Positions 1 through 64,000 of a stretch of DNA of 64,000 nt are shown here, piece by piece (the first letter of the stretch is position 1; each line of letters opens with the position of its first letter). Source of the stretch: Elainellaceae cyanobacterium (GTDB lineage: Bacteria; Cyanobacteriota; Cyanobacteriia; CAZCXK01); assembly GCA_051117555.1 (NCBI GenBank), contig JBNPEG010000084.1, positions 1 through 64,000 on the forward strand, read 5' to 3'. The notes under the pieces were generated by a model. It was not told the DNA's origin, did not search any database, and worked only from the letters and a program-made list of their open reading frames with translations. Both the position numbers and the translations under genes were made by a program.

Positions 1-396
1 GTAGAAACAGCTTAGTAGCAGGTGAATTTCTTGCCTTAACCACAACTGTTTTAATTGCATCAACGGCCCATCCTCCGTTGGCACAGGGTTCACTATTCGA
101 TCCTGAGCGCGAATTTGGCGATCGCGCTATTTCTTCAGTGTCCGTTTCAATCGGTTATCAATCCAGGTCGTGACGGCGCTAAGCGTCGGGTCATATTCGT
201 CTAAATGGTGACAGCAATACTCCCACGTTTCTTGAAAGGCATCTCCATAATACGGAGTGGTTTCGTTCCAGAGTTTCCTTGACCGCATGACTAATCGATA
301 AATTTCCTGGATGCACTGCTGACGCTCCACGCTCCGGGGAGGATGGGCGCAGGCGTCGGCGATTAGTTGCTTTAGGGTGTCGTTTAATGCACTCAT
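1..396 (-). pseudogene. Sigma-70/ECF-like factor, N-terminal part interrupted by an in-frame TAG (127-129); the frame stays open to the window edge
   Basis: MSALNDTLKQLIADACAHPPRSVERQ...YGDAFQETWEY...YDP...WI aligns with the N-terminus of ORF 13611..14270 (LKQLAMDAQQHPPKSRERQ...YAEAQQ...YSP...WI). After the stop the frame reads RDRQIRAQDRIVNPVPTEDGPL... Confidence 0.65.
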
Positions 397-639
397 AATT
401 TAGTTGACCTGGGTGGCAGGGGCATTGGATGCCACATGTCAGTTTTGTGCGCGAAGCAGTAGAACGAGCCGATTCTTCCACCAACATTAAACAGTTATAT
501 GGACGAGAAAAGACATTTTCGCAAAATGACGCAAAAAACTTTTTTGACGAATTTTGCGAAAAGTGGGTTCGCCATTCCTATAGCTCTATAGATTGGATGC
601 GATGCTTCTGCAATCCAATGGAATAAAAGGTGTTGTGAA

Positions 640-1240
640 AGGATAGCATTGAGCATACCTGCCAGATCTTGCAGGGGATGCCCACCGGCAATGACATCCA
701 CTATCACTTAGACAAACTCGGGGATGTCGCGACGTTGGAAACCCAGGTGAATGCGCTGCTCGCCCATCGATTGCCCGCCAATATCATTAACCATCGGCAG
801 CGCTTAGCCATTGACCTGCATCTGATTCCCTACTAGGGTCACCCGAGTGAGGCCGAACTCCCCTACATTTATCGCTCTGAAGCCAAAGCCGGAACGACTC
901 GCTTCTAGCCTATGCCACGGTCTACGTGATTCGCCATCAGCAACGGGGAACCCTGGCGATTCATGCAGTGCCGAGACACGAAACGCTAGTGGCCACCCTC
1001 ACCGTGTTACTGGATAAACTCAGTGCCCTCCATATTAAGGTAAAGCGGTTGTATCTTGACCGAGGCTTCTACAGTGTTCCGGTGATTCGTTGGCTGACGT
1101 GTCTCGACCTGCCGTTTATCATGCCCACCATCATTCGAGGGGAGACGGGGGCACGCGGACATTATGTCGGGGACGCTGTAGTTACCGCACCCTCTATCAG
1201 CTCAATAGCGCTGAGTATGGGAATATTCAGTGGTCGATGT
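640..1240 (+). mobile_element. Degraded ISH3-like (IS4-related, DDE) transposase fragment
   Basis: Reads DSIEHTCQ...LAIDLHLIPY*G...AKAGTTRF / AYATVYVIR...LYLDRGFYSVPVIRWL, with a stop at ~834 and frameshifts near 905 and 1150. No intact ends were seen. Confidence 0.75.
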
Positions 1241-1326
1241 CCCCTCCTCTTAACCACGTTTTCGATCTACTGAAATTAGCAAAATGTGACGAAACACTTC
1301 ATTAAGCAAATGTTTTTGTAACACTA

Positions 1327-3237
1327 TTGCCAATCACAATTTTTTTTCCGAAACTGAATTGGATATTGATTATTTACTACCACCTAGTTCTTACAGTGAA
1401 AGATCCTAAAAATTTTCTTAAGAGAGCTTTCAAATTTAGACTCAGTAGTGGAGTTCGCAATTTTCGAGACTCTGTCGGAAATGATGATCGCGACGATATG
1501 TTTCGCCTCAATCTGAGGAGTAGTGGTCGACTGGATCTTCAGCTTTCTCGACTACGAGCAAACGCAAACCTAGAAATATACGAGTTTAAACGACCTAAGC
1601 GGAAGGTTCTTAAAGATATTGGTAAAACTGACTTTAGCGATCTCAGCAGACGGGAAATTCGGCGTAACCTTAAATTATTGGGGCGATCGCGCAAAGGTGG
1701 AAAGCGTAATGAGAAGATTAGTGAGACATTGGAATCTGGCATATATTATATTCGAGTTTTCACTCCTCGCCCTCGAGATAACACCCGCTATCGCCTACGT
1801 GTGAAAGCAAATCCAAATACGTCCCCAGTGCTGATTACAAATCGTGGAGCCAGTTTACCAACAGGCACCCAAGCGTTAATTTCGGGAAATCTCTTGAAAA
1901 CGGTAGATTTAGAGCAATCGTCAAGGGAGTTGTTTTATACTCTAACTCGCCTTCCTACAGATGGAATACTGCAGTTTGACAGTACACCCTTGAGGATAGG
2001 CGACCAGTTCACCCAGGCTGATATCAATGCAGGACGGTTGTCTTACTTTAACAACACGATTGTAGAACAACTCACCAACAACCAAACGCGTGACTTGGCC
2101 GCAGGAATTTCTGGATCTAATGTCGTCTGGAACAGCTTTTTAACAACGGGTGGTTCGTCAGAAATCACGTCGTTCGATCCTAGTCAGGAGAGTTCATCTC
2201 AGGTTTTCTTCTACAACGGAACAACAAGTACGGTAACTGCCGTTACGGATGGTAGTCAGCTCGATCTTGCAGCAGACATTTCTGGTTCTAAAATCGTTTG
2301 GAATCAGAGTTTTAGCTTCCTTGGGATACCATCACCGGAAATATATTTTTTTGATACCAACACCAGAAATACGACTCATCTAACGCCGGGAACGTTCTCT
2401 TTGGGGTTGGCGCCCGTTATTTCTGACTCTCATATTGCTTGGAGTGGAATTGTCGGAACCACGACCCAGCCTATTCTCTACAATATTGCAACCGGACAAA
2501 GAACTCAGCTCGCCAACGATAACACTAGCCGAGCCGTTGTGGATATTTCTGGCTCGAGTATACTTTGGAATACAATCACTGCTGGTCCCAATGGCTCGAC
2601 GTTGCCACAAGAGGTTTTCTTTTACAATGGCTTAACAGGCGCATCGATTCAGCTATCCAACGGAAACGGTAACAATTCAGCCGCTGCTATTTCAGACTCA
2701 TTAGTGATATGGAATCAATATGACGGAAATGACTATGAGGTGTTTGCTTACGAAATTGCCACGGGCATGACCCGTCAACTCTCCAATAATGATGTTGATG
2801 ATGTTGTTCCCATTGGTGGACTTTCAGGCTCTAATGCAATTTGGAATCGGATAAACGAGAACGGTAAGGCTCAAGTTTTTTTCTATGACGGAACGACTAG
2901 TAGACCATTGACTGATATTGGTAGCAATCGAGTCGGCCTAGGAGTTTCAGGTGGCAATGTTGTCTATAACAGCTTAGATAACAACGGTTCGCCAGACGAT
3001 ATTTTCTTTTTTGATACTCAATCTAATCGATTAGTGCAGATTACAAACGACAATCGTGCCAATTTCGCAGTTGGTATCTCTGGTTCAAAGGTAGTCTGGA
3101 ACGGATATGATGGCACCGACTTTGAAGTGTTTTTTGCAGATCTTGACCAGAGAGTCTCTCAAGATCACTTTGCCTTTACCGTATCCGATGGGCTCGGTGG
3201 TATTACTTCTGGAAGCTTCAATCTTACGACTCTCTAG
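1327..3237 (+). CDS. Extracellular protein: basic PPC-like domain, then a cadherin-like (CSPG-type) domain with an inserted beta-propeller repeat region; start may be GTG 1396
   Basis: D..DMFRLNL...LESGIYYIRV (PPC-like); FTQADINAGRLSY...DHFAFTVSDG (cadherin-like); about 8 repeats of ISGSxxVWN...VFFY. Confidence 0.75.
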   Translation: MPITIFFPKLNWILIIYYHLVLTVKDPKNFLKRAFKFRLSSGVRNFRDSVGNDDRDDMFRLNLRSSGRLDLQLSRLRANANLEIYEFKRPKRKVLKDIGKTDFSDLSRREIRRNLKLLGRSRKGGKRNEKISETLESGIYYIRVFTPRPRDNTRYRLRVKANPNTSPVLITNRGASLPTGTQALISGNLLKTVDLEQSSRELFYTLTRLPTDGILQFDSTPLRIGDQFTQADINAGRLSYFNNTIVEQLTNNQTRDLAAGISGSNVVWNSFLTTGGSSEITSFDPSQESSSQVFFYNGTTSTVTAVTDGSQLDLAADISGSKIVWNQSFSFLGIPSPEIYFFDTNTRNTTHLTPGTFSLGLAPVISDSHIAWSGIVGTTTQPILYNIATGQRTQLANDNTSRAVVDISGSSILWNTITAGPNGSTLPQEVFFYNGLTGASIQLSNGNGNNSAAAISDSLVIWNQYDGNDYEVFAYEIATGMTRQLSNNDVDDVVPIGGLSGSNAIWNRINENGKAQVFFYDGTTSRPLTDIGSNRVGLGVSGGNVVYNSLDNNGSPDDIFFFDTQSNRLVQITNDNRANFAVGISGSKVVWNGYDGTDFEVFFADLDQRVSQDHFAFTVSDGLGGITSGSFNLTTL

Positions 3238-3276
3238 GCGGTACTTTGTTCACCATTAATTCTCATTTAGAAAACC

Positions 3277-6200
3277 ATGCGCTATAACGGTTGGGCGTTG
3301 AGGCAGTGCCTAAAAATTACTGTATCGTTGTGTTGCATAGGGTCACCTCCAGGCGATCGCGCCCTTGCTCAAATTAGACCCGACGATACCTTAGGATCTG
3401 AGCGGTCGATCGTGCAAGTAGGTAATCTATCGAGCTTTGAGATTGATGGCGGAGCAATTCGAGCCAATAATCTTTTTCACAGCTTTGAGGAGTTCAATGT
3501 TCCGAATAGAGGGCAGGCTTATTTTAACAATCCGCTTGGTATAGAAAGAATTTTTAGCCGAGTGACAGGAACCAGTGCATCCAACATTCGAGGAACATTG
3601 GGAGTCCGGGGAAACGCCGATTTATTTTTAATCAATCCACAAGGTATCATCTTTGGTACAAATGCTCGTTTGGATGTCAGAGGTTCTTTTGTAGGTACAA
3701 CTGCAAACGCGGTTCAGTTTGGAGACTTGGGAGAGTTCAGTGCATCTGAGCCCACCGAAGCAGGTCTACTAACGATAGATCCCTCCGCCTTGATGTTCAA
3801 TCAAATGATGGGTGGATCAATTGAAAACCGTTCAGTACTTGGCTTGAATGGGTCTATGGGAGGAAGCTTCATCTTGGCAAGTGGCACTGTTAGTTTTGAT
3901 CGCGGCAGAGTCAATAGTTTTGATGGACGCGTCGAATTAGGCGGAATAACTGAGGATGGGATAATTAGGCTGTCATCACAGAGCGATCGCCTCCAGTTGC
4001 AGTATCCGACTGGTATCAGACGAGGAACTATTACCCTCGATAACCAATCTCTGATTTTCTTGGCGGGTGGTGATGTGGTGATAACGGGTGATAGGGTGAC
4101 TATCACTAATGGTAGCTCTATTCAAAATCTTGGCATCATCGATGCTACTGACGGTAGTCATGAAACGAGAATCCACGCTCGACAATTTCGACTGGAGGAG
4201 AGTGGACAAATCCGAGCGACCTCGACTCGGCAAGGTACTAGATCTGAGGTTTCCGTGCAATCTCTGGAAGCGGTTATCTTATCAGGGGGTAGTATTATCA
4301 CCAGTCCTCCACCTGCTGCAGGTCGAGGCGGAGGGGATATTGCTATCCAAAGTCCTTCATTAGTGTTACAAGCAGGAGCAACCATTGCTGCATCAACAAC
4401 AAGTTCTGCTCAGGGAGGCAATATCAGCTTGATGGCTGACTCAATTGAGCTTGTCGGTACATCAGCAAATGGGCTAATTCCCACAACGATTCAAAGTGAA
4501 TCACAAGATATCGGTTTATCAGGTGATTTAGGATCGGGAGGCAATGTTACGATCTCAGCGCAATCCCTTACCCTCCGAGAGGGAGCCAGTATTTCGACAG
4601 CCACTAGCAGCCAAGGTCGTGGCGGAAATATTACTATTCAGGCAGATCGCGTGAATATTATTGGGGCATCTGACAATGGTTTATTTGCAAGTAGCCTCAG
4701 GAGTGGTCCGCGATCATTTGGCACTCGCGTCGGCACAGGTGGAGATATCATCATTGCAGCTCAAGTTTTGAATATTCGTGATGGAGGTATTATTTCTGCG
4801 TCTACATTTGCGACAGGGCGCGGAGGGAACATTAGTATTCGTGGAGATGAAGTTAGAGTTATAGGAATCTCAAGCGAAGGACGTTTCTTCAGCGCGATCG
4901 CGAGTGAAACTGGAGGTATGGGAGAGATCGGTGATGCTGGAGGAGTTGAAATATTTGCAAATAGGCTGATTATTCGAGATGGCGCACGGGTTTCAACAGC
5001 CACAGACAGTATAGGCAATGGCGGCGCAATCACGATCCAGGGTGACGAGATATCATTAACAGATGCCAACATCAACGCCAGCACATTCAATACTGGAAAT
5101 GCTGGACGTATTACCTTACGTGCATCTGATAGAATCGACCTTCTGAGAAGTCGTATATCAACCGAAGTTGCACCTCAAGCAGCAGGAGTAGCTGGCAGTA
5201 TTAATATTCGAGGTGATTCTCTTGAGTTGGATTTGGCTCAAGTTACGTCTGAAACAAGTGGCACAGGGAATGCTGGCAGCATTTCTGTACGTGGAAACAC
5301 TCTAACGCTAAGGAATAACAGTTCGATCTCGACAACTGTTAGAGAGGGTGCATCGGCTACCCAACCTAGTAACATTCTTCTTCAAGGGCGATCGCTCTCC
5401 CTCATGAATGGATCAGCAATCACTGCTAGCACTGCTGGAAATGGTGATGCCGGGACAATCACCACTCGCCAATTCGGAACTATCCAGTTATCTGATAGCA
5501 CGCTTTCTACTGCTGTCGAAGCTCCAGCTATTGGAGATGGAGGACAGCTTTTTTTGCAAGCAGATAGGATTGACCTATCAAACAACGCTCGCGTGAGCGC
5601 CAGCACCGCAGGACAAGGACGAGCTGGAGCAGTTGAAGCGCTCGCAACTACATTTACAGTTCGTCGAGGCGGTCAGATCGAAACATTCACGACAGGTCGA
5701 GCAAATGCAGGTGACATCATCATCAATGTTCAAGATGAACTATTTCTGACCGATCCCAATACTGGACTGTTTGCTAATACTACTGAGGGCTCCAGCGGCA
5801 ATGGTGGCAACATTGTCATTGACCCGATGGTGGTCGTTGTCCAAAATGGGGCGGCGATCGCCGTCAACAGCAGTGGGACAGGACAGGGAGGAGACATTCA
5901 GCTTGCAGCAGGGAGATTGATTCTCGATCGAGGCACAGTCACGGCTGAGACTATTAGCACTCAGGGCGGCAACATCGCGCTGGCCCTTGATGATCTGCTG
6001 ATACTGAGAAATGGCAGCCAGATTTCGGCTGAAGCAGGCAGGAATCAGTTTGGAGGAGACGGTGGCAATGTTTCTATCAGCGCAGATTTTGTGATTGCCG
6101 AAACTAACCAAGATAATGACATCATCGCAAACGCGTTTGAGGGCGCAGGAGGTACCATACAAATCACGGCGCAAGAAATCTTTGGCATTGCTGAGCGAAC

Positions 6201-6657
6201 GGCTACTGAGGGCAACAGCACTAACGATCTGGATGCTAGTTCTGAATTTGGCACCGAGGGACAAATTATTATCGAAGATTTAGGAATTGACCCTGTGCAA
6301 GCAGCAACAGAACTTCCTAATGAAACAGCCAATCCACAACTTGCCCAAGGGTGCTCCACTAATGGGAGCCAAACATCGGGTAGGTTCACTAATATTCGTC
6401 GGGGCGGGCTTGCTCCGAATCCAACAGAGCCTTTGAGCAGCGATACTATATGGGAAGATCTCCAAGTAGTAGAACAACGTGAGGAAAAGGATGAGAATGC
6501 TAATTTCAGAGACAATATGCGAGACAATCCAGGGGCGATCGCCCAGCCTTCTGATCAAATCGTAGAAGTAGACGGATGGCACACCAACGCAGATGGAGAC
6601 GTCGTGCTATTTGCCGCATCTTCGAACATGCCTCAAGATAGCTGCGTGATGAGATAA
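3277..6657 (+). CDS. Filamentous haemagglutinin family (TPS secretion domain) large exoprotein
   Basis: AQIRPDDTLG...NLFHSFEEFNV...IFSRVTG...LFLINPQGIIFG; Gly-rich beta-helix repeats (GxGGNIxI); C-terminal GGLAPNP motif. Confidence 0.92.
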   Translation: MRYNGWALRQCLKITVSLCCIGSPPGDRALAQIRPDDTLGSERSIVQVGNLSSFEIDGGAIRANNLFHSFEEFNVPNRGQAYFNNPLGIERIFSRVTGTSASNIRGTLGVRGNADLFLINPQGIIFGTNARLDVRGSFVGTTANAVQFGDLGEFSASEPTEAGLLTIDPSALMFNQMMGGSIENRSVLGLNGSMGGSFILASGTVSFDRGRVNSFDGRVELGGITEDGIIRLSSQSDRLQLQYPTGIRRGTITLDNQSLIFLAGGDVVITGDRVTITNGSSIQNLGIIDATDGSHETRIHARQFRLEESGQIRATSTRQGTRSEVSVQSLEAVILSGGSIITSPPPAAGRGGGDIAIQSPSLVLQAGATIAASTTSSAQGGNISLMADSIELVGTSANGLIPTTIQSESQDIGLSGDLGSGGNVTISAQSLTLREGASISTATSSQGRGGNITIQADRVNIIGASDNGLFASSLRSGPRSFGTRVGTGGDIIIAAQVLNIRDGGIISASTFATGRGGNISIRGDEVRVIGISSEGRFFSAIASETGGMGEIGDAGGVEIFANRLIIRDGARVSTATDSIGNGGAITIQGDEISLTDANINASTFNTGNAGRITLRASDRIDLLRSRISTEVAPQAAGVAGSINIRGDSLELDLAQVTSETSGTGNAGSISVRGNTLTLRNNSSISTTVREGASATQPSNILLQGRSLSLMNGSAITASTAGNGDAGTITTRQFGTIQLSDSTLSTAVEAPAIGDGGQLFLQADRIDLSNNARVSASTAGQGRAGAVEALATTFTVRRGGQIETFTTGRANAGDIIINVQDELFLTDPNTGLFANTTEGSSGNGGNIVIDPMVVVVQNGAAIAVNSSGTGQGGDIQLAAGRLILDRGTVTAETISTQGGNIALALDDLLILRNGSQISAEAGRNQFGGDGGNVSISADFVIAETNQDNDIIANAFEGAGGTIQITAQEIFGIAERTATEGNSTNDLDASSEFGTEGQIIIEDLGIDPVQAATELPNETANPQLAQGCSTNGSQTSGRFTNIRRGGLAPNPTEPLSSDTIWEDLQVVEQREEKDENANFRDNMRDNPGAIAQPSDQIVEVDGWHTNADGDVVLFAASSNMPQDSCVMR

Positions 6658-6666
6658 AGCGGAGGG

Positions 6667-9369
6667 TTGATTGTGAACTATTTAAGACGAGCGACGACAT
6701 TTATAATTTTGATGTCGATTGCCCTCACCATTGCTATCCTTCAACCAGCATTTTCCATACAACCTTCTGAATCACCCGAGGCGGGTGAGATTCTTACCCA
6801 GAGTCAGTTCTCCCCTTCTGCTGATAATCTACTTCAGCAAGGAATTCAAGAATACGATGCGGGACAATTTGTTCATGCGATCGCCTTTTGGCAAGAATCA
6901 CTCGCTCTATTTACTAATCAGAATGATCTGCTCAATCAAGCTTTAATTCTCAGCAATCTTTCATTAGCATACCAACGTTTAGGGCACTGGGATGATGCTG
7001 AAAAAGCAATCACTCAGGGCCTTAATATACTTCAACAGCAACCATCTTCAAATACGCTAGTCGCTTTAGATATTTATGCTAAAGCCCTCAATACGATGGG
7101 ACGACTTCAGTGGAGTCAAGGACTGATTGAAGAAGCACTATCATCTTGGCAAGACGCAGAAACCAAATACGCACAAGCTCATCAAACAATAGGTGTATTA
7201 GGAAGTCGTCTCAACCAGGCTAAAGCACTTCAGGCATTGGGGCTGAGTGTTCAAGCTGAGCGCCTTTTGCAAAATGTGTACGATGAGCTAAGTGATATGC
7301 CGGATTCTCCTACGAGAGCGGCAGGGCTGCGTAGCTTAGGGAATGCCCTCAGGCGGTTAGGAGTTCTGGATCAGTCTAGAGACGCTTTACAAGCTAGTTT
7401 GTCTGTCGTTACTCAAACTCTAGAGTCTCAGGGTGCAACACATTTGGATTTAGGAAACACCGAGCGAGCATTGGGGGATCGGGCGATCGCCATTAGTCGA
7501 GATGAAGATGCTCAGACTCATTATCAGCAGGCAATAGAGAATTATCAAAATTCTGCCAGAGTTGCTAATTCTCCACTCATTCAAATGCAGGCTCAGGTAA
7601 ATCAGTTGAGCCTGTATGTCGCGATCGAAGAATTCAACGCCGCAATCCAGCAGTGGAAGCAAATCCAGCCTGAGTTTGCAAATCTTCCGCTAAGGAATAG
7701 TGTCCTCCTGATGCGGCTCAATGCAACACGTAGCCTACTGAAAATCAATAGTGAGTTCTTCCAAAGCGCTAGTTCACTCTCTGATTCATCGCTGATGTGG
7801 AGTGCGATCGCCCAGTTTACAGCAGATACAGTCACTCAAGCTCGCGCTTTGCAAGATTTGAGAGCGCAATCTTATGCACTAGGGCAACTAGGTGAAGTAT
7901 ATGAACATATGGAACAGTGGGATGATGCGCGATCGCTAACACAGCAAGCCCTTCAGATTTCTGAAAACACTCAAGCACCTGATATTCGCTATCGTTGGGA
8001 ATGGCAGCTAGGGCGCATATTTGCAAAACAAGGACACCCCGATGCCGCTTTACCCATCTATCAGCAAGCTGTTGAAACCCTGGAAACGATACGAAACAAT
8101 TTATTGTTTATTGATTCAGATGTCCAATTTTCGTTTCGTGATAATGTTGAACCCATCTACCGTGAAACGATAGACCTGCTGCTTCAATCTCCTAATGCCA
8201 GTTCTCATGACTTAAAGGAGGCTATTGATCTACTAGATGCGTTACAGTTGGCAGAGTTAGAGAACTTTCTTCGTTGCAACCTAACTCTTTCAGTTAGTCT
8301 CACTGAAAGCGAAGTCGATGAAACCGCAGCAACGATTTATCCTATTATCTTAGGCGATCGCCTGGAAGTAATTTTATCGGTGCCAGGACAGGATTTGTCT
8401 CGTCATACTGTCAATGTGCCCAAAGAGGACATCGATAATATGGTTAAAGATCTAAGCTATAACTTACGGTTGCGTAGATTTACATCAGACCTACGGAGGG
8501 ACTCTAAAACTCTGTATCGCTGGCTCATTCAGCCTTTTGAATCAGTACTAGATGCGGACCTCACATTAAATGAAAGTCCAATTAAAACATTGGTGTTTGT
8601 CTTAGACAGCGGACTAAGAGAGTTATCCATGAGCGTGTTGCAGGATGAGCAACGAAATCGATATTTGATTGAACGATATGCGATTGCCATCGCGCCGAGT
8701 TTGCAGCTTATAGAACCCCAACCTCTTACCCGCCCCCTCAAGGTTCTTGTTGCAGGGTCTGACCAAGAATTAGATCATCCGTTTCGAGATACCCCCTATC
8801 CAGCTCTTAAAAATGTTCGAGATGAAATCACCGCTATCAAAGCGCTGGTAAGGGCCGATGAACTATTCAACAATGACTTTACCAAAGCTAATTTAGAAGC
8901 CAAACTCAAAACTGAGTCGTTTTCAGTCCTGCACCTTGCTACCCACGGATCATTTAGTTCTGATCCTGAACGTACGTATATTGTGCTTACGGGGGGCAGT
9001 CTGAAAGCTAAAGAATTAGATGCCTTGTTGCGAAGCGATGACGTTAGCCGCAACGCTGTCCAACTGATTGTTTTTAGTGCCTGTGAAACCGCACAGGGAG
9101 ATAACCGAGCTGTCTTAGGACTTGCGGGGTTAACGGTTCAAGCTGGAGCTAGGAGTGCGATCGCCACTCTCTGGTCAGTGGAGGATGAATCAGCAGCAGT
9201 AATAATGGGCGAATTTTATAGGGAATTAGCTCAAAATCCCGAAATCAGTAGAGCAGAAGCACTCCGTCGAGCACAGGTTTCCCTTTGGGAGATTGATGAT
9301 CAAAGAAACGTGGATTGGCATCCCCCTTACTACTGGGCTCCATATACCTTAGTAGGGAACTGGCTATAA
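6667..9369 (+). CDS. TPR + CHAT domain protease, FHA-associated type
   Basis: Signal peptide, TPRs, YRWEWQLGRI, catalytic HLATHG and SACETA motifs, terminal PYYWAPYTLVGNWL. Confidence 0.93.
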   Translation: MIVNYLRRATTFIILMSIALTIAILQPAFSIQPSESPEAGEILTQSQFSPSADNLLQQGIQEYDAGQFVHAIAFWQESLALFTNQNDLLNQALILSNLSLAYQRLGHWDDAEKAITQGLNILQQQPSSNTLVALDIYAKALNTMGRLQWSQGLIEEALSSWQDAETKYAQAHQTIGVLGSRLNQAKALQALGLSVQAERLLQNVYDELSDMPDSPTRAAGLRSLGNALRRLGVLDQSRDALQASLSVVTQTLESQGATHLDLGNTERALGDRAIAISRDEDAQTHYQQAIENYQNSARVANSPLIQMQAQVNQLSLYVAIEEFNAAIQQWKQIQPEFANLPLRNSVLLMRLNATRSLLKINSEFFQSASSLSDSSLMWSAIAQFTADTVTQARALQDLRAQSYALGQLGEVYEHMEQWDDARSLTQQALQISENTQAPDIRYRWEWQLGRIFAKQGHPDAALPIYQQAVETLETIRNNLLFIDSDVQFSFRDNVEPIYRETIDLLLQSPNASSHDLKEAIDLLDALQLAELENFLRCNLTLSVSLTESEVDETAATIYPIILGDRLEVILSVPGQDLSRHTVNVPKEDIDNMVKDLSYNLRLRRFTSDLRRDSKTLYRWLIQPFESVLDADLTLNESPIKTLVFVLDSGLRELSMSVLQDEQRNRYLIERYAIAIAPSLQLIEPQPLTRPLKVLVAGSDQELDHPFRDTPYPALKNVRDEITAIKALVRADELFNNDFTKANLEAKLKTESFSVLHLATHGSFSSDPERTYIVLTGGSLKAKELDALLRSDDVSRNAVQLIVFSACETAQGDNRAVLGLAGLTVQAGARSAIATLWSVEDESAAVIMGEFYRELAQNPEISRAEALRRAQVSLWEIDDQRNVDWHPPYYWAPYTLVGNWL

Positions 9370-9475
9370 TTTCAATTCTTCCTGAAAGCCTTGCAAACAC
9401 TATAGCGATCGCGCTCTGCTATGGCTTCACAGGTTCCTGCGTATAGAATTGGATATGCTCAGGAAGAATCTCGTT

Positions 9476-10225
9476 TTATTCAATTCTGACTTCTCCAATA
9501 AGCGGAGCATCTGGAATCTGAGTCAGTCCTACATCTGACCGTTGTAAAGCTGTTTGCCAATCCATTTTGAGAGCAGTATTATTAGGGGTCATGAGCCGAA
9601 GATTGGCTAACTGGGCGATCGCGTCATACCAAATTCCTTGTAGCAGTGCTTGGCTAGTACGGGGAGATGCATTACTTAGCTGATCATTCAGATCAGAAGA
9701 CATCGCTAACCGTTGCACCCAACCATTCACGTCTACGTAGGTTGGCTCATCAGGGTCACAATACAGCTCAAAATACCAGCGATAGAATTGGCCCATATTT
9801 AGTTCAGGAACAGACTCTGGAAGAGTAAAGCTTACATATCCCGGTACCTGTTCAGGTAGAGTGAAGTCGATGGGGGCAATCGCTTCACTTCCAGTTTCAT
9901 CGTACAACACAAATTTTCCTACTGGGATCTGCTCCTGAGAATAGGGTACATAAAACCAAAAAGTTGGGTGTCCTAACAAGGTATTTCCTACATTAGATTG
10001 AGGCATTAATGCGGTTAGCGGATAGGCAACGGATGGACAATCTCCACGTGCGTCAGTAGCACTTTGCTCTCCCGGACGACTTTCTGAACCTTGTCGGTCA
10101 GATTTGGCGTATATCAAGTGTAATGATTTATGTGAGTTTGCAAGGGCTAGGGTTGAAATCATCGAGAGCGATATGATCAATCCAAAAAACAGTATTGGCT
10201 TCGTTTTCTTCATCAAACTATTCAT
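9476..10225 (-). CDS. DUF928 family secreted protein
   Basis: Signal peptide; ARGDC...LTALMP...HPTFWFYVPY...YRWYF...GIWYDAI. Confidence 0.88.
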   Translation of the reverse strand: MNSLMKKTKPILFFGLIISLSMISTLALANSHKSLHLIYAKSDRQGSESRPGEQSATDARGDCPSVAYPLTALMPQSNVGNTLLGHPTFWFYVPYSQEQIPVGKFVLYDETGSEAIAPIDFTLPEQVPGYVSFTLPESVPELNMGQFYRWYFELYCDPDEPTYVDVNGWVQRLAMSSDLNDQLSNASPRTSQALLQGIWYDAIAQLANLRLMTPNNTALKMDWQTALQRSDVGLTQIPDAPLIGEVRIE

Positions 10226-10261
10226 TCTTGCTACCTCAGTAAAAATATTCGGTCGATTTAA

Positions 10262-12604
10262 TCAGCGAAGTTTAAACTTCGCGTATAGCAAGGCATTCAC
10301 TGCTGTTATAGCTAAAGCAAGCATTGCAGGAATCAGTGGCACCCACCATCCCTGAATAAAAAGTAGAAAGCAAACTCCAACTAATGCTCCCCATACGAGT
10401 AGAATTGTAAATCCAACTTTCCATCGAGACTGTGGATACAATACGATTGCACTGCCTATGACACTCCAGGAAGTAATCCAAAGTATTTCAGTCCAGGACG
10501 ACCACCATTTAATCAAAGGACGTTGATCAAACACAGCACTTAGAATTTGGCTAATCATGTGGGCTTGGACAATGACCCCTGACATCTTATCAGTACCCCG
10601 GTCGCTGCTGTAAGGAGTAAGATGCACATCAATGTTGGGACTGACTACACCAATTAATACAATGCGATCGCGCACTAATTCCGAAAGTTGCACATCTAAA
10701 GATTGGCTCAACAGTTCCCGAAGACTAATTTGATCTGGGTTAGACCCACGGTAGTTGATCAAGATTTGCTGCCCTGACACCTCTCGTTGAGGAAGCTGAT
10801 ACCCTCCAGCATCGGGTTCTAACCGTCTGAATGCCATACTTCCAATTTGAAGTCTGCCGTCAGGTTGCCAGTAGAGAGAGTAATCCGTAGTAGATTGAAT
10901 GTATTGCTGAATAGTTCGCATATTAAAGGATTGATTGGTCGGACAAATCTCGTCGGCTGGCATCTTGAGAATTTGACGGCGAATCACGCCATCCGGATCA
11001 AGAGGAACATTTGTAAAACCAATATTTGTAATTGGCAACGGGGGCGGTTCAACTCCTGGCAACTGGTCTGAAACGCGAATTCGACAGATGCCCACAAAAT
11101 TTCCCATCTGTTGCAAGTAGACTGCTAAATCTGGGGCATACGCAAAGTCGTGAATAATGTCAGATGCGACCACTGCAGGTTGATATGGTTCTAGCTTTTT
11201 TAAGAGTTGCAGGAGAGCTTCATCCGACAGTGAGCCAATCATCTTCATTCCCTGAATTTGTTGATATTGAATATCTTCCTCCTCCACTGAAACAATCAAA
11301 ATGCGTGAATCAATTCCTTCAATATTGGGGCGCAAACGCATAAATTGGTCAAAGGCTTGCAGTTCCCAGTGTTGCAAAATGCCAAGCGATCGCATCCCAA
11401 TGACTAAACTTGTCACAAGTGCACTGCCAACAAGTATCATTCGCAGCCGTTGCCACCGCATAGATTCAACACGAGGGGATGTCTGATAAACAGTTCTCAG
11501 TCGATTAGCTGTTTCAACGCCCTGCAACTGAAACCAACGAGGTGGAATAGAATCCGGATTTTGATAGATAACTGGAAGCCAACTGGCACACGGAAATAAA
11601 CCCTCTAATCCTTGAAGGCGTTCCCGTGCGTTTCGGGTTGCGAGATAGAAGGAATTTCCAGTCGCAAATGCCTCTAGAAAATATTTCAAAAATTTCTGAG
11701 CGACTTGATCAGGCACGGGTTCTCGCATCACAATTAACTGAGGAAGGCAAACTTGCTCTAGTTCATAGGCCAGTCCCATGCCGTCACAGGAATTAAAAAT
11801 TGCTAGTTGCAGCCCGCGCTCAACTGCTTGCCTAAGTCCATACTTCAATTCGTCAAGAGTTAGACTATCTTGAGCGTTGATATGAATGCGGCCAGCGTTA
11901 GTTTCGGTGTAGCTATGCCCCGCAAAAAATAGGATGTCCCATGATTGCTCCCATAATTGATCATTGATTTGCCACCGTTGGGGTTCAACTAGAAAGATGA
12001 CCTCAGCACCAGGCAGTGTTTCTAACAATCGACGGTCATCATCAATATTAATTCCAGTTGAATCGCCCAAAATCGCTAAAATCCTAACCGTATTTTGCGC
12101 TGATGCTGGAGTTCGCTGAATAGATTCAAAACTCAGAGAGCCAAAGGATACTTCTGCCTGATGATACCGTTCGATAAAATCCCATAGGTGCCACGGGAGT
12201 CGACAGACTCGCCGATCTTGAGTGCGAATCAGCACGCGAATTGGATCAGACAAATTTAAGACTTCTCGAAGCCGACGATCAATCGCCAAAAATTGCTTTG
12301 ACTCTAGCCAGGCAGATAGGCGATCGCGCAATTCATCGGCAGACTGACGAAAATCTTCGAGCTGATTAATCGACCCGTTGTAGATAATTTCTTGAGGCGT
12401 AATCCGTGTAACCGTGCCTAAGCGGCGATAGTTTTGCTGCCACTGGACCACACAAGTCGCTAACTCTACATTAGGAGGAAGATATCCAACCGTCTCGGTA
12501 TCTGGACGTTGACCCTCCGTACCCACTTCTAAGGAGACTCGGAAGCCTTGCTGCTCTAGATCTCCCTCTAACTTAAGAACCACTAACTTTCCGAGAGTTG
12601 ACAC
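10262..12604 (-). CDS. CHAT protease domain + TM + extracellular CHASE2 + 3 TM sensor
   Basis: FFAGHS and FNSCDG dyad, MREPVPD, LPVIYQN; TM; AFDQFMRLRP...DPDGVIRR...GVIVQAHMISQIL; three C-terminal TM segments. Confidence 0.92.
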   Translation of the reverse strand: MSTLGKLVVLKLEGDLEQQGFRVSLEVGTEGQRPDTETVGYLPPNVELATCVVQWQQNYRRLGTVTRITPQEIIYNGSINQLEDFRQSADELRDRLSAWLESKQFLAIDRRLREVLNLSDPIRVLIRTQDRRVCRLPWHLWDFIERYHQAEVSFGSLSFESIQRTPASAQNTVRILAILGDSTGINIDDDRRLLETLPGAEVIFLVEPQRWQINDQLWEQSWDILFFAGHSYTETNAGRIHINAQDSLTLDELKYGLRQAVERGLQLAIFNSCDGMGLAYELEQVCLPQLIVMREPVPDQVAQKFLKYFLEAFATGNSFYLATRNARERLQGLEGLFPCASWLPVIYQNPDSIPPRWFQLQGVETANRLRTVYQTSPRVESMRWQRLRMILVGSALVTSLVIGMRSLGILQHWELQAFDQFMRLRPNIEGIDSRILIVSVEEEDIQYQQIQGMKMIGSLSDEALLQLLKKLEPYQPAVVASDIIHDFAYAPDLAVYLQQMGNFVGICRIRVSDQLPGVEPPPLPITNIGFTNVPLDPDGVIRRQILKMPADEICPTNQSFNMRTIQQYIQSTTDYSLYWQPDGRLQIGSMAFRRLEPDAGGYQLPQREVSGQQILINYRGSNPDQISLRELLSQSLDVQLSELVRDRIVLIGVVSPNIDVHLTPYSSDRGTDKMSGVIVQAHMISQILSAVFDQRPLIKWWSSWTEILWITSWSVIGSAIVLYPQSRWKVGFTILLVWGALVGVCFLLFIQGWWVPLIPAMLALAITAVNALLYAKFKLR

Positions 12605-12624
12605 CTAAATGTCCTCATCATGCC

Positions 12625-13581
12625 TTATACCATAAATGTCTCGCTGATGATGATATCGCCTAACACCACCCTAATACTGAATTTTTCTCCTGTCTTTCCT
12701 CCAAATTTCAACTGAATCATTTCGGTATTGCGAGATTGTGCCTGCATGACAGGGATATCCGCTTCATCTAAGATAAGCACTTCTAACTCAGGCGGAAGTC
12801 GCGCGTGATGATTCACTGGGCACAATCGAACCCAAATATCCATTTCGGGATTTGGAGTCACCATCAGACCTACTAATAGCGCGATTTGTTCTCCCTGAGG
12901 AGCAGTTCTTAACTCGAGCAGTTTACCTCGACTGGCACTTAAACCTGCACTAGAAATTGGAACCAGTTGAATCAGGTCAGGACTGCGAAAGCTTAGCGCA
13001 GGCTGTTGAACCCTAAAGAGATCTTCGATTGATTGCCAACCGCTTTCAAAAGTATTTTGCAGCCATTGTTGAAGCTGGACAGGGACAGGAGACTGAGACG
13101 ATTGCTGAACTTGACTAAGGTAGTCAATTAAATCGTCGAGCGATCGCAACTGGTTAAGCGGTACTTCTGCCGTTGTTGAAGATGGCACAAAGCCCAGAAT
13201 TGCTGCTTCTTCTAAATCCGAATCAAATTTCACGGCAACATAGCCAATGCGATCAGACCTTGTTTCAGGTGGAATATAGCATATCTGGTCATCGGGCAAC
13301 ACAGGACGGCACTCTAGCTTTCCCACTCCTCTAATCATTAAATCAGCCGTATCCGACAAAACCTGACTAGCTAAGTTCCAACTGTTGCTAGCCTCCAAAT
13401 CGGTTTCAATACCCAGACACGTTAAGTAGAAATTCACAGCATACACTGCTAGCGTGTTGAGATAAACCCGTTTAGCATGTTGTAGATTGGGCTGTTGCTG
13501 GCGGAACTGCTCCGCAAGGCTGTGTGCTTTGAGGGTGAGTGGCACCATAATACTAAAATCATCATCGGTTGAGTTCATCAT
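12625..13581 (-). CDS. DUF1822 family protein (candidate anti-sigma)
   Basis: RVYLNTLAVYAVNFYL...GKLECRPV...DRIGYVAV...LQQWLQNTFESGWQ...FRS...GEKFSIRV. Confidence 0.88.
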   Translation of the reverse strand: MMNSTDDDFSIMVPLTLKAHSLAEQFRQQQPNLQHAKRVYLNTLAVYAVNFYLTCLGIETDLEASNSWNLASQVLSDTADLMIRGVGKLECRPVLPDDQICYIPPETRSDRIGYVAVKFDSDLEEAAILGFVPSSTTAEVPLNQLRSLDDLIDYLSQVQQSSQSPVPVQLQQWLQNTFESGWQSIEDLFRVQQPALSFRSPDLIQLVPISSAGLSASRGKLLELRTAPQGEQIALLVGLMVTPNPEMDIWVRLCPVNHHARLPPELEVLILDEADIPVMQAQSRNTEMIQLKFGGKTGEKFSIRVVLGDIIISETFMV

Positions 13582-13610
13582 GTCTTTAGCTCATATGGAT
13601 AGAGGGAGAC

Positions 13611-14270
13611 CTACGACAAATATTCTTTAAATTTAGGTTTGAATTGATCAATACGACGTTGATAGAAACTACTCAGGGTGTTGATGTTGATCCTTAGCTC
13701 GGACGAAATCTCATGCCATGTGTAGCCCGATAGCTTTCGCATGGCAATCACTTGAAACGTAGCATTCGGCCAACCGACCACATGACAGCCTGCAAACAGT
13801 CCTTCTGGGTCTTCTTCCAAACATTGTAGAATTTGTTGCGTAGGTAGCGGAACAAGGTGAGGATTTACTTCATTTGGATTATGGCGATCGAGTTCATCAA
13901 TAGACAGCCGACGAACTAGTTTGGGATCAAGCCCTTTAGGTAGAGTTGGCATAAAATCTCGACTGGCTTCGATAAAAAATCGCCGAGTCATTAGAAAATT
14001 TATCCATTGCAATACTTCTCCTCGCGCTGGTGAATAGTCATCGATGCGATCGCATACAAATAAAAACAGCCGCTGCTGTGCCTCTGCATAGATCTCACCA
14101 TAAAAGGTTTGAAATTGACCTAATCGAGGTTTAGCAAGCTTCCCGGATCTTTGAATTAGTCGCAAGAGCTTGGTGAGCGATCGCTGTCGCTCTCGACTTT
14201 TGGGTGGATGCTGCTGGGCATCCATCGCGAGTTGTTTGAGTTGACCTTCTAGATCATTAGATTCGTTCAT
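13611..14270 (-). CDS. Sigma-70/ECF-like RNA polymerase sigma factor
   Basis: Helical region-2-like segment (YAEAQQRLFLFVCDRIDDYSPARG...WINF) and C-terminal HTH (YTWHEISSELRININTLSSFYQR); first gene of the module. Confidence 0.8.
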   Translation of the reverse strand: MNESNDLEGQLKQLAMDAQQHPPKSRERQRSLTKLLRLIQRSGKLAKPRLGQFQTFYGEIYAEAQQRLFLFVCDRIDDYSPARGEVLQWINFLMTRRFFIEASRDFMPTLPKGLDPKLVRRLSIDELDRHNPNEVNPHLVPLPTQQILQCLEEDPEGLFAGCHVVGWPNATFQVIAMRKLSGYTWHEISSELRININTLSSFYQRRIDQFKPKFKEYLS

Positions 14271-14323
14271 GTGGGGGATTCTCTATACCTCATCGATGAG
14301 GAAGGACATCAACCTCTATATAG

Positions 14324-14354
14324 TTCTCAGATTAAGCAAATCACTTTTGTGCAG
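14324..14354 (-). promoter_or_regulatory. Motif B (CTGCACAAAA-N15-TGAGAA) upstream of sigma-like gene 14270
   Basis: Reverse complement reads CTGCACAAAA gtgatttgcttaatc TGAGAA; same spacing as 3 other copies. Confidence 0.7.
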
Positions 14355-14412
14355 AGTTCCGCAATTTTTTAAATCAATCAGCTTTGTAACGATATGTAAA
14401 ATAAGCCATTCA

Positions 14413-14443
14413 CTGCACAAAACTCTCGATTCTCTGATGAGAA
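14413..14443 (+). promoter_or_regulatory. Motif B upstream of the RTX gene
   Basis: CTGCACAAAA ctctcgattctctga TGAGAA, 26 nt before ATG 14470. Confidence 0.7.
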
Positions 14444-14469
14444 CACCTTGGTAGACCTATGAGAAACCT

Positions 14470-15798
14470 ATGACGATTACATTCACTGGATCGGAAACAA
14501 CCCGCAACGGCATTGTAGCCTGGCAAGCGGATGGAAGCGGGCCAGAACCATTTGGAGTTGGGCACACCATTCCACTACCATCATCTTCGTTGATAGTCAG
14601 GGCATATCAATATATAGCTTCACGAGATTACGATGGCATTGATCCGCTTTCGTCTGGAGCTGCTCGTGGATCTGGAGCAATCATTGGATTCCCAAATCTC
14701 AGCGCTGAACTGGCTGCTAACAGATTTACCCCAGCAGATTTGACTATTAGTTTTTCCCCCTTCTCGCTCGGTCAAGATATTCGAGGTCAAGACTGGTCGC
14801 TTGTAAGTACTAGTGATACACGATTTTACCGAGGGGGTGAAATTATCCTTAAATTGGCTGATCAACCATTAGCTCGTATTTCAATTGAGAAATTCACATT
14901 AGTTGGCAATATTGACCCTCAGCGTCCGAGGTTAAGTAACTCAAATTTTGCTATTTCAGAACGGACTCAAGATGTTCAACTCATTTCTACAAGTTCTACT
15001 GCATTTCAAACAGTAGGACAAAGCTTATTACGAGATATCGAAGGGTATGGTATTCGGTTTTCGTTCACTCTCCCTCAGCCCGTGCAATCCACGGAATTCG
15101 CAGGTGATGGACGATTTGGTTCGTTTTTCAGCATCCAGAATGTTCAGATTGAAACTGGAGCAGTGGTCACACAGCCAGTTCTTAATCGGTTAGGAGTTGA
15201 AGTCATTGATGGTAGACGCAGAAATGATGATTTAGTTGGCAATAATCGAGCTAATTTGATGAGGGGCGGAAATGGTCGCGATCGCCTAGACGGTGGTCGT
15301 AGAAACGATCTACTCATAGGCGGTAGAGGTAATGACATTTTGATTGGTGGGACAGGTCAAGATCGGCTTGAGGGAGATCAGGGAAGAGACACTCTTGAAG
15401 GCGATTCTGGACGAGATGTTTTGCTCGGCAACAAGGGAAGAGACAGTCTAGACGGTGGTAATGGCAACGATATTTTGGTCGGTGGATTTGGTCGAGACAT
15501 ACTCACCGGAAATTCAGGTCGCGATCGCTTTGTCTACGAATCAATTCGCGACCGGGGCGATCGCATTACTGATTTTGAAGCTCGACGAGATTTGATCGAT
15601 GTTAGTCAGTTATTGGGGGATCTCAATTTCCAAGCTCCTAATCCATTCAGACGCTATATTCGCCTCAATCAAATTGGCTCAAACACCGTCGTCAGAGTCG
15701 ATCTCAGTGGTGATTTACGTCCAAACAACTTTATACCACTGGCAACTTTAGAAGATGTCAGTGCAAATACCATTCGTAGCCGGAATTTTGCATTTTAG
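14470..15798 (+). CDS. RTX/haemolysin-type Ca-binding repeat protein, T1SS-target-like
   Basis: Multiple GGxGxDxLx nonapeptides; DRFVY...DRITDF...DLIDVS C-terminal motif. Confidence 0.88.
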   Translation: MTITFTGSETTRNGIVAWQADGSGPEPFGVGHTIPLPSSSLIVRAYQYIASRDYDGIDPLSSGAARGSGAIIGFPNLSAELAANRFTPADLTISFSPFSLGQDIRGQDWSLVSTSDTRFYRGGEIILKLADQPLARISIEKFTLVGNIDPQRPRLSNSNFAISERTQDVQLISTSSTAFQTVGQSLLRDIEGYGIRFSFTLPQPVQSTEFAGDGRFGSFFSIQNVQIETGAVVTQPVLNRLGVEVIDGRRRNDDLVGNNRANLMRGGNGRDRLDGGRRNDLLIGGRGNDILIGGTGQDRLEGDQGRDTLEGDSGRDVLLGNKGRDSLDGGNGNDILVGGFGRDILTGNSGRDRFVYESIRDRGDRITDFEARRDLIDVSQLLGDLNFQAPNPFRRYIRLNQIGSNTVVRVDLSGDLRPNNFIPLATLEDVSANTIRSRNFAF

Positions 15799-16011
15799 AA
15801 CTATCAAAGCTGCCCTGGAAGTAGCGCAAATGCTGAAACATCCTACCGATCGACAGCAAATAGCTTTCAATTGTGCCAAAAGGCTGGCAAATCCTAGGAA
15901 AGACTAGTGCGTAGTTTCTTAGACCTCTTAAAGAGTTTCCGAAATAGAAATCTAAACGAGTCTGTTGAGTCAATTCTTAAAAAATTCATGTCATTCTACA
16001 GGAGCTAAACC

Positions 16012-16485
16012 ATGACTTCTAAAAATGTAAACGTACCTATGGGCAAAGATGAAAAAGTGTTAGGAGAATGCGTTCTGAGCTATTCAATCTTGCTTTTCTT
16101 CATAAAGTCCAAGTTCTACTTAACCAACAAGCGGCTGATTGCTACTATTCCTAACGTCATCCTTTTTATTATTCCGCTTGGAGAGAATACGGCAACTTAT
16201 ACTCTCAGAAATGTTTCTGCAATAACTACGGTTATAAAATTCAAATTCTTCAGTCTCGTATTAGCATCAATCATACTTTTAGTGGGCTTCAGTCTTCTTA
16301 GTCAATCTCCTGTTGGGATAGTCCTTCTACTAATAGGGGTAGTGATGGCAATTGAGAGTTTTGTAACCCAAATTAGATTGCAATCTGCTGGAAATGCGGG
16401 AGTCTCTTACCGAGTTGCAGTTTGGGAAAAAGCAAAAGCACAGCAATTCTCTAACCAGGTTAATCAGGCACTTGCAGATCTATAA
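16012..16485 (+). CDS. Small membrane protein, possible bacterial PH-like N-terminus
   Basis: GGAG RBS; FYLTNKRLI motif; hydrophobic segments. Confidence 0.65.
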   Translation: MTSKNVNVPMGKDEKVLGECVLSYSILLFFIKSKFYLTNKRLIATIPNVILFIIPLGENTATYTLRNVSAITTVIKFKFFSLVLASIILLVGFSLLSQSPVGIVLLLIGVVMAIESFVTQIRLQSAGNAGVSYRVAVWEKAKAQQFSNQVNQALADL

Positions 16486-16624
16486 ATTGCTTGGCTTCGA
16501 CAAAGCTAGAAATAATTTATCAAAATCAGGAGAAAATTAACGGAAGCGTATCTTGGCTTGGCGATGGTCGATCCTTCAGCGCATCACCAATATAAACGCT
16601 AAGCCATATAAATTTTTCCGCTAC

Positions 16625-16655
16625 CTGCACAAAACGTGTTGATTATGACTGAGAC
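16625..16655 (+). promoter_or_regulatory. Motif B upstream of PPC gene 16892
   Basis: CTGCACAAAA cgtgttgattatgac TGAGAC. Confidence 0.65.
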
Positions 16656-16891
16656 ATCAATGATGGCGATCGCTCCAATGCACTAGTACTATCCACATTC
16701 AATCCTAAAGAATGAGTAAAGGAGATCCGAATATCGCGAGACTAACCTTAAGATTTCACTAAAATCGTATCGTCGCGAAAAATAGTGAGTCGAGAGTCAA
16801 TAGCTGTTGCTGAATTAGCGTCTTAACTCACCTTGGTGCTCAAATCTCCGAATATTACCAATCCCCCAATTATCTAAACCCAGGTATCACT

Positions 16892-17596
16892 ATGCCCCGG
16901 AAAGCATTTGACAGGTTTGATGCTGCTAAAAACGTTGGGAAAATTCGTCGCCAGAAATCTCTTAAAGGTGTAATCACTCCGTCTGATAGGGTTGACTTCT
17001 TTGAGATGAGACTAACCAATCGCAGTAGTTTCTCGATTCTTCCCAAGAGGGTGAAGTCAACTCTCAAGATCAAGCTCTTTAACAGCGATGAATCGTCGCT
17101 CGGCAGGATTAGGTTCAAGAAAGGTCAAAAAGGTAAATCTCTTGAGCGGGACCTCAAATCTGGAACGTACTATGTTCAAGTTCAGGGACGAGTCAAGAGT
17201 GGTAATAGTCGATATAAGCTAAAACTAGGCGCACAGCGGCTGCCTGAAGAACCTGGCGAGAATATGGCAACTGCATTTAATATCGGCCAGATTTCTGGAA
17301 CTCAGCAGTATTCAGAATTTGTTGGGACAAATGATCCATCGGATTTTTACAAATTCACTGTCGCTCAAAACAGCAATCTTGAGGTTCGCTTTGCTAGTCC
17401 ATCCGCCCAAACTGAGGTAGACCTAATTGCTGACCTTAACAACAATGGTTTGATTGATTCTGGTGAAGGCATTAATGGTCGATACGGTTCAAGTGGTGCC
17501 TTTTTTGAACCATTGGCAGCTGGAACCTATTTCCTGAAAATTAATCCCAGATTCAGCAGCACTTCTACTCAATACGACCTGACAGTAGTTATTTAG
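16892..17596 (+). CDS. Two-PPC-domain protein, possibly truncated
   Basis: DRVDFFEM...LKSGTYYVQV and DPSDFYKF...LAAGTYFLKI. Confidence 0.75.
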   Translation: MPRKAFDRFDAAKNVGKIRRQKSLKGVITPSDRVDFFEMRLTNRSSFSILPKRVKSTLKIKLFNSDESSLGRIRFKKGQKGKSLERDLKSGTYYVQVQGRVKSGNSRYKLKLGAQRLPEEPGENMATAFNIGQISGTQQYSEFVGTNDPSDFYKFTVAQNSNLEVRFASPSAQTEVDLIADLNNNGLIDSGEGINGRYGSSGAFFEPLAAGTYFLKINPRFSSTSTQYDLTVVI

Positions 17597-17836
17597 TAAA
17601 CTCAAATACACGATCGCCGTAATGACGAATTAGAAAAAAGGCGAACTGAGTCCGCGGGCAACTACGTCTAAAAGGAAAGTTTACGAATTTTCATCCTTGA
17701 GTAAATTTTCAATAAGCCGTATCAGAGGCTACCAAATTCTCTGGAAATTTATTTGGCAGTCCTCCATAATAACGGCGGGGCAATATGCATTCCTTAACCC
17801 ACAGTCGCTCAATCCACTGATATCGGAGAAAGATGA

Positions 17837-18880
17837 ATGAAATCAGTTCGATGGTTTAATGTGTTGGCATGTTCGGCAACGTTAGCGGCAGTTCTTGGAT
17901 TGATTGCAAAAGAGGCGATCGCCGAAACTGAAACAGCACAGTTAGGAAATGTTCGAGAGGATGGTTGGCAGCGTGTGCAACAAGCCTATCAAGGGAACGA
18001 TCGCCAACAGTTTTTTAGAGAACTCCGTGCGTTTCTGCAAGAAACTGGCTACACCAATGTCCAACCCCCAGCTTCGTCTCAGGTGGAGCAACCAAGGTTA
18101 GTTACAAGCCCAGGGACGAATTCTGGGACAAGTTCTGGGGCGATCGCGCAGAATTCCTCCGGAATTCTATTACAGCGACAAGGTACGCTGCAAAGAGGCG
18201 ATTCTGTCTTACCTTCAGATGGTTCACTGTATGACGAATATACGTTTGAAGGGCGCGCAGGGCAGCAGGTCACGATCTCGTTAGAAAGTCCTGACTTTGA
18301 TACCTACTTGATTCTGCTCGGTCCAAACGACGATGTTGTGGCTCAGAATGATGATGTCAGTGCAACTAATTTGAACTCGTCATTAACTGTGACACTGCCC
18401 AGCAATGGGACATATAGGGTGATTGCGAACTCATACAGCAGTGGCGATCGAGGAGGATATGAATTAACTGTTACTGGTCAATCTCAGTCTATTACCAATC
18501 GCGCACCACAATCTCTTGAAAATACTACTTTAGAAGATTTGCCGGACGGAGACTATGTATTTGAAGGGCCACGAGCACCCAATCCTGACGCTACAGAGTC
18601 GGGAAATATTGAAGTTGTTTTCCGAAAAAATGGCAGTATTCTCACGGGTAGCGCCATCGCTTTTTTAGATGAAAACGGATGTTTTAGAGGTGAAGCGCGT
18701 CAGAATTCAATAATCAATTCTACTCATGCGGCCTATGACATGGATAATGAAGAATTCATGTTTTCTAGAAATCAGCAACCGTGGGATTTCGATGAATATC
18801 GCTTACGTACGTTTCAACTCAACACCTCTTATCAATGGATTATTCAGAGATGTGTTCGAGCTTTTGAGAGCAGGAACTAA
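17837..18880 (+). CDS. Secreted PPC-domain protein
   Basis: Signal peptide; DGSLYDEYTFEGRAGQQVTISLESPDFDTYLIL...NDD...GTYRVIANSY. Confidence 0.85.
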   Translation: MKSVRWFNVLACSATLAAVLGLIAKEAIAETETAQLGNVREDGWQRVQQAYQGNDRQQFFRELRAFLQETGYTNVQPPASSQVEQPRLVTSPGTNSGTSSGAIAQNSSGILLQRQGTLQRGDSVLPSDGSLYDEYTFEGRAGQQVTISLESPDFDTYLILLGPNDDVVAQNDDVSATNLNSSLTVTLPSNGTYRVIANSYSSGDRGGYELTVTGQSQSITNRAPQSLENTTLEDLPDGDYVFEGPRAPNPDATESGNIEVVFRKNGSILTGSAIAFLDENGCFRGEARQNSIINSTHAAYDMDNEEFMFSRNQQPWDFDEYRLRTFQLNTSYQWIIQRCVRAFESRN

Positions 18881-19020
18881 TTTTCCCTAAATATTCTTTG
18901 CGAAAGCGAAAGCTATTGAAATGCGCCAAAACAGCTACGAAGAATATACTCGACACAACTTGCAAGACGATATTTATCTCTCCTGCCCACAGTCGGTTTT
19001 AATATGCGAGGTGATGAATA

Positions 19021-20901
19021 ATGTATAAATGGTTGACAAATACATTACTAAATACAGCTAAAGCTTCTATGACTTTAAGTATCATAGGAGCAGCACCTCA
19101 ATTCACAGACAATATTCCTAAGACCGCTTTAGTCGCAGGAAGTGGCATTGCAGGGGGAATGATTGGAGGTGGAGTAGTTGTTTTAGCAACTACTAAACGA
19201 GATAGACATTCTTTGAAGAATATAACGTCTTTTGATGAATCCGTACGATCCCTGCAAAGTGAGATTAGGAAGATCGATACAATTCAAGAGTCTGTCAAAG
19301 ATTTTGCGAAAACCCAATATCAGCTTTCACAGAAAGTCAATGGTATTCCAAACCAGTTACAACAAAAATTTCAGGATAGGTTGTCCGAATTCGAGACACT
19401 TCATAAAATAATGAAGCATCTTGTTAATGAACAACAACAAATTCGGAGTGATGTAGTAGATTTAGTTGAGCTTGTAAAAGGATTTCAGTCTAATACAACC
19501 AATAAATTTGAAACTTCATCTCAAAATTCGATTCATAGACACGTTGATTTAATAGCAAGGAATGAAACGACAGGAGAGACAGGAGATGAACCAGAATCAG
19601 AGCTGGAATTAGATGATGTTCAAGAGGCTATAGCATGGCTTGAAACCAATCGTGTAAATGTTGAGAGCCATCGTCAATTAGAAAGCAAGATTGACATTAG
19701 ATTTAATGATATTGCAGTTTTTTTAGGCAAACACTTTAACCATCTCGAACCCTTGTATAGGAGGATCAAGCAAAGCTTACGAAACCACACAGACTTTAGA
19801 CTGAGCCTTAAAGATGATCCTCATAAGCAGAGAAAAATCAGCCTTGGCACTCAGTTTTGTAGGAAGCTAAAAGATGCAGCTATACTCTCATCACCTAGAT
19901 ACTACTTCTCGAACGAAAAATTTTTCCGAGGTTCGCTACATCCTGAACCAGATGTCATTAATTTCTTTAATGGAAGTTGGTTTGAATATTTCATAGCTGA
20001 TCAGGTTATCGACCTTCTTAATCGCCGAGACTTAAACTATCAGTATTTGCGGAACCTAACTGTATCGTCTCCCAATTCTGATAGCTTTGAGATAGACTTG
20101 TTTTTTCTGATTGAAGGGAAACCACTCTGGATTGAGTGCAAAGCAGGTGCAGACTATGACTCATCTTTGAGGACGTATTCTCAGCGTCGTGAACTGCTCT
20201 CTTTATCTCAATCTAGTTCTCTCCTAGTCGTGTTAGATCTTGACGAAGATCTAGCAGAAATTCGCACAGAGAGATACGGAATCACAGTTGCTAATCGAGA
20301 AATTTTTCTTCAGAAAATTGAGAAATTGTTAGACTCTGTTGATGAATTTGATCCCTTAGAAGATCAAGCTGATCAAATCGAACAAATAGATTCTCATGAT
20401 CCTAGTATTCTCAACATAGAGGCTTTTAAGAAAGTTCAACCTGTGCCAGAATATCGCAGCATCATCATTGGTTCACTCATTAAACTCTTTGAGGACACTC
20501 AGAAACCTAGAAGCTGTAATCAAATTAAGAGTATCTTAGCTAAGCAGTTGGCTAAAGTCGGGGTCTCTGGGAAAAAAATCGAAGCGATTCTAAAGGTTAT
20601 TTTGAGGTCAAAATGCTTTCTAGATAAAGATGGCAAACCCGTTTCATCGTTTAGTAAGCCTGTCACAACATTAAAATCTTTAGATCCTGCCTGGATTGAG
20701 GGTCAATGCATCGAACGGTATGCTAAACAGGTCTTACTTTATGATCCCAATTTTTTTGGTCAACCTAATAATATGCGCCAGTTTGAAAATTTCATTGGTG
20801 GTCGTGCCCCTGAAGAAGGTACTATTAATGCATTGAAATCCAGACTGAATAATTCTCAAGATTCTGAAGAGAATTCTGACAATATTGATGACATTGAGTA
20901 A
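19021..20901 (+). CDS. Membrane-anchored coiled-coil protein with PD-(D/E)XK nuclease-like (DUF1887/Card1-like) domain
   Basis: N-terminal Gly-rich hydrophobic segment, coiled coil, FFNGSWFEY...FEIDLFF...WIECKAG. Confidence 0.7.
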   Translation: MYKWLTNTLLNTAKASMTLSIIGAAPQFTDNIPKTALVAGSGIAGGMIGGGVVVLATTKRDRHSLKNITSFDESVRSLQSEIRKIDTIQESVKDFAKTQYQLSQKVNGIPNQLQQKFQDRLSEFETLHKIMKHLVNEQQQIRSDVVDLVELVKGFQSNTTNKFETSSQNSIHRHVDLIARNETTGETGDEPESELELDDVQEAIAWLETNRVNVESHRQLESKIDIRFNDIAVFLGKHFNHLEPLYRRIKQSLRNHTDFRLSLKDDPHKQRKISLGTQFCRKLKDAAILSSPRYYFSNEKFFRGSLHPEPDVINFFNGSWFEYFIADQVIDLLNRRDLNYQYLRNLTVSSPNSDSFEIDLFFLIEGKPLWIECKAGADYDSSLRTYSQRRELLSLSQSSSLLVVLDLDEDLAEIRTERYGITVANREIFLQKIEKLLDSVDEFDPLEDQADQIEQIDSHDPSILNIEAFKKVQPVPEYRSIIIGSLIKLFEDTQKPRSCNQIKSILAKQLAKVGVSGKKIEAILKVILRSKCFLDKDGKPVSSFSKPVTTLKSLDPAWIEGQCIERYAKQVLLYDPNFFGQPNNMRQFENFIGGRAPEEGTINALKSRLNNSQDSEENSDNIDDIE

Positions 20902-20980
20902 TGGTTTTGAGTAATGCTTCTCTGAAACATGAATCGTAAAGTAAATATCGAATTAAAGATTACCAGGATGGTATATAAAT

Positions 20981-21898
20981 ATGACTAAGTTAAAGATAGC
21001 TTTTGTGTCTTGTCTAGGAATATTAGGATTTGAAATAACAACTTTGTTGTCAGGGGAAATTGCCCTCTCTCAACCTATTTACCAGATTAAGCAAAATAAT
21101 TCTCAGGTTATTCTCCAACAGCAAGGGAGACTCACGGCTGACGATTCTATCCTTCCATCAGACGGTTCGCTATATGATGAATACTCGTTTGAAGGGCGCG
21201 CAGGGCAGCAGATCACGATCTCGTTAGAAAGTTCTGATTTTGATACCTACTTGATTTTGCTCGGTCCAAACAACGAGGTTTTGGCTCAGAATGATGATGT
21301 CAGTGCAACTAATCTGAACTCGTCATTAACTGTGACGCTGCCAAGCAACGGGACATATAGGGTGATTGCGAACTCATACAGCAGTGGCGATCGAGGTAGA
21401 TATACGTTGATAGCAACAGAAGCAGGTCAAGGAAGCAGCTTATCCGAAATCTCAGAAAATACACAGTCAGCCCCTCAAAGACCAAGATTCCAAACTTATG
21501 TTCATGATAATAAATTTTCGATTCAACACCCGGAGGGTTCAGAAATCAATGTTATTCCCAATTATGGATTGGAGATACGAAGTTTTTCGGGGGAAAGACT
21601 TATAAAAACAATGGCTTCCGTCCAATCGGGATCATTTGAAGAAAATGTAAATCGAGCTTTAGTCGACGAATCTGACATGATCGGAACGTTGACTAGACGA
21701 GGAGACTTGACTGTCGGGGGTAGAGAAGCAATACGTTTATGGTTTTCTGAAGGGCAACATTTTTATTACACAATAACGACTGTAATTCGTTACTCAAATA
21801 GCCAAACAATCCTAGTTAGTACTTTTTACGATGATGATAGCCCTTCAACCATTGAGGCCATTCAAGATATCCATTGGTCGCTCAGGATACTTGAGTAG
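20981..21898 (+). CDS. Secreted PPC + PsbP-like domain protein
   Basis: PPC nearly identical to that of 17837; C-terminus FSIQHPEG...TVGGREAIRL...IHWSLRIL. Confidence 0.7.
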   Translation: MTKLKIAFVSCLGILGFEITTLLSGEIALSQPIYQIKQNNSQVILQQQGRLTADDSILPSDGSLYDEYSFEGRAGQQITISLESSDFDTYLILLGPNNEVLAQNDDVSATNLNSSLTVTLPSNGTYRVIANSYSSGDRGRYTLIATEAGQGSSLSEISENTQSAPQRPRFQTYVHDNKFSIQHPEGSEINVIPNYGLEIRSFSGERLIKTMASVQSGSFEENVNRALVDESDMIGTLTRRGDLTVGGREAIRLWFSEGQHFYYTITTVIRYSNSQTILVSTFYDDDSPSTIEAIQDIHWSLRILE

Positions 21899-21950
21899 TA
21901 TTATCCTAAATATTTCAAAGTGTCATCTGAAGCTGGCATAGAGTGCAATT

Positions 21951-23792
21951 TTGCATCAGAGAGTGGTTATGCGACGTATACGATTTTTCATAGTTGGGCT
22001 ATTAACATTCACACTGACATTGTGGAGCACGTTCTTTAGGAAAAGCCTCTCTGTTTTTTTATGTGGCTTATTATTTTCTAATTCAGCAGTATGTCAGGCT
22101 TGGGGAAACGCAGAGCGAGTAAACGCGGCAGTGCCGAATGATGAGCAGGTAGGAGAATCTGTGAGCCCCGATCGTATCGCAGTGCCGCCGATTATTCGGG
22201 AGGCACCCCTCGACCTACAAAATGCCCTGGCAGACGATTTTGTGGTGGCACGCCAAACTCCCTATAGCTCTGGACGCAACGAAATTTTAATTACGTCACC
22301 TTCAACGGGAACTGAGCAACGCTTTGAAATCAATCTGCCGAATACAGGCAACTTCCGAATTTATCAGGCTTCCTTCAGTAGTGTTTCAATCGCAGATCCA
22401 TCCAGGGTAGTGCGCGATGGGACTATACTAAACCCCGCTCAAATTCAAGCAAAGCTGGAAAATTTCACAATCAATTTCAACAGCAATAATGCACCTGAAT
22501 CAATTATTTTGGCGGATGGCACCAGGACTGAGTTTTCTGATTCGGAAGCTGTCATTCGCTCAGCAGATGGGCAAATCATCGAAACCGTTCCGCTGACTAA
22601 TGCTGTTAGACCAAGACGACAGCAAACCGCCAATCACTTGAAAACTACTGACAATTCTAATTCTGGACTGCTAGCTCAAGCTGGGTCAGGTTGTGAGAAT
22701 AGCATCCGTGACCGGATTTATCAGTCTGCTCAAACAGCAGGTAGGCAATCTGACAATTTGTCGCAAGCTGAGTCTGATGAAGGGAAAGTAGCTGCTTGGG
22801 CAATGACATTTGGAAAGGTCGCCTTGGAAGATTCATTAGTGGCTAGTTCTAGAAATCAGACACTACAAGAAATTGCCTGTAAGCCTCCAGTTGAATGTAA
22901 TCAACCTCAAGACTACGACGGTGCTAGCGAGATACGTACTGATTTATTTGAGCTTCCCGGCAATATAAATCAGCAGGTGAGCATTAGATATCAATTTTAC
23001 GAAATTCCTGATCGTCTAGAACTTTACTACGAAGGGAGAAGAATTGACGAAATCCCTAGAGGTGGAGGGTATATATCAGGAACTGACGTTATTACGATCT
23101 CCCTTCCTGGTGGAGCTTCTTATGTTGGAGTAAAACTGATAGGCAATACAGATGAGAACACGAGATGGAACTACACGATTTCTTGCTCTGCCCAACCTCC
23201 TTGCCCTGACGTAGAAGATTTTCAACTAAGTGAAGATTTTCAACTAAGTCAACATAATTATCTTCATTCATCCAACCCTCTTGAAACACCAACGCCGAAC
23301 AGAAATCGTAGAGAGTTTGGCGATGATTACCATTACTACACAACAGATACAACCATCTGCTCAGTAGAAAATTCAGGTTGCAGTCGAGAAAATATTTATG
23401 CTGCAATGCTTTCCCAAAGAAGATTCATGGCACCAGCTGAAGAGAAACAGAATTCACCTGTAGAGCATTGTAGTGTTACCAATCTTCAAGGACCAGGTTT
23501 TCCAGGTTGGCTGGCTAGCTGGATATTTAGTGATTATATTGTCAATATTGTCGACCGAGATAGTTTTACTGCGATTAACTATACTCTTGACCCCTCTGGC
23601 ATACTAAACACTCATACTTTTCATCCTGGGAGAGTCATAAGAACGGTTCTTGAACAGAATGGAATGATTGTTGTAAGAACTACGGGAGAAGGCACTGGAC
23701 ATTTTCCAAGAATGAATGAAACTGAAGGAAAAGCTTTGTTTCAGAGAATAGATGAGGACTTCAAATCTTATATCGAGTCTTTGATTCAGTAA
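21951..23792 (+). CDS. Secreted multidomain hypothetical protein (likely start ATG 21969)
   Basis: 613-aa ORF; hydrophobic N-terminus; beta-sandwich-like YEIPDRLELYYEG segment; Cys pairs. Confidence 0.75.
   Translation: MHQRVVMRRIRFFIVGLLTFTLTLWSTFFRKSLSVFLCGLLFSNSAVCQAWGNAERVNAAVPNDEQVGESVSPDRIAVPPIIREAPLDLQNALADDFVVARQTPYSSGRNEILITSPSTGTEQRFEINLPNTGNFRIYQASFSSVSIADPSRVVRDGTILNPAQIQAKLENFTINFNSNNAPESIILADGTRTEFSDSEAVIRSADGQIIETVPLTNAVRPRRQQTANHLKTTDNSNSGLLAQAGSGCENSIRDRIYQSAQTAGRQSDNLSQAESDEGKVAAWAMTFGKVALEDSLVASSRNQTLQEIACKPPVECNQPQDYDGASEIRTDLFELPGNINQQVSIRYQFYEIPDRLELYYEGRRIDEIPRGGGYISGTDVITISLPGGASYVGVKLIGNTDENTRWNYTISCSAQPPCPDVEDFQLSEDFQLSQHNYLHSSNPLETPTPNRNRREFGDDYHYYTTDTTICSVENSGCSRENIYAAMLSQRRFMAPAEEKQNSPVEHCSVTNLQGPGFPGWLASWIFSDYIVNIVDRDSFTAINYTLDPSGILNTHTFHPGRVIRTVLEQNGMIVVRTTGEGTGHFPRMNETEGKALFQRIDEDFKSYIESLIQ
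23214..23249 (+). repeat. Perfect 18-bp tandem duplication (EDFQLS x2)
   Basis: gaagattttcaactaagt repeated twice. Confidence 0.9.
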
Positions 23793-24189
23793 CTGAAAGT
23801 TGTACTAGCAACACCAGATTAATTAGAATTTCAGAGAATTGAAGGCTTGTTGCTTTTATTTATTCAGATCTTGTAGAAAACATACCAGTTTCGCATTAGA
23901 GAAATAAACTCCCGCAATCAAGTAGAATGCTCGCTATCTGTGGATATTACAGGAGGAATTGTGGATTCACAACACCCAATATTCGGAGCTATTGGAACAT
24001 AAAAATGTACAAAATTGCGAAGTTTCTAAAATTTTGAGAGCTAGAAAAGAAAATAAATATGTATTTCAAAGTTCTCCTGCTCCAAGTTTATTATTGAACT
24101 TACACTGAGATTAAAACTGTGTTTGACAATATTTTCAAACCAAGGTTGTCCAATAAATCAAACCAAATCCATAAATCATCAAGCAACTT

Positions 24190-25593
24190 ATGAAATTATC
24201 TCGACTTTTATTCTGTACTACTTTGCTCTTGACTCTTTCTCTTAGCTTCTTTAAGCCTGGGAGAGTCACTGCTCAAATACCGCAAAATCCTTGTGCTACA
24301 ACCATTGCTCAAGCAGACCAGCTTTATCTAGAAGGCGATCGCACGGCTGCTGAAGAACTCTATCGCCAATGCAAATCGTCTCCTGAAGAACAAGATCTGG
24401 AGACGTTCTTTCCTGAACCAATTACCGATCCGGATCAGTTGCCACCTGGAGGACAAGTTCTATGGAGAGAAGCTCAGGCAGGATATGAACAAGGTTTGGA
24501 GAGCAGACTTTTTGTTCCACTTGAGCTTCTGCTTCAAGACTATTCGGAGTTTGTCCCTGCTTACCGATTGATGGCTCAAGCACTAGAGGAGTACGAGCGC
24601 GATGATGAAATTTTAGATGTCTTAGAGCAAGCAGCAACGCTGTTTCCAAATAGCGCCGACATTGCCTGGGCACGAGTGACAGCCTTACAAAATGCTGACA
24701 AGCCTTTAGAAGCCTCCATTGCCGCTCGACTATTTGCCATCGTTAATCCAGACCATCCAGACGTTCAAGAGTTTGAGGAGATAGCAGAAGATGAATTTAA
24801 AAGTTTCCGCAGGCAAACCCGCCGCGAATTTGGCATTACTGGAGGGTTAGGTGTCATTGGGCGTGTCTTGCTTGGGGGAGGTAGCACGGTCTCAAATGCA
24901 CTAGAAACTATTCCCATGATTCGGATGCTGACTTCCGGTGAAGAAGGAATGGGATCACGGCTCGCGGAGGCTGAAATCGAAAACCGTATTCTGATCGAAG
25001 ATCCCGTGATCGTGGATTATGTGAGTCGCATTGGAAATGACATGGCTACTTTGATGGGACGTAATGAGTTTGAATATGAATTTTACGTAATTCAAGACAA
25101 TTCACTCAACGCATTTGCCTTACCTGGAGGCAAAGTCTTTGTCAATTCAGGATCTATATTAGCAACCAATTCTGAAGCAGAGTTAGCGGGGCTTTTAGGA
25201 CACGAAGTTGCTCACGCAGTGCTATCTCACGGCTATCAGCAAATGGCACGGAGTAATCTACTTTCCACAATCGGCGAAGTGACTTCTCTCAGCAATATCA
25301 CGAACCTGATGACATTAAACTTTAGCCGGAATCAGGAACGGCAGTGCGACATTCTAGGAACTCGCGCTTTAGCAGGGTATGGTTACGCAGCAGATGGTCT
25401 TTACAACTTTTTTGTAACGCTGAACGAGCAATCTTCAGGAGGTCAACCCGAGTATCTTTCAACTCATCCTGCAACCGAAACTCGTTTGCAGTATCTACAA
25501 GCCTTGATTCAACGAAATGGATATAACCGATTTGCGTATGAAGGCGTGGAAGAACACAATCGAATTCGGCAAAGATTACAAGAATTACTGTAA
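24190..25593 (+). CDS. M48 family zinc metalloprotease with TPR-like N-terminus
   Basis: NAFALPGGKVFV...HEVAH...FSRNQERQCD...LSTHP; signal peptide. Confidence 0.92.
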   Translation: MKLSRLLFCTTLLLTLSLSFFKPGRVTAQIPQNPCATTIAQADQLYLEGDRTAAEELYRQCKSSPEEQDLETFFPEPITDPDQLPPGGQVLWREAQAGYEQGLESRLFVPLELLLQDYSEFVPAYRLMAQALEEYERDDEILDVLEQAATLFPNSADIAWARVTALQNADKPLEASIAARLFAIVNPDHPDVQEFEEIAEDEFKSFRRQTRREFGITGGLGVIGRVLLGGGSTVSNALETIPMIRMLTSGEEGMGSRLAEAEIENRILIEDPVIVDYVSRIGNDMATLMGRNEFEYEFYVIQDNSLNAFALPGGKVFVNSGSILATNSEAELAGLLGHEVAHAVLSHGYQQMARSNLLSTIGEVTSLSNITNLMTLNFSRNQERQCDILGTRALAGYGYAADGLYNFFVTLNEQSSGGQPEYLSTHPATETRLQYLQALIQRNGYNRFAYEGVEEHNRIRQRLQELL

Positions 25594-25619
25594 AGGCCTG
25601 ATTCAATAAGTTCTACTTG

Positions 25620-25775
25620 CTGATTGACTGACAAAACTTTTGTAGCGGCAGTTGAAACTGCGGCTACACGGGCAAAACCCGCCTATGCGGGTTGAAATCA
25701 GTCGGTGCAGGTCGACTTTGCTTGTCTAGGCGCGGTTTTAACCGCTAGCCTCCGAATCTTTTGTCAGTCAATCAG
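25620..25775. mobile_element. MITE-like element, 156 bp, with 17-bp terminal inverted repeats
   Basis: ctgattgactgacaaaa ... ttttgtcagtcaatcag; flanks ttctacttg / gtctatttg (7/9 match, possible target duplication); internal palindromes. Confidence 0.7.
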
Positions 25776-25834
25776 GTCTATTTGAATCAGATTGAATTGA
25801 CACAGATAGATTGGCGCTAAAAAAATCTGCGAAT

Positions 25835-25865
25835 CTGCACAAAACTTGCCGCTAAAATCTGAGAC
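25835..25865 (+). promoter_or_regulatory. Motif B upstream of nuclease-like gene 26044
   Basis: CTGCACAAAA cttgccgctaaaatc TGAGAC. Confidence 0.65.
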
Positions 25866-25956
25866 CTCAATGTAGGGAATACAATCCTCATTGAGGTTTT
25901 TTCTGTTGAGCCATTATCGGCGTTGTGGTCCTATTTGAGGCGATGCGATAGGTAAA

Positions 25957-25984
25957 TTCCATACCGCTACCAGATTCAGAGATA
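25957..25984 (+). promoter_or_regulatory. Motif A (TTCCATA-N15-GAGATA) upstream of 26044
   Basis: TTCCATA ccgctaccagattca GAGATA. Confidence 0.75.
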
Positions 25985-26043
25985 GATGAAGTTGAGGGGG
26001 GACTTCATTATCAAATGATCGATGTACTTATTTTATATTCAAG

Positions 26044-27681
26044 TTGAGGTATACGATGCGCGAACGACTTATCCACACGCTAATTGATGGACTAGTTGCA
26101 AGTTCTGTAACGTTAACCGTCGCAACCGGAGTTTCTTTCTTTGTTCCTGGTATGTCTAGAGTAGCATTAGCCAGTGGGACTGCGGGGGCTTTGGGAGTAG
26201 TAGTTTCAACGAGTCAGCAGCACGAGCGACTAAAACGACAAATTGCCACAGAAATTGACGGTGCAATTTTCCAACTGGCCGAGCAGATTCATCAAGAATT
26301 AGGAACAATTTTAGAACAACCCCTAGAAAATAATCAAGCCTCTAAAGAGGATTCTAAATCGCAATCTGAAAGAACTTCCTCAAATTCTCAAAAGCCTTCA
26401 AGCGATTTCAAGAAGGTCAATTCTGCTCTACAATCTGACGATGTTCAAGAGGCGATCGCCTGGTTTACCAATCGAGAGGTTACTGTTGAGAATTATCGTC
26501 TGCCAGAACCTGATGCCGACGATATCTTTGACGGACTTGCGATGTACCTGGGCAAGCATTATGAACATCTCAGTAGTCTTTACAAACAGATGAAACGAAA
26601 TGTTGCAACGGGCAGACGATTTCGATTTAATCTATCTAGCAGTACCCATCGAGAAATTAATGACTGTACTCAATTTTGTCATCGATTGAATCGAGCGGGT
26701 CTTCTATCTTTCTATCGGTATTCCAAAACAGACAAGATTATTCAAATATCCTTGCAAAAGCGATCCGATGTGATCCATTTTTTTAATGGAGACTGGTTTG
26801 AGCGGTATGTCACGCATTTAGTAGCCAATTTGCTTGATGCCAAGGGTCTGAGTTACCAATGTCTGAGTAATCCACGTATTATTTATCCCAATGGCGATCG
26901 CTTTGCATTAGATTTGTTCTTCTTAGTTGAGGGACACCCCTTATGGATTGAATGCAAAACAGGTCGAGACTATAATGGTTATCTCCAGCGCTACTCAAAT
27001 CACCGAAAGGCACTCAGCATTGATATTTCCAAAGCATTCCTTGCTATTCTTGATATTCCAGAAGAGCAACGTCAGTCAACGATGAGAATGTGGGATCTCA
27101 CGGTGGCCGATCAGAACACGTTACTGCCTATGATTTCGGAAGTACTAAATCTAAATGCGATCGCTTCTACTGAGGTCGATGATCCTAATTCATCGTCAGA
27201 GACTTCTTTAGATATTGAGGAGTTGCTAAAAAAGATTCAACCTCTTCCTGAGCAACGAGGTATCGTGATTCGGGAACTCATTCGTACCGTTGAAAATCTC
27301 CATGAGCCCATCACCTTTCGAGAGTTGAGAGGTCTCATTTCAGAAGCAATCAATATTTCAAGGACACGAGTTCAGGCTGTGCTTCGAGCTTTATTTTGGT
27401 CGGGATATTTGCTCAATGATGCTCAAGAACCCGTTGCCTCTTATAACAGTCCGATTAGTAGCTTACAAGACTCTCGAGAGGAAGTACTCGATCGGAAGTG
27501 TATCGAGCGCTATGCTGGCGTTATTCTTGAGGTGTATCCCGACTACTTTGATGACGCAGATAATGTGAGGTTTTTCGAGGAAAGTGTTGGAGGACAAGCA
27601 CCCGATCGGACAACGATTGAATGGCTCAAAAATAATCAGGATAATGATTTCGGAGATGAAGAAATTTCCTGCTCAAATTAG
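26044..27681 (+). CDS. Paralog of 19021: membrane-anchored PD-(D/E)XK nuclease-like protein (likely start ATG 26056)
   Basis: DDVQEAIAW, FFNGDWFERY, FALDLFFLVEGHPLWIECKTG, CIERYA, GGQAP shared with 19021. Confidence 0.7.
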   Translation: MRYTMRERLIHTLIDGLVASSVTLTVATGVSFFVPGMSRVALASGTAGALGVVVSTSQQHERLKRQIATEIDGAIFQLAEQIHQELGTILEQPLENNQASKEDSKSQSERTSSNSQKPSSDFKKVNSALQSDDVQEAIAWFTNREVTVENYRLPEPDADDIFDGLAMYLGKHYEHLSSLYKQMKRNVATGRRFRFNLSSSTHREINDCTQFCHRLNRAGLLSFYRYSKTDKIIQISLQKRSDVIHFFNGDWFERYVTHLVANLLDAKGLSYQCLSNPRIIYPNGDRFALDLFFLVEGHPLWIECKTGRDYNGYLQRYSNHRKALSIDISKAFLAILDIPEEQRQSTMRMWDLTVADQNTLLPMISEVLNLNAIASTEVDDPNSSSETSLDIEELLKKIQPLPEQRGIVIRELIRTVENLHEPITFRELRGLISEAINISRTRVQAVLRALFWSGYLLNDAQEPVASYNSPISSLQDSREEVLDRKCIERYAGVILEVYPDYFDDADNVRFFEESVGGQAPDRTTIEWLKNNQDNDFGDEEISCSN

Positions 27682-27706
27682 TGAGATAGAAAGTTAGGTC
27701 GTAGTA

Positions 27707-27749
27707 AAAAGCCAAGAGGATCAAGCATCGCTTAATCCTCTTGGCTTTT
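27707..27749. terminator. Intrinsic, probably bidirectional, terminator hairpin
   Basis: aaaagccaagagga...tcctcttggctttt between convergent genes. Confidence 0.75.
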
Positions 27750-28054
27750 GCACAGGGCTACTTGTTTAGATTGATTGCGTTAGCTAGATAGCTCAGGCTA
27801 GGACGCCTATTTGTGTATTGTCAATTTGAGGAATGATCCTCAGGGGGAGAAATAGCCCCACAGTCGTGGCTTCGCTAAAGCTCAGCAATGTGTTATTTAG
27901 TCCACAGAACGAAGGCGATCGCTCTGTGGACTAATCCCTGTTAGCGCATTGGGTTACCAAAGTTCTGAGTCCAATAGTGTCCCCATTGCTGGTCGCCAAT
28001 AGGAAGGATACAAAACATCCTCTCTTCTTTGAAATACGTAATGACTCAGCAAGA

Positions 28055-30229
28055 CTAATGTTGAGTCATTCGAACCGCGGCGGCGGCATTGACAAGACCA
28101 TTGCCAAAGAAATACTGCTGAGCCGAAACAGGTTCAGGCAGTGGAAAGATACCTGATACTCGATCATCCCTTAAAGTCAGTCCAACATCTTGCTGTAATC
28201 GATAATGATTTAGGTCGGCTTGGGATAGGGTGAGGCCATCATAGTTAGCTGTTTCTTTGAGAATCGAGATAAGGCGATCGCGTCCTAAACCTGAGTTCTC
28301 GCCCTTCATTAACGCGATCACTCCTGAAACTGTCGGGGCTGAGAAGGAGGTGCCTTGAACTTGCACATACTCGCCTCTTGGATCAAGGCTGTATCCCCAG
28401 CCAAAATCAGGAACCTCCATCCCTTGCCAGAAGCTATCAACCCAGGTACCTCCTGTGGTCAAGATGCCACCGCTCAGCGCCGTTGCCGTTTCTCCACCCG
28501 GCGCTACTACGTCTAATCGCCCTCCGTAGCTACTGTAATATGTGCGTCTACCATCCAGATTGGTTGCACCTACTGATACCACTCCTGGAGTAGCAGCAGG
28601 GAATGACACTCCATCAAAGCTTTCGTTACCGGCAGAAGCCACTATCACTAAATTGGTATGGTTATCTAACAGTTGAAAAATCTGATCGACTACCCCTTGA
28701 TCGGGCATTACTCCACCTAGGCTCATATTGATCACGTCAGCTCCTCGGTCTGCCGCATATCCTAAAGCTTCAATGAGACGAGCAGAGGTAATTTCACCTC
28801 CCAAACCAAACACCCGCACTGGCAAAATTTGCGATCGCGGCGCAACACCAATGGCTCCCGTACCTTCTTCAGGATGGGCAGCAATCACACCTGCTGACCA
28901 CGTGCCGTGGAATTCAGCCGAAATCTCGCTGCGAATGATATTGCGAATTATACCTGCAACTTGCGTGCTGGAAATATTGGGATGCGAAGAACGAATTCGA
29001 TTAGCAAGGCCATCATACTGCTCTAGCAAATCCGCATCGGAAAGGCGGAAGGCATTCTGAAAATGGGGGCGCAAGATAGCAACTTCATCATCACTGATAC
29101 GGGTATCTGCATCTCCGGTCAGGCAACGATTCGCATCAGTCTTACTACAGACTAGAGTGTTACTGGTAAAATCCCAACCTTGTGATTCATAGGGAAATTC
29201 AGCCCTTTCTTCATCTAAGGTATAGACAGTATTGATCAAGTTGGCATGATCCCACTGGATTAAACTATCAAGAACAGCTACTACCACCCCTTCACCACTA
29301 TTACTCTGCTGCCATGCTTGAGTTGCACGGACGTCCGTACGAGGAAGTAAGCGGCCTCGTTTAGGGGTACTGTTCAAATGCCACGCGAGGGGGAGTAAAT
29401 TGCTAGAAAATAGTGTTTCAATTTGCGGCAAATGAGCAAGCTGTTGCTGAATCACGTCCAGTGCATTGGGAGTAATGGCGAGGCTTGCATCCTGAATATC
29501 TTGTTCTTGCACACGATAGACTAATGATTGAACAAAGTTAGGCGTTGCCGATTGAATGCCAACTACCCCGTTTAGCCGATTAGCGACATTGAGAACACCC
29601 ATTCCCGTCTCTGTGCGCGATCGCACCAGATAGCGATTCTCGGTGAACTGGAGTGGGCGAATGACCTCTAGCCCATAGCGGTTGAAAAGCACCTGAATTT
29701 GGCTGTTTGATAAACCAGGTTCTAAACTGATGAGAATTTCATTGGGCAGCACAACATCTAACTCAGGACTATTCTCATCCCCTGTGTTCAGGGATAGAAC
29801 GGGTAATGTGCCTTCAACGTAAGGCTGTTCTCGAATTTGCTGATCGACAGATGCTAGTCCTCGTGTTCCTGAAAGTTCGGTTACCAGAGCATAACGGGTT
29901 CCTAACGGTTCAATGTCTACGGATAGTGCCGAGCGGTAGGGCGAAGTGCGAATGGCTCGCGTCGTGCTGCTCGTGCCCTCTAAATCTTGCTGGAGCTGGA
30001 GATAAAGAGGTTGGCTCGATCCACCACGGGTGCTGCCTGCTTCGCGGAACGATACGGCGACGACATCAGTCCGCAAGGTGAGGGGGATTTGCTGCCCAAA
30101 GAAGGTATAGTACAAACCATCAGGTGTTTGGGCTTGGGCAATGGCAGTTGATTGCTGAATGGGTTGAAATGGCTGGGCGATCGCCAAAATACAGGCGGTT
30201 GCAACTAGGGTAGAATACAATCGTTTCAT
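28055..30229 (-). CDS. Secreted S8 (subtilisin-like) serine peptidase
   Basis: VVAVLDS, FHGTWSAG, SAGN, GTSFSAP catalytic motifs; signal peptide and long propeptide. Confidence 0.93.
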   Translation of the reverse strand: MKRLYSTLVATACILAIAQPFQPIQQSTAIAQAQTPDGLYYTFFGQQIPLTLRTDVVAVSFREAGSTRGGSSQPLYLQLQQDLEGTSSTTRAIRTSPYRSALSVDIEPLGTRYALVTELSGTRGLASVDQQIREQPYVEGTLPVLSLNTGDENSPELDVVLPNEILISLEPGLSNSQIQVLFNRYGLEVIRPLQFTENRYLVRSRTETGMGVLNVANRLNGVVGIQSATPNFVQSLVYRVQEQDIQDASLAITPNALDVIQQQLAHLPQIETLFSSNLLPLAWHLNSTPKRGRLLPRTDVRATQAWQQSNSGEGVVVAVLDSLIQWDHANLINTVYTLDEERAEFPYESQGWDFTSNTLVCSKTDANRCLTGDADTRISDDEVAILRPHFQNAFRLSDADLLEQYDGLANRIRSSHPNISSTQVAGIIRNIIRSEISAEFHGTWSAGVIAAHPEEGTGAIGVAPRSQILPVRVFGLGGEITSARLIEALGYAADRGADVINMSLGGVMPDQGVVDQIFQLLDNHTNLVIVASAGNESFDGVSFPAATPGVVSVGATNLDGRRTYYSSYGGRLDVVAPGGETATALSGGILTTGGTWVDSFWQGMEVPDFGWGYSLDPRGEYVQVQGTSFSAPTVSGVIALMKGENSGLGRDRLISILKETANYDGLTLSQADLNHYRLQQDVGLTLRDDRVSGIFPLPEPVSAQQYFFGNGLVNAAAAVRMTQH

Positions 30230-30264
30230 GGTTGTTACTCCTCAAGGGGTGAGCTATTTACACT

Positions 30265-30292
30265 TATCTCTGAGGTAAAGAGCGATATGGAA
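30265..30292 (-). promoter_or_regulatory. Motif A upstream of the S8 peptidase
   Basis: Reverse complement: TTCCATA tcgctctttacctca GAGATA. Confidence 0.75.
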
Positions 30293-30331
30293 AATAGCTT
30301 GTAGGCGATCGCTCTTAATCAATTCATGCTG

Positions 30332-33300
30332 TTACAGGCCGTTGCCGATGAGGATGAAGGGTGCCCAGTAGTAAGGGTGGCTGAAACGAGTCTGAGATGA
30401 TTGAGCTGTCGATTGCCCTTCATCAGTATCGAGTTCTTCTGGATTGGGTTCTATTGCAATGCCTCGATCATCGGAGCGATCGCCTGTTTCTTCCCCTCTG
30501 AGCAGACTCAGTTGAGCATCGCGCAAGGCTTGAGCAATGGTGCCTGGATTATCAGCGGTATTTTCAGCCAAGTTATGGTAAAAGCTCTGCATCAACTGAC
30601 TGGTGCTGGCATCGTTCACCTGCCAAAGCGACGCAACGACCGTATCCACGCCTGCATCAATAAAAGTCTGGGCAATACCTGAAATTTCTCTGCCGTCTAG
30701 TTCGGAAACTGCTGCTTGATTAGATGAGCGACCGCCTAGAGCCGTTTCGCATGCTGAGAGCACCACCATGCTCAGAGACCGAAATTCGGCTCCAATATCT
30801 TGAATTTGGGAGATGCGCCAGTCTTCTTTGGTGCCCAGCATCAAGTAGGAGGAGTACAGGTTGGTGGGCATGTAGACGCCGTGGGTGGCGATGTGGAGAA
30901 TGTTGTGCCCGGCCAAGCTGTAAAACACATTTTTATCAAACTGACTATTTAGTAACTCTTGACCCGAATAAATCCCGACTTCATCAGTGCGATCGCCACG
31001 CTGAACAATCACATCCAGTTCGTCGGGCACATAACGCAGCCCCCTAAAACCGAACACATCGTCTGCCGGATCAACATCGGGTACTGCTTCTGACAGCCCC
31101 AAGGCCATTACGGAAATCGCGTTGGGGTCTTGGGGAAGAGGGGTATCTGCATGGCTCAACCAGGCGGCGGTGACGGTAGAAACAGTGTAGTTTTCAATCA
31201 GGTATTGGCTGCCGTCAAACAGCGCCGCCATCGGGATGTAGCGAACGGACCGATCCAGGGCAAAGACCAGGTTTTGAATATCATTTTGCTCTAGCTGCTC
31301 GCGCAACTGGGCAGGCATCAGCCAGTCATAAAGCTGCTGAGAAACCGCTTGAATCTCAGAGACAGGACTACACCGTCCCAATTCACATTGCGCCATCAGT
31401 TCATGGAAGCGAAACACCGCCTGGTTGATTTGCTCTTCACTGACGCCCTCCACATAAATGGGTTCTGCCAACCCTCCCTGAGTTGCCCACATGATTAAAA
31501 GCCGATCGTCTAGCACAATGGGATAAATCAACACCGTGCCTGGTTGAGCCTCAACGATTTTCTGCACATCCTCATAAATCAAGTCTTGTGGATCAGGGGC
31601 TTGATCATCAGCGGCGCGTCGCTGGCTCATAGCAGTTTCAAGCGTGCGAACGGCGTCGTTATAAGCAGTATTGCGTTCAGTGCGCTGTTGTTTGAGGCGG
31701 GTTAGCTCTTGTTGACCGCACTCTGGATCAGATTCACAGGTGAGAATTGCCGAGCCCAACTGAATCAGGTCATAGTAGGCAGCCGCCGTGGTTTCTTCTT
31801 CAGGGAACTGATCGACCTCACGGGAGGCAACCCCACTGCGGGTATAGTCTCGAATTTCTTGAAGCTTTAGCAGCTCAATAACTTGCAGGGCTTCGAGGAG
31901 ACGCCCTTGGGAAACGAGCAAGTCAGCGAGGCGGCGATAGGTATGGGAAACTGTATCAGTGTATGACTGCTGAAGTGCTTGGTCGAGCTGTTGAATGCCT
32001 CCCCGAATTTGTTCACGCGTATTGACGGACTGCTTTAAGAACACGATGGCAAGTTCGGGTTGGTCTTGAGTATCAAACAGGTGACCGATATTGTTAAGCG
32101 TAATGCCTTTTCCTGATTGATCCCCCACTTCAGTTCTGATGGCTAAGGCTTGCTGAAGGTACTCCAGCGCTTGCTGATACTGACCCAGATTGCGATACAC
32201 CAAGCCAGTGTTGTTGAGGGTGGTGCCTTCACCCGCGCGATCGCCTATTTCAATTGTGATAGCTAAGGCTTGCTGGTAATAGTCCAGTGCTTGAGAGTAC
32301 TGACCTAGACTGTCATACACCCCGCCAATGTTGTTGAGGGTGGCTCCTTCTCCAGCGCGATCGCCAATGTCAGTTTTGATGGCTAAGGCTTGCTGATAGT
32401 GGTCCAGTGCTTGAGAGTACTGACCCAGAATGTCATACACCGAGCCAATATTGTTGAGGGTGACTCCTTCGCCAAATCGATCGCCCACTTCAGTTCTAAT
32501 GGCTAAGGCTTGCTGGTAATAGTCCAGTGCTTGAGAGTATCGACCCAGATTGTCGTACACCAAGCCAATATTGTTGAGGGTGACTCCTTCGCCAAATCGA
32601 TCGCCAATATCAGTTTTGATGGCTAAGGCTTGCTGATAATAGTCCAGTGCTTGAAAGTACTGACCCAGATTGACGTACACCCCGCCAATGTTGTTGAGGG
32701 TGGTTCCTTCTCCACGGCGATCGCCAATGTCAGTTTTGATGGCTAAGGCTTGCTGGTAATAGTCCAGTGCTTGAGAGTACTGACCCAGATTGGCGTACAC
32801 CCCGCCAATGTTGTTGAGGGTGGTTCCTTCTCCAGCGCGATCGCCCACTTCAGTTCTGATGATTAAGGCTTGCTGATAATAGTCCAGTGCTTGAGAGTAC
32901 TGACCCAGATGGATGTACACCAAGCCAATGTTGTTAAGGGTAGTTCCTTCGCCACGGCGTTGGCGGAACCTCTCTCCTGGAGAATTACCCCCTTCAGCGT
33001 GGATGGCTAAGGCTTGCTGGAAATAGTCAAAGGCTTGCTCATATTGGCCTAGTTTGAAGTACATTTCACCGATATTGTTGAGGGTGGCTCCTTCTCCAGC
33101 GCGATCGCCCACTTCGGTTCTGATGGCTAAGGCTTGCTGGTAGTAGTCGAGGGCTTGCTGATAGTCGCCCAGATTGCTATACACCAAACCAATGCCAGTG
33201 AGAATAGTTACTTCTCTAGATCGATCACCAGTTTCAACATTGATTTCTAATGCCTGCTGATAATAGTCCAGTGCTTGAGAGTACTGACCAACACTGTAAG

Positions 33301-33589
33301 CAATTGCCCCTAGCCCTGTTACGCTTCGTCCTTCTCCACGGCGATCGCCAATTTCTCGATAAATCTCGAACGCCCTTTGAAGCATCGATAGCGCTTGCTG
33401 ATAGTCGCCTCGCTGCCAAAACTGAACTGACCTATCAAACAGTGCATCGGCTTCTGCTTGGCGATCGCCCTCTCCCACATCTTGAGCTAACGCCGTTGAT
33501 TCCTTAAATGACAGAGAGAAGGGCGATGGAACAATGAGCGATAGCAGAACCGTAGACGTCAACAAACCAAGCAAGCGGTGAGAGCGCAT
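30332..33589 (-). CDS. Secreted TPR + CHAT protease
   Basis: Signal peptide; about 12 40-aa TPRs (TLNNIG...QALDYYQQAL); HIATHG and SACETA; HPYYWAPFILIGNGL. Confidence 0.95.
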   Translation of the reverse strand: MRSHRLLGLLTSTVLLSLIVPSPFSLSFKESTALAQDVGEGDRQAEADALFDRSVQFWQRGDYQQALSMLQRAFEIYREIGDRRGEGRSVTGLGAIAYSVGQYSQALDYYQQALEINVETGDRSREVTILTGIGLVYSNLGDYQQALDYYQQALAIRTEVGDRAGEGATLNNIGEMYFKLGQYEQAFDYFQQALAIHAEGGNSPGERFRQRRGEGTTLNNIGLVYIHLGQYSQALDYYQQALIIRTEVGDRAGEGTTLNNIGGVYANLGQYSQALDYYQQALAIKTDIGDRRGEGTTLNNIGGVYVNLGQYFQALDYYQQALAIKTDIGDRFGEGVTLNNIGLVYDNLGRYSQALDYYQQALAIRTEVGDRFGEGVTLNNIGSVYDILGQYSQALDHYQQALAIKTDIGDRAGEGATLNNIGGVYDSLGQYSQALDYYQQALAITIEIGDRAGEGTTLNNTGLVYRNLGQYQQALEYLQQALAIRTEVGDQSGKGITLNNIGHLFDTQDQPELAIVFLKQSVNTREQIRGGIQQLDQALQQSYTDTVSHTYRRLADLLVSQGRLLEALQVIELLKLQEIRDYTRSGVASREVDQFPEEETTAAAYYDLIQLGSAILTCESDPECGQQELTRLKQQRTERNTAYNDAVRTLETAMSQRRAADDQAPDPQDLIYEDVQKIVEAQPGTVLIYPIVLDDRLLIMWATQGGLAEPIYVEGVSEEQINQAVFRFHELMAQCELGRCSPVSEIQAVSQQLYDWLMPAQLREQLEQNDIQNLVFALDRSVRYIPMAALFDGSQYLIENYTVSTVTAAWLSHADTPLPQDPNAISVMALGLSEAVPDVDPADDVFGFRGLRYVPDELDVIVQRGDRTDEVGIYSGQELLNSQFDKNVFYSLAGHNILHIATHGVYMPTNLYSSYLMLGTKEDWRISQIQDIGAEFRSLSMVVLSACETALGGRSSNQAAVSELDGREISGIAQTFIDAGVDTVVASLWQVNDASTSQLMQSFYHNLAENTADNPGTIAQALRDAQLSLLRGEETGDRSDDRGIAIEPNPEELDTDEGQSTAQSSQTRFSHPYYWAPFILIGNGL

Positions 33590-33625
33590 AAATTCTCCAG
33601 CAGGATAATGACCGACACTACTATA

Positions 33626-33653
33626 TAGCTCTGAGGCTGGAGAGGGTATGGAA
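33626..33653 (-). promoter_or_regulatory. Motif A variant upstream of CHAT gene 33589
   Basis: Reverse complement: TTCCATA ccctctccagcctca GAGCTA. Confidence 0.7.
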
Positions 33654-33701
33654 TTTAAGAGAAAATTTTAGGTTGTGAATGAGAAACAACCATAAACCGT
33701 C

Positions 33702-33845
33702 CGTAGGAGCGTACGGCATACGCCCAGTGCAAGGTATTGGTTTTATGCAATGGATTGAGGGGCGATCGCCAGTGGATTCGTTTATTTCAATGGTTGGGTT
33801 GATGAAAACGTGTTGCGCTGGGCGAGTTGTAATTCGCCCCTACAC
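33702..33845. repeat. Inverted pair of GTAG-type REP-like palindromes
   Basis: gtaggagcgtacggcatacgccc ... gggcgagttgtaattcgcccctac; related copies near 34638, 41667 and 55031. Confidence 0.6.
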
Positions 33846-33886
33846 GGATGGTGTTGATGGGTGGGGGCGATCGCCAACGTCTGGAA

Positions 33887-34462
33887 CTACCGCAATTGCA
33901 GAACTTGAGCTGGTGACAGATTCAAATCTCCGAATTGGGGAGAAATAATTGCCCTGTCTTCCCGATGTACCGTTTCTTCGTAAATCCCTTCTACCCACTC
34001 CAACACCACTATTTGCTGATCTATCGGGTCAACAATCCAGTATTCTGCAATATTCCGTGCTGCATACTCGGTACGCTTGTAGCGATAGTCTCGATTTTGC
34101 TGTCCTGGGCTCACAATCTCAACAACCAACACAGGAGGAGGCATATCAGACAAGATAGTTGATTGGCTAGCCCCTTCTAAAGCAGTTGCCAATTCCTCTG
34201 AGATTACCATCAAATCGGGGCGTCTAACAGTTGTGCGCGCCCCACTCACAACAATTTCGGTGCCAATCCTCACTCGATATGAAGGGATTCCCTGGTTCAA
34301 GAAAAAAGCGAATAGTAAAGACGCAATCCGAATATTTAATTCGCTTTCGGGCGGCATTTTGACCAGCGTTCCATTCACTAATTCATGCGGGGTTTCTGTG
34401 CCATCGTCATAACTGAGATACTCTTCGAGCGTCATGGGTTGCGATTTGAGGGCCATGATCAC
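33887..34462 (-). CDS. Uma2 (DUF820) family endonuclease
   Basis: MTLEEYL...ELVNG...RRPDLMV...LVVEIVSPG...DYRYKRTEYA...EYWIVDP. Confidence 0.93.
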   Translation of the reverse strand: MIMALKSQPMTLEEYLSYDDGTETPHELVNGTLVKMPPESELNIRIASLLFAFFLNQGIPSYRVRIGTEIVVSGARTTVRRPDLMVISEELATALEGASQSTILSDMPPPVLVVEIVSPGQQNRDYRYKRTEYAARNIAEYWIVDPIDQQIVVLEWVEGIYEETVHREDRAIISPQFGDLNLSPAQVLQLR

Positions 34463-34705
34463 GCTATCTCCTGCATCAAGGGATGGCTCTATTATTACAG
34501 ATGGCTAAAGCGCGATCGCCCGCTCGTAGAACTGATTCGGGTTGCTTTTTGTACCAGGTCAAGGCAGGACAACCGCTGATATCAATTGATCCCGGTGCGA
34601 TCGCCCTTTTAACCCATTGCGTGTGAATTTAATACGTTGTACGGGTGTACGGCATACGCCTCTCTTCTATGCATCTGAACCAATATTCTAGCCATTATCC
34701 AGGGC

Positions 34706-34773
34706 AGATCCCCGGCTTCTTAATCAGGGGTCTCCAATACCAGTCAGAGACTTACCACAGAAGCCGGGGATCT
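34706..34773. repeat. Small element with 15-bp inverted repeats
   Basis: AGATCCCCGGCTTCT ... AGAAGCCGGGGATCT; right half recurs near 55099. Confidence 0.7.
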
Positions 34774-34823
34774 AAACCGCCATATTAGGTCGCTGATGAA
34801 CAATCCCTAAAGTTTTCTTCAAA

Positions 34824-34851
34824 TTCCATACCATCTCCTGTGCCAGAGATA
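34824..34851 (+). promoter_or_regulatory. Motif A upstream of the CHAT pseudogene
   Basis: TTCCATA ccatctcctgtgcca GAGATA. Confidence 0.72.
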
Positions 34852-34887
34852 TACACTAATGTCGGTCATTATCCTGCTGGAGAATTT

Positions 34888-35375
34888 ATGCGCTCTCACC
34901 GCTTGCTTGGCTTGTTGATGTTTACAGTTTTGCTATTGCTTAATGTGCCGCTGCGGATTATTGGGTTAGTGGGGGAGTTAAGGGCTGTAGCGCAAGATGT
35001 GGGCAAGGGCGATCGCCCTTGCCCCCTCTGACACCGATGATGGCCTACTCACCTCTACCAAAATCTTTTGGCTTAGACTTAAACGCTGAATTCGTCATCC
35101 TCAGTGCCTATGACACTGGGCGAGGGCCAATTACAGGGGATGGCGTGATTGGGCTAGCGCGATCGCTGATTACCGCAGGCGTTCCCAGCGTTATGGTTTC
35201 ATTGTGGTCGGTTCCCGACGCGCCCACCGACGAACTGATGACCAAATTCTATCGCCAGTTGCAGCAAAACCCCGACCAATCTCAAGCACTGCGTCAGGCC
35301 ATGCTGATTACGATTCAAACTCATCCCCATCCTCGCAATTGGGCAGCATTCACGCTAATTGGGGAATCTGAATAA
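34888..35375 (+). pseudogene. Internally deleted TPR-CHAT gene: signal peptide joined at a HIP1 site to the CHAT C-terminus
   Basis: MRSHRLLGLL...AQDVGKGDR, then in another frame AIALAPSDTDDGLLT...LSAYDTG...NWAAFTLIG; catalytic Cys->Tyr; extra frameshift near 35066. Confidence 0.85.
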
Positions 35376-35389
35376 TCTAAACCTTTAAT

Positions 35390-35417
35390 TTCCATAGCAT
35401 TGCTCCGCATAGAGATA
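35390..35417 (+). promoter_or_regulatory. Motif A upstream of sigma-like gene 35428
   Basis: TTCCATA gcattgctccgcata GAGATA. Confidence 0.75.
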
Positions 35418-35427
35418 AGCGATTGTA

Positions 35428-36936
35428 GTGGAGGATGCCCCTTCCACGCCTATTCGTACCGTTACTAATCCAGAGACTTCCATCATGGATGAACCATCCA
35501 AATACTGGACATTCGTTCGACTAACAGCTGCTGGAAAACCTCAGGTTATTGAAGTTGAGCCTGCAAAAGGCTTTTTCAGGCGAGAGTTCCCTCATTTGGT
35601 AGGACAAACTGATATTGCTCATAACATGATTCAGCTTCGGTTGCATCAGCTTTACGACACTACGCCTATCAGAGGAGATGAAATGTCTGAAAGTTGGTTG
35701 GCTGAGTGCTGTCTTCGCTGTTTTATCTCAAATAGAATTGAGCAAGTCTGTTCCCAAATCCAAAAACAGTTTGGTAAGCAGCATGGATTCACCCAATATG
35801 ATCTGTTACCTTACGTGCTCAATGATGGTGATTTGACTACTACAGGAAGAAGACGTTCTTCAAATTCTCAAAACTCCTCAGACCATCCGTCATTAGCTAC
35901 AGAAATTTTACAAACGTTTACCCCGAAGCGAGGAAATTTAGGCAGTTGGGTAACTCGTTTGGTTCGTCATCATAAAGGTTTGAATAATGTTTTGCTTGAA
36001 CACGGCGTTTATTTGTTGAGCGATTGGGCAATTCTTAACGACACTCGGATTCCTCAGCTAGAGCGTATCTTGACCGAATTTTGCCCGCTTCCCAGACATG
36101 AGGTCTTTCAAGCGTCCGTATTGCTAGAGAGCTACCATGCAATCTATCGCCGAGATCGCATGAAACACCGTCAGGCAAATCGTCGATGCTTACCCCCATC
36201 CAACGAGCAGCTTTGCCGAATGAAACAATGGATGCAAAACGAATTCTCAATGGAGCGATCGCCCGATCAAATTGTGGCAGGGCTTCAAGATTTGGCTCAG
36301 CATCTCCGAGACTACCGGATCTTTGTCCGAAGTAATTATCTACCTGTTCAATCTATGGATGATCCCGATCACCAGACTGCAATTGAGTCTATCCAAATGA
36401 CGGATGAAAACGATGAAGAAGACGAGATCAATGAGTTTCTTCACTTCTATCGTCAGCAGTTTGATGAGGGCTTAAACCAGGCTATAGCCAAGGTTATTCA
36501 ACAACGGATTGAGTTCCTGAAGCGTAAGCGAAACCCGAAACACCATGTTTATCTCACGGGCTTACAGCTATTTCATTGCCAAGGTCTCTCTATGAGTGCC
36601 ATCGCCCCTCACATTGGTCTACAACGCCAAGATCAAGTAACATACTTGCTCAAACTCAAATCACTCCGAGCAGATGTTCGACATACCTTGCTCACGATTC
36701 TGCGCGATCGCATTCTCAAAAAGGCCCAAGACTACATTGATCCTGAGCGCCTTCATCATTTAGATCAGCAGATTGACGATGCTTTAGAATCGCATGCTAG
36801 TGCTGTAATCGAAGAAGCTCAAGATGAGGCAAGCACAGCCCGGAATCAACCCCTTCGCAGCGTGTTTGCTCGTCAATTATGTCGCCATCTTGACAAATTG
36901 ATGATTGATTCCCCACCTTCCCACCCAAACCCTTAA
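35428..36936 (+). CDS. Large sigma-factor-like DNA-binding protein (likely start ATG 35485)
   Basis: CLRCFIS...EILQTFTPKRGNLGSWVTRLV (region-2-like); LFHCQGLSMSAIAPHIGLQRQDQVTYLL (HTH); heads a DUF1822-CHASE2 operon. Confidence 0.65.
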   Translation: MEDAPSTPIRTVTNPETSIMDEPSKYWTFVRLTAAGKPQVIEVEPAKGFFRREFPHLVGQTDIAHNMIQLRLHQLYDTTPIRGDEMSESWLAECCLRCFISNRIEQVCSQIQKQFGKQHGFTQYDLLPYVLNDGDLTTTGRRRSSNSQNSSDHPSLATEILQTFTPKRGNLGSWVTRLVRHHKGLNNVLLEHGVYLLSDWAILNDTRIPQLERILTEFCPLPRHEVFQASVLLESYHAIYRRDRMKHRQANRRCLPPSNEQLCRMKQWMQNEFSMERSPDQIVAGLQDLAQHLRDYRIFVRSNYLPVQSMDDPDHQTAIESIQMTDENDEEDEINEFLHFYRQQFDEGLNQAIAKVIQQRIEFLKRKRNPKHHVYLTGLQLFHCQGLSMSAIAPHIGLQRQDQVTYLLKLKSLRADVRHTLLTILRDRILKKAQDYIDPERLHHLDQQIDDALESHASAVIEEAQDEASTARNQPLRSVFARQLCRHLDKLMIDSPPSHPNP

Positions 36937-36951
36937 CCACAATAATGACGA

Positions 36952-38286
36952 TTGCCTCACCGGAGATTTACGATGATGACTAATTCCCTATCTATTACCA
37001 CTATGTTTGATGCCGATTCAGCCTCGCCCAATACTATTTTTCTATCCAACAGCCAGATTGACCAGGCGATCGCACTGAGTGAACAGGTACGAGAACCCGA
37101 GCAGTGGCAAGTCTATCGGCAGGCGATCGCTTTAACTGCATTCAAACAATGGCTCGACGAAAGAGATTCCCAACTATTCGTTCAAGATGATCGCTCGACC
37201 CTTCAGTTTCCAGAATATGCCAGCTTAATTAATGCTGTTTGCAATATTCAAATTGGTCACTATCGAATCTGTCTCATTCCAACAGGAAGTGTCGCAGATA
37301 CTGTAGTATTTTTGCCACGAGCAACCGTTGAAATCTCAGACTTCGTTCCTCATCTATACGTGCTCATTGAGGTGTCAGATGAGTATGAACACGTCCAAAT
37401 TAAAGGGTGTCTGCGTCGCGATTCGCTTTTCTATCATCTAAAGTCTGTTCATTTGCCTACCAATGCTGACTGGACCTATTCAATTCCTCTAGACTGGTTT
37501 AGTCTTGACCCTGAGCGCATTCTTCTGTATCTTCGCTGCTTAGAACCCAATGCAATCCAAAGCCAAACAGTCGCTCCTCACGCACACGCTTCAGTTGCTC
37601 AGGTGAAAGCCGATCTAACTCTATTGCGTCCTCGTATTCAATCCAGCGATCGCCCGCTTTGGCGACTTTTAATGTGGGAGCAAGCATCAACTATCCTCTG
37701 CAATCCTGAGCTATTGGATCAAGTCTATTCCAGAACCCAGACAGGTGCGCACGCGTTGCAGGATTTGAAACAACGAGCCATCAACGTAGGATTGTGGCTA
37801 CAAAATCAAGTAGATGAACTAGCACAGGAATGGATTTTACTCCCTCCGCCAGTACTTGAAACTGTAACCGCTCAAGCAATGCGATCGCCCGTCGAGCAGT
37901 TTGATGATGTCATTTCTGCCTTAACTCAGCAAGGCATGATGATTCCGTCTCACGCAAGAGGAGCCTATCAAGATCTGAAAGGAGCAAATGCGGCTCTTCG
38001 GCTGTATGCCGTCACGTGGAAATTGCCTGAGTTGTCTCATTCCGATGAATGGACTCTGCTGCTCATGCTAGGGGCACAACCTGGCGCCCAACTACCTGAA
38101 GGGGTTCGGCTTCAAGTTCACGACGAACATCACGTCCTAGATGAACAAGTTTTGACCACCTCTACTTCAGATGCCCATCTTTTTTCACGGGTGATTGGAG
38201 ATCTCAACGAGCAGTTTTCGGTCACAATTAAGTTGGCAAATGGGGAAGTGGTGACTCGTCAGCCCTTTGTATTTCACCTATCTTAA
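36952..38286 (+). CDS. DUF1822 family protein (likely start ATG 36973)
   Basis: WQVYRQAIALTAFKQWL...HLYVLIEV...INVGLWLQ...MRSP...EQFSVTI. Confidence 0.8.
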   Translation: MPHRRFTMMTNSLSITTMFDADSASPNTIFLSNSQIDQAIALSEQVREPEQWQVYRQAIALTAFKQWLDERDSQLFVQDDRSTLQFPEYASLINAVCNIQIGHYRICLIPTGSVADTVVFLPRATVEISDFVPHLYVLIEVSDEYEHVQIKGCLRRDSLFYHLKSVHLPTNADWTYSIPLDWFSLDPERILLYLRCLEPNAIQSQTVAPHAHASVAQVKADLTLLRPRIQSSDRPLWRLLMWEQASTILCNPELLDQVYSRTQTGAHALQDLKQRAINVGLWLQNQVDELAQEWILLPPPVLETVTAQAMRSPVEQFDDVISALTQQGMMIPSHARGAYQDLKGANAALRLYAVTWKLPELSHSDEWTLLLMLGAQPGAQLPEGVRLQVHDEHHVLDEQVLTTSTSDAHLFSRVIGDLNEQFSVTIKLANGEVVTRQPFVFHLS

Positions 38287-38294
38287 AAGCCATC

Positions 38295-40754
38295 ATGCCT
38301 GAACAGTCTATATTTCAACTCAACGTTCATCAGGTCGACCAGCAATGTTTGTTTGAGTTGTCCTGGAGCCAGGGACGACGGCTTACAGCTCTGCTTAGTT
38401 ATCCTCAGTCATTGATAGAACTCTATCAGCAGTGGCGACAGTTTTATCTCAGTTTCTATCGCACCGTTCAGATCCCGTTGGTTTTATCTCCACACGTGGA
38501 AAACGGACTGCGAGGCAGACGTGCAGAAAGCGGCAGCATTATCTCAACGCCGAAAGACTGGCAGGCTAAACTTGTTGAAGTCGAAGCAAAGTTTTTATAC
38601 GCATTCCACCATTGGTTGCGCAGCGCCGAACTCTACGAGATCCGTGCCAAACTCGCTGAGGCAAGTCGTCTAAATAGAGATGGGCAACCCGTTGATCTGT
38701 TTCTCACCTGCACGCCTATTCAACTCTCTCGACTACCGTGGGAAACGTGGGAAATAGGCACTGAATTTGCCTCAATGGGCGGAATCCGCATTGCCCGTTC
38801 TCCTGCCAATATCAGAGTAGAAGCAAATCCTAGAAATTCACTTCCGCGTCGCCGAACACGAATTCTGGCGATTTTGGGAGACGACACTGGCCTAAATTTC
38901 AAAGTCGACCGGGATGCGGTGCAGTCTCTTTCGCGCTTTGCAGATATAGAGTTTGTTGGCTGGCAACCGGGCAAATCCATTGACGAGCTAAAAACTGAAA
39001 TCACCCAGGCGATCGCTCATCCGCTGGGTTGGGATATCCTATTCTTTGCTGGACACAGTAACGAAACTACTATGACCGGCGGAGAACTGGCGATCGCTCC
39101 CCAAACCCACATCGCCCTGCGTGACATTGCTCCCCAACTGGCGATCGCCAAAGAACGGGGTTTGCAGTTTGCTATCTTCAATTCCTGCAACGGCATCAAT
39201 ATTGCCGAAACGCTCATTGACTTGGGACTCAGTCAAGTGGCTGTGATGCGAGAACCCATTCACAATCGAGTTGCACAGGAGTTCCTAATCCGGTTCTTGC
39301 AAAGTCTTGCTGACCACAAAGATGTTCATGAGTCATTGATTACAGCCAGTCAGTTTCTAAAGACGACTAAGAACCTGACCTATCCGTCTGCGTATTTGGC
39401 ACCCTCTCTATTTCGCCATCCCGACTCGACGCTGTTTCGTGTTCAACCGATAGGTTGGAAGCAACAATTCAGGCGACTTATGCCCAAGCGCTATGAGGCG
39501 ATCGCTCTAGCAGTTTTGATGATTCTGGGTAGTTATGGTTCTGTTCAATATCGACTGTTAGAAGGCAGAGTTCTGGCTCAGGCTCGCTACCGTCAATGGA
39601 CACACCGAGTTCAGTCTGATAAACCTTCCCCCTTACTTCTCGTTCGAGTGGATGGAGAGTCCCTTGATCGAGAAAATATCTTGGAACGGAACCCAATTCC
39701 ACCTGATTATCTGGCTAGTTTGATAACACAATTATCGGCTCGTGACGTAAGTGTAATCGGAATTGATTATTTGATCGACCGCCAACAAGAAGGCAGTGAT
39801 TTGATGGCGAAGGCTGTAAGGGAGGTAGCAGGACAAGGAACGATATTTGTATTTGCAAGTATCCAAGATAATCATGCTCGGTGGATGAAAACCACGCCAG
39901 AGATTGCCGATCCAGTCTATAGCATTCATGGGGATGCAGCCCGTGCTTGGGGAAATGACTATCGGATGCCACTCTTAATTGAAGGACGAGAACATCTCCT
40001 CCCGTTTGCACTATTGATGGTGTTGCTCCAGCAAAATTCTGGAACTTCCTCTATATCAAATGAACCTGTTGGCTTAGCCATTTTTGATAACCCCGGTCAG
40101 CTTACAGAATTGTTTTCGCCTCGCCTCTATTGGCAGTCGATTTCACGCCTGAGTTACCGTTTCAAACAATATTGGTTGCATCCAATTACCGATTTTTCGC
40201 TCCCACCTCATCAGGTTTATCAATCAATACCAGCCTGGAAGCTGCTAGAACAGCCAAACGCGCCTGAATTGAAGCACTTACCCCAGCAAGCGGTGATGAT
40301 CGCAGCAGGAGGCTATGAGGAAGCAGGATTAATTCCGGGTGATGATAATGAAAACTTTGAAGCTCCAGACGCGATGAGCTACTGGTATCGACAGGAGAAT
40401 CCTCATAACCCTTATCGTGAGATGACTGGGGGCGAACAGCATGCCTATCTCTTCCATCATTTTTTGAATCGTCGATTTGTTATCCCTGTCCCCAATCTGT
40501 GGATGATATTACTTGCAGCGATCGCTGGAAAGGTCACAGTTTTGCTACTCGCGCGACAGCGTTCAACGAATACCAAGGCATACCAGCGTTATGAAGGGTT
40601 GATTGGTTCAGGACTTTTAATTAGCACCGCAATATATGCGCTGATGAGCCTTGAGTTATATGTATCGACACTGGCGATCGCATTTCCTATTGTTCTTCCC
40701 ATCGCAGCCTATTGGGGCTATGTATTGCCATCGTTATTTCGAAATAAACCATGA
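38295..40754 (+). CDS. CHAT + TM + CHASE2 + 3 TM sensor protease
   Basis: ILAILGDDTG, FFAGHS, FNSCNG, MREPIHN; TM; CHASE2-like (IGIDYLID); C-terminal TM segments. Confidence 0.9.
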   Translation: MPEQSIFQLNVHQVDQQCLFELSWSQGRRLTALLSYPQSLIELYQQWRQFYLSFYRTVQIPLVLSPHVENGLRGRRAESGSIISTPKDWQAKLVEVEAKFLYAFHHWLRSAELYEIRAKLAEASRLNRDGQPVDLFLTCTPIQLSRLPWETWEIGTEFASMGGIRIARSPANIRVEANPRNSLPRRRTRILAILGDDTGLNFKVDRDAVQSLSRFADIEFVGWQPGKSIDELKTEITQAIAHPLGWDILFFAGHSNETTMTGGELAIAPQTHIALRDIAPQLAIAKERGLQFAIFNSCNGINIAETLIDLGLSQVAVMREPIHNRVAQEFLIRFLQSLADHKDVHESLITASQFLKTTKNLTYPSAYLAPSLFRHPDSTLFRVQPIGWKQQFRRLMPKRYEAIALAVLMILGSYGSVQYRLLEGRVLAQARYRQWTHRVQSDKPSPLLLVRVDGESLDRENILERNPIPPDYLASLITQLSARDVSVIGIDYLIDRQQEGSDLMAKAVREVAGQGTIFVFASIQDNHARWMKTTPEIADPVYSIHGDAARAWGNDYRMPLLIEGREHLLPFALLMVLLQQNSGTSSISNEPVGLAIFDNPGQLTELFSPRLYWQSISRLSYRFKQYWLHPITDFSLPPHQVYQSIPAWKLLEQPNAPELKHLPQQAVMIAAGGYEEAGLIPGDDNENFEAPDAMSYWYRQENPHNPYREMTGGEQHAYLFHHFLNRRFVIPVPNLWMILLAAIAGKVTVLLLARQRSTNTKAYQRYEGLIGSGLLISTAIYALMSLELYVSTLAIAFPIVLPIAAYWGYVLPSLFRNKP

Positions 40755-40763
40755 GGAAAAGTC

Positions 40764-41597
40764 ATGTTCGGTATCTACTCAGCAATCCGTATATTTCCAA
40801 GACTTTGCTTACTTCTTTGTGCTTCCCTCCCATTTGCGATATGGGAAGTTGGAATCCTTAATATACGTGCGGCACATGCAATATTTTTTCAAGCACAAAA
40901 CTCATCTCCAAATCCATCACCGCCGCCGCCAATTCAGGGAATTTCTAGTCTTCGTACTCTTTGGAATACTATATTCAGCAGTCCACCTCCACCTCCCCCC
41001 CAACAAGGAATTTCAAGAGGACGTTATTTTTGCTTGATTGCCCCATATTCATTTGAAGAAGAAGTATGGAGCGATCGCCCAACGTTAGTATGGCAAGGTT
41101 CGGCGAGCAGCGTAGAACTCTATCAACAAGGCGGTTCAGAACCCATTTGGACATATCCCCTATCTGAATCGGATCAAATCCCTGGACTAGATGGTGCCCA
41201 GACAGAAGAATTTGATGAACCCGTCTATCAAGTTACCTATGATGGCGAACCACTTGAACCCGGACAAGCTTATGTATGGAGGGTGATTCAACCGTTCGCT
41301 CCTCGTCCGATTTCCTTCCAGATAATGACCACTGAAGAGCAAGAGAAAATTACGGATGATTTGACTGCTTTAGAATCTCAGCTTGAAGCCGAAGACACAG
41401 ATGAAACTCTCGCCATTCAAAAAGCGGACTACTTTGCAGATCAACAACTCTGGTCAGACTTTTGGCAACAAATTCTCGCAGTTGAATCTCCATCCGATGA
41501 ATTAAAAACTGTTTTGGATGAAACCATTGCAGAATTGTGCCCTCCGCCACCAGACCCTGATGCCAATTCGAGAGAATTCAGGGGTTCTGTGCGTTAA
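40764..41597 (+). CDS. DUF928-like secreted protein
   Basis: Signal peptide, Pro-rich linker, SRGRYFCLIAP...RPTLVW...LEPGQAYVW...QLWSDFW; same operon position as DUF928 9476. Confidence 0.65.
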   Translation: MFGIYSAIRIFPRLCLLLCASLPFAIWEVGILNIRAAHAIFFQAQNSSPNPSPPPPIQGISSLRTLWNTIFSSPPPPPPQQGISRGRYFCLIAPYSFEEEVWSDRPTLVWQGSASSVELYQQGGSEPIWTYPLSESDQIPGLDGAQTEEFDEPVYQVTYDGEPLEPGQAYVWRVIQPFAPRPISFQIMTTEEQEKITDDLTALESQLEAEDTDETLAIQKADYFADQQLWSDFWQQILAVESPSDELKTVLDETIAELCPPPPDPDANSREFRGSVR

Positions 41598-41739
41598 GCA
41601 TATGAGGTGATGTGACAGGAGCGATCGCCCCTTTTGCCTATTGCATAAAATTCGATACATTGCATTGGTCGTACGCCGTACGCCCCTACGTGCGTTTCAT
41701 TGGTCGTTTCTCGTTCAAAGCCCAAAATTTTCTCTTAAG

Positions 41740-41767
41740 TTCCACAGGGTCTCCAGCCTCAGAGCTA
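41740..41767 (+). promoter_or_regulatory. Motif A variant upstream of CHAT gene 41802
   Basis: TTCCACA gggtctccagcctca GAGCTA; flanks homologous to the 33626 copy. Confidence 0.65.
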
Positions 41768-41801
41768 TATAGTAATATCACCCCCAAGAGCCAACGAAAT
41801 C

Positions 41802-44657
41802 ATGCATTACTCAGCAAAGCTGCTCAGTTTAGTTGCAACCACGGCGTTGATGATTCCCCTTGTCCAAATCCGAGGGTTCTCCCAAGACTCCTCCCATTTT
41901 CTGCAAACAGATTTCGTCTTAGCTCAAAGTGAACCTGCTGAAGCCCGCTTGAACCGAGCTAATCGTCTTTTGCAGCAGGGCATTCAGCAAGCTCTAGTCA
42001 GTCATTTTCGAGAGGCGTTACAGTCGTGGCAGCAAGCTCTAGAGATTTATCGAGAACCAGAGGTTCAAGCAGCATTTCCTCAGGAGAGTCGCCAAGGTGA
42101 AGGAAACGCCCTAGGCAATTTGGGCATTGCTTACAGAAATTTGGGAGACTATCAGCAAGCCATCGACTTATATGAGCAATACCTTGCCATTGCCCGCGAG
42201 ATAGGCGATCGTCGAGGAGAAGGAAACGCTCTGGGCAATTTGGGCCTTGCTTACTGGAGTCTGGGAGACTATCCGCAAGCCATCGACTTGTATGAGCAAC
42301 AGCTTGTGATTGCCCGCGAGATAGGCGATCGCCGTGGAGAAGGAAATGCCCTAGGCAATTTAGGCATTACTTACGATAATTTGGGAGACTATCAGCAAGC
42401 CATCGACTTGTATGAGCAACAGCTTGTGATTGCCCGCGAGATAGGCGATCGCAGTGGGGAAGGAACCGCCCTGGGCAATTTGGGCATTGCTTACGATAAT
42501 TTGGGAGACTATCAGCAAGCCATCGACTTCTATGAGCAACAGCTTGTTATTACCCGCAAGATAGGCGATCGCCAAGGGGAAGGAGCTGCCTTGGGCAATT
42601 TGGGCAGTGCTTACCTGAGTCTGGGGGACTATCCGCAAGCCATCGACTTTTATGAGCAAGTGCTTGTGATTTTCCGCAAGATAGGCGATCGCAGTGGGGA
42701 AGGAACCGCCCTGGGCAATTTGGGCAGTGCTTACCTGAGTCTGGGAGACTATCAGCAAGCCATCGACTTGTATGAGCAACGTCTTGCCATTGCCCGCGAG
42801 ATAGGCGATCGCAGTGGGGAAGGAACCGCCCTGGGCAATTTGGGCAGTGCTTACCTGAGTCTGGGAGACTATCAGCAAGCCATCGAACGCTATCAGCAGG
42901 CGCTGGCAATCGCTCAAGAAATTGGCGATCGATCGAGTGAAGGCGTGTGGCTTAGCTATATCGGTTCTCTTCTCGCACAGCAAGAGCAGCCGGAGCTTGC
43001 CATTGTCTTCTACAAACAGTCGGTCAATGTCCGCGAGGCTATTCGAGATGATTTGCGTGAATTGCCCCGGGAGCAGCAGCAGTCCTTCACCGATACCGTC
43101 GCTGATGACTACCGAGAACTTGCCGATCTCCTTCTGCAAGCCGATCGCGTCCTCGAAGCCCAGCGGGTTCTCGACTTGCTCAAAGTCCAGGAGCTGGATG
43201 ACTACTTGCACGATGTGCGCGGCAATGACCAGACAGAAGACGGCGTTGAACTCGTTGACCCTGAAGCTCAAATCAGCAACAAAGCCATTCTTATCGGGCA
43301 CGAACTGGCAGACCTCCGAGCCATCCCGTATGCCCAACTTTCTGACGAGCAAAAACAGCGGCTTGCAGATTTAGACGAGGCTCAGCGAGCCATCATTGCC
43401 GACTTCCGGGGCTTTATCAACAGTCCTGAAATTCAAGCACTGGTGGCCCAACTCAGCGTCGAAGCTCGTGAACAGGACGTGCTGGCCGAATTGGATGAAT
43501 TCATCAACCTGCAAAACAATCTGAGGGAAATCGATCAGAATGCCGTTCTGATTTATCCCCTGATTCTCGAAGACCGCCTAGAATTGGTGCTCATCACCCC
43601 CTTCAGCGAACCCACTCGCTACCCCGTTGAAGTAGACCGAGCCGAACTCAACGAAACCATCGTCGCCTTCCGTCAGGCTCTCGACGACCCCACTAGCGCC
43701 CCTCAATCGCTCGCCCAACAGCTTTATGACTGGCTGATTTCTCCGATGGCGAATGACCTAGAGGCGATTGGAGCTGAAACTATCCTCTATGCACCTGACG
43801 GGGTGTTGCGCTACATTCCTCTAGCAGCACTCCATGATGGAGAGCGGTGGCTCGTCGAGCAGTTTCACATCAACCATATTACTGCTGCTAGCCTGCAAGA
43901 CTTTGATCTGCAACCCCGAATTGACGACCCTCAAATTTTGGCTGCTGCTTTCAGCGAAGGTTTCCATGAAGTGCAGGCAGGCGATCGCACCTTCCCCTTC
44001 GATGGCCTTCCTTTTGCTGGACAAGAGGTGGAAAACCTAGCTGCCGCTTTTCCCGGCACCACCAAGCTGCTCGACGAAGACTTCAGCCGCACCGCCACCG
44101 AACCCATCATGGACAGTCACACCATTGTCCATCTCGCCACCCATGCTGCCTTTGTTCAAGGCTCCCCCAGCGACTCGTTTATCCTCTTTGGTAATGGCGA
44201 TTATGTCACCTTAGAGGAGATCAAAAGCTGGGAAGGACGCTTCAACCAAGTAGACCTGATTGTGCTGAGTGCCTGCGAAACTGGACTAGGCGGACTCGCT
44301 TTCGGTGATTCAGAACTGGGCAACGGTGAAGAAATTCTCGGCTTTGGTTACTTGATGCAGCAAGCAGGAGCAGCAGCAGCGATCGCTTCTCTTTGGCCAG
44401 TCAACGACGGCGGCACTCAGGTGCTGATGGATGCGTTCTATGCGGCTCTGCGAAACGGCTATTCTAAAGCAGAAGCACTGCAACGAGCACAGATTGCTCT
44501 GATTACTCGTGATGAAACCGTGCTGGAACTAGAGGGCGATCGCGGTGTGGCGGTAGAAATCATTGACACCCGTAACGGGCAGCCGCTCTCTCAAAGTAAT
44601 GGTTTGGCGCATCCCTATTACTGGGCACCCTTCATTCTCATCGGCAACGGTCTTTGA
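41802..44657 (+). CDS. Secreted TPR + CHAT protease
   Basis: 120-bp TPR repeats (GNLG...QQAID); HLATHA and SACETG; HPYYWAPFILIGNGL. Confidence 0.95.
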   Translation: MHYSAKLLSLVATTALMIPLVQIRGFSQDSSHFLQTDFVLAQSEPAEARLNRANRLLQQGIQQALVSHFREALQSWQQALEIYREPEVQAAFPQESRQGEGNALGNLGIAYRNLGDYQQAIDLYEQYLAIAREIGDRRGEGNALGNLGLAYWSLGDYPQAIDLYEQQLVIAREIGDRRGEGNALGNLGITYDNLGDYQQAIDLYEQQLVIAREIGDRSGEGTALGNLGIAYDNLGDYQQAIDFYEQQLVITRKIGDRQGEGAALGNLGSAYLSLGDYPQAIDFYEQVLVIFRKIGDRSGEGTALGNLGSAYLSLGDYQQAIDLYEQRLAIAREIGDRSGEGTALGNLGSAYLSLGDYQQAIERYQQALAIAQEIGDRSSEGVWLSYIGSLLAQQEQPELAIVFYKQSVNVREAIRDDLRELPREQQQSFTDTVADDYRELADLLLQADRVLEAQRVLDLLKVQELDDYLHDVRGNDQTEDGVELVDPEAQISNKAILIGHELADLRAIPYAQLSDEQKQRLADLDEAQRAIIADFRGFINSPEIQALVAQLSVEAREQDVLAELDEFINLQNNLREIDQNAVLIYPLILEDRLELVLITPFSEPTRYPVEVDRAELNETIVAFRQALDDPTSAPQSLAQQLYDWLISPMANDLEAIGAETILYAPDGVLRYIPLAALHDGERWLVEQFHINHITAASLQDFDLQPRIDDPQILAAAFSEGFHEVQAGDRTFPFDGLPFAGQEVENLAAAFPGTTKLLDEDFSRTATEPIMDSHTIVHLATHAAFVQGSPSDSFILFGNGDYVTLEEIKSWEGRFNQVDLIVLSACETGLGGLAFGDSELGNGEEILGFGYLMQQAGAAAAIASLWPVNDGGTQVLMDAFYAALRNGYSKAEALQRAQIALITRDETVLELEGDRGVAVEIIDTRNGQPLSQSNGLAHPYYWAPFILIGNGL

Positions 44658-44701
44658 TTAGAGGACGGGTATCCCTTAAGGCAGGAAGCTTTGCCAGGAA
44701 T

Positions 44702-44880
44702 GGAATTCAGGAGTCAGGAGCCAGAAGTCAGCCCTCTCCTGAATTCTGACTCCTAGGTTCTGGCTCCCTATCCAACCAGGATTTCCCGGCACCAATTCCC
44801 CCCAATAGAGCTACAGATGACCAACCTGAAAGCCTGGCAGGGCAAAGGCATTTCAATCCAAAATCTAAAATCCAAAATTG
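44702..44880. repeat. Cyanobacterial heptamer (STRR-like) repeats and palindrome
   Basis: caggagt/caggagc/cagaagt with an inverted partner; aatccaa/aatctaa/aatccaa, repeated again at 45176-45205. Confidence 0.6.
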
Positions 44881-44966
44881 GCAAATCATGCTCCGAGTAT
44901 CAACGCGGATACCTTCAACATTGCGGCGGATATCTTTTGGGCAAGTTGCGACCTGGCTCACCCATT

Positions 44967-44994
44967 TTCCATACCCGCCGTTGTCCCAGATATA
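44967..44994 (+). promoter_or_regulatory. Motif A variant upstream of CHAT gene 45139
   Basis: TTCCATA cccgccgttgtccca GATATA. Confidence 0.6.
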
Positions 44995-45138
44995 GATAAC
45001 CGTGAAGGCTTTATTAGCCTGGTCACGATATATTGCAATGGGGCAGCCGCCTTTCTCCGGCGTCTTTGACTCCCTTCCCTGCAAAATCTCATCTCCTTCT
45101 CCCAACGAAAAGTACGTAGTCACGAGAGGATTTAACTG

Positions 45139-48100
45139 ATGACGATCGCTCCCTCCAACTCCAGGTTCCGACCCCTCCAAAATCCAAAATCTAAAATCCA
45201 AAATCGCACACTGTTTGCTGTCTTAATCACCGCAGGCTTACTGATGGGCGTGGCTGAACCTGTGATTGGGCAGATGCGGCTGGCTCAGGCAGAAGAATCG
45301 TCGGAGGTGGGGGCGATCGCCCCTTTCACCATCGAAGGAACCTTGGACGAGAACAGCGACGTGCTTGAGGATGATGGCAGCTATTACAACGTCCATACCT
45401 TTGAGGGGCAGGCAGGCCAGACTGTGGCGATCGAGTTAGTGAGTGATGACTTTGATACTTACCTGCTGTTCCAGTCACCCGATGGCACTCTCCTAAGCCA
45501 GGACGATGATGGAGCTGGGGGAACCAATTCCCGCATTCTCTTATCCCTCCCCACAACGGGAACTTATACAATCCTTGCCAACACCTACGCAGCCGGAGAA
45601 ACTGGACGCTACACTCTCAGCCTACAGCCTGCATCCAGTCAAGAGGTCACAGCGGCTGAGCAGTTGGCCGAGGCAGAACAACTCGGCCAGCAGGTCACCC
45701 AGCTTTATCAGCAAGGCCGCTATGCCGACGCCATTCCCCTCGCTCAGCGTGTCCTAGAAATTCTTGAAACCGCCCTGGACGAGAATCATCCCCTTGTCGC
45801 CACCAGCCTCAATAATCTGGCAGAGTTGTATCGTGCTCAGGGCAATTACGCAGCAGCAGAACCCCTCTATCAGCGATCGCTCTCAATTGTTGAAACCGCC
45901 CTGGGCGACACTCATCCCTATTTCGCCCTCAGCCTCAATAACCTTGCGTCAGTGTATCGTGCTCAGGGCAATTATGCAGCAGCAGAACCCCTCTATCGAC
46001 GATCGCTCTCGATCTATGAAACCGCCCTGGACAACACTCATCCCAATGTCGCCCTAAGCCTCAATAATCTGGCATTGTTGTATCAAGAGCAGGGCAATTA
46101 CGCGGCAGCAGAACCCCTCTACCAGCGATCGCTCTCCATTCTTGAAACCGCCCTGGGCGAGAACCACCCCGATTTCGCCCTCAGCCTCAATAATCTGGCA
46201 GAGTTGTATCGTGCTCAGGGCAATTACGCAGCAGCAGAACCCCTCTATCAGCGATCGCTCTCGATTTTTGAAACCGTCCTGGGCGACACCCATCCCAACG
46301 TCGCCTTAAGCCTCAATAATTTAGCAGAGTTATATCGTACTCAGGGCAATTACGCGGCGGCAGAACCCCTCTATCAGCGATCGCTCTCGATTCGTGAAAC
46401 CGCCCTGGGCGAAAACCATCCCGATGTCGCCAATAGCCTCAATAATCTGGCAGGGTTATATCGTGCTCAGGGCAATTATGCAGCGGCAGAACCTCTCTTG
46501 CGGCGATCGCTCTCAATTGTTGAAACCGCCCTGGGCGACACTCATCCCTATTTCGCCCTCAGCCTCAATAATCTGGCAGAGTTGTATCGTGCTCAGGGCA
46601 ATTATGCAGCAGCAGAACCCCTCTATCGACGATCGCTCTCGATCTATGAAACCGCCCTGGACAACACTCATCCCAATGTCGCCCTAAGCCTCAATAATCT
46701 GGCATTGTTGTATCAAGAGCAGGGCAATTACGCGGCAGCAGAACCCCTCTACCAGCGATCGCTCTCCATTCTTGAAACCGCCCTGGGCGAGAACCACCCC
46801 GATTTCGCCCTCAGCCTCAATAATCTGGCAGAGTTGTATCGTGCTCAGGGCAATTACGCAGCAGCAGAACCCCTCTATCAGCGATCGCTCGCCATTAGTG
46901 AAACCGCCCTGGGCGAGACTCATCCCGACGTCGCCTTGAGCCTCAACAATCTGGCATTGTTGTATCAAGCTCAAGGCAATTACGCGGCGGCAGAACCCCT
47001 CTATCAGCGATCGCTCGCCATTAGTGAAACCGCCTTGGGCGAGACTCATCCCCTTGTCGCCACCAGCCTCAATAATCTGGCAGTGTTGTATCGCAATCAA
47101 AATGATCTTCCCCAAGCCATTGAATTTTTAAGGTCAGGACTGACGGTGGAAGAAACCAACTTGGCCTCAACCCTGGCGATTGGCTCAGAAGCACGAAAGC
47201 GAGCCTATGTGAGAACCATTGCTGGAACTACCGATGCGGCAATTTCGCTACATCAGCAGGCTGCCGCCACAGATCCTGATGCAGCTCGCCTTGCCCTCAC
47301 CACCGCCTTCCGCCGCAAGGGGCGCATCCTCGATGCCGTCACCGACTCGTTCCAGCGCCTGCGCCAAAACCTCAGCCCCGATGAACAGTCATTGCTCGAT
47401 GACTACACCGCAATTCAAACCCAGTTAGCCACCCTGCTCTACAGCGGCTTGGGTGACCAAGACCCCGATGCCTACCGTGCTCAAGTTGACACGCTACGTC
47501 AGGAAAGTGAGCGGCTGGAAAACGAACTGGCTCGCCGCAGTGCCGAATTCCGGGTCGAGGCAGCACCGATTGAGATTGAGACCGTGCAAGCTCTGATTCC
47601 CGAGGGTGCAGTGTTGGTGGAACTGGTGCGCTATCGCCCCGTTGACCCACAGGCATCCCAATCCGAGCGGTTCGGCGACCCCCGCTACGCCGCCTACACC
47701 CTCGATGCCTCTGGCACCATCCAGTCCGTCGATCTGGGCGACGCCGCCACCATCGACCAGGCCGTTGATGATTTCCTCATCGCTCTGCAAAATCCAGCCC
47801 GTCTACAGCGCACTCGCCAAACCGCCCGTCAACTTGACCAGCTCGTCATGCAGCCCATCCGCCAGCTCATCGGCGACACCCCCCATCTGCTCCTCTCCCC
47901 CGACGGCCAGCTCAACCTCATCCCCTTCGCCGCCCTCGTCGATGAAACCGACCAATACCTCGTCGAAACCTACCAAATCACCTACCTCACCTCCGGTCGC
48001 GACCTGCTCAAGCTCCAGCTCGACGCCCCCAGCCGTCAAGCTCCTGTCATCGTCGCCAACCCCGACTTCGACGCTGCCGATGGGCAGGCGAGTTTGGCAG

Positions 48101-48987
48101 CAGCCGGAGTGATCCCCCCTAGCCCCCCTTTACAAGGGGGGAACCGGAGTCTGTTGGCGCAGGCTGAAGGACAAAGTCCCCCTTATCAAGAGGGAAACCG
48201 GAACCAAAGTCCCCCTTATCAAGGGGGATTTAGGGGGATAGAACCTCTCACTGCCTCAGACACTCGCCGCTCCTCCGACCTCACCGACCTCCAATTCGGC
48301 CCCCTCCCCGGCACCGAACGCGAGGCCCAAGCGATCGTCCCTCTCCTCCCCGACGCCACCCTCCTCACCGAGACCCAGGCCACCGAAAACCTCCTCAAAC
48401 AGCTCGACGCCCCATCCATTCTCCACATCGCCACCCACGGCTTCTTCCTCCAGGACGTGCATTTCCTGCTGCCCCTCCTCGAAGGCGATCGCGGCATCGC
48501 CCTCGACTACTTCGACAACCCCAACGCCCAGCGCACAGACCGCCCCGTCAACAACGAAAACCCCCTGCTGCGCTCCGGCCTCGCCCTGGCAGGCTTCAAC
48601 CCCCGCCAAAGCGGCGACGAAGACGGGGTGCTCACTGCCCTAGAAGCCTCTAGGTTGAACCTCTACGGTACTGAACTGGTAGTACTCTCCGCCTGTGAGA
48701 CGGGCGTTGGTTCTGTAGCGAATGGGGAAGGCGTCTACGGCCTACGTCGTGCCTTTGTTATCGCCGGAGCCGACAGCTTGCTGATGAGCCTGTGGAAAGT
48801 CAGCGACCAGGGTACTGCCGACCTAATGACTCGCTACTACCAGCGTTTACTGGATGGCGAAGGGCGTAGTGACGCCTTGCGAGCGACCCAGCTTGAGATG
48901 CTGCAAACCCCCGGCTATGAACATCCTTTCTATTGGGCCTCGTTCATCTTTTCGGGAGACTGGCGATCGCTGGAGGACCGGGAGTGA
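45139..48987 (+). CDS. PPC + kinesin-light-chain-type TPR (42 aa) + CHAT protease
   Basis: PPC (DFDTYLLFQ...QDDD); about 11 repeats of HPxVAxSLNNLAxLY; HIATHGFF, NPLLRSGLAL, SACETG, HPFYWASFI. Confidence 0.95.
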   Translation: MTIAPSNSRFRPLQNPKSKIQNRTLFAVLITAGLLMGVAEPVIGQMRLAQAEESSEVGAIAPFTIEGTLDENSDVLEDDGSYYNVHTFEGQAGQTVAIELVSDDFDTYLLFQSPDGTLLSQDDDGAGGTNSRILLSLPTTGTYTILANTYAAGETGRYTLSLQPASSQEVTAAEQLAEAEQLGQQVTQLYQQGRYADAIPLAQRVLEILETALDENHPLVATSLNNLAELYRAQGNYAAAEPLYQRSLSIVETALGDTHPYFALSLNNLASVYRAQGNYAAAEPLYRRSLSIYETALDNTHPNVALSLNNLALLYQEQGNYAAAEPLYQRSLSILETALGENHPDFALSLNNLAELYRAQGNYAAAEPLYQRSLSIFETVLGDTHPNVALSLNNLAELYRTQGNYAAAEPLYQRSLSIRETALGENHPDVANSLNNLAGLYRAQGNYAAAEPLLRRSLSIVETALGDTHPYFALSLNNLAELYRAQGNYAAAEPLYRRSLSIYETALDNTHPNVALSLNNLALLYQEQGNYAAAEPLYQRSLSILETALGENHPDFALSLNNLAELYRAQGNYAAAEPLYQRSLAISETALGETHPDVALSLNNLALLYQAQGNYAAAEPLYQRSLAISETALGETHPLVATSLNNLAVLYRNQNDLPQAIEFLRSGLTVEETNLASTLAIGSEARKRAYVRTIAGTTDAAISLHQQAAATDPDAARLALTTAFRRKGRILDAVTDSFQRLRQNLSPDEQSLLDDYTAIQTQLATLLYSGLGDQDPDAYRAQVDTLRQESERLENELARRSAEFRVEAAPIEIETVQALIPEGAVLVELVRYRPVDPQASQSERFGDPRYAAYTLDASGTIQSVDLGDAATIDQAVDDFLIALQNPARLQRTRQTARQLDQLVMQPIRQLIGDTPHLLLSPDGQLNLIPFAALVDETDQYLVETYQITYLTSGRDLLKLQLDAPSRQAPVIVANPDFDAADGQASLAAAGVIPPSPPLQGGNRSLLAQAEGQSPPYQEGNRNQSPPYQGGFRGIEPLTASDTRRSSDLTDLQFGPLPGTEREAQAIVPLLPDATLLTETQATENLLKQLDAPSILHIATHGFFLQDVHFLLPLLEGDRGIALDYFDNPNAQRTDRPVNNENPLLRSGLALAGFNPRQSGDEDGVLTALEASRLNLYGTELVVLSACETGVGSVANGEGVYGLRRAFVIAGADSLLMSLWKVSDQGTADLMTRYYQRLLDGEGRSDALRATQLEMLQTPGYEHPFYWASFIFSGDWRSLEDRE
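48112..48239. repeat. Palindromic dispersed repeat (MITE-like) lying in frame inside the CHAT coding region
   Basis: atcccccctagcccccctt ... aagggggatttagggggat ends; internal caaagtcccccttatcaag x2. Confidence 0.75.
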
Positions 48988-49064
48988 AAGAGGATTGTGT
49001 AGCTTAACCTGGTAAATAAACCCTGTGTCGTTCTTTCCACTGATATCTTTCTTACTTGTGAAGT

Positions 49065-49406
49065 ATGACAACATCTCATCTGCCAACCCTCTTGCAATCT
49101 CGATTAGCGACCACCCCAGAGCAGGTGAAAGCCTTTTGCCAGCGGTGGTGTATTTCAGAATTTGCTCTTTTTGGATCTGTTTTGCGACCGGACTTTCAAC
49201 CTGAAAGTGACGTGGATGTTTTGGTAAGTTTTAATGAGTCGGGAGACAACCGTTGGAGCATCTTCGATCTAATTCGGATGCAGCAAGAACTAGAATCCCT
49301 TTTTCAACGAGAGGTCGATTTAGTAGAAAAAGCGGGTCTGCAAAATCCATATCGTCGGGCTGAAATCTTGGATACCTGTCGGGTTATCTTTAGCGACAAA
49401 TGGTAA
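49065..49406 (+). CDS. mntA: Minimal nucleotidyltransferase (MNT) antitoxin
   Basis: FALFGSVLRPDFQPESDVDVLV...REVDLV. Confidence 0.88.
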   Translation: MTTSHLPTLLQSRLATTPEQVKAFCQRWCISEFALFGSVLRPDFQPESDVDVLVSFNESGDNRWSIFDLIRMQQELESLFQREVDLVEKAGLQNPYRRAEILDTCRVIFSDKW

Positions 49407-49768
49407 GTAACAAACGTGATGCTGCTTCTCTCTGGGATATGGTGCAGGCTATCCGGGATCTGCAAGCCTTTACGGCGGGTCTTTCCTATGAGAACTATAT
49501 CAGTAACCTGATGGTGCAGCGGGCCGTAGAGCGGCAACTAGAAATTCTAGGAGAGGCTGCCCGACGGGTTTCCCAGGATTTCTGCCAATCCCATCCGGAG
49601 ATAGATTGGACGGGCATCATTGGCCTTCGGAACGTATTAGCCCATCGCTATGATCAGATTCGCTGCGATCGCATCTGGGCTATTCTTGACGAGGAACTCC
49701 CTCTGTTGCTGACTCGGCTAGAACAATTGCTACCGCCTTTACCAGACAATTCAAGCTTTGAAGAATGA
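49400..49768 (+). CDS. hepT: HEPN/DUF86 ribonuclease toxin
   Basis: AVERQLEILGEAA...GLRNVLAHRY (RX4HXY); overlaps the MNT gene. Confidence 0.88.
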   Translation: MVSNKRDAASLWDMVQAIRDLQAFTAGLSYENYISNLMVQRAVERQLEILGEAARRVSQDFCQSHPEIDWTGIIGLRNVLAHRYDQIRCDRIWAILDEELPLLLTRLEQLLPPLPDNSSFEE

Positions 49769-49806
49769 GGTTATGTCAAAAAGGCAATCGCTGGAGGACC
49801 TGTGAA

Positions 49807-49962
49807 ATGCTGACAATTCGCTTGCTAACAGCCTTTGTCCCTCTGCTCATGATTCCTACTGTTATTCCTGGTTCCCAGCCACTGCTAGCTGAGCCAGTGA
49901 TGGCTCAAGTAGCCTCAATCGAAGAACGAAAGGTGGAGGGCGATCGCCGAAACTCTAAATAG
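49807..49962 (+). pseudogene. Orphan signal-peptide stub of a TPR-CHAT gene, ending just after a HIP1 site
   Basis: MLTIRLL...VMAQVASIEERKVEGDR matches the AQ...E(G/A)DR starts of the CHAT paralogs; GCGATCGC at 49940-49947. Confidence 0.6.
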
Positions 49963-49991
49963 CCTTTGTGAACTAGAGGAGTGACGAAAAG

Positions 49992-52900
49992 ATGTCTGAT
50001 ATTAAAACTCGCATTGCCACATTCAAGAGGGTTATCTCTATGAACAGACTGATGCGTAGATGCTTTGCAATTTCAAGCTGTGTGCTCATCTTTTCTGGTG
50101 TAACTCCAGCTTGGTATTTATTGAGTTCTAGCCAAGCTATTGCACAAGAGTTATCTAATACGGAGAGAAGTGAAGAGGGCGATCGCTTTTTTGAGCGAGG
50201 TTTGCAAGAATTTGAGGCTGGTCAATTTTCAAATGCAATGGAGTCTCTTGAGCAAGCACTTGCAATCTATCGAGAAATTGGCGATCGTTCTGTGAAAGCA
50301 GAAACACTTGATGCTATGGGAGAGATTTATCGTCAAGTAGGTCAGTATTTTCAAGCGTTAGCATTTCATGAGCAAGCCTTGGAAATCTTCGAAGATTTAG
50401 ACAATTCTCTTGGACAAGCATCTGCGCTAAGTAACATCGGGCTTGCACAGTTTAGAGTTAATCAATTTAATGACGCTTTAGAATCCCTAAGGCTAGCTCT
50501 AGAAATTCACAGGGAACTTGGAAATTTTTATCAAGAAGCTGAAACTCTCACGAATATAGGTGTTATACAACGACAATTGAGCCAATACACGCAGGCATTA
50601 GAAGCACATGAGCAAGCACTACAGATCTTTAGGGAAAACAATAATTCACTTGAACAAGCATATTCACTGAACAATATTGGGCTTGTACAGCAGCATATAG
50701 GAAATTATGCGATCGCCTTAACATATTTTGAACAGTCTTTAGAAATTTTTAGCGAAGTTGATAGTATCGAAGGTCAACAAACTACGCTAAGCAACATCGG
50801 AGTTGTTTATCAAAGTTTAGGACAATATACAGAAGCTCTTTCGTTCCTACAACGGAGTCAAGCTTTTGCTCAGATGTCTGACCCATTCTCTAGTAGGAGT
50901 GTGCTTCTAAATATGGGTAGTATATATAGAAGTATGGGTCAATGTCCTCAGGCATTAGAAGCCTATCAACAGGCACTAACAATTACTACAGAAATAGGCG
51001 ATCGATCTTCAGAGGGTCGCATATTATCAAATATTGGTGCAATCTATGATTGTTTAGGCGATTATTCAAATGCATTAGATTCGTATGAACAAGCCTTAGC
51101 TATTAGCAGCGAAACAGGTGACCGTGTTAGTGAAGGAGTCATTGCTAATAATATTGGCACTATTTATCTTAATCTCAAAGATTTCTCCATAGCACTAAAT
51201 TATTTCCGTCAGTCTTTGTCAACTGCAAAAGGGATTGGAGATCAATATGGTGAAGCTATCATACTCAACAACATTGGAGATGCCTATCTCGGATTAAATG
51301 AATATAGTCGAGCACTGAACTATCATAGCCAAGCATTATCTATTCGAAATCGAATAGGAGATCGATACGGAATCGCGCAGACACTTTACAGCATTGGCTT
51401 AAGTTTAGAAGCACAAGAAAATACAGAGCTTGCAATCATATTTCTTAAACGCTCAGTAAACACCTGGGAATCGATCAGAAAAGACTTAACCTCTTTATCA
51501 GTAGAGCAGCAGAAATCTTTTACCGATAGCGTCGCGGGTGCCTATCGCCGCCTTGCCGATATTCTTCTAGCGACAAATAGAATTTTAGAGGCACAGCAAG
51601 TTCTAGATTTGCTTAAAGTTCAAGAGCTTGATGACTATCTGCGAGGCGTTCGCGGAAATGCGGTAACTGCTAGCGGCATTGAGTTTTGGCAACCTGAACA
51701 AGAAATCTTAGAACGCTTCAACGCTCAACAACAGCAAGCCATAGAACTAGGCCAAGAACTCACCGAACTGCGGCAAATCCCAGAAGACGATCGCACACCT
51801 ACCCAACAACAACGCATCGACGAACTCGTGCGCATAGAAGAAGACCTCAATCGTCAGTTCAACGACTTCATCGACAGCGACGAAATTCTCGATCTCGTCA
51901 GCCAGCTCAACGTCACTACCCAACGACAAACTCTCAATCTTGAAGATGTCGCCCGCTTGCGAGACGACCTGCGTCAACTCAATGCCGTCCTACTCTATCC
52001 CCTCATCCTCGACGATCGCCTCGAACTCGTCATCACGACACCCGACTCTCCTCCCCTACGTCGTACCGTCGAAGTCAGCCGTGAAGAGTTCAACCAAACC
52101 ATCCTCGACTTCCGACAAGCTCTCGAAGATCCCCGCAGTGATGCGATCGCCCCAGCTCACCAACTCTACCAGTGGCTCATCGAACCCCTGGAAGCCGACC
52201 TCGCCAGTGCCGACATCGACACCATCCTCTACGCCCCCGATGGCCAGTTGCGCTACATCCCCCTGGCCGCCCTGCACGATGGCGATCGCTACCTCGTCGA
52301 GCGCTACGCCATCAACAACATCACTGCGCGATCGCTCACCGACCTGGATGCTCAACCCGACGCCACTCCCCGCGTCCTGGCCGGAGCCTTCGCTGACCAA
52401 ATCCTCAGCTATCCGGTGCAGGTGGGCCAGCGCAGCGTGGACTTTCGCGGCTTACCCTTTGCCGGTATCGAAGTCGAAACCCTGGTGGCCACCCTGCCCA
52501 ACGCTACCTCCTTCCTCGACCAGAACTTCAGCCTGGAAGCGGTGCGATCGCGCCTCAACGAATACGACATCCTCCACTTTGCCACCCACGCGGCCTTTGT
52601 CCCCGGTATTCCCGAAGACTCCTTCATCCTGTTCGGCAATGGCGATCGCCCCACCCTTGCAGATATTCGTGACTGGTCCTTGCAAAACGTAGATTTAGTG
52701 GTGCTAAGCGCGTGTGAAACAGGGTTAGGGGGGTTCGGCAATGGGGAAGAGATTTTAGGATTGGGCTACCAGTTTCAGCGGGCAGGGGCACGAGCGGCGA
52801 TCGCTTCTCTTTGGCCAGTCAACGACGGCGGCACTCAGGTGCTGATGGATGCGTTCTATGCGGCTCTGCGAAACGGCTATTCTAAAGCAGAAGCACTGCA

Positions 52901-53075
52901 ACGAGCACAGATTGCTCTGATTACTCGTGATGAAACCGTGCTGGAACTAGAGGGCGATCGCGGCATCGAAGTAGAAATCATGGACACTCATACTGGGCAG
53001 CCCCTCTCCCAAAGCAGCAGCCTGACCCATCCCTACTACTGGGCACCGTTTATTCTCATTGGCAATGGGTTGTAA
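49992..53075 (+). CDS. Secreted TPR + CHAT protease (start may be ATG 50040)
   Basis: Divergent TPRs; HFATHA and SACETG; HPYYWAPFILIGNGL. Confidence 0.95.
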   Translation: MSDIKTRIATFKRVISMNRLMRRCFAISSCVLIFSGVTPAWYLLSSSQAIAQELSNTERSEEGDRFFERGLQEFEAGQFSNAMESLEQALAIYREIGDRSVKAETLDAMGEIYRQVGQYFQALAFHEQALEIFEDLDNSLGQASALSNIGLAQFRVNQFNDALESLRLALEIHRELGNFYQEAETLTNIGVIQRQLSQYTQALEAHEQALQIFRENNNSLEQAYSLNNIGLVQQHIGNYAIALTYFEQSLEIFSEVDSIEGQQTTLSNIGVVYQSLGQYTEALSFLQRSQAFAQMSDPFSSRSVLLNMGSIYRSMGQCPQALEAYQQALTITTEIGDRSSEGRILSNIGAIYDCLGDYSNALDSYEQALAISSETGDRVSEGVIANNIGTIYLNLKDFSIALNYFRQSLSTAKGIGDQYGEAIILNNIGDAYLGLNEYSRALNYHSQALSIRNRIGDRYGIAQTLYSIGLSLEAQENTELAIIFLKRSVNTWESIRKDLTSLSVEQQKSFTDSVAGAYRRLADILLATNRILEAQQVLDLLKVQELDDYLRGVRGNAVTASGIEFWQPEQEILERFNAQQQQAIELGQELTELRQIPEDDRTPTQQQRIDELVRIEEDLNRQFNDFIDSDEILDLVSQLNVTTQRQTLNLEDVARLRDDLRQLNAVLLYPLILDDRLELVITTPDSPPLRRTVEVSREEFNQTILDFRQALEDPRSDAIAPAHQLYQWLIEPLEADLASADIDTILYAPDGQLRYIPLAALHDGDRYLVERYAINNITARSLTDLDAQPDATPRVLAGAFADQILSYPVQVGQRSVDFRGLPFAGIEVETLVATLPNATSFLDQNFSLEAVRSRLNEYDILHFATHAAFVPGIPEDSFILFGNGDRPTLADIRDWSLQNVDLVVLSACETGLGGFGNGEEILGLGYQFQRAGARAAIASLWPVNDGGTQVLMDAFYAALRNGYSKAEALQRAQIALITRDETVLELEGDRGIEVEIMDTHTGQPLSQSSSLTHPYYWAPFILIGNGL

Positions 53076-53127
53076 AGGTCAGAAGAAATCTGACACTAGC
53101 AATCACTAACCTAAATTAGAAGTAAGT

Positions 53128-53172
53128 GGCGATCGCCCTTTCTAGCTTCAACGTGTAGAAAGAGCGATCGCT
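53128..53172. terminator. Hairpin closed by two HIP1 sites downstream of the CHAT gene
   Basis: gcgatcgccctttcta...tagaaagagcgatcgc. Confidence 0.45.
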
Positions 53173-53441
53173 AACATTGCAGTTTTCTACACCATTGATG
53201 ACCGAATACTGCTATATGCCCTTCTAGTGTTAGCAGTAGATCTGGCATGAAATACTCATGATCTGATTCGTTGCTTTCTCTATTATTTGGACTATGGTCT
53301 TACGCTCTCGCGTTAGGACGCTGAACGTCTATTGAACCCGCGCGGGGTCTACACACAAACCTAAGCCCATAGATCTATGTCAGCACTCATGGGGATAAAC
53401 ACTGTATTGAGAGCGACTGCACACAATTGTTATGAAGTAAA

Positions 53442-53469
53442 TTCCATATCTGCTTCATGCCTAGAGATA
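53442..53469 (+). promoter_or_regulatory. Motif A upstream of 53512
   Basis: TTCCATA tctgcttcatgccta GAGATA. Confidence 0.75.
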
Positions 53470-53511
53470 AGTCTGGATAGAAGTTCCAATTACTCATAAG
53501 GAAAGACCACC

Positions 53512-54048
53512 ATGCAACGTTTTTTAAGTCTTACTGCCCTAGCTGCAACCGTTGTCTTTGCTATCTCTTTGAAGCTTCCTTTGACACATGTTTCCTTGGC
53601 TCAAGTATCACCCGAACAAGCCACACCCGAACAATCCCCTGATCCTCGTATTGGAGAGGCATTGGAAGCATTGAATTTAAGCTACGAAATAGAAGACGAT
53701 GGCGCCTATCGAGTCGGCCTTCAATTCAATGATGGTCGAACTCAAACCGCTTGGATTAGCTCTCGCACTAACGTCATCGGCCCGTTTGAGATTCGGAAAA
53801 TTATATCTCCAGCATATCGGTCAGACGAGGAACTTTCATCCGAAGTTGCCAATATGCTGCTTCAAGATACTGCTCGTAAGAAGTTAGGGGCATGGCAAAC
53901 ATTCAGCAGAGAACAGACTCACGTTGCCGTATTTACTGCCCAGATCAATGCAGATAGCAGCGCAGAAGAATTGGGAGTCGCGCTCTCCGTGGTTTTGCAA
54001 TCTGCTGACCAAATGGAAGAAGAATTGACCAATGGCGATCGCTTTTAA
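53512..54048 (+). CDS. Secreted protein with YbjN/T3SS-chaperone-like fold
   Basis: Signal peptide; YEIEDDGAY...GRTQ...LGAW...ADQMEEELTNGDRF. Confidence 0.6.
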   Translation: MQRFLSLTALAATVVFAISLKLPLTHVSLAQVSPEQATPEQSPDPRIGEALEALNLSYEIEDDGAYRVGLQFNDGRTQTAWISSRTNVIGPFEIRKIISPAYRSDEELSSEVANMLLQDTARKKLGAWQTFSREQTHVAVFTAQINADSSAEELGVALSVVLQSADQMEEELTNGDRF

Positions 54049-54131
54049 TCTGGAGAGAATATAATTTCAGTGCGGTTATCGCTGTGCTGACCCCTAGGTG
54101 CCGACATGCTAAATCGCTAAATCTGGAAATT

Positions 54132-54159
54132 TTCCATATCTGTGTATCTACCAGAGATA
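54132..54159 (+). promoter_or_regulatory. Motif A upstream of TPR gene 54200
   Basis: TTCCATA tctgtgtatctacca GAGATA. Confidence 0.75.
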
Positions 54160-54199
54160 AGCATAATTGACACAAGATCAGGATGAGAGAGGTTGAGCA

Positions 54200-54952
54200 A
54201 TGCTACTCCCGATGTTTGCTTTTAAGACAGATTCGACTACGTTATTGACTGTTAGCCTCAATTCGACGTCTGCTCAAACTGGAGAATATTTCAGTAGACT
54301 TGGGGCTGCCTATCGTCAGGCTGGAAAATTTTCAGAGGCAATTCAACACTATGAACGTGCATTAAAATTTTTCAGTGCAACAAACAACAATGTCGGGGTT
54401 GGGCGAAGTCTGAACAATTTAGGTGTTTTATATGGTCAGCTTGGAGAGCCAGACCGTGAACATCATCTTTGTCAAATCGCAATCGGTATTTTAGAGGATT
54501 CTCAAGACCAAGAAGGTCGAGCGATCGCCCTCTACAACGCGGGAGTCGCATCTTGTAAACTCAATCAGCATCAACAGGCAAGGCTTTACTTTGAGAAAGC
54601 TTTGCCTGTCTGGGTCGCAACTGGAATATATGCAAAAGAGGCAGCAACGCTCGGTCGTTTGGCTAAAATCTATGATTGTCTTGGCAACTCGACCAGTGCG
54701 CTATGTTGTTATCAGGAAGCGGCGTTCATCTATAAGGAATTGGGCGATCGCTATCGTGAAGCCTTTATACTTCGGGCAATGGCGGATATCTATCGAGACA
54801 GTAGTCTGCACTATTCTGCGATTGACTGTTATGAGCGATCGATCAGGTTGTTTCAGAAGACGGGACATATATCGGAGGCTGGACAGATCGTAAACCAGTT
54901 GGAGAAGGTGCGCCAGACGTTGGGAGATGCATGTATTGAATTTTCTCATTGA
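54200..54952 (+). CDS. Stand-alone TPR protein
   Basis: About 5 TPRs (SLNNLGVLY, ALYNAG); no CHAT domain and no clear signal peptide. Confidence 0.85.
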   Translation: MLLPMFAFKTDSTTLLTVSLNSTSAQTGEYFSRLGAAYRQAGKFSEAIQHYERALKFFSATNNNVGVGRSLNNLGVLYGQLGEPDREHHLCQIAIGILEDSQDQEGRAIALYNAGVASCKLNQHQQARLYFEKALPVWVATGIYAKEAATLGRLAKIYDCLGNSTSALCCYQEAAFIYKELGDRYREAFILRAMADIYRDSSLHYSAIDCYERSIRLFQKTGHISEAGQIVNQLEKVRQTLGDACIEFSH

Positions 54953-55162
54953 ATCGGCTGGCGATCGCCCTTAAAACAGCGTTCTATGTCTCGTTTGATG
55001 GGCGATCGCCACCCAACAATCAACATCCACCGTAGGGGCAAATCGTGATTTGCCCAGTGCAACAGGTGAGTGTTTCTCTACAATCAAGGGCTCGACACAG
55101 AAGCCGGGGATCTAAATCGTCACATAAACCTCTGATGAGCAATCCCTAAAGTTTTCTTCAAA

Positions 55163-55192
55163 TTCCATACTGTCTTCTTACTCATGGAGATA
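55163..55192 (+). promoter_or_regulatory. Motif A with aberrant 17-bp spacer, in front of a gene stub
   Basis: TTCCATA ctgtcttcttactcatg GAGATA; region ~55096-55240 is a diverged copy of ~34756-34900. Confidence 0.55.
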
Positions 55193-55226
55193 TATTGATG
55201 TCGGTCATCATCCCCTCGGAGAATTT

Positions 55227-55358
55227 ATGCGTCCCCATCGCTTTCTCAGCTCGGTGATATCTACGGTTCTGCTGGCGCTTATTATTCCACCATCTTCTCA
55301 CGATGTTTACGGCATAGCATCGCATTGGCATGACCTTGCCGTAGGCAAACCGTGCTGA
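55227..55358 (+). pseudogene. Signal-peptide stub paralogous to the N-terminus of CHAT gene 33589
   Basis: MRPHRFLSSVISTVLLALIIPPS versus MRSHRLLGLLTSTVLLSLIVPSP; same leader tgtcggtcat...ggagaatttatg. Confidence 0.7.
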
Positions 55359-55372
55359 ATACTCACATCTTT

Positions 55373-55400
55373 TTCCATACCTCTCTTTGGCTCAGAGATA
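55373..55400 (+). promoter_or_regulatory. Motif A upstream of CHAT gene 55442
   Basis: TTCCATA cctctctttggctca GAGATA. Confidence 0.75.
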
Positions 55401-55441
55401 GTTATTGATAGCCCATCCATCGTGAATCTGGAGATTGCTCC

Positions 55442-58400
55442 ATGCGCCCCTGGTCGAATCGCCCTAAAGCTCCGTATTCGAAACTCTTAACTTTTCCTCT
55501 CTTGCCGTTCACTGTTTTACTGATTTGCGCTTCTCCCCTACTCCCCCTCTCCATAACCCTCCCTCCCGCTGCTGCTCAAGAAGCCCCTCCTGAAGATCGC
55601 TTAAATGAAGCCGATCGCCTCTTGCAGCAGGGCATTCAGCAATATCAAGTCAGCCAGTTTCGCGAAGCGTTGCAATCCTGGCAGCAAGCGCTGGAGATTT
55701 ATCGAGAACCAGGTATTCAAGCGGCGTTTCCCCAGCGGAGTCGCCAAGGGGAGGGAGTCATCCTGGGCAATTTGGGTGCCGCATACCTGGGTATAGGTAA
55801 CTACCAACAAGCCATTGACTTTTTTGAGCAACGTCTTGCCATTGCTCGCGAAATTGGCGATCGCGCTGGGGAAGGTAGAGCCATAGGCAATTTGGGTGCT
55901 GCATACCTCGAGATAGGTAACTATCAGCGAGCCATTGACTTCTCTGAGCAACATCTTGCCATTGCTCGCGAGATTGGCGATTCTCCAGAAGAGAGGCTTC
56001 GCCAACGCGCCGAGGAAGGTGGAGCTATAGGCAATTTGGGTGCTGCATACCTCGGTATAGGTAACTACCAACAGGCCATTGACTACTCTGAGCAAAGCCT
56101 TATCATTGCTCGCGAGATTGGCGATCGCGCTGGGGAAGGTCATACTCTAGGCAATTTGGGTGTTGCGTACCTCCGTATAGGTAACTACCAACAAGCCATC
56201 GACTACTCTGAGCAACATCTTACCATTGCTCGCGAGATTGGCGATCGCGCCGAGGAAGGTAGAGCCCTAGGCAATCTGGGTGCTGCATACTGGAGTCTGG
56301 GTCAATATCAGCGAGCCATTGACTTCCCTGAGCAACATCTTACCATTGCTCGCGAAATTGGCGATCGCGCTGGGGAAGGTAGAGCCATAGGCAATTTGGG
56401 CATTGCTTACTTTAGTCTGGGTGACTATCAGCAAGGCATTAACTTCTTTGAGCAACGTCTTGCCATTGCTCAAGAAATTGGCGATCGTGCCGGGGAAGGA
56501 AAAGCCCTAGGCAATTTGGGCCTTGCTTACTTTAGTCTGGGTGACTATCAGCAAGGCATTAACTTCTTTGAGCAAAGCCTTGCCATTGCTCGCGAGATTG
56601 GCGATCGTGCTGGGGAAGGAACCTCCCTAGGCAATTTGGGCCTTGCTTACTTTAGTCTGGGTGACTATCAGCAAGGCATTAACTTCTTTGAGCAACGTCT
56701 TGCCATTGCTCAAGAAATTGGCGATCGTGCCGGGGAAGGAAAAGCCCTAGGCAATTTGGGCCTTGCTTACTTTAGTCTGGGTGACTATCAGCAAGGCATT
56801 AACTTCTTTGAGCAAAGCCTTGCCATTGCTCAAGAGATTGGCGATCGCCAAATGGAAGGAACCGCCCTAGGCAATTTAGGCAATGCTTATCGGGACATGG
56901 GAGACTATCAGCAAGCCATTGACTTCTCTGAGCAAAGCCTTGCCATTGCCCGCGAAATTGGCGATCGCGCTGGCGAGAGGATAGATCTCAACAACATAGG
57001 TGTCTTGTGGGAAGAGCAAAATCAGCCAGAATTAGCCATTGCCTTTCTCAAACAGTCAGTAAATGTGAGCGAGTCAATTCGCGGTCGCATTCGTAGGCTT
57101 GATCAAGACCTCCAGCAATCGTATACCGACACTGTCGCTGACACCTATCGTCGTCTTGCTAATCTGCTATTAGCCAGAGGAGATATTCTAGAAGCGCAGC
57201 AGGTTCTAGAACTGCTGAAAATTCAAGAACTGCAAGAATATACGCGGGGGCGTGTGACCAATCTTGAAACCCGCGAGTATGAACTAAGCGAAACCGAAAA
57301 AGCAGTTGTGGATACCTATGGCAGTCTTGCAGAACTGGGGCTAGCCGCTGAGCAATGCAAAGATTCTCCCGACTGTAGTGATGCAGAATGGGCAACTCTC
57401 AACAATCAGCTTGATGCTCTCGCTATTGAGTATGAGGAAGCTGTTGATGCTCTGGAGGCAGAAGTGCAGGCGCGACGTAATCAAGACCGGGAACGTCTGC
57501 ATCCTGATAAATTTGTTGGTGCTGCCGCCAACATCATAGAAGCACAACCGGGAACTGTCCTGATTTATCCAGTTGTTCTAGACGACAAACTGTGGATATT
57601 GTGGGGTTCCGAAGGAGGAGTTGCAAACTCTATTGAAGTACCCATCACGATGCAAGAAATCGGTGACGCTGTGTTGCGATTTCGCCGACTTATGACTCAG
57701 TGTGAACATGGTCGCTGTAGCGATGTCGCTGATATTCAAGCGGTGTCACAAGAACTCTACAACTATCTGTTTCCTCAACAGCTCGAAGATGAACTGCAAG
57801 CAATTCGTGAAACGCTCCCAGATGGGCAGGTTCCTAATCTGGTCTTTGCTCTCGATCGCGTCACGCGCTACATTCCGATGGCAGCCCTGTTTGACGGCGA
57901 GCAGTATTTGATCGAGAACTATACGGTGTCGACCATTCTCTCGGCTGAACAGACCCAGTTTGATAATCCTTTACCCCAAAATATCGATCGCACGTCTGTC
58001 TTAGCACTAGGGCTTTCCAATCCCGTTCCTGAACACGGTTTCCCTTATGCCCTGGTGAATGTTCCAACGGAGTTGGATGCTATTGTCCAGCAAACTGCTA
58101 CAGAATCACTCGGAATCTATTCGGGAGAGCAACTTCTCAATGAAGCATTTGACTCATCTGCATTTCGTCAATTGCGAAATGGTCAGCAAGTTCTCCACAT
58201 TGCCACCCACGGTGTCTTTGCGCCCAATGTGCATGACCTGTCCTATCTGATGCTGGGCACAGGTGAACCAATGTACATCAGTGAGCTAGAAAGCGCTAAA
58301 CGACATTTCACCGATTTGAGTCTGGTAGTTCTCTCTGCTTGTCAAACAGCACTGGCAGACACGGATCAAAGCGGATTGGAGATTGCTAGCATTGCAAATA

Positions 58401-58732
58401 CTTTTATTGATGCCCAAGTTGATACGGTTGTCGCGTCGCTTTGGCTCGTAAACGATGAGAGCACTAGTCTACTAATGGAAGAGTTCTATCGCAACCTTTC
58501 CCAGGGGACAGAAGCTGCACCGATTACCATTTCTCAAGCCCTTCGAGAAGCGCAACTAAGCTTAATTCGAGGAGCAGCAGAGAGCGATCGCGCTACTAAT
58601 CGAGGCATTGAATTAGAACCCATTTCAGATGCTGGCAGTAGTGAAGGGCGATCGCCTTCTCAATCATCCCAAACTCGCTTCGGTCATCCTTACTACTGGT
58701 CGCCCTTTATCATCATCGGCAACGGTCTCTGA
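55442..58732 (+). CDS. Secreted TPR + CHAT protease
   Basis: GNLG-type TPRs; HIATHG and SACQTA; HPYYWSPFIIIGNGL. Confidence 0.95.
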   Translation: MRPWSNRPKAPYSKLLTFPLLPFTVLLICASPLLPLSITLPPAAAQEAPPEDRLNEADRLLQQGIQQYQVSQFREALQSWQQALEIYREPGIQAAFPQRSRQGEGVILGNLGAAYLGIGNYQQAIDFFEQRLAIAREIGDRAGEGRAIGNLGAAYLEIGNYQRAIDFSEQHLAIAREIGDSPEERLRQRAEEGGAIGNLGAAYLGIGNYQQAIDYSEQSLIIAREIGDRAGEGHTLGNLGVAYLRIGNYQQAIDYSEQHLTIAREIGDRAEEGRALGNLGAAYWSLGQYQRAIDFPEQHLTIAREIGDRAGEGRAIGNLGIAYFSLGDYQQGINFFEQRLAIAQEIGDRAGEGKALGNLGLAYFSLGDYQQGINFFEQSLAIAREIGDRAGEGTSLGNLGLAYFSLGDYQQGINFFEQRLAIAQEIGDRAGEGKALGNLGLAYFSLGDYQQGINFFEQSLAIAQEIGDRQMEGTALGNLGNAYRDMGDYQQAIDFSEQSLAIAREIGDRAGERIDLNNIGVLWEEQNQPELAIAFLKQSVNVSESIRGRIRRLDQDLQQSYTDTVADTYRRLANLLLARGDILEAQQVLELLKIQELQEYTRGRVTNLETREYELSETEKAVVDTYGSLAELGLAAEQCKDSPDCSDAEWATLNNQLDALAIEYEEAVDALEAEVQARRNQDRERLHPDKFVGAAANIIEAQPGTVLIYPVVLDDKLWILWGSEGGVANSIEVPITMQEIGDAVLRFRRLMTQCEHGRCSDVADIQAVSQELYNYLFPQQLEDELQAIRETLPDGQVPNLVFALDRVTRYIPMAALFDGEQYLIENYTVSTILSAEQTQFDNPLPQNIDRTSVLALGLSNPVPEHGFPYALVNVPTELDAIVQQTATESLGIYSGEQLLNEAFDSSAFRQLRNGQQVLHIATHGVFAPNVHDLSYLMLGTGEPMYISELESAKRHFTDLSLVVLSACQTALADTDQSGLEIASIANTFIDAQVDTVVASLWLVNDESTSLLMEEFYRNLSQGTEAAPITISQALREAQLSLIRGAAESDRATNRGIELEPISDAGSSEGRSPSQSSQTRFGHPYYWSPFIIIGNGL

Positions 58733-58796
58733 CAAACCACAGTCAATAAGTCGCTGTATAAATCTATATCGTTTATCGAGGATTTGAGAGAGTGCG

Positions 58797-59753
58797 ATGA
58801 AAACCAACATCACCAAGAGATTTGTCCTACCATTTCTTGCAGGGTTACTCGGCATTTGGATATTCAGTAGTTTCCTTCCAAAGGTTTCAATCGTATCGGC
58901 TCAAACAGATCCTAAGACTCGCTCGGAGATTATACCCATCACTGTGATTCACGATATTTCAACTGCCGAGCTTGACATCGAGCCTGAATCATTTATTCCG
59001 CCAGGCGTAGATCTATCGCTTCAGCCTACTGAGGGAGGACGCGGCATCATCAGCAATGACGATCGGGTTTTGATGACCAGCGATCAATTTCCCTGGTCAA
59101 CGGTGGGGCGAGTCGAGGGAATGAAAGCCGATGGCGATCGGTTCAATCGCTGCACAGGCACCCTCATTGGTATGAATCTTGTTTTAACGAATGCTCACTG
59201 CGTCGTTGATGAATCTACCCACGAAGTCAATTATGCAATGTGGTTTCAGCCCAATTTAGTCAATGGTCAGTTACAAGACGCATCTGACGAAGCAGCAGTA
59301 GTCACAGTGGCGTATGGAACAGATTTTCGTAACTCGGCAACCTCTCACATCAATGATTGGGCATTACTCTGGCTTGATCGACCGCTCGGCGAAACCTATG
59401 GAACAATAGGATGGCGATCGCCATCACTCTCCTTCTTCCAGGAAAACGTGGAGACGCTCATCATGGTTGGATATTCGGGCGATTTCCCGACAGATAACCC
59501 TGGCGAAACGGCTGCTGCCCATATCGGATGCAGCATTTTAGATGAGAGCAACGGTATCTTTTTCCACGACTGCGATAGCACGAATGGTGCCTCTGGCGGT
59601 CCCATTTTTGCTGAGGTCGATGGCAGTGTTTACTTAGTTGCGCTCCATGCTGGAGCTAGACATCATCCGGATACGAATGAAATCACAGCTAACTATGCTG
59701 TCAAAATGGCTTGGCTAGCAGATCAGTTCAACATTATTTCTGAAAGAGAGTAA
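58797..59753 (+). CDS. Secreted trypsin-like (S1, V8/glutamyl endopeptidase-like) serine protease
   Basis: CTGTLIG...TNAHC, NDWALL, GASGGP. Confidence 0.92.
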   Translation: MKTNITKRFVLPFLAGLLGIWIFSSFLPKVSIVSAQTDPKTRSEIIPITVIHDISTAELDIEPESFIPPGVDLSLQPTEGGRGIISNDDRVLMTSDQFPWSTVGRVEGMKADGDRFNRCTGTLIGMNLVLTNAHCVVDESTHEVNYAMWFQPNLVNGQLQDASDEAAVVTVAYGTDFRNSATSHINDWALLWLDRPLGETYGTIGWRSPSLSFFQENVETLIMVGYSGDFPTDNPGETAAAHIGCSILDESNGIFFHDCDSTNGASGGPIFAEVDGSVYLVALHAGARHHPDTNEITANYAVKMAWLADQFNIISERE

Positions 59754-59801
59754 TTTGGTTTCGGTGCAATCTACTGCTCTTGTTCAAGGGAGCTTTGTCT
59801 T

Positions 59802-64000: not shown

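Follow-up and report, generated by a model that had tools for sequence, protein, structure and literature searches.

The RseA/DegS/RseP/sigmaE system is based on regulated intramembrane proteolysis of an anti-sigma factor, and in the type III-E CRISPR Craspase the CHAT protease Csx29 cuts Csx30, releasing CASP-sigma. HetF of the cyanobacterium Anabaena sp. PCC 7120 cuts PatU3 at the R117-S118 bond, which Y116 and P119 flank (PMC9457339). A 2026 study established HetZ as an ECF-type sigma factor; PatU3, which inhibits HetZ and cross-links to it, is its likely anti-sigma factor (PMC13342950). HetF itself has 0 occurrences in that paper. A core of caspase-CHASE2 protein, ECF-like sigma factor and DUF1822 protein has been catalogued in a purely computational study by Kaur, Iyer, Burroughs and Aravind (eLife 2021; PMC8195603). 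A search of the literature on DUF1822, DUF928, EACC2 and CHASE2/CHAT/sigma found no experiments on any member of this cassette.

The window analysed here (64,000 nucleotides, contig JBNPEG010000084.1 of an Elainellaceae cyanobacterium) contains such genes within a four-gene module in the order sigma, DUF1822, CHAT-CHASE2 and DUF928. A preliminary description, made from the sequence alone, placed this order twice in the window in divergent versions and a third sigma relic at its start; sequence comparisons confirmed all of them:

9476..10225, minus strand, module A DUF928 protein, 249 aa (PF06051, E 1e-46)
10262..12604, minus strand, module A receptor protease, CHAT plus CHASE2, 780 aa (CHASE2 2e-59, CHAT 4e-12)
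12625..13581, minus strand, module A DUF1822 protein, 318 aa (PF08852, 3e-71)
12982..12990, minus strand, codons of F198-R199-S200 in DUF1822-A, candidate CHAT cleavage site (from linker conservation)
13611..14270, minus strand, module A sigma-like gene, 219 aa, without a Pfam match above the cut-off
35428..36936, plus strand, module B long sigma-like ORF, 502 aa, opening at GTG 35428
36952..38286, plus strand, module B DUF1822 protein, 444 aa (PF08852, 6e-39)
37879..37887, plus strand, codons of M310-R311-S312, linker Arg-Ser motif of DUF1822-B (from linker alignment)
38295..40754, plus strand, module B receptor protease, CHAT plus CHASE2, 819 aa (Pfam, 3e-13 and 3e-7)
40764..41597, plus strand, module B divergent DUF928 protein, 277 aa, without a Pfam match of its own, recognised by family-level profile
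55..396, minus strand, truncated sigma gene (relic), 90% identical to residues 1-114 of the sigma factor on contig C21

The likely true start of the module B sigma-like protein is the ATG at 35485, giving a gene of 35485..36936 (plus strand, 483 aa). The C21 sigma gene matched by the relic belongs to a third A-type module, and the open frame of the relic ends after 89 codons, beside a transposase fragment. The genome holds three A-type modules and one B-type module. Pairwise BLAST between the two modules matched the CHAT parts alone (33% identity, E 9e-36) and found no likeness between the sigma, DUF1822 or DUF928 pairs; nevertheless, all four pairs are homologous, three of them only through profiles or bridging proteins. 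The linkage of sigma and DUF1822 genes recurs elsewhere: among 21 loci chosen from the best sigma-B matches, DUF1822 follows the sigma gene in 18 and CHAT-CHASE2 also follows in 17, a sigma-like gene precedes five of six further Nostocaceae DUF1822 genes, and in genome G020 DUF1822 follows all three long ECF sigma paralogues (3/3).

Judged by its predicted structure, the 219-aa protein of module A is a very divergent ECF-type sigma factor. Its AlphaFold model (pLDDT 84) retrieved sigma factors in all of the 50 best rows of a fold search (VIA), aligned 152 residues with sigmaE (1or7_B, Z 11.2) and 86 of 88 residues with the sigma2 domain of SigC (2o7g_A, Z 10.3, rmsd 2.1), and 19 of its 41 relatives match Sigma70_r4_2 at E<=1 (best 8.5e-5). 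The module B protein matches no Pfam or NCBIfam model, and none of its 22 relatives matches a sigma model of Pfam. Its family aligns in hhalign with a 390-aa ECF protein (probability 97.6%, E 3.3e-12, 264 columns), a bridging protein that passes the NCBIfam sigma70-ECF model (TIGR02937), and its residues 60-215 match sigma region 2 clusters among Atlas structure rows (TM 0.47-0.53). The sigma-B and sigma-A profiles do not match each other (hhalign probability 7%). The sole hint of kinship with HetZ comes from a language model, which scores it 0.82 against a HetZ-like cluster. Matches to sigma-B are present in 41 of 151 genomes of the class.

The two receptor proteases had been described as carrying an N-terminal CHAT domain with a GHS/NSC dyad before the first transmembrane helix and CHASE2 after it. 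The dyads are intact (H230 and C273 in A; H254 and C298 in B), and the GHS and FNSC motifs are retained in 22 of 22 aligned relatives. Receptor A is composed of an N-terminal constant region and CHAT domain in the cytoplasm, a helix at 389-407, an outside CHASE2 domain (398-718) and two further helices (732-750 and 757-775); receptor B has its first helix at about 400-417, CHASE2 at 406-744 and three C-terminal helices. In both proteins CHAT precedes the first helix, without a signal peptide, and the computed topology supports a cytoplasmic CHAT and an outside CHASE2.

The fourth gene was proposed to code for an external partner of CHASE2. Both DUF928 proteins have a signal-like N-terminus; DUF928-A carries the motif D-A-R-G-D-C at 57-63 and DUF928-B the motif G-I-S-R-G-R-Y-F-C. 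A narrow pattern of the motif family (GxRxGGGSRGxCP) matched 50 of 114 homologues. The family of the module B gene aligns with DUF928 in hhalign (probability 95.9%, E 5.8e-9, 146 columns), and seven of ten orthologues match PF06051 at E<=1. Among the best 30 DUF928 loci, a CHASE2 gene adjoins in 12, with cyclase, GGDEF or CHAT outputs, and 15 have no CHASE2, cyclase or CHAT neighbour. DUF928 pairs with CHASE2 sensors irrespective of the output domain; it looks exported and is genetically tied to CHASE2, in agreement with the proposal.

The DUF1822 protein is the candidate anti-sigma factor and protease substrate of the module. The model of DUF1822-A has an N-terminal alpha/beta domain (8-161), a disordered linker (163-213, pLDDT <50) and a C-terminal beta-sandwich (215-318); no transmembrane helix is predicted. 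Residues 33-164 best match the homing endonuclease I-Ssp6803I (2ost_A, Z 9.9, rmsd 3.1, 115 aligned residues), followed by Hjc resolvases (Z 8.5 and 7.5) and the nuclease D212 (Z 7.6), and D80, E90, C91 and R92 are kept in at least 93% of 121 A-type sequences, so that the domain could be read as an active PD-(D/E)xK nuclease effector controlled by the sigma-like protein or the protease. This is highly improbable: Z scores near 8-10 are, by the guidance of the search tool itself, within the range of common arrangements, the last position of the motif is Arg instead of Lys, the four residues are absent from the invariant columns of 20 B-type proteins, and the family is paired with a sigma gene.

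Prediction of the complex between DUF1822-A and sigma-A, a check suggested with the preliminary description, gave a confident interface for module A. The scores were 0.86, 0.86 and 0.84, against a best of 0.51 and otherwise 0.00 for three controls; 116 of 157 solved complexes reach this mark, as do 2 of 215 mismatched pairs, but these counts apply only roughly here because self-made alignments were used. The runs had at least 86% of contacts in common, with partner pLDDT of at least 82. The interface joins residues 9-156 of DUF1822-A to residues 23-74, 119-148 and 176-218 of sigma-A, touching both its sigma2-like and sigma4-like parts. Contact with both sigma2 and sigma4 is the pattern of inhibitory anti-sigma domains in solved ECF complexes such as 1or7. 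The N-terminal domain of DUF1822 is thus predicted, from this model, to clamp the sigma factor.

A central FRS/MRS motif in the linker had been singled out as the site of cleavage, and it is present at 198-200 in A and 310-312 in B. R199 is found in 121 of 121 sequences, F198 in 107 and S200 in 76; the flanks are variable and gapped, R199 being the one conserved residue of the linker. Of 20 B-type proteins, 17 have Arg-Ser in the linker (the others having R-A, R-Q and no Arg); so do both other DUF1822 paralogues of this genome (2/2) and eight of nine Nostocaceae DUF1822 proteins examined, the ninth having F-R-Q. By analogy with the Y-R|S site of PatU3, whose context it resembles, the F-R-S arginine is a candidate cleavage site. 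An invariant arginine in a linker could also be a binding motif instead of a scissile site.

The protein could, on the other hand, be an adaptor or co-factor, which tethers sigma to the receptor via its beta-sandwich or aids it on RNA polymerase, while CHAT autoprocesses or cuts another target and the linker arginine serves for docking. In the model only the N-terminal domain sits on sigma, and would stay there after a cut at F-R-S, so linker cleavage need not free the sigma factor and a further release step must be assumed; moreover, autopeptidase activation of the constant EACC2-caspase module was proposed by Kaur et al. (PMC8195603). Such a role is nonetheless fairly unlikely, given the contacts with both sigma parts, the inhibition of sigma-HetZ by PatU3 (PMC13342950) and the match of the arginine context to the P2-P1-P1' site of HetF (PMC9457339).

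Each sigma gene carries its own bipartite promoter-like motif upstream, and the motifs, named A and B in the preliminary description, are nearly exclusive to this island. Motif A (CTGCACAAAA-N14-CTGAGA) has four copies in the 6.06-Mb genome, all within the window and each facing a gene. Motif B (TCCATA-N14-AGAGATA) has 17 matches in the genome and none in the reversed-genome control; 13 are on this contig (4 beyond the window), and part of the count reflects paralogy, since the copies at 34825, 66779, 75625 and 33652 sit in near-identical duplicated upstream regions.

14325..14353, minus strand, motif A copy oriented towards the module A operon, 54 nt upstream of the sigma ATG
14415..14443, plus strand, motif A copy facing an RTX-repeat gene (14470-15798), 27 nt before its ATG
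16626..16654, plus strand, motif A copy upstream of a PPC-domain gene (16892-17596)
25836..25864, plus strand, motif A copy ahead of the ORF 26044-27681, a gene preceded by motif B as well (25958-25984)
25958..55400, nine motif B copies in the window, at 25958+, 30291-, 33652-, 34825+, 35391+, 44968+, 53443+, 54133+ and 55374+, each facing the next gene
35391..35417, plus strand, motif B copy before the module B sigma gene, candidate autoregulated promoter
41802..44657, plus strand, exported TPR-CHAT protease directly after module B (Pfam, signal-like N-terminus)
6667-9369, 30332-33589 (minus strand), 45139-48987, 49992-53075, 55442-58732, 59802-62480 and 62464-end, other TPR-CHAT or CHAT genes of the window (Pfam)

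Motif B had 16 matches in 248 kb of other genomes (reversed-sequence control 0), and among these it lies upstream of 10 sigma-B orthologues. A motif that recurs before the sigma gene itself in orthologues, with an altered -35 box, is the pattern of autoregulated ECF sigma factors. The motifs might instead be bound by a different regulator, or be remnants of upstream regions that were duplicated, as the four duplicated leaders would suggest, and the alternative reading TTtcCA-N17-gAgATa makes motif B resemble a sigma-70 promoter. This is distinctly unlikely, because at least nine motif B copies keep both boxes and their spacing despite different spacers and flanks, all intergenic copies point towards a gene, in most cases from 34-60 nt ahead of its ORF, and the motif precedes the sigma-B orthologues in the ten other genomes with its -35 box changed to TGCATA.

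Genes for exported TPR-CHAT proteases and further secreted proteins lie downstream of the motifs. The window holds eight TPR-CHAT or CHAT genes, with signal-like N-termini, and the genome 23 TPR-CHAT-like ORFs; the predicted regulons include S8, M48 and trypsin-like peptidases and the RTX-repeat protein. A HepT/MNT toxin-antitoxin pair and a Uma2 nuclease are also encoded within the island. The whole could serve conflict or programmed cell death in a multicellular cyanobacterium, as opposed to ordinary environmental signalling: the receptor caspases would detect damage or invaders, and the sigma factors would turn on exported CHAT proteases, peptidases and two-partner-secretion proteins as effectors. 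Such a regulon, the toxin-antitoxin pair and nuclease and the number of TPR-CHAT-like ORFs are in line with this, as is the grouping of EACC2-caspase systems with apoptosis- and immunity-like networks by Kaur et al. (PMC8195603). However, the neighbours of the cassette are chromosomal genes in many genomes, and DUF928-CHASE2 pairs are also connected to cyclase and GGDEF outputs, which are typical of ordinary signalling, so this purpose is unlikely; it would in any case be compatible with the mechanism preferred here, which it does not address.

In that mechanism, a sensor-fused caspase-like protease probably cuts the partner of a dedicated sigma factor and so sets the latter free. Exported DUF928 would act with the outside CHASE2 domain, as ligand or co-sensor, and perception of a signal would switch on the cytoplasmic CHAT domain of the same polypeptide. 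In the resting state, the N-terminal domain of the soluble DUF1822 is predicted to clamp sigma2 and sigma4 in an anti-sigma-like manner; active CHAT would cut after the linker arginine (hydrophobic-Arg|Ser, by analogy with Y-R117|S118 of HetF/PatU3), separating the sigma-binding domain from the beta-sandwich. The sigma factor would then become free, perhaps once the fragment has been degraded or on detachment from the receptor, and would transcribe from its own promoter type: motif A, positioned before the module A operon and three secreted-protein genes, may be used by sigma-A, and motif B, before the module B sigma gene and those for a set of exported TPR-CHAT proteases and peptidases, by sigma-B. 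That each module is a one-step trans-membrane signalling unit ending in a dedicated sigma factor has about an even chance of being correct, and the interpretation first put forward is, as a whole, partly supported.

Like RseA/sigmaE, this scheme leads from an outside signal through anti-sigma proteolysis to release of an ECF sigma factor, with an autoregulated operon. It differs in that the candidate anti-sigma factor DUF1822 has no transmembrane helix, a single polypeptide serves as both sensor and protease, the cut would be made in the cytoplasm by a cysteine peptidase of clan CD, and modules A and B encode no site-1 or site-2 protease. With Craspase it shares a CHAT-family protease proposed to cut a protein holding an ECF-like sigma factor, although activation would come from a membrane sensor instead of target RNA; no Cas or CRISPR components were found among the window ORFs scanned with Pfam.

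Both modules belong to the EACC2-caspase neighbourhood catalogued by Kaur et al. (PMC8195603), with its N-terminal constant region and caspase/CHAT domain, variable C-terminal sensor (including CHASE2 with transmembrane helices) and neighbouring genes for an ECF-like sigma factor and DUF1822. The system, presented initially as a new candidate, had already been published, computationally, as a three-gene core. The text consulted from that paper names DUF1822 a 'TPR protein', whereas the model described above shows no TPR; it proposes autoproteolysis, does not name DUF1822 as substrate or anti-sigma factor, and does not describe the long B-type sigma factor or the promoter motifs. What is added here is the candidate cleavage at the linker arginine, the predicted sigma clamp, motifs A and B with their predicted secreted-protein regulon, and the DUF928-CHASE2 pairing.

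The analogy with HetF, PatU3 and HetZ is stronger than was initially claimed, now that HetZ is established as an ECF-type sigma factor with PatU3 as the likely anti-sigma factor (PMC13342950), so that the proposed mechanism has an experimental precedent. HetF differs in having TPR repeats outside instead of CHASE2 and in being encoded away from hetZ-patU, the CHAT domains of the window fall far short of the cut-off of the HetF model (22 bits; cut-off 1200), and the sigma-HetZ promoter boxes (TCCGGA-N16-17-TGNA; PMC13342950) differ from motifs A and B. The systems nonetheless share several features. A membrane protein has its CHAT protease in the cytoplasm and, besides a transmembrane segment, a domain outside. 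Beside the gene of an unusual ECF-type sigma factor lies that of a soluble inhibitor which binds it, a role for which DUF1822 is the candidate here. The sigma factor has insertions and a C-terminal extension, as does the B-type protein. The cleavage site, a candidate one in DUF1822, has Arg at P1, Ser at P1' and an aromatic residue at P2.

The preliminary description had placed two divergent four-gene modules (sigma, DUF1822, CHAT-CHASE2, DUF928) in the window, and open reading frames (ORFs) and Pfam matches locate both, module A on the minus strand and module B on the plus strand.

Genes of modules A and B, with Pfam matches
13611-14270, minus, module A sigma-like gene, 219 aa
12625-13581, minus, module A DUF1822, PF08852 3e-71
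10262-12604, minus, module A CHAT-CHASE2, PF12770 and PF05226 2e-59
9476-10225, minus, module A DUF928, PF06051 1e-46
35428-36936, plus, module B first gene (sigma-like), 502-aa ORF
36952-38286, plus, module B DUF1822, PF08852 6e-39
38295-40754, plus, module B CHAT-CHASE2, PF12770 and PF05226 3e-13
40764-41597, plus, module B fourth gene (divergent DUF928), 277-aa ORF

Intergenic gaps inside each module are 9-36 nt. By BLAST, the CHAT regions alone are similar between the two modules (33% identity, E 9e-36), the remaining three gene pairs giving no BLAST similarity, and Pfam assigns the middle genes of both modules to DUF1822. The whole genome encodes three A-type modules and one B-type. The island contains HIP1 (GCGATCGC) repeats, a cyanobacterial signature, and, according to Pfam, eight TPR-CHAT or CHAT genes and one CHAT fragment, a two-partner-secretion (TPS) exoprotein, three PPC-domain proteins, an RTX-repeat protein and peptidases of the M48, S8 and trypsin-like types. 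A signal-like N-terminus is present in six of the seven full-length TPR-CHAT proteins of the window, the seventh being just under threshold.

The sigma relic noted at the start of the window is a truncated copy, sharing 90% identity with residues 1-114 of the sigma from a third A-type module, on contig C21 of the same genome. It is adjoined by a DDE transposase fragment (926-1273), suggesting that a copy of the module was lost to an insertion or a rearrangement. A nucleotidyltransferase/HepT-like toxin-antitoxin pair (49065-49768) lies between TPR-CHAT genes, and the gap before module B holds a Uma2-family putative endonuclease (33887-34462, minus), around which the intergenic regions contain repeated segments (e.g., 34706-34870 and 55099-55210). 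Directly before module B there is a 118-aa CHAT fragment (35019-35375) that keeps the C-terminal third of the domain only, apparently a TPR-CHAT gene that has been truncated.

Both module proteases contain a CHAT domain (PF12770), whose GHS and FNSC motifs (His and Cys) are conserved in 22/22 relatives; the candidate catalytic cysteines, as read from the sequence, are C273 (A) and C298 (B). Both lack a signal peptide, about 390 residues including CHAT precede the first transmembrane (TM) helix, and CHASE2 is located between this helix and two or three C-terminal helices, so the dyad and the order claimed for them (CHAT before the first TM helix, CHASE2 after it) hold in the two proteins. Upstream of the CHAT core, both have about 100-160 residues at the position of the EACC2 constant domain, and in this N-terminal part W47, Y51, G80, W107 and L108 (B numbering) are near-invariant among the 22 relatives compared.

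Neither sigma-A nor sigma-B reaches the Pfam sigma cut-off by itself. Sigma-A relatives are named sigma-70 family by NCBI, and 19/41 of them match Sigma70_r4_2 below threshold. The AlphaFold model of sigma-A (pLDDT 84) predicts two helical domains (3-106 and 143-218), and its 50 best VIA matches are all sigma factors; the comparison with sigmaE gives a Z of 11.2 over 152 residues, and that with SigC sigma2 a Z of 10.3 (rmsd 2.1, 86/88 residues). Foldseek alone returned nothing at E<=1e-3 for this model, its top matches being nonetheless sigma factors. The sigma-A model shows the arrangement that defines ECF factors (sigma2 and sigma4 joined by a linker), sigma-B being judged by its profile and its Atlas model.

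The long sigma of the B-type is a second, previously unrecognised sigma subtype. Sigma-B has no match in Pfam or NCBIfam, and the sigma Pfam models are matched by 0/22 relatives. Its profile retrieves a 390-aa protein of a Nostocaceae genome (E 1.7e-6) that passes the NCBIfam sigma70-ECF model TIGR02937 (7.1e-34, cut-off 42.9 bits) and matches Sigma70_r4 (1.8e-7); family-to-protein alignment by hhalign has a probability of 97.6% (E 3.3e-12) over 264 columns, which run from the end of region 2 through an insertion and across region 4. In the ESM Atlas model, the nearest named families to residues 60-215 are sigma region 2 clusters (TM 0.47-0.53), and Atlas features link sigma-B to a HetZ-like cluster with a score of 0.82, which is a lead only. 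Direct homology between the sigma-A and sigma-B families is not demonstrated by hhalign (21 columns, 7% probability). Profile searches of the PDB with both families returned no sigma factor, P0508 against PDB sequences gave no sigma or HetZ chain, and hmmsearch with the sigma-B profile over all ORFs of this genome found, besides sigma-B itself, nothing below E 0.26.

The long sigma type is present in 41/151 genomes of the class sampled and in 29/81 genera. In 21 loci taken from the best full-length sigma-B matches, the gene is followed by DUF1822 in 18 and then by CHAT-CHASE2 in 17, a recognisable fourth gene comes next in 9/21, and TPR-CHAT or TPS genes often adjoin. In another genome, a Nostocaceae (G020), all three long ECF sigma paralogues precede a DUF1822 gene (3/3), and six further Nostocaceae DUF1822 genes have a sigma-like gene before them in 5/6 cases and a CHAT gene after them in 4/6. 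The gene-neighbourhood check suggested in the preliminary description is thus answered in the loci sampled: the gene order forms a conserved unit, in which sigma genes of three or more subtypes occur. A search of genome contigs for loci related to DUF1822-B found only one locus.

The motifs A and B that had been named as promoters are bipartite and promoter-like, and both were traced in the window by genome-wide pattern counts. Motif A is CTGCACAAAA-N14-(C/A)TGAGA, and its four copies in the 6.06-Mb genome are all in the window, intergenic and gene-facing.

Copies of motif A, with their distance to the gene
copy 1, upstream of the module A operon, 54 nt to ATG
copy 2, upstream of the divergent RTX-repeat gene, 27 nt
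copy 3, upstream of a PPC-domain gene, 238 nt
copy 4, upstream of ORF 26044, 180 nt

Motif B is TCCATA-N14-AGAGATA, and a loose pattern occurs 17 times in the genome and 0 times in the reversed genome. This contig holds 13/17 copies (nine within the window, four shortly beyond it), every one of them gene-facing and mostly 34-60 nt before an ORF; four copies sit in duplicated leaders. One copy lies before the sigma-B gene itself; the others are upstream of the CHAT fragment, three TPR-CHAT genes, a TPR gene, the S8 peptidase gene, ORF 26044 and ORF 53512. In other genomes, a motif B-like element whose first box is usually TGCATA gives 16 matches in 248 kb (control 0), 15 of which are intergenic and 10 directly upstream of sigma-B orthologues. 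Bipartite motifs that keep a fixed spacing, are restricted to one island and precede the sigma gene itself are what is seen with autoregulated ECF sigma factors. Motifs A and B are, on the basis of sequence, candidate promoters used by sigma-A and sigma-B, respectively, and would delimit two candidate local regulons of exported proteases, a new element of the finding. The agreement with the sigma-HetZ consensus (TCCGGA-N16-17-TGNA) is limited to the general geometry and the TCC..A of the motif B -35 box, and therefore no specificity common to sigma-HetZ is claimed.

Copies of both motifs are found at 25836-25984, upstream of ORF 26044-27681 (545 aa, no Pfam match), and therefore modules A and B may both control this ORF. 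The copy of motif B at 34825-34851 lies 168 nt upstream of the 118-aa CHAT fragment. In two other genomes (loci L045:2011-3715 and L046:2090-3812), an A-type sigma gene paired with DUF1822 comes directly after a B-type module, without a second protease, and in the latter locus a motif B-like element is located 62 nt before the A-type sigma gene, suggesting a sigma cascade.

In the DUF1822-A model, residues 8-161 form an alpha/beta domain (pLDDT about 90) and residues 215-318 a beta-sandwich; between them, residues 163-213 are a disordered linker with pLDDT below 50. Residues 33-164 adopt, in the model, a restriction-endonuclease-like PD-(D/E)xK fold (I-Ssp6803I, Z 9.9), which raises the possibility of an enzyme; this was set aside because D80/E90/R92 are conserved in A-type DUF1822 and not in the B-type, and the N-terminal domain is therefore read as a scaffold. 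Modelling of the sigma:DUF1822 complex, also suggested in the preliminary description, predicts an interface for module A: with both proteins supplied as alignments, DUF1822-A and sigma-A score 0.86, 0.86 and 0.84, versus 0.51, 0.00 and 0.00 for the controls, the 0.86 level being reached by 116/157 solved complexes and 2/215 mismatched pairs, counts that apply only approximately here, where custom alignments were supplied. Contact agreement between runs is at least 86%, and partner pLDDT at least 82. On DUF1822-A the predicted interface is confined to residues 9-156; on sigma-A it takes in residues 23-74 (sigma2-like helices), 119-148 (linker) and 176-218 (sigma4-like domain), a wrapping also seen where anti-sigma domains bind ECF sigma factors. 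The models thus support binding of sigma-A by DUF1822-A.

An alignment of 121 DUF1822 sequences (the two window proteins and the 119 best of 1,888 cluster hits for DUF1822-like proteins, these 119 being 47-58% identical to DUF1822-A) contains one invariant residue, R199, in an otherwise variable and gapped linker. The preceding residue is Phe in 107/121 and the following one Ser in 76, Asn in 16, Gly in 10 and Thr in 7; Pro occupies position +2 in 9/121 only. In B-type linkers, Arg-Ser is found in 17/20, the others being one R-A, one R-Q and one without Arg. The two further paralogues encoded in this genome read GFRS and QWRS, and nine Nostocaceae proteins have FAFRS (3), QFRSD, GARS (2), GMRS, AWRS and SFRQ. 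R199 (DUF1822-A) and R311 (DUF1822-B) are accordingly put forward as candidate cleavage sites. Since the predicted interface is confined to the N-terminal domain, a cut at R199 would leave the sigma-binding domain intact, and sigma release would need a further step, which might be, for example, degradation of the fragment or its detachment from the receptor.

The fourth gene of module B, which had been described as a DUF928, has no DUF928 match in its own sequence; its orthologues and a family-to-family alignment bear the assignment out. DUF928 is matched by 7/10 orthologues at E<=1 (best 1.2e-6), the family profile retrieves 1,287 representative clusters at E<=1e-3, and hhalign with the A-type family gives a probability of 95.9% (E 5.8e-9) over 146 columns, aligning a G-G-S-R-G-x-C motif, the 'HPTFWFYVP / DRPLFxWxG' strand and a C-terminal 'WYDAL / WSDAL' helix. 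Both DUF928 proteins have signal-like N-termini, and the conserved Arg motif (GGSRGxC) comes after the signal peptide, a narrow pattern of it fitting 50/114 homologues. The public gene call for 9476-10225 has 213 aa, 86% of the ORF; the signal-like N-terminus is found on the 249-aa ORF only, and the true start may therefore lie upstream of the recorded one.

DUF928 is present in 35/41 genomes sampled. Among the 30 best loci, with flanks limited to 1.5 kb, a CHASE2 gene adjoins DUF928 in 12, with cyclase, GGDEF or CHAT as output; three more have a cyclase domain alone at the locus edge, a TPS gene is next in 4, a CHAT neighbour is found in 3, and 15 have none of these. Because the outputs of these CHASE2 neighbours vary, the partner of DUF928 would be the sensor domain and not the protease, and a role for DUF928 as ligand or co-sensor of CHASE2 fits these data. 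In four loci of other cyanobacteria (L076, L077, L080 and L095), genes for a CHASE2-cyclase, DUF928 and a TPS-domain exoprotein stand in a row, and therefore the link of DUF928/CHASE2 to two-partner secretion is not confined to CHAT modules.

To our knowledge, no ligand has been established for CHASE2, a sensor domain widespread in bacteria, no function has been assigned to the large cyanobacterial families DUF1822 and DUF928, and the heterocyst switch of Anabaena is the only studied axis of CHAT protease, anti-sigma and sigma. Should the proposed mechanism hold, cyanobacteria would have a general route from envelope to transcription in which a soluble anti-sigma is cut in caspase-like fashion. 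The pairing of DUF928 with CHASE2 also names a specific protein as candidate for the CHASE2 input, which has long been sought. The window is also a compact test bed, with two orthogonal modules, the candidate sites R199/R311, the cysteines C273/C298 and two motifs with small local regulons, so each step can be checked by standard reporter and cleavage assays. A wider and rather improbable reading is that the modules form the inner half of a self-feeding protease relay across the cell envelope. Sigma-B would drive exported TPR-CHAT proteases, at least three of which have a motif B copy before their gene in the window; these proteases, being Arg-specific, would process exported DUF928 between the Arg and Gly of the conserved G-G-S-R-G-x-C; processed DUF928 would act as the CHASE2 ligand; CHASE2 would switch on the cytoplasmic CHAT; and CHAT would cut DUF1822 between the Arg and Ser of its hydrophobic-R-S site, freeing more sigma factor. 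Such a relay would be a caspase cascade that amplifies itself, and possibly passes from cell to cell, in a filamentous bacterium; the HetF-PatU-HetZ switch of heterocysts would have branched off from it as a specialised form.

The closest studied system to the window modules is HetF-PatU3-HetZ, HetF being the founding CHAT protease. According to the available text of the 2022 paper, HetF cuts PatU3 between R117 and S118 (neighbours Y116 and P119), mutation of R117 abolishes cleavage, and PatU3 is modelled as sequestering HetZ (PMC9457339). In July 2026, HetZ was reported, from cryo-EM and transcription assays, to be an ECF-type sigma factor with three insertions, which PatU3 inhibits and to which it cross-links; HetF is not mentioned in that paper (PMC13342950). 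Together, the two papers constitute an experimental precedent for a CHAT protease that cuts an anti-sigma. By analogy, we infer that DUF1822 is a CHAT substrate, the strongest single argument being the hydrophobic or aromatic-Arg-Ser linker pattern common with PatU3; the likeness between DUF1822 and PatU3 is seen in this site context (aromatic-R-S) only. The mechanism of the preliminary description, in which DUF928 and CHASE2 activate CHAT to cut DUF1822 and release the sigma, is thus plausible, with this precedent and new computational backing, and its proteolytic switch steps stay at the level of analogy. The window proteases are not HetF orthologues (NF045509, 22 bits for A versus a cut-off of 1200, and no match for B), and a separate HetF-like gene of this genome is located on contig C139. 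On a further contig (C227:61300-63685, minus), the gene after that of a CHAT-FHA protein (HetF-like, 166 bits) encodes a protein of 217 aa starting MSGLVDAYFRSSP, another aromatic-Arg-Ser motif beside a HetF-like protease. The PatU3 cleavage peptide, searched for as a degenerate DNA pattern, gave no match in the 301 genomes screened from the phylum, half of them non-photosynthetic relatives, and this null is therefore uninformative; a possible patU5-like 71-aa match in another genome (G425, E 0.05) was spurious on inspection. The Type III-E CRISPR Craspase (Csx29-Csx30-CASP-sigma) is associated with Cas7-11/gRAMP and a CRISPR array, and Pfam finds no Cas domain among the 38 window ORFs scanned.

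No experimental study of the cassette (DUF1822, DUF928, EACC2, CHASE2-CHAT with sigma) was found in the full-text literature. Its three-gene core (caspase, ECF sigma and DUF1822) has been published as a conserved neighbourhood, as described in the accessible text of Kaur et al. 2021 (PMC8195603), and the modules have its features: CHAT with His and Cys, CHASE2 flanked by TM helices, a sigma and DUF1822. DUF1822 is called a 'TPR protein' in that text, a label that does not fit the DUF1822-A model, which is devoid of TPR repeats. Beyond Kaur et al., the new elements are the long-sigma subtype, the candidate cleavage site, the predicted sigma-clamping domain and the two candidate local regulons.

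Follow-up and report, generated by a model that had tools for sequence, protein, structure and literature searches.

Which transcription factor reads the two-box motif TTCCATA-N15-GAGATA that recurs ahead of protease genes in an Elainellaceae cyanobacterium, and which genes would it control? The question is raised by a stretch of 64,000 nucleotides (positions 1 to 64,000 of contig JBNPEG010000084.1, assembly GCA_051117555.1; hereafter, the window), where the motif also precedes a gene for a sigma-like protein. An earlier, sequence-only reading of this DNA had proposed that this protein is an alternative sigma factor that recognizes the motif and drives the proteases. We have followed up this proposal by computational analysis of the window, the whole genome, and homologous loci of other cyanobacteria.

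A Two-Box Motif Confined to One Island of Protease Genes

The window holds seven exact copies of TTCCATA-N15-GAGATA where 0.01 would be expected, a number that none of 100 shuffles of the window reached; with up to two mismatches, there are 10 matches against 1.70 expected. The whole genome (6,060,088 bases) contains 10 exact copies, and all 10 are located on the contig of the window (C13), between 25957 and 79239. When the spacer was varied genome-wide from 10 to 21 nt, a length of 15 nt yielded 10 copies and every other length none or one. Exact copies and variants together amount to 15 sites, and all 15 genome-wide PWM matches fall on C13. Four of these sites lie past the end of the window (64110, 66778, 75624, and 79239), and the putative regulon thus reaches 15 kb beyond it. 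The looser form TCCATA-N15-GAnnTA is found 13 times on C13 and seven times in the remaining 5.97 Mb, for a whole-genome chance expectation of about 11-12 by our own arithmetic. The sites within the window are as follows:

25957..25984 (+): exact motif site, 59-71 nt before a 545-aa unknown gene (start 26044 or 26056)
30265..30292 (-): exact motif site, 35 nt before the S8 subtilase gene 28055-30229 (-)
33626..33653 (-): GAGCTA variant of the motif, 36 nt before the TPR-CHAT gene 30332-33589 (-)
34824..34851 (+): exact motif site, followed by a stub (44 codons of a TPR-CHAT N-terminus) and then by the CHAT remnant 35019-35375
35390..35417 (+): exact motif site (self site), 67 nt before the ATG at 35485 of the sigma-like gene
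41740..41767 (+): motif site with two mismatches (TTCCACA/GAGCTA), 34 nt before the TPR-CHAT gene 41802-44657
44967..44994 (+): GATATA variant of the motif, 144 nt before the TPR-CHAT gene 45139-48987
53442..53469 (+): exact motif site, 42 nt before the 178-aa unknown gene 53512-54048
54132..54159 (+): exact motif site, 40 nt before the TPR-only stub 54200-54952
55163..55192 (+): degenerate copy with a 17-nt spacer, relic of a duplicated TPR-CHAT leader
55373..55400 (+): exact motif site, 41 nt before the TPR-CHAT gene 55442-58732

The sequence-only reading had reported the same seven exact copies with these coordinates and strands, as well as the variants at 33626 (GAGCTA), 41740 (GAGCTA), and 44967 (GATATA) and the 17-nt-spacer copy at 55163, and all of them are present; at 41740 the upstream box deviates too. 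It had also described the sites as intergenic and correctly oriented, which holds for the complete set: all 15 lie in non-coding DNA, which by our own gene map makes up 12.6% of the 25.6-82.1 kb stretch, and all 15 face the next open frame. At 12 of the 15, a start codon follows 33-144 nt 3' of the motif. Most of the putative target products begin with signal-peptide-like N-termini. We could not confirm the label "nuclease-like" given to the gene at 26044, whose only basis is a Card1-like match with an E-value of 0.017. No motif site directly precedes the TPR-CHAT genes at 49992, 59802, and 70971, which belong to the same island.

Matches to sigma-70-type promoters in the same 20 kb number 28 against 23 +/- 5 expected, i.e., they are at chance level. 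We have also considered that an ordinary -10 hexamer might be hidden in the downstream box, and this was rejected, since a scan with the sigma-70 consensus detects no such hexamer at any of them.

Six of the 15 sites (33626-, 34824, 41740, 55163, 66778, and 75624) have common flanks and represent paralogues of a single TPR-CHAT leader, so that about 10 independent sites remain. These duplicated leaders would suit an explanation of the motif as a functionless relic of TPR-CHAT gene duplication. We regard this explanation as already refuted: at the remaining nine, spacer and flanking sequences are unrelated, as are the genes that follow (S8 protease, sigma-like gene, RTX, C14, and unknowns), in line with the earlier argument that duplication is not the whole story, and the motif has been kept across families of cyanobacteria. 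Being confined to one island, ahead of protease genes and of the sigma-like gene, the motif is most likely the promoter code of that very protein.

A 483-aa Protein with Predicted Sigma-Like Domains

The self site at 35390 precedes a group of four genes on the same strand:

35485..36936 (+): gene of the sigma-like factor, 483 aa
36952..38286 (+): gene of a DUF1822 protein, predicted by modelling to bind the sigma-like factor
38295..40754 (+): CHAT (caspase-fold) protease fused to a CHASE2 membrane sensor
40764..41597 (+): 277-aa protein without a family match; the corresponding place in a paralogous module is taken by DUF928 (9476-10225 (-))

The sigma-like gene probably starts at the ATG at 35485. 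The GTG at 35428, chosen in the earlier reading, is probably too early; the protein called here (P0003) begins at residue 20 of that frame.

The 483-aa protein matched no family of Pfam or NCBIfam, even at E-values up to 10 or 1. When 34 relatives were searched against Pfam with an E-value limit of 1, no Sigma70 family was among the 25 most frequently matched families listed, and of 53 relatives searched against Pfam one matched Sigma70_r4_2, with an E-value of 0.023. Sequence searches of the PDB with two profiles of the family found no sigma factor, and profile-profile comparison (hhalign) revealed no similarity to the family of the short sigma factor that the window also encodes. An exhaustive profile search returned close family members and no annotated sigma factor among the 150 matches listed, and therefore could not bridge to annotated sigma factors. 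The family comprises 687 representative clusters, is essentially cyanobacterial, and carries no sigma annotation in any source, its proteins being named "hypothetical". The feature neighbours in the ESM Atlas are cyanobacterial clusters of 340-550 aa (scores 0.91-0.95), in which 12-87% of the members carry Sigma70_r4.

The whole-protein model was compared with 48,161 chains, and that of residues 325-425 was compared separately. The best matches were SigA domain 2 for the whole-protein model (pLDDT 81.7; Z 8.0, rmsd 3.3, 99 residues, model residues 46-174) and sigmaE region 4 on -35 DNA for residues 325-425 folded alone (pLDDT 90.2; Z 6.6, rmsd 2.5, 68/69 residues), both VIA Z-scores falling in a range that the tool rates as common for helical models. 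Eight of the top ten chains for the whole model are sigma factors; for residues 325-425, the top eight and 19 of the 22 top structural matches are sigma region-4 domains, and HTH domains of the LuxR/DeoR type appear in the same list with similar Z (ranks 9, 23, 44, and 46). The best rows of Foldseek are also sigma factors (E 0.08 for the whole model and 0.7 for residues 325-425), and neither model has a Foldseek match at E 0.001 or better. In the models, the sigma-2-like domain precedes the sigma-4-like domain, which is the right order. A piece of 45 residues lies ahead of the former, and about 130 residues, which resemble SANT/Myb-type helical domains and not the known sigma region 3, separate the two.

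The modelled protein thus resembles sigma domain 2 and sigma domain 4 best, with modest scores. As to its assignment to the ECF type, the predicted sigma-2 and sigma-4 folds favour a sigma factor, whereas the missing match to any sequence model and a length twice that of ECF factors do not suit that class.

A Predicted Complex with DUF1822 and a Paralogous Short Sigma Module

In 70 of 80 loci of other cyanobacteria, a frame of at least 300 aa, taken to be that of DUF1822, follows the factor gene, and in 22 of these it overlaps that gene by 4 nt. Complex prediction for the factor and its DUF1822 neighbour gave a score of 0.79 against 0.00 for the best control. Such a value is attained by 116 of 157 solved complexes and by two of 215 mismatched pairs, counts that apply only approximately here, as our own alignments were used. 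On the side of the factor, the modelled interface involves residues of about 170-195, 215-285, and 386-407. The prediction runs have at least 60% of the contacts in common, with a partner pLDDT of at least 74. There is also a natural fusion of the factor family with DUF1822 (P0330). The modelling suggests that the DUF1822 protein binds the sigma-like factor.

The same window encodes a second module of this kind:

13611..14270 (-): short sigma factor
12625..13581 (-): DUF1822 protein
10262..12604 (-): CHAT-CHASE2 protein
9476..10225 (-): DUF928 protein

Its factor has 219 aa, is named a sigma-70 family factor in the sources, and cannot be linked to the 483-aa family by profile comparison. Both modules have the same gene order, and each has a private motif ahead of its factor gene. 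That of the short sigma module, CTGCACAAAA-N14-[CA]TGAGA[AC], has four copies in the genome, all on the same contig; one precedes the short sigma gene, and the motif also stands before neighbouring genes of secreted proteins. Its upstream box belongs to the TGCAnA type that most relatives of the long family have, and its boxes are 4 nt farther apart than those of the 483-aa factor's motif. The genome holds three more sigma/DUF1822 modules; modules lie on contigs C106 and C21.

Conservation of the Motif and Co-variation with the Predicted Recognition Helix

In 48 of the 80 loci, the pattern T[GC]CATA-N15-GAnnTA occurs in the 400 nt ahead of the sigma-like gene's orthologue; by our own arithmetic, chance would give 0.06. 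If one or two deviations are allowed, a self site is found in 59 loci, in 57 of them with the 15-nt spacer. The sister form in most relatives is TGCATA-N15-GAnnTA. Altogether, the 80 loci contain 106 motif matches, compared with 3-8 in shuffles and, across genera, with 2-22 at spacer lengths other than 15 nt. Scattered sites are seen in five other genomes, with 27 matches vs. four in a reversed control.

The 48 open frames behind non-self sites include 10 for DUF1822 proteins, 17 for TPR or TPR-CHAT proteins, and one each for an S8 subtilase, an aspartyl protease, and a haem peroxidase-RTX protein; four of the 48 are unrelated housekeeping genes. A conserved small upstream ORF in the orthologue leaders was considered and rejected: the element GGAGGTGAnACAATTG is found in 16 of the 80 and is not a conserved reading frame.

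The distance of 33-144 nt to the start codons would also suit a 5' leader, and the boxes might then represent a repressor operator or a leader-RNA element and no promoter. We judge this highly improbable, given that the two boxes are asymmetric and form neither a palindrome nor a hairpin, that their strict spacing is typical of -35/-10 pairs, and that the self sites of the orthologues lie 32-345 nt from the start codon with their internal spacing unchanged.

The switch from G to C in the upstream box goes along with changes in the predicted recognition helix. The window locus and three others (L016, L062, and L072) combine the upstream box T[CT]CATA with the helix RQDQV[TAS][YAS]LL, which reads RQDQVTY in the factor of the window, and the remaining loci combine TGCATA with AQ[YF]QV[TS]RLL. 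Loci with the variant helix have four TCC sites and no TGC site, and those with the ordinary helix one TCC and 101 TGC sites. The four variant-helix loci form one clade (support 100), and the co-variation thus counts as a single evolutionary event. The downstream box has its dialects as well: the two free positions of GAnnTA are alike in 27 of 64 pairs of sites from one locus, against a shuffle mean of 10.4, and none of 2000 shuffles reached 27, an agreement that could partly reflect promoter duplication.

These data bear on two further explanations. The motif might be read by another alternative sigma factor of the genome, the 483-aa protein being merely one of the targets, and the three additional sigma/DUF1822 modules would provide candidates. 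This appears distinctly improbable to us, as the short sigma factor encoded on this contig goes with another private motif and another spacing, while the motif under study accompanies the 483-aa family in 48-59 of the 80 loci and shifts together with the recognition helix of its protein. The second explanation is that the 483-aa protein acts as a DNA-binding activator at the upstream box, with another sigma factor of the cell reading the downstream box and recruiting the polymerase. The unmatched sigma-region sequence models, the LuxR/DeoR-type domains at similar Z in the list for the C-terminal fold, the length and extra middle domain, unusual for a sigma factor, and a co-variation limited to the upstream box and the C-terminal helix are all compatible with an activator. 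We nevertheless hold it to be unlikely. Among the 48,161 chains, the N-terminal half is closest to sigma domain 2, the part that binds the polymerase and the -10 box; dialects of the downstream box that are common within a locus are expected if one co-evolving protein reads both boxes; the constant 15-nt spacing across genera fits a single protein contacting both; and the gene occupies the position of the sigma factor in the paralogous module.

A Proposed Promoter Code for a Caspase-Like Protease Regulon

Taken together, we consider that the motif is probably the promoter of a dedicated and very divergent sigma-70-like factor, the product of 35485-36936. The original proposal of an alternative sigma factor that reads the motif and drives the proteases thus receives computational support from the island confinement, the self sites in 48 of 80 loci, the spacing, the predicted folds, and the co-variation. 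Weighing against it are the unmatched sequence models, the modest fold scores, the extra residues between the two domains, the origin of the helix co-variation in one event, the three TPR-CHAT genes without a site, the housekeeping genes behind four sites, and the scattered sites in five other genomes. The putative C-terminal sigma-4-like helix-turn-helix would read the upstream box (TTCCATA here and TGCATA in most relatives), the sigma-2-like domain would read GAGATA, the downstream box, at its fixed distance of 15 nt, and transcription would begin a few bases after the latter. The factor would transcribe its own operon, i.e., the genes of the factor, the DUF1822 protein, the CHAT-CHASE2 sensor protease, and the 277-aa protein, and would also drive at least 12 genes of the island encoding TPR-CHAT caspase-like proteases, the S8 subtilase, an RTX protein, a C14 caspase, and small unknowns. 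The DUF1822 protein may keep the factor inactive in the fashion of an anti-sigma factor, and the membrane-bound CHAT-CHASE2 protein could lift this hold, presumably by proteolysis, upon a signal from outside.

A more far-reaching version can be offered only tentatively, and we find it somewhat doubtful as a whole: the 483-aa protein would found an unannotated family of long sigma-70-like factors, with a promoter code that co-evolves with the recognition helix, held by DUF1822, released by a caspase-like sensor of the membrane, and switching on a battery of exported caspase-like TPR-CHAT proteases. If true, a multicellular bacterium would possess a "caspase cascade" that acts at the level of transcription.

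Such an island-specific motif provides a list of candidate targets, namely exported TPR-CHAT and other proteases, and points to a single base of the upstream box, G or C, as a switch of specificity that is matched by a variant of the helix. Together with the modelled factor-partner pair, it makes the prediction testable by simple reporter or in vitro experiments. It also flags a large "hypothetical" family as probable transcription initiation factors, which would re-annotate hundreds of cyanobacterial genomes.

Comparison with Known Sigma Factor Systems

Autoregulated regulons of ECF sigma and anti-sigma factors are represented by sigmaE-RseA and SigW-RsiW. As in these systems, a private two-box motif, here a putative promoter, is also found ahead of the factor's own operon, the partner is encoded next door, its binding being modelled here, and the predicted regulon consists of exported proteins. 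The predicted sigma-2-like and sigma-4-like folds resemble those of SigW, SigE, SigK, CnrH, AlgU, and SigL. The boxes differ from the usual ECF consensus. Unlike ECF sigma factors, which have two domains and about 200 aa, the factor has 483 aa, an extra middle domain, and no membership in their sequence models. Unlike in sigmaE-RseA and SigW-RsiW, the partner is a soluble DUF1822 protein of 440 aa and not a small membrane anti-sigma factor, and the proposed trigger is a caspase-fold protease instead of site-1 and site-2 proteases.

The trio of sigma factor, DUF1822, and caspase-CHASE2 proteins was catalogued in 2021 by comparative genomics, and the sigma factor was proposed to regulate "a multiplicity of genes" (PMC8195603). 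A literature search found no promoter motif or regulon for such systems, and thus no earlier answer to what they control. The EACC2-caspase/sigma/DUF1822 system (PMC8195603) has the same gene set as the locus studied here, with CHAT-CHASE2, DUF1822, and an adjoining sigma-type gene. Here, a family of about 480 aa without sigma annotation stands in the position of the sigma factor, and it may be among the "ECF sigma" matches of that study. Proteins in which the 483-aa family is fused to TRADD-like_N, CHAT, and AAA_35 domains tie it to the world of that system. The accessible text names no promoter motif, regulon, or targets (PMC8195603), whereas for the system described here candidate targets can now be listed.

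Distribution of the TTCCATA-N15-GAGATA motif

The motif TTCCATA-N15-GAGATA occurs in seven exact copies in the window, against 0.01 expected, and none of 100 shuffles reaches seven. When up to two mismatches are allowed, the sites at 33626 (minus), 41740 (plus) and 44967 (plus) join them, giving 10 matches against 1.70 expected. The exact copies reported in the sequence-only reading agree with ours in every coordinate and strand, and its variants were recovered too, those three by the mismatch search and the 55163 copy, with its 17-nt spacer, by a weight matrix. The genome-wide search proposed there revealed 10 exact copies in the whole draft genome (6,060,088 bases, 256 contigs), every one on contig JBNPEG010000084.1 (C13; 90,932 bases, the first 64,000 of which are the window), from 25957 to 79239. 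Among spacers of 10-21 nt scanned over the genome, 15 nt gave 10 copies and each other length none or one. The looser TCCATA-N15-GAnnTA was found 13 times on C13 and seven times in the remaining genome; our arithmetic predicts about 11-12 by chance for the genome as a whole. The weight matrix, trained on 13 sites and thus over-fitted, was used as a filter only; above its threshold of 14 bits it retained 15 sites, all on C13, and the two outside the training set are 64110 (GAGCTA) and the 55163 copy.

Between 25.6 and 82.1 kb, 12.6% of the sequence is non-coding according to our gene map, and all 15 sites fall within that part and face the next open frame, as had been claimed for the 11 in the window; for 12 of the 15 the start codon lies 33-144 nt away. 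Six sites (33626 on the minus strand, 34824, 41740, 55163, 66778 and 75624) have flanking sequence in common and, judged by it, derive from duplication of a single TPR-CHAT leader, and therefore the independent sites number about 10, not 15. The view that the copies are not just duplication stands for the set as a whole, but not for these six.

Genes behind the sites

The genes downstream of these putative promoters, assigned by Pfam scans, are the following (C13 coordinates).

26044: 545-aa protein without family label
28055-30229, minus: S8 subtilase
30332-33589, minus: TPR-CHAT protein
35019: CHAT remnant
35485 (35428 in the sequence-only reading): gene of the 483-aa sigma-like factor, behind its self site
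41802, 45139 and 55442: TPR-CHAT proteins
53512: 178-aa protein without family label
54200: TPR stub
64171, beyond the window: RTX protein
66842 and 75688, beyond the window: TPR-CHAT proteins
79543, beyond the window: C14 caspase with DUF4384

For the label "nuclease-like" given to the 26044 gene, the one match is a Card1-like one at E 0.017, and the label is not confirmed. Most products of site-bearing genes have a hydrophobic N-terminal stretch, closed by AQA, AQD or AQE, that by eye looks like a signal peptide. The TPR-CHAT genes at 49992, 59802 and 70971 and the trypsin-like genes of this island have no site of their own, and they may be co-transcribed with the preceding gene. The island is flanked by a 1126-aa TPS-domain (two-partner secretion) protein (window 3277-6657) and a ShlB/FhaC-type transporter (C13 85138-86871, minus), which could export some of its products. 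It also contains a nucleotidyltransferase/HepT toxin-antitoxin pair (window 49065-49768) inserted between two TPR-CHAT genes, and there are Uma2-family genes at 33887-34462 (minus) and C13 83997-84578 (minus).

Conservation in other cyanobacteria

We then considered 80 loci from other cyanobacteria encoding relatives of the factor with 40-50% identity. The pattern T[GC]CATA-N15-GAnnTA lies at most 400 nt upstream of the factor gene, on the same strand, in 48 of the 80 loci (chance 0.06 by our arithmetic), so that the motif is indeed present before orthologues, where the sequence-only reading had proposed to look. With one or two deviations allowed the number rises to 59 loci, 57 of which keep the 15-nt spacer. 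The commonest form of the self site is aaaCTGCATA[AG]G...CCAGAnnTA. Across the 1,258,582 bases of these loci there are 106 matches, against 3-8 in shuffles, and spacers of 16 and 17 nt give 22 and 17 matches, all others 2-8.

Of these matches, 58 are not self sites; 50 have an open frame of at least 80 aa starting within 400 nt and eight have none. Leaving out one duplicate frame and one factor gene itself, 48 frames were scanned: 10 encode DUF1822 proteins, 17 TPR or TPR-CHAT proteins, one each an S8+PPC protein, an aspartyl protease, a haem peroxidase-RTX protein and a DUF4347 protein, and 13 match no family, while four unrelated genes (P-type ATPase, ectoine synthase, HD, ribosomal S13) are probably chance matches. 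Therefore, the motif marks the same kinds of genes in other genera. A stricter pattern gave 27 matches in five other genomes, against four for the reversed control, dispersed over the chromosomes; thus, the tight clustering on C13 is not general.

A further element, GGAGGTGAnACAATTG, lies between motif and start codon, 52-224 nt before the factor gene, in 16 of the 80 loci (L003, L006, L012, L013, L017, L022-L024, L033, L040, L043, L045, L049, L058, L061 and L063). It has no conserved reading frame in these loci, was not seen in the window, and may be a leader RNA or a translation-control element.

The factor operon and its sister module

The factor gene probably does not begin with the GTG at 35428; the called protein (P0003, 483 aa) begins at ATG 35485, 67 nt past the motif. 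Its gene is followed by those of a DUF1822 protein (36952), a CHAT-CHASE2 protein (38295) and a 277-aa protein without family label (40764). A paralogue of this operon lies elsewhere in the window, on the minus strand.

13611-14270, minus: 219-aa short factor
12625-13581, minus: DUF1822 protein
10262-12604, minus: CHAT-CHASE2 protein
9476-10225, minus: DUF928 protein

Relatives of the short factor carry the source name "sigma-70 family RNA polymerase sigma factor", and the short factor itself gives weak region-2 and region-4 matches; thus, the 483-aa factor occupies the position that a sigma has in the sister operon. Two more short-sigma/DUF1822 modules were seen in the genome, on contigs C106 (about 35,930-36,800) and C21 (2589-4400), the former adjoining a CRISPR-like array, in which unique spacers separate the copies of a 35-nt direct repeat.

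A second private motif, CTGCACAAAA-N14-[CA]TGAGA[AC], has four copies genome-wide, all on C13.

14317-14353, minus
14408-14444, plus
16620-16656, plus
25830-25866, plus

It precedes the short sigma gene, an RTX gene (14470) and a PPC-domain gene (16892), and related boxes were seen by eye upstream of short-sigma orthologues. The fourth copy sits 127 nt upstream of the first TTCCATA site, and therefore the 26044 gene would have both promoter types in tandem.

Is the factor a sigma?

Sequence models do not identify the factor as a sigma. Pfam and NCBIfam searches matched no family, PDB sequence searches found no sigma, and profile-profile comparison of its family with the short sigma family detected nothing. 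Sigma models are absent from the families listed for 34 relatives, and Sigma70_r4_2 was matched by one of 53 (E 0.023). With an E-value limit of 0.001, the family comprises 687 representative clusters; the 770 matches of one search are all unnamed or "hypothetical", and every named one is cyanobacterial. The main rival explanation is that the factor is an activator bound to the upstream box, with another sigma reading the downstream one.

The predicted structure argues for a sigma, with modest scores. The full-length model (mean pLDDT 81.7), compared with 48,161 chains, best matched SigA domain 2 through residues 46-174 (Z 8.0, rmsd 3.3, 99 residues); sigma factors fill eight of the top 10 rows, and lower rows include SigW, SigE, CnrH, SigK, AlgU, sigma-28 and BldN. 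The stretch 181-285 is similar to three-helix domains of the SANT/Myb type. Residues 325-425, modelled alone (pLDDT 90.2), best matched sigmaE region 4 on its -35 DNA (Z 6.6, rmsd 2.5, 68 of 69 residues), with sigma region-4 domains in each of the first eight rows and in 19 of the first 22. Z-scores of this size are common for helical models, and the weight is placed on which proteins fill the lists and on the near-complete coverage of the small domain. Foldseek also ranked sigma factors first for both models (E 0.08 and 0.7), none reaching 0.001. Independently, the neighbours of the factor by ESM Atlas features (scores 0.91-0.95, 189-206 features in common) are cyanobacterial clusters, 340-550 aa long, with Sigma70_r4 in 12-87% of members. 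The comparison with sigma2/sigma4 proposed in the sequence-only reading thus favours sigma folds for both domains, but with modest scores and no sequence-model support.

The upstream box co-varies with the predicted recognition helix of the factor. It has C or T for G in four loci, the window, L016, L062 and L072, and exactly these have the helix RQDQV[TAS][YAS]LL, all others having AQ[YF]QV[TS]RLL. TCC-type and TGC-type sites number four and none in the three variant-helix loci, one and 101 in the other 77 loci, and 13 and none on C13. The four variant proteins form one clade (SH-aLRT support 100), and therefore the change of helix and box is a single evolutionary event; the pattern fits a helix that reads the upstream box, short of statistical proof. 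As for the downstream box, 27 of 64 pairs of sites from one locus agree at its two free GAnnTA positions (shuffle mean 10.4, maximum 22; none of 2000 reaches 27), an agreement to which promoter duplication could contribute.

DUF1822 as predicted partner and the proposed regulation

A frame of at least 300 aa starts -30 to +350 nt from the factor stop in 70 of the 80 loci, overlapping the factor gene by 4 nt in 22 of the 70, and 34 of these frames align with the window DUF1822 protein (34-44% identity). Complex prediction from the two family alignments scored 0.79 for factor and DUF1822, against 0.00 for the best of three controls; as many as 116 of 157 solved complexes attain this score, but only two of 215 mismatched pairs, a calibration roughly valid for our own alignments. 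Three runs had at least 60% of contacts in common, with partner pLDDT of at least 74. In the model, DUF1822 uses its N-terminal half to contact the factor at residues 88-100, 170-195, 215-285 and 386-407, which fall in both sigma-like domains. A natural factor-DUF1822 fusion exists (P0330, 50% library); other members of the family are fused to AAA_35 (P0243), AAA_35 and TRADD-like_N (P0314), or CHAT and TRADD-like_N (P0377).

We infer that, most likely, this is a sigma-type factor with its own promoter, held by DUF1822 and released by CHAT-CHASE2. It would read both boxes in sigma fashion and transcribe its own operon and the exported proteases of the island; DUF1822 would keep it inactive until the CHAT-CHASE2 membrane protein frees it upon an external signal. 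Our literature search found no motif, regulon or sigma-like reading of the long factor family in print. The trio of sigma, DUF1822 and caspase-CHASE2 genes is already in print: Kaur, Iyer, Burroughs and Aravind (PMC8195603) described it and proposed such a release by an external signal.
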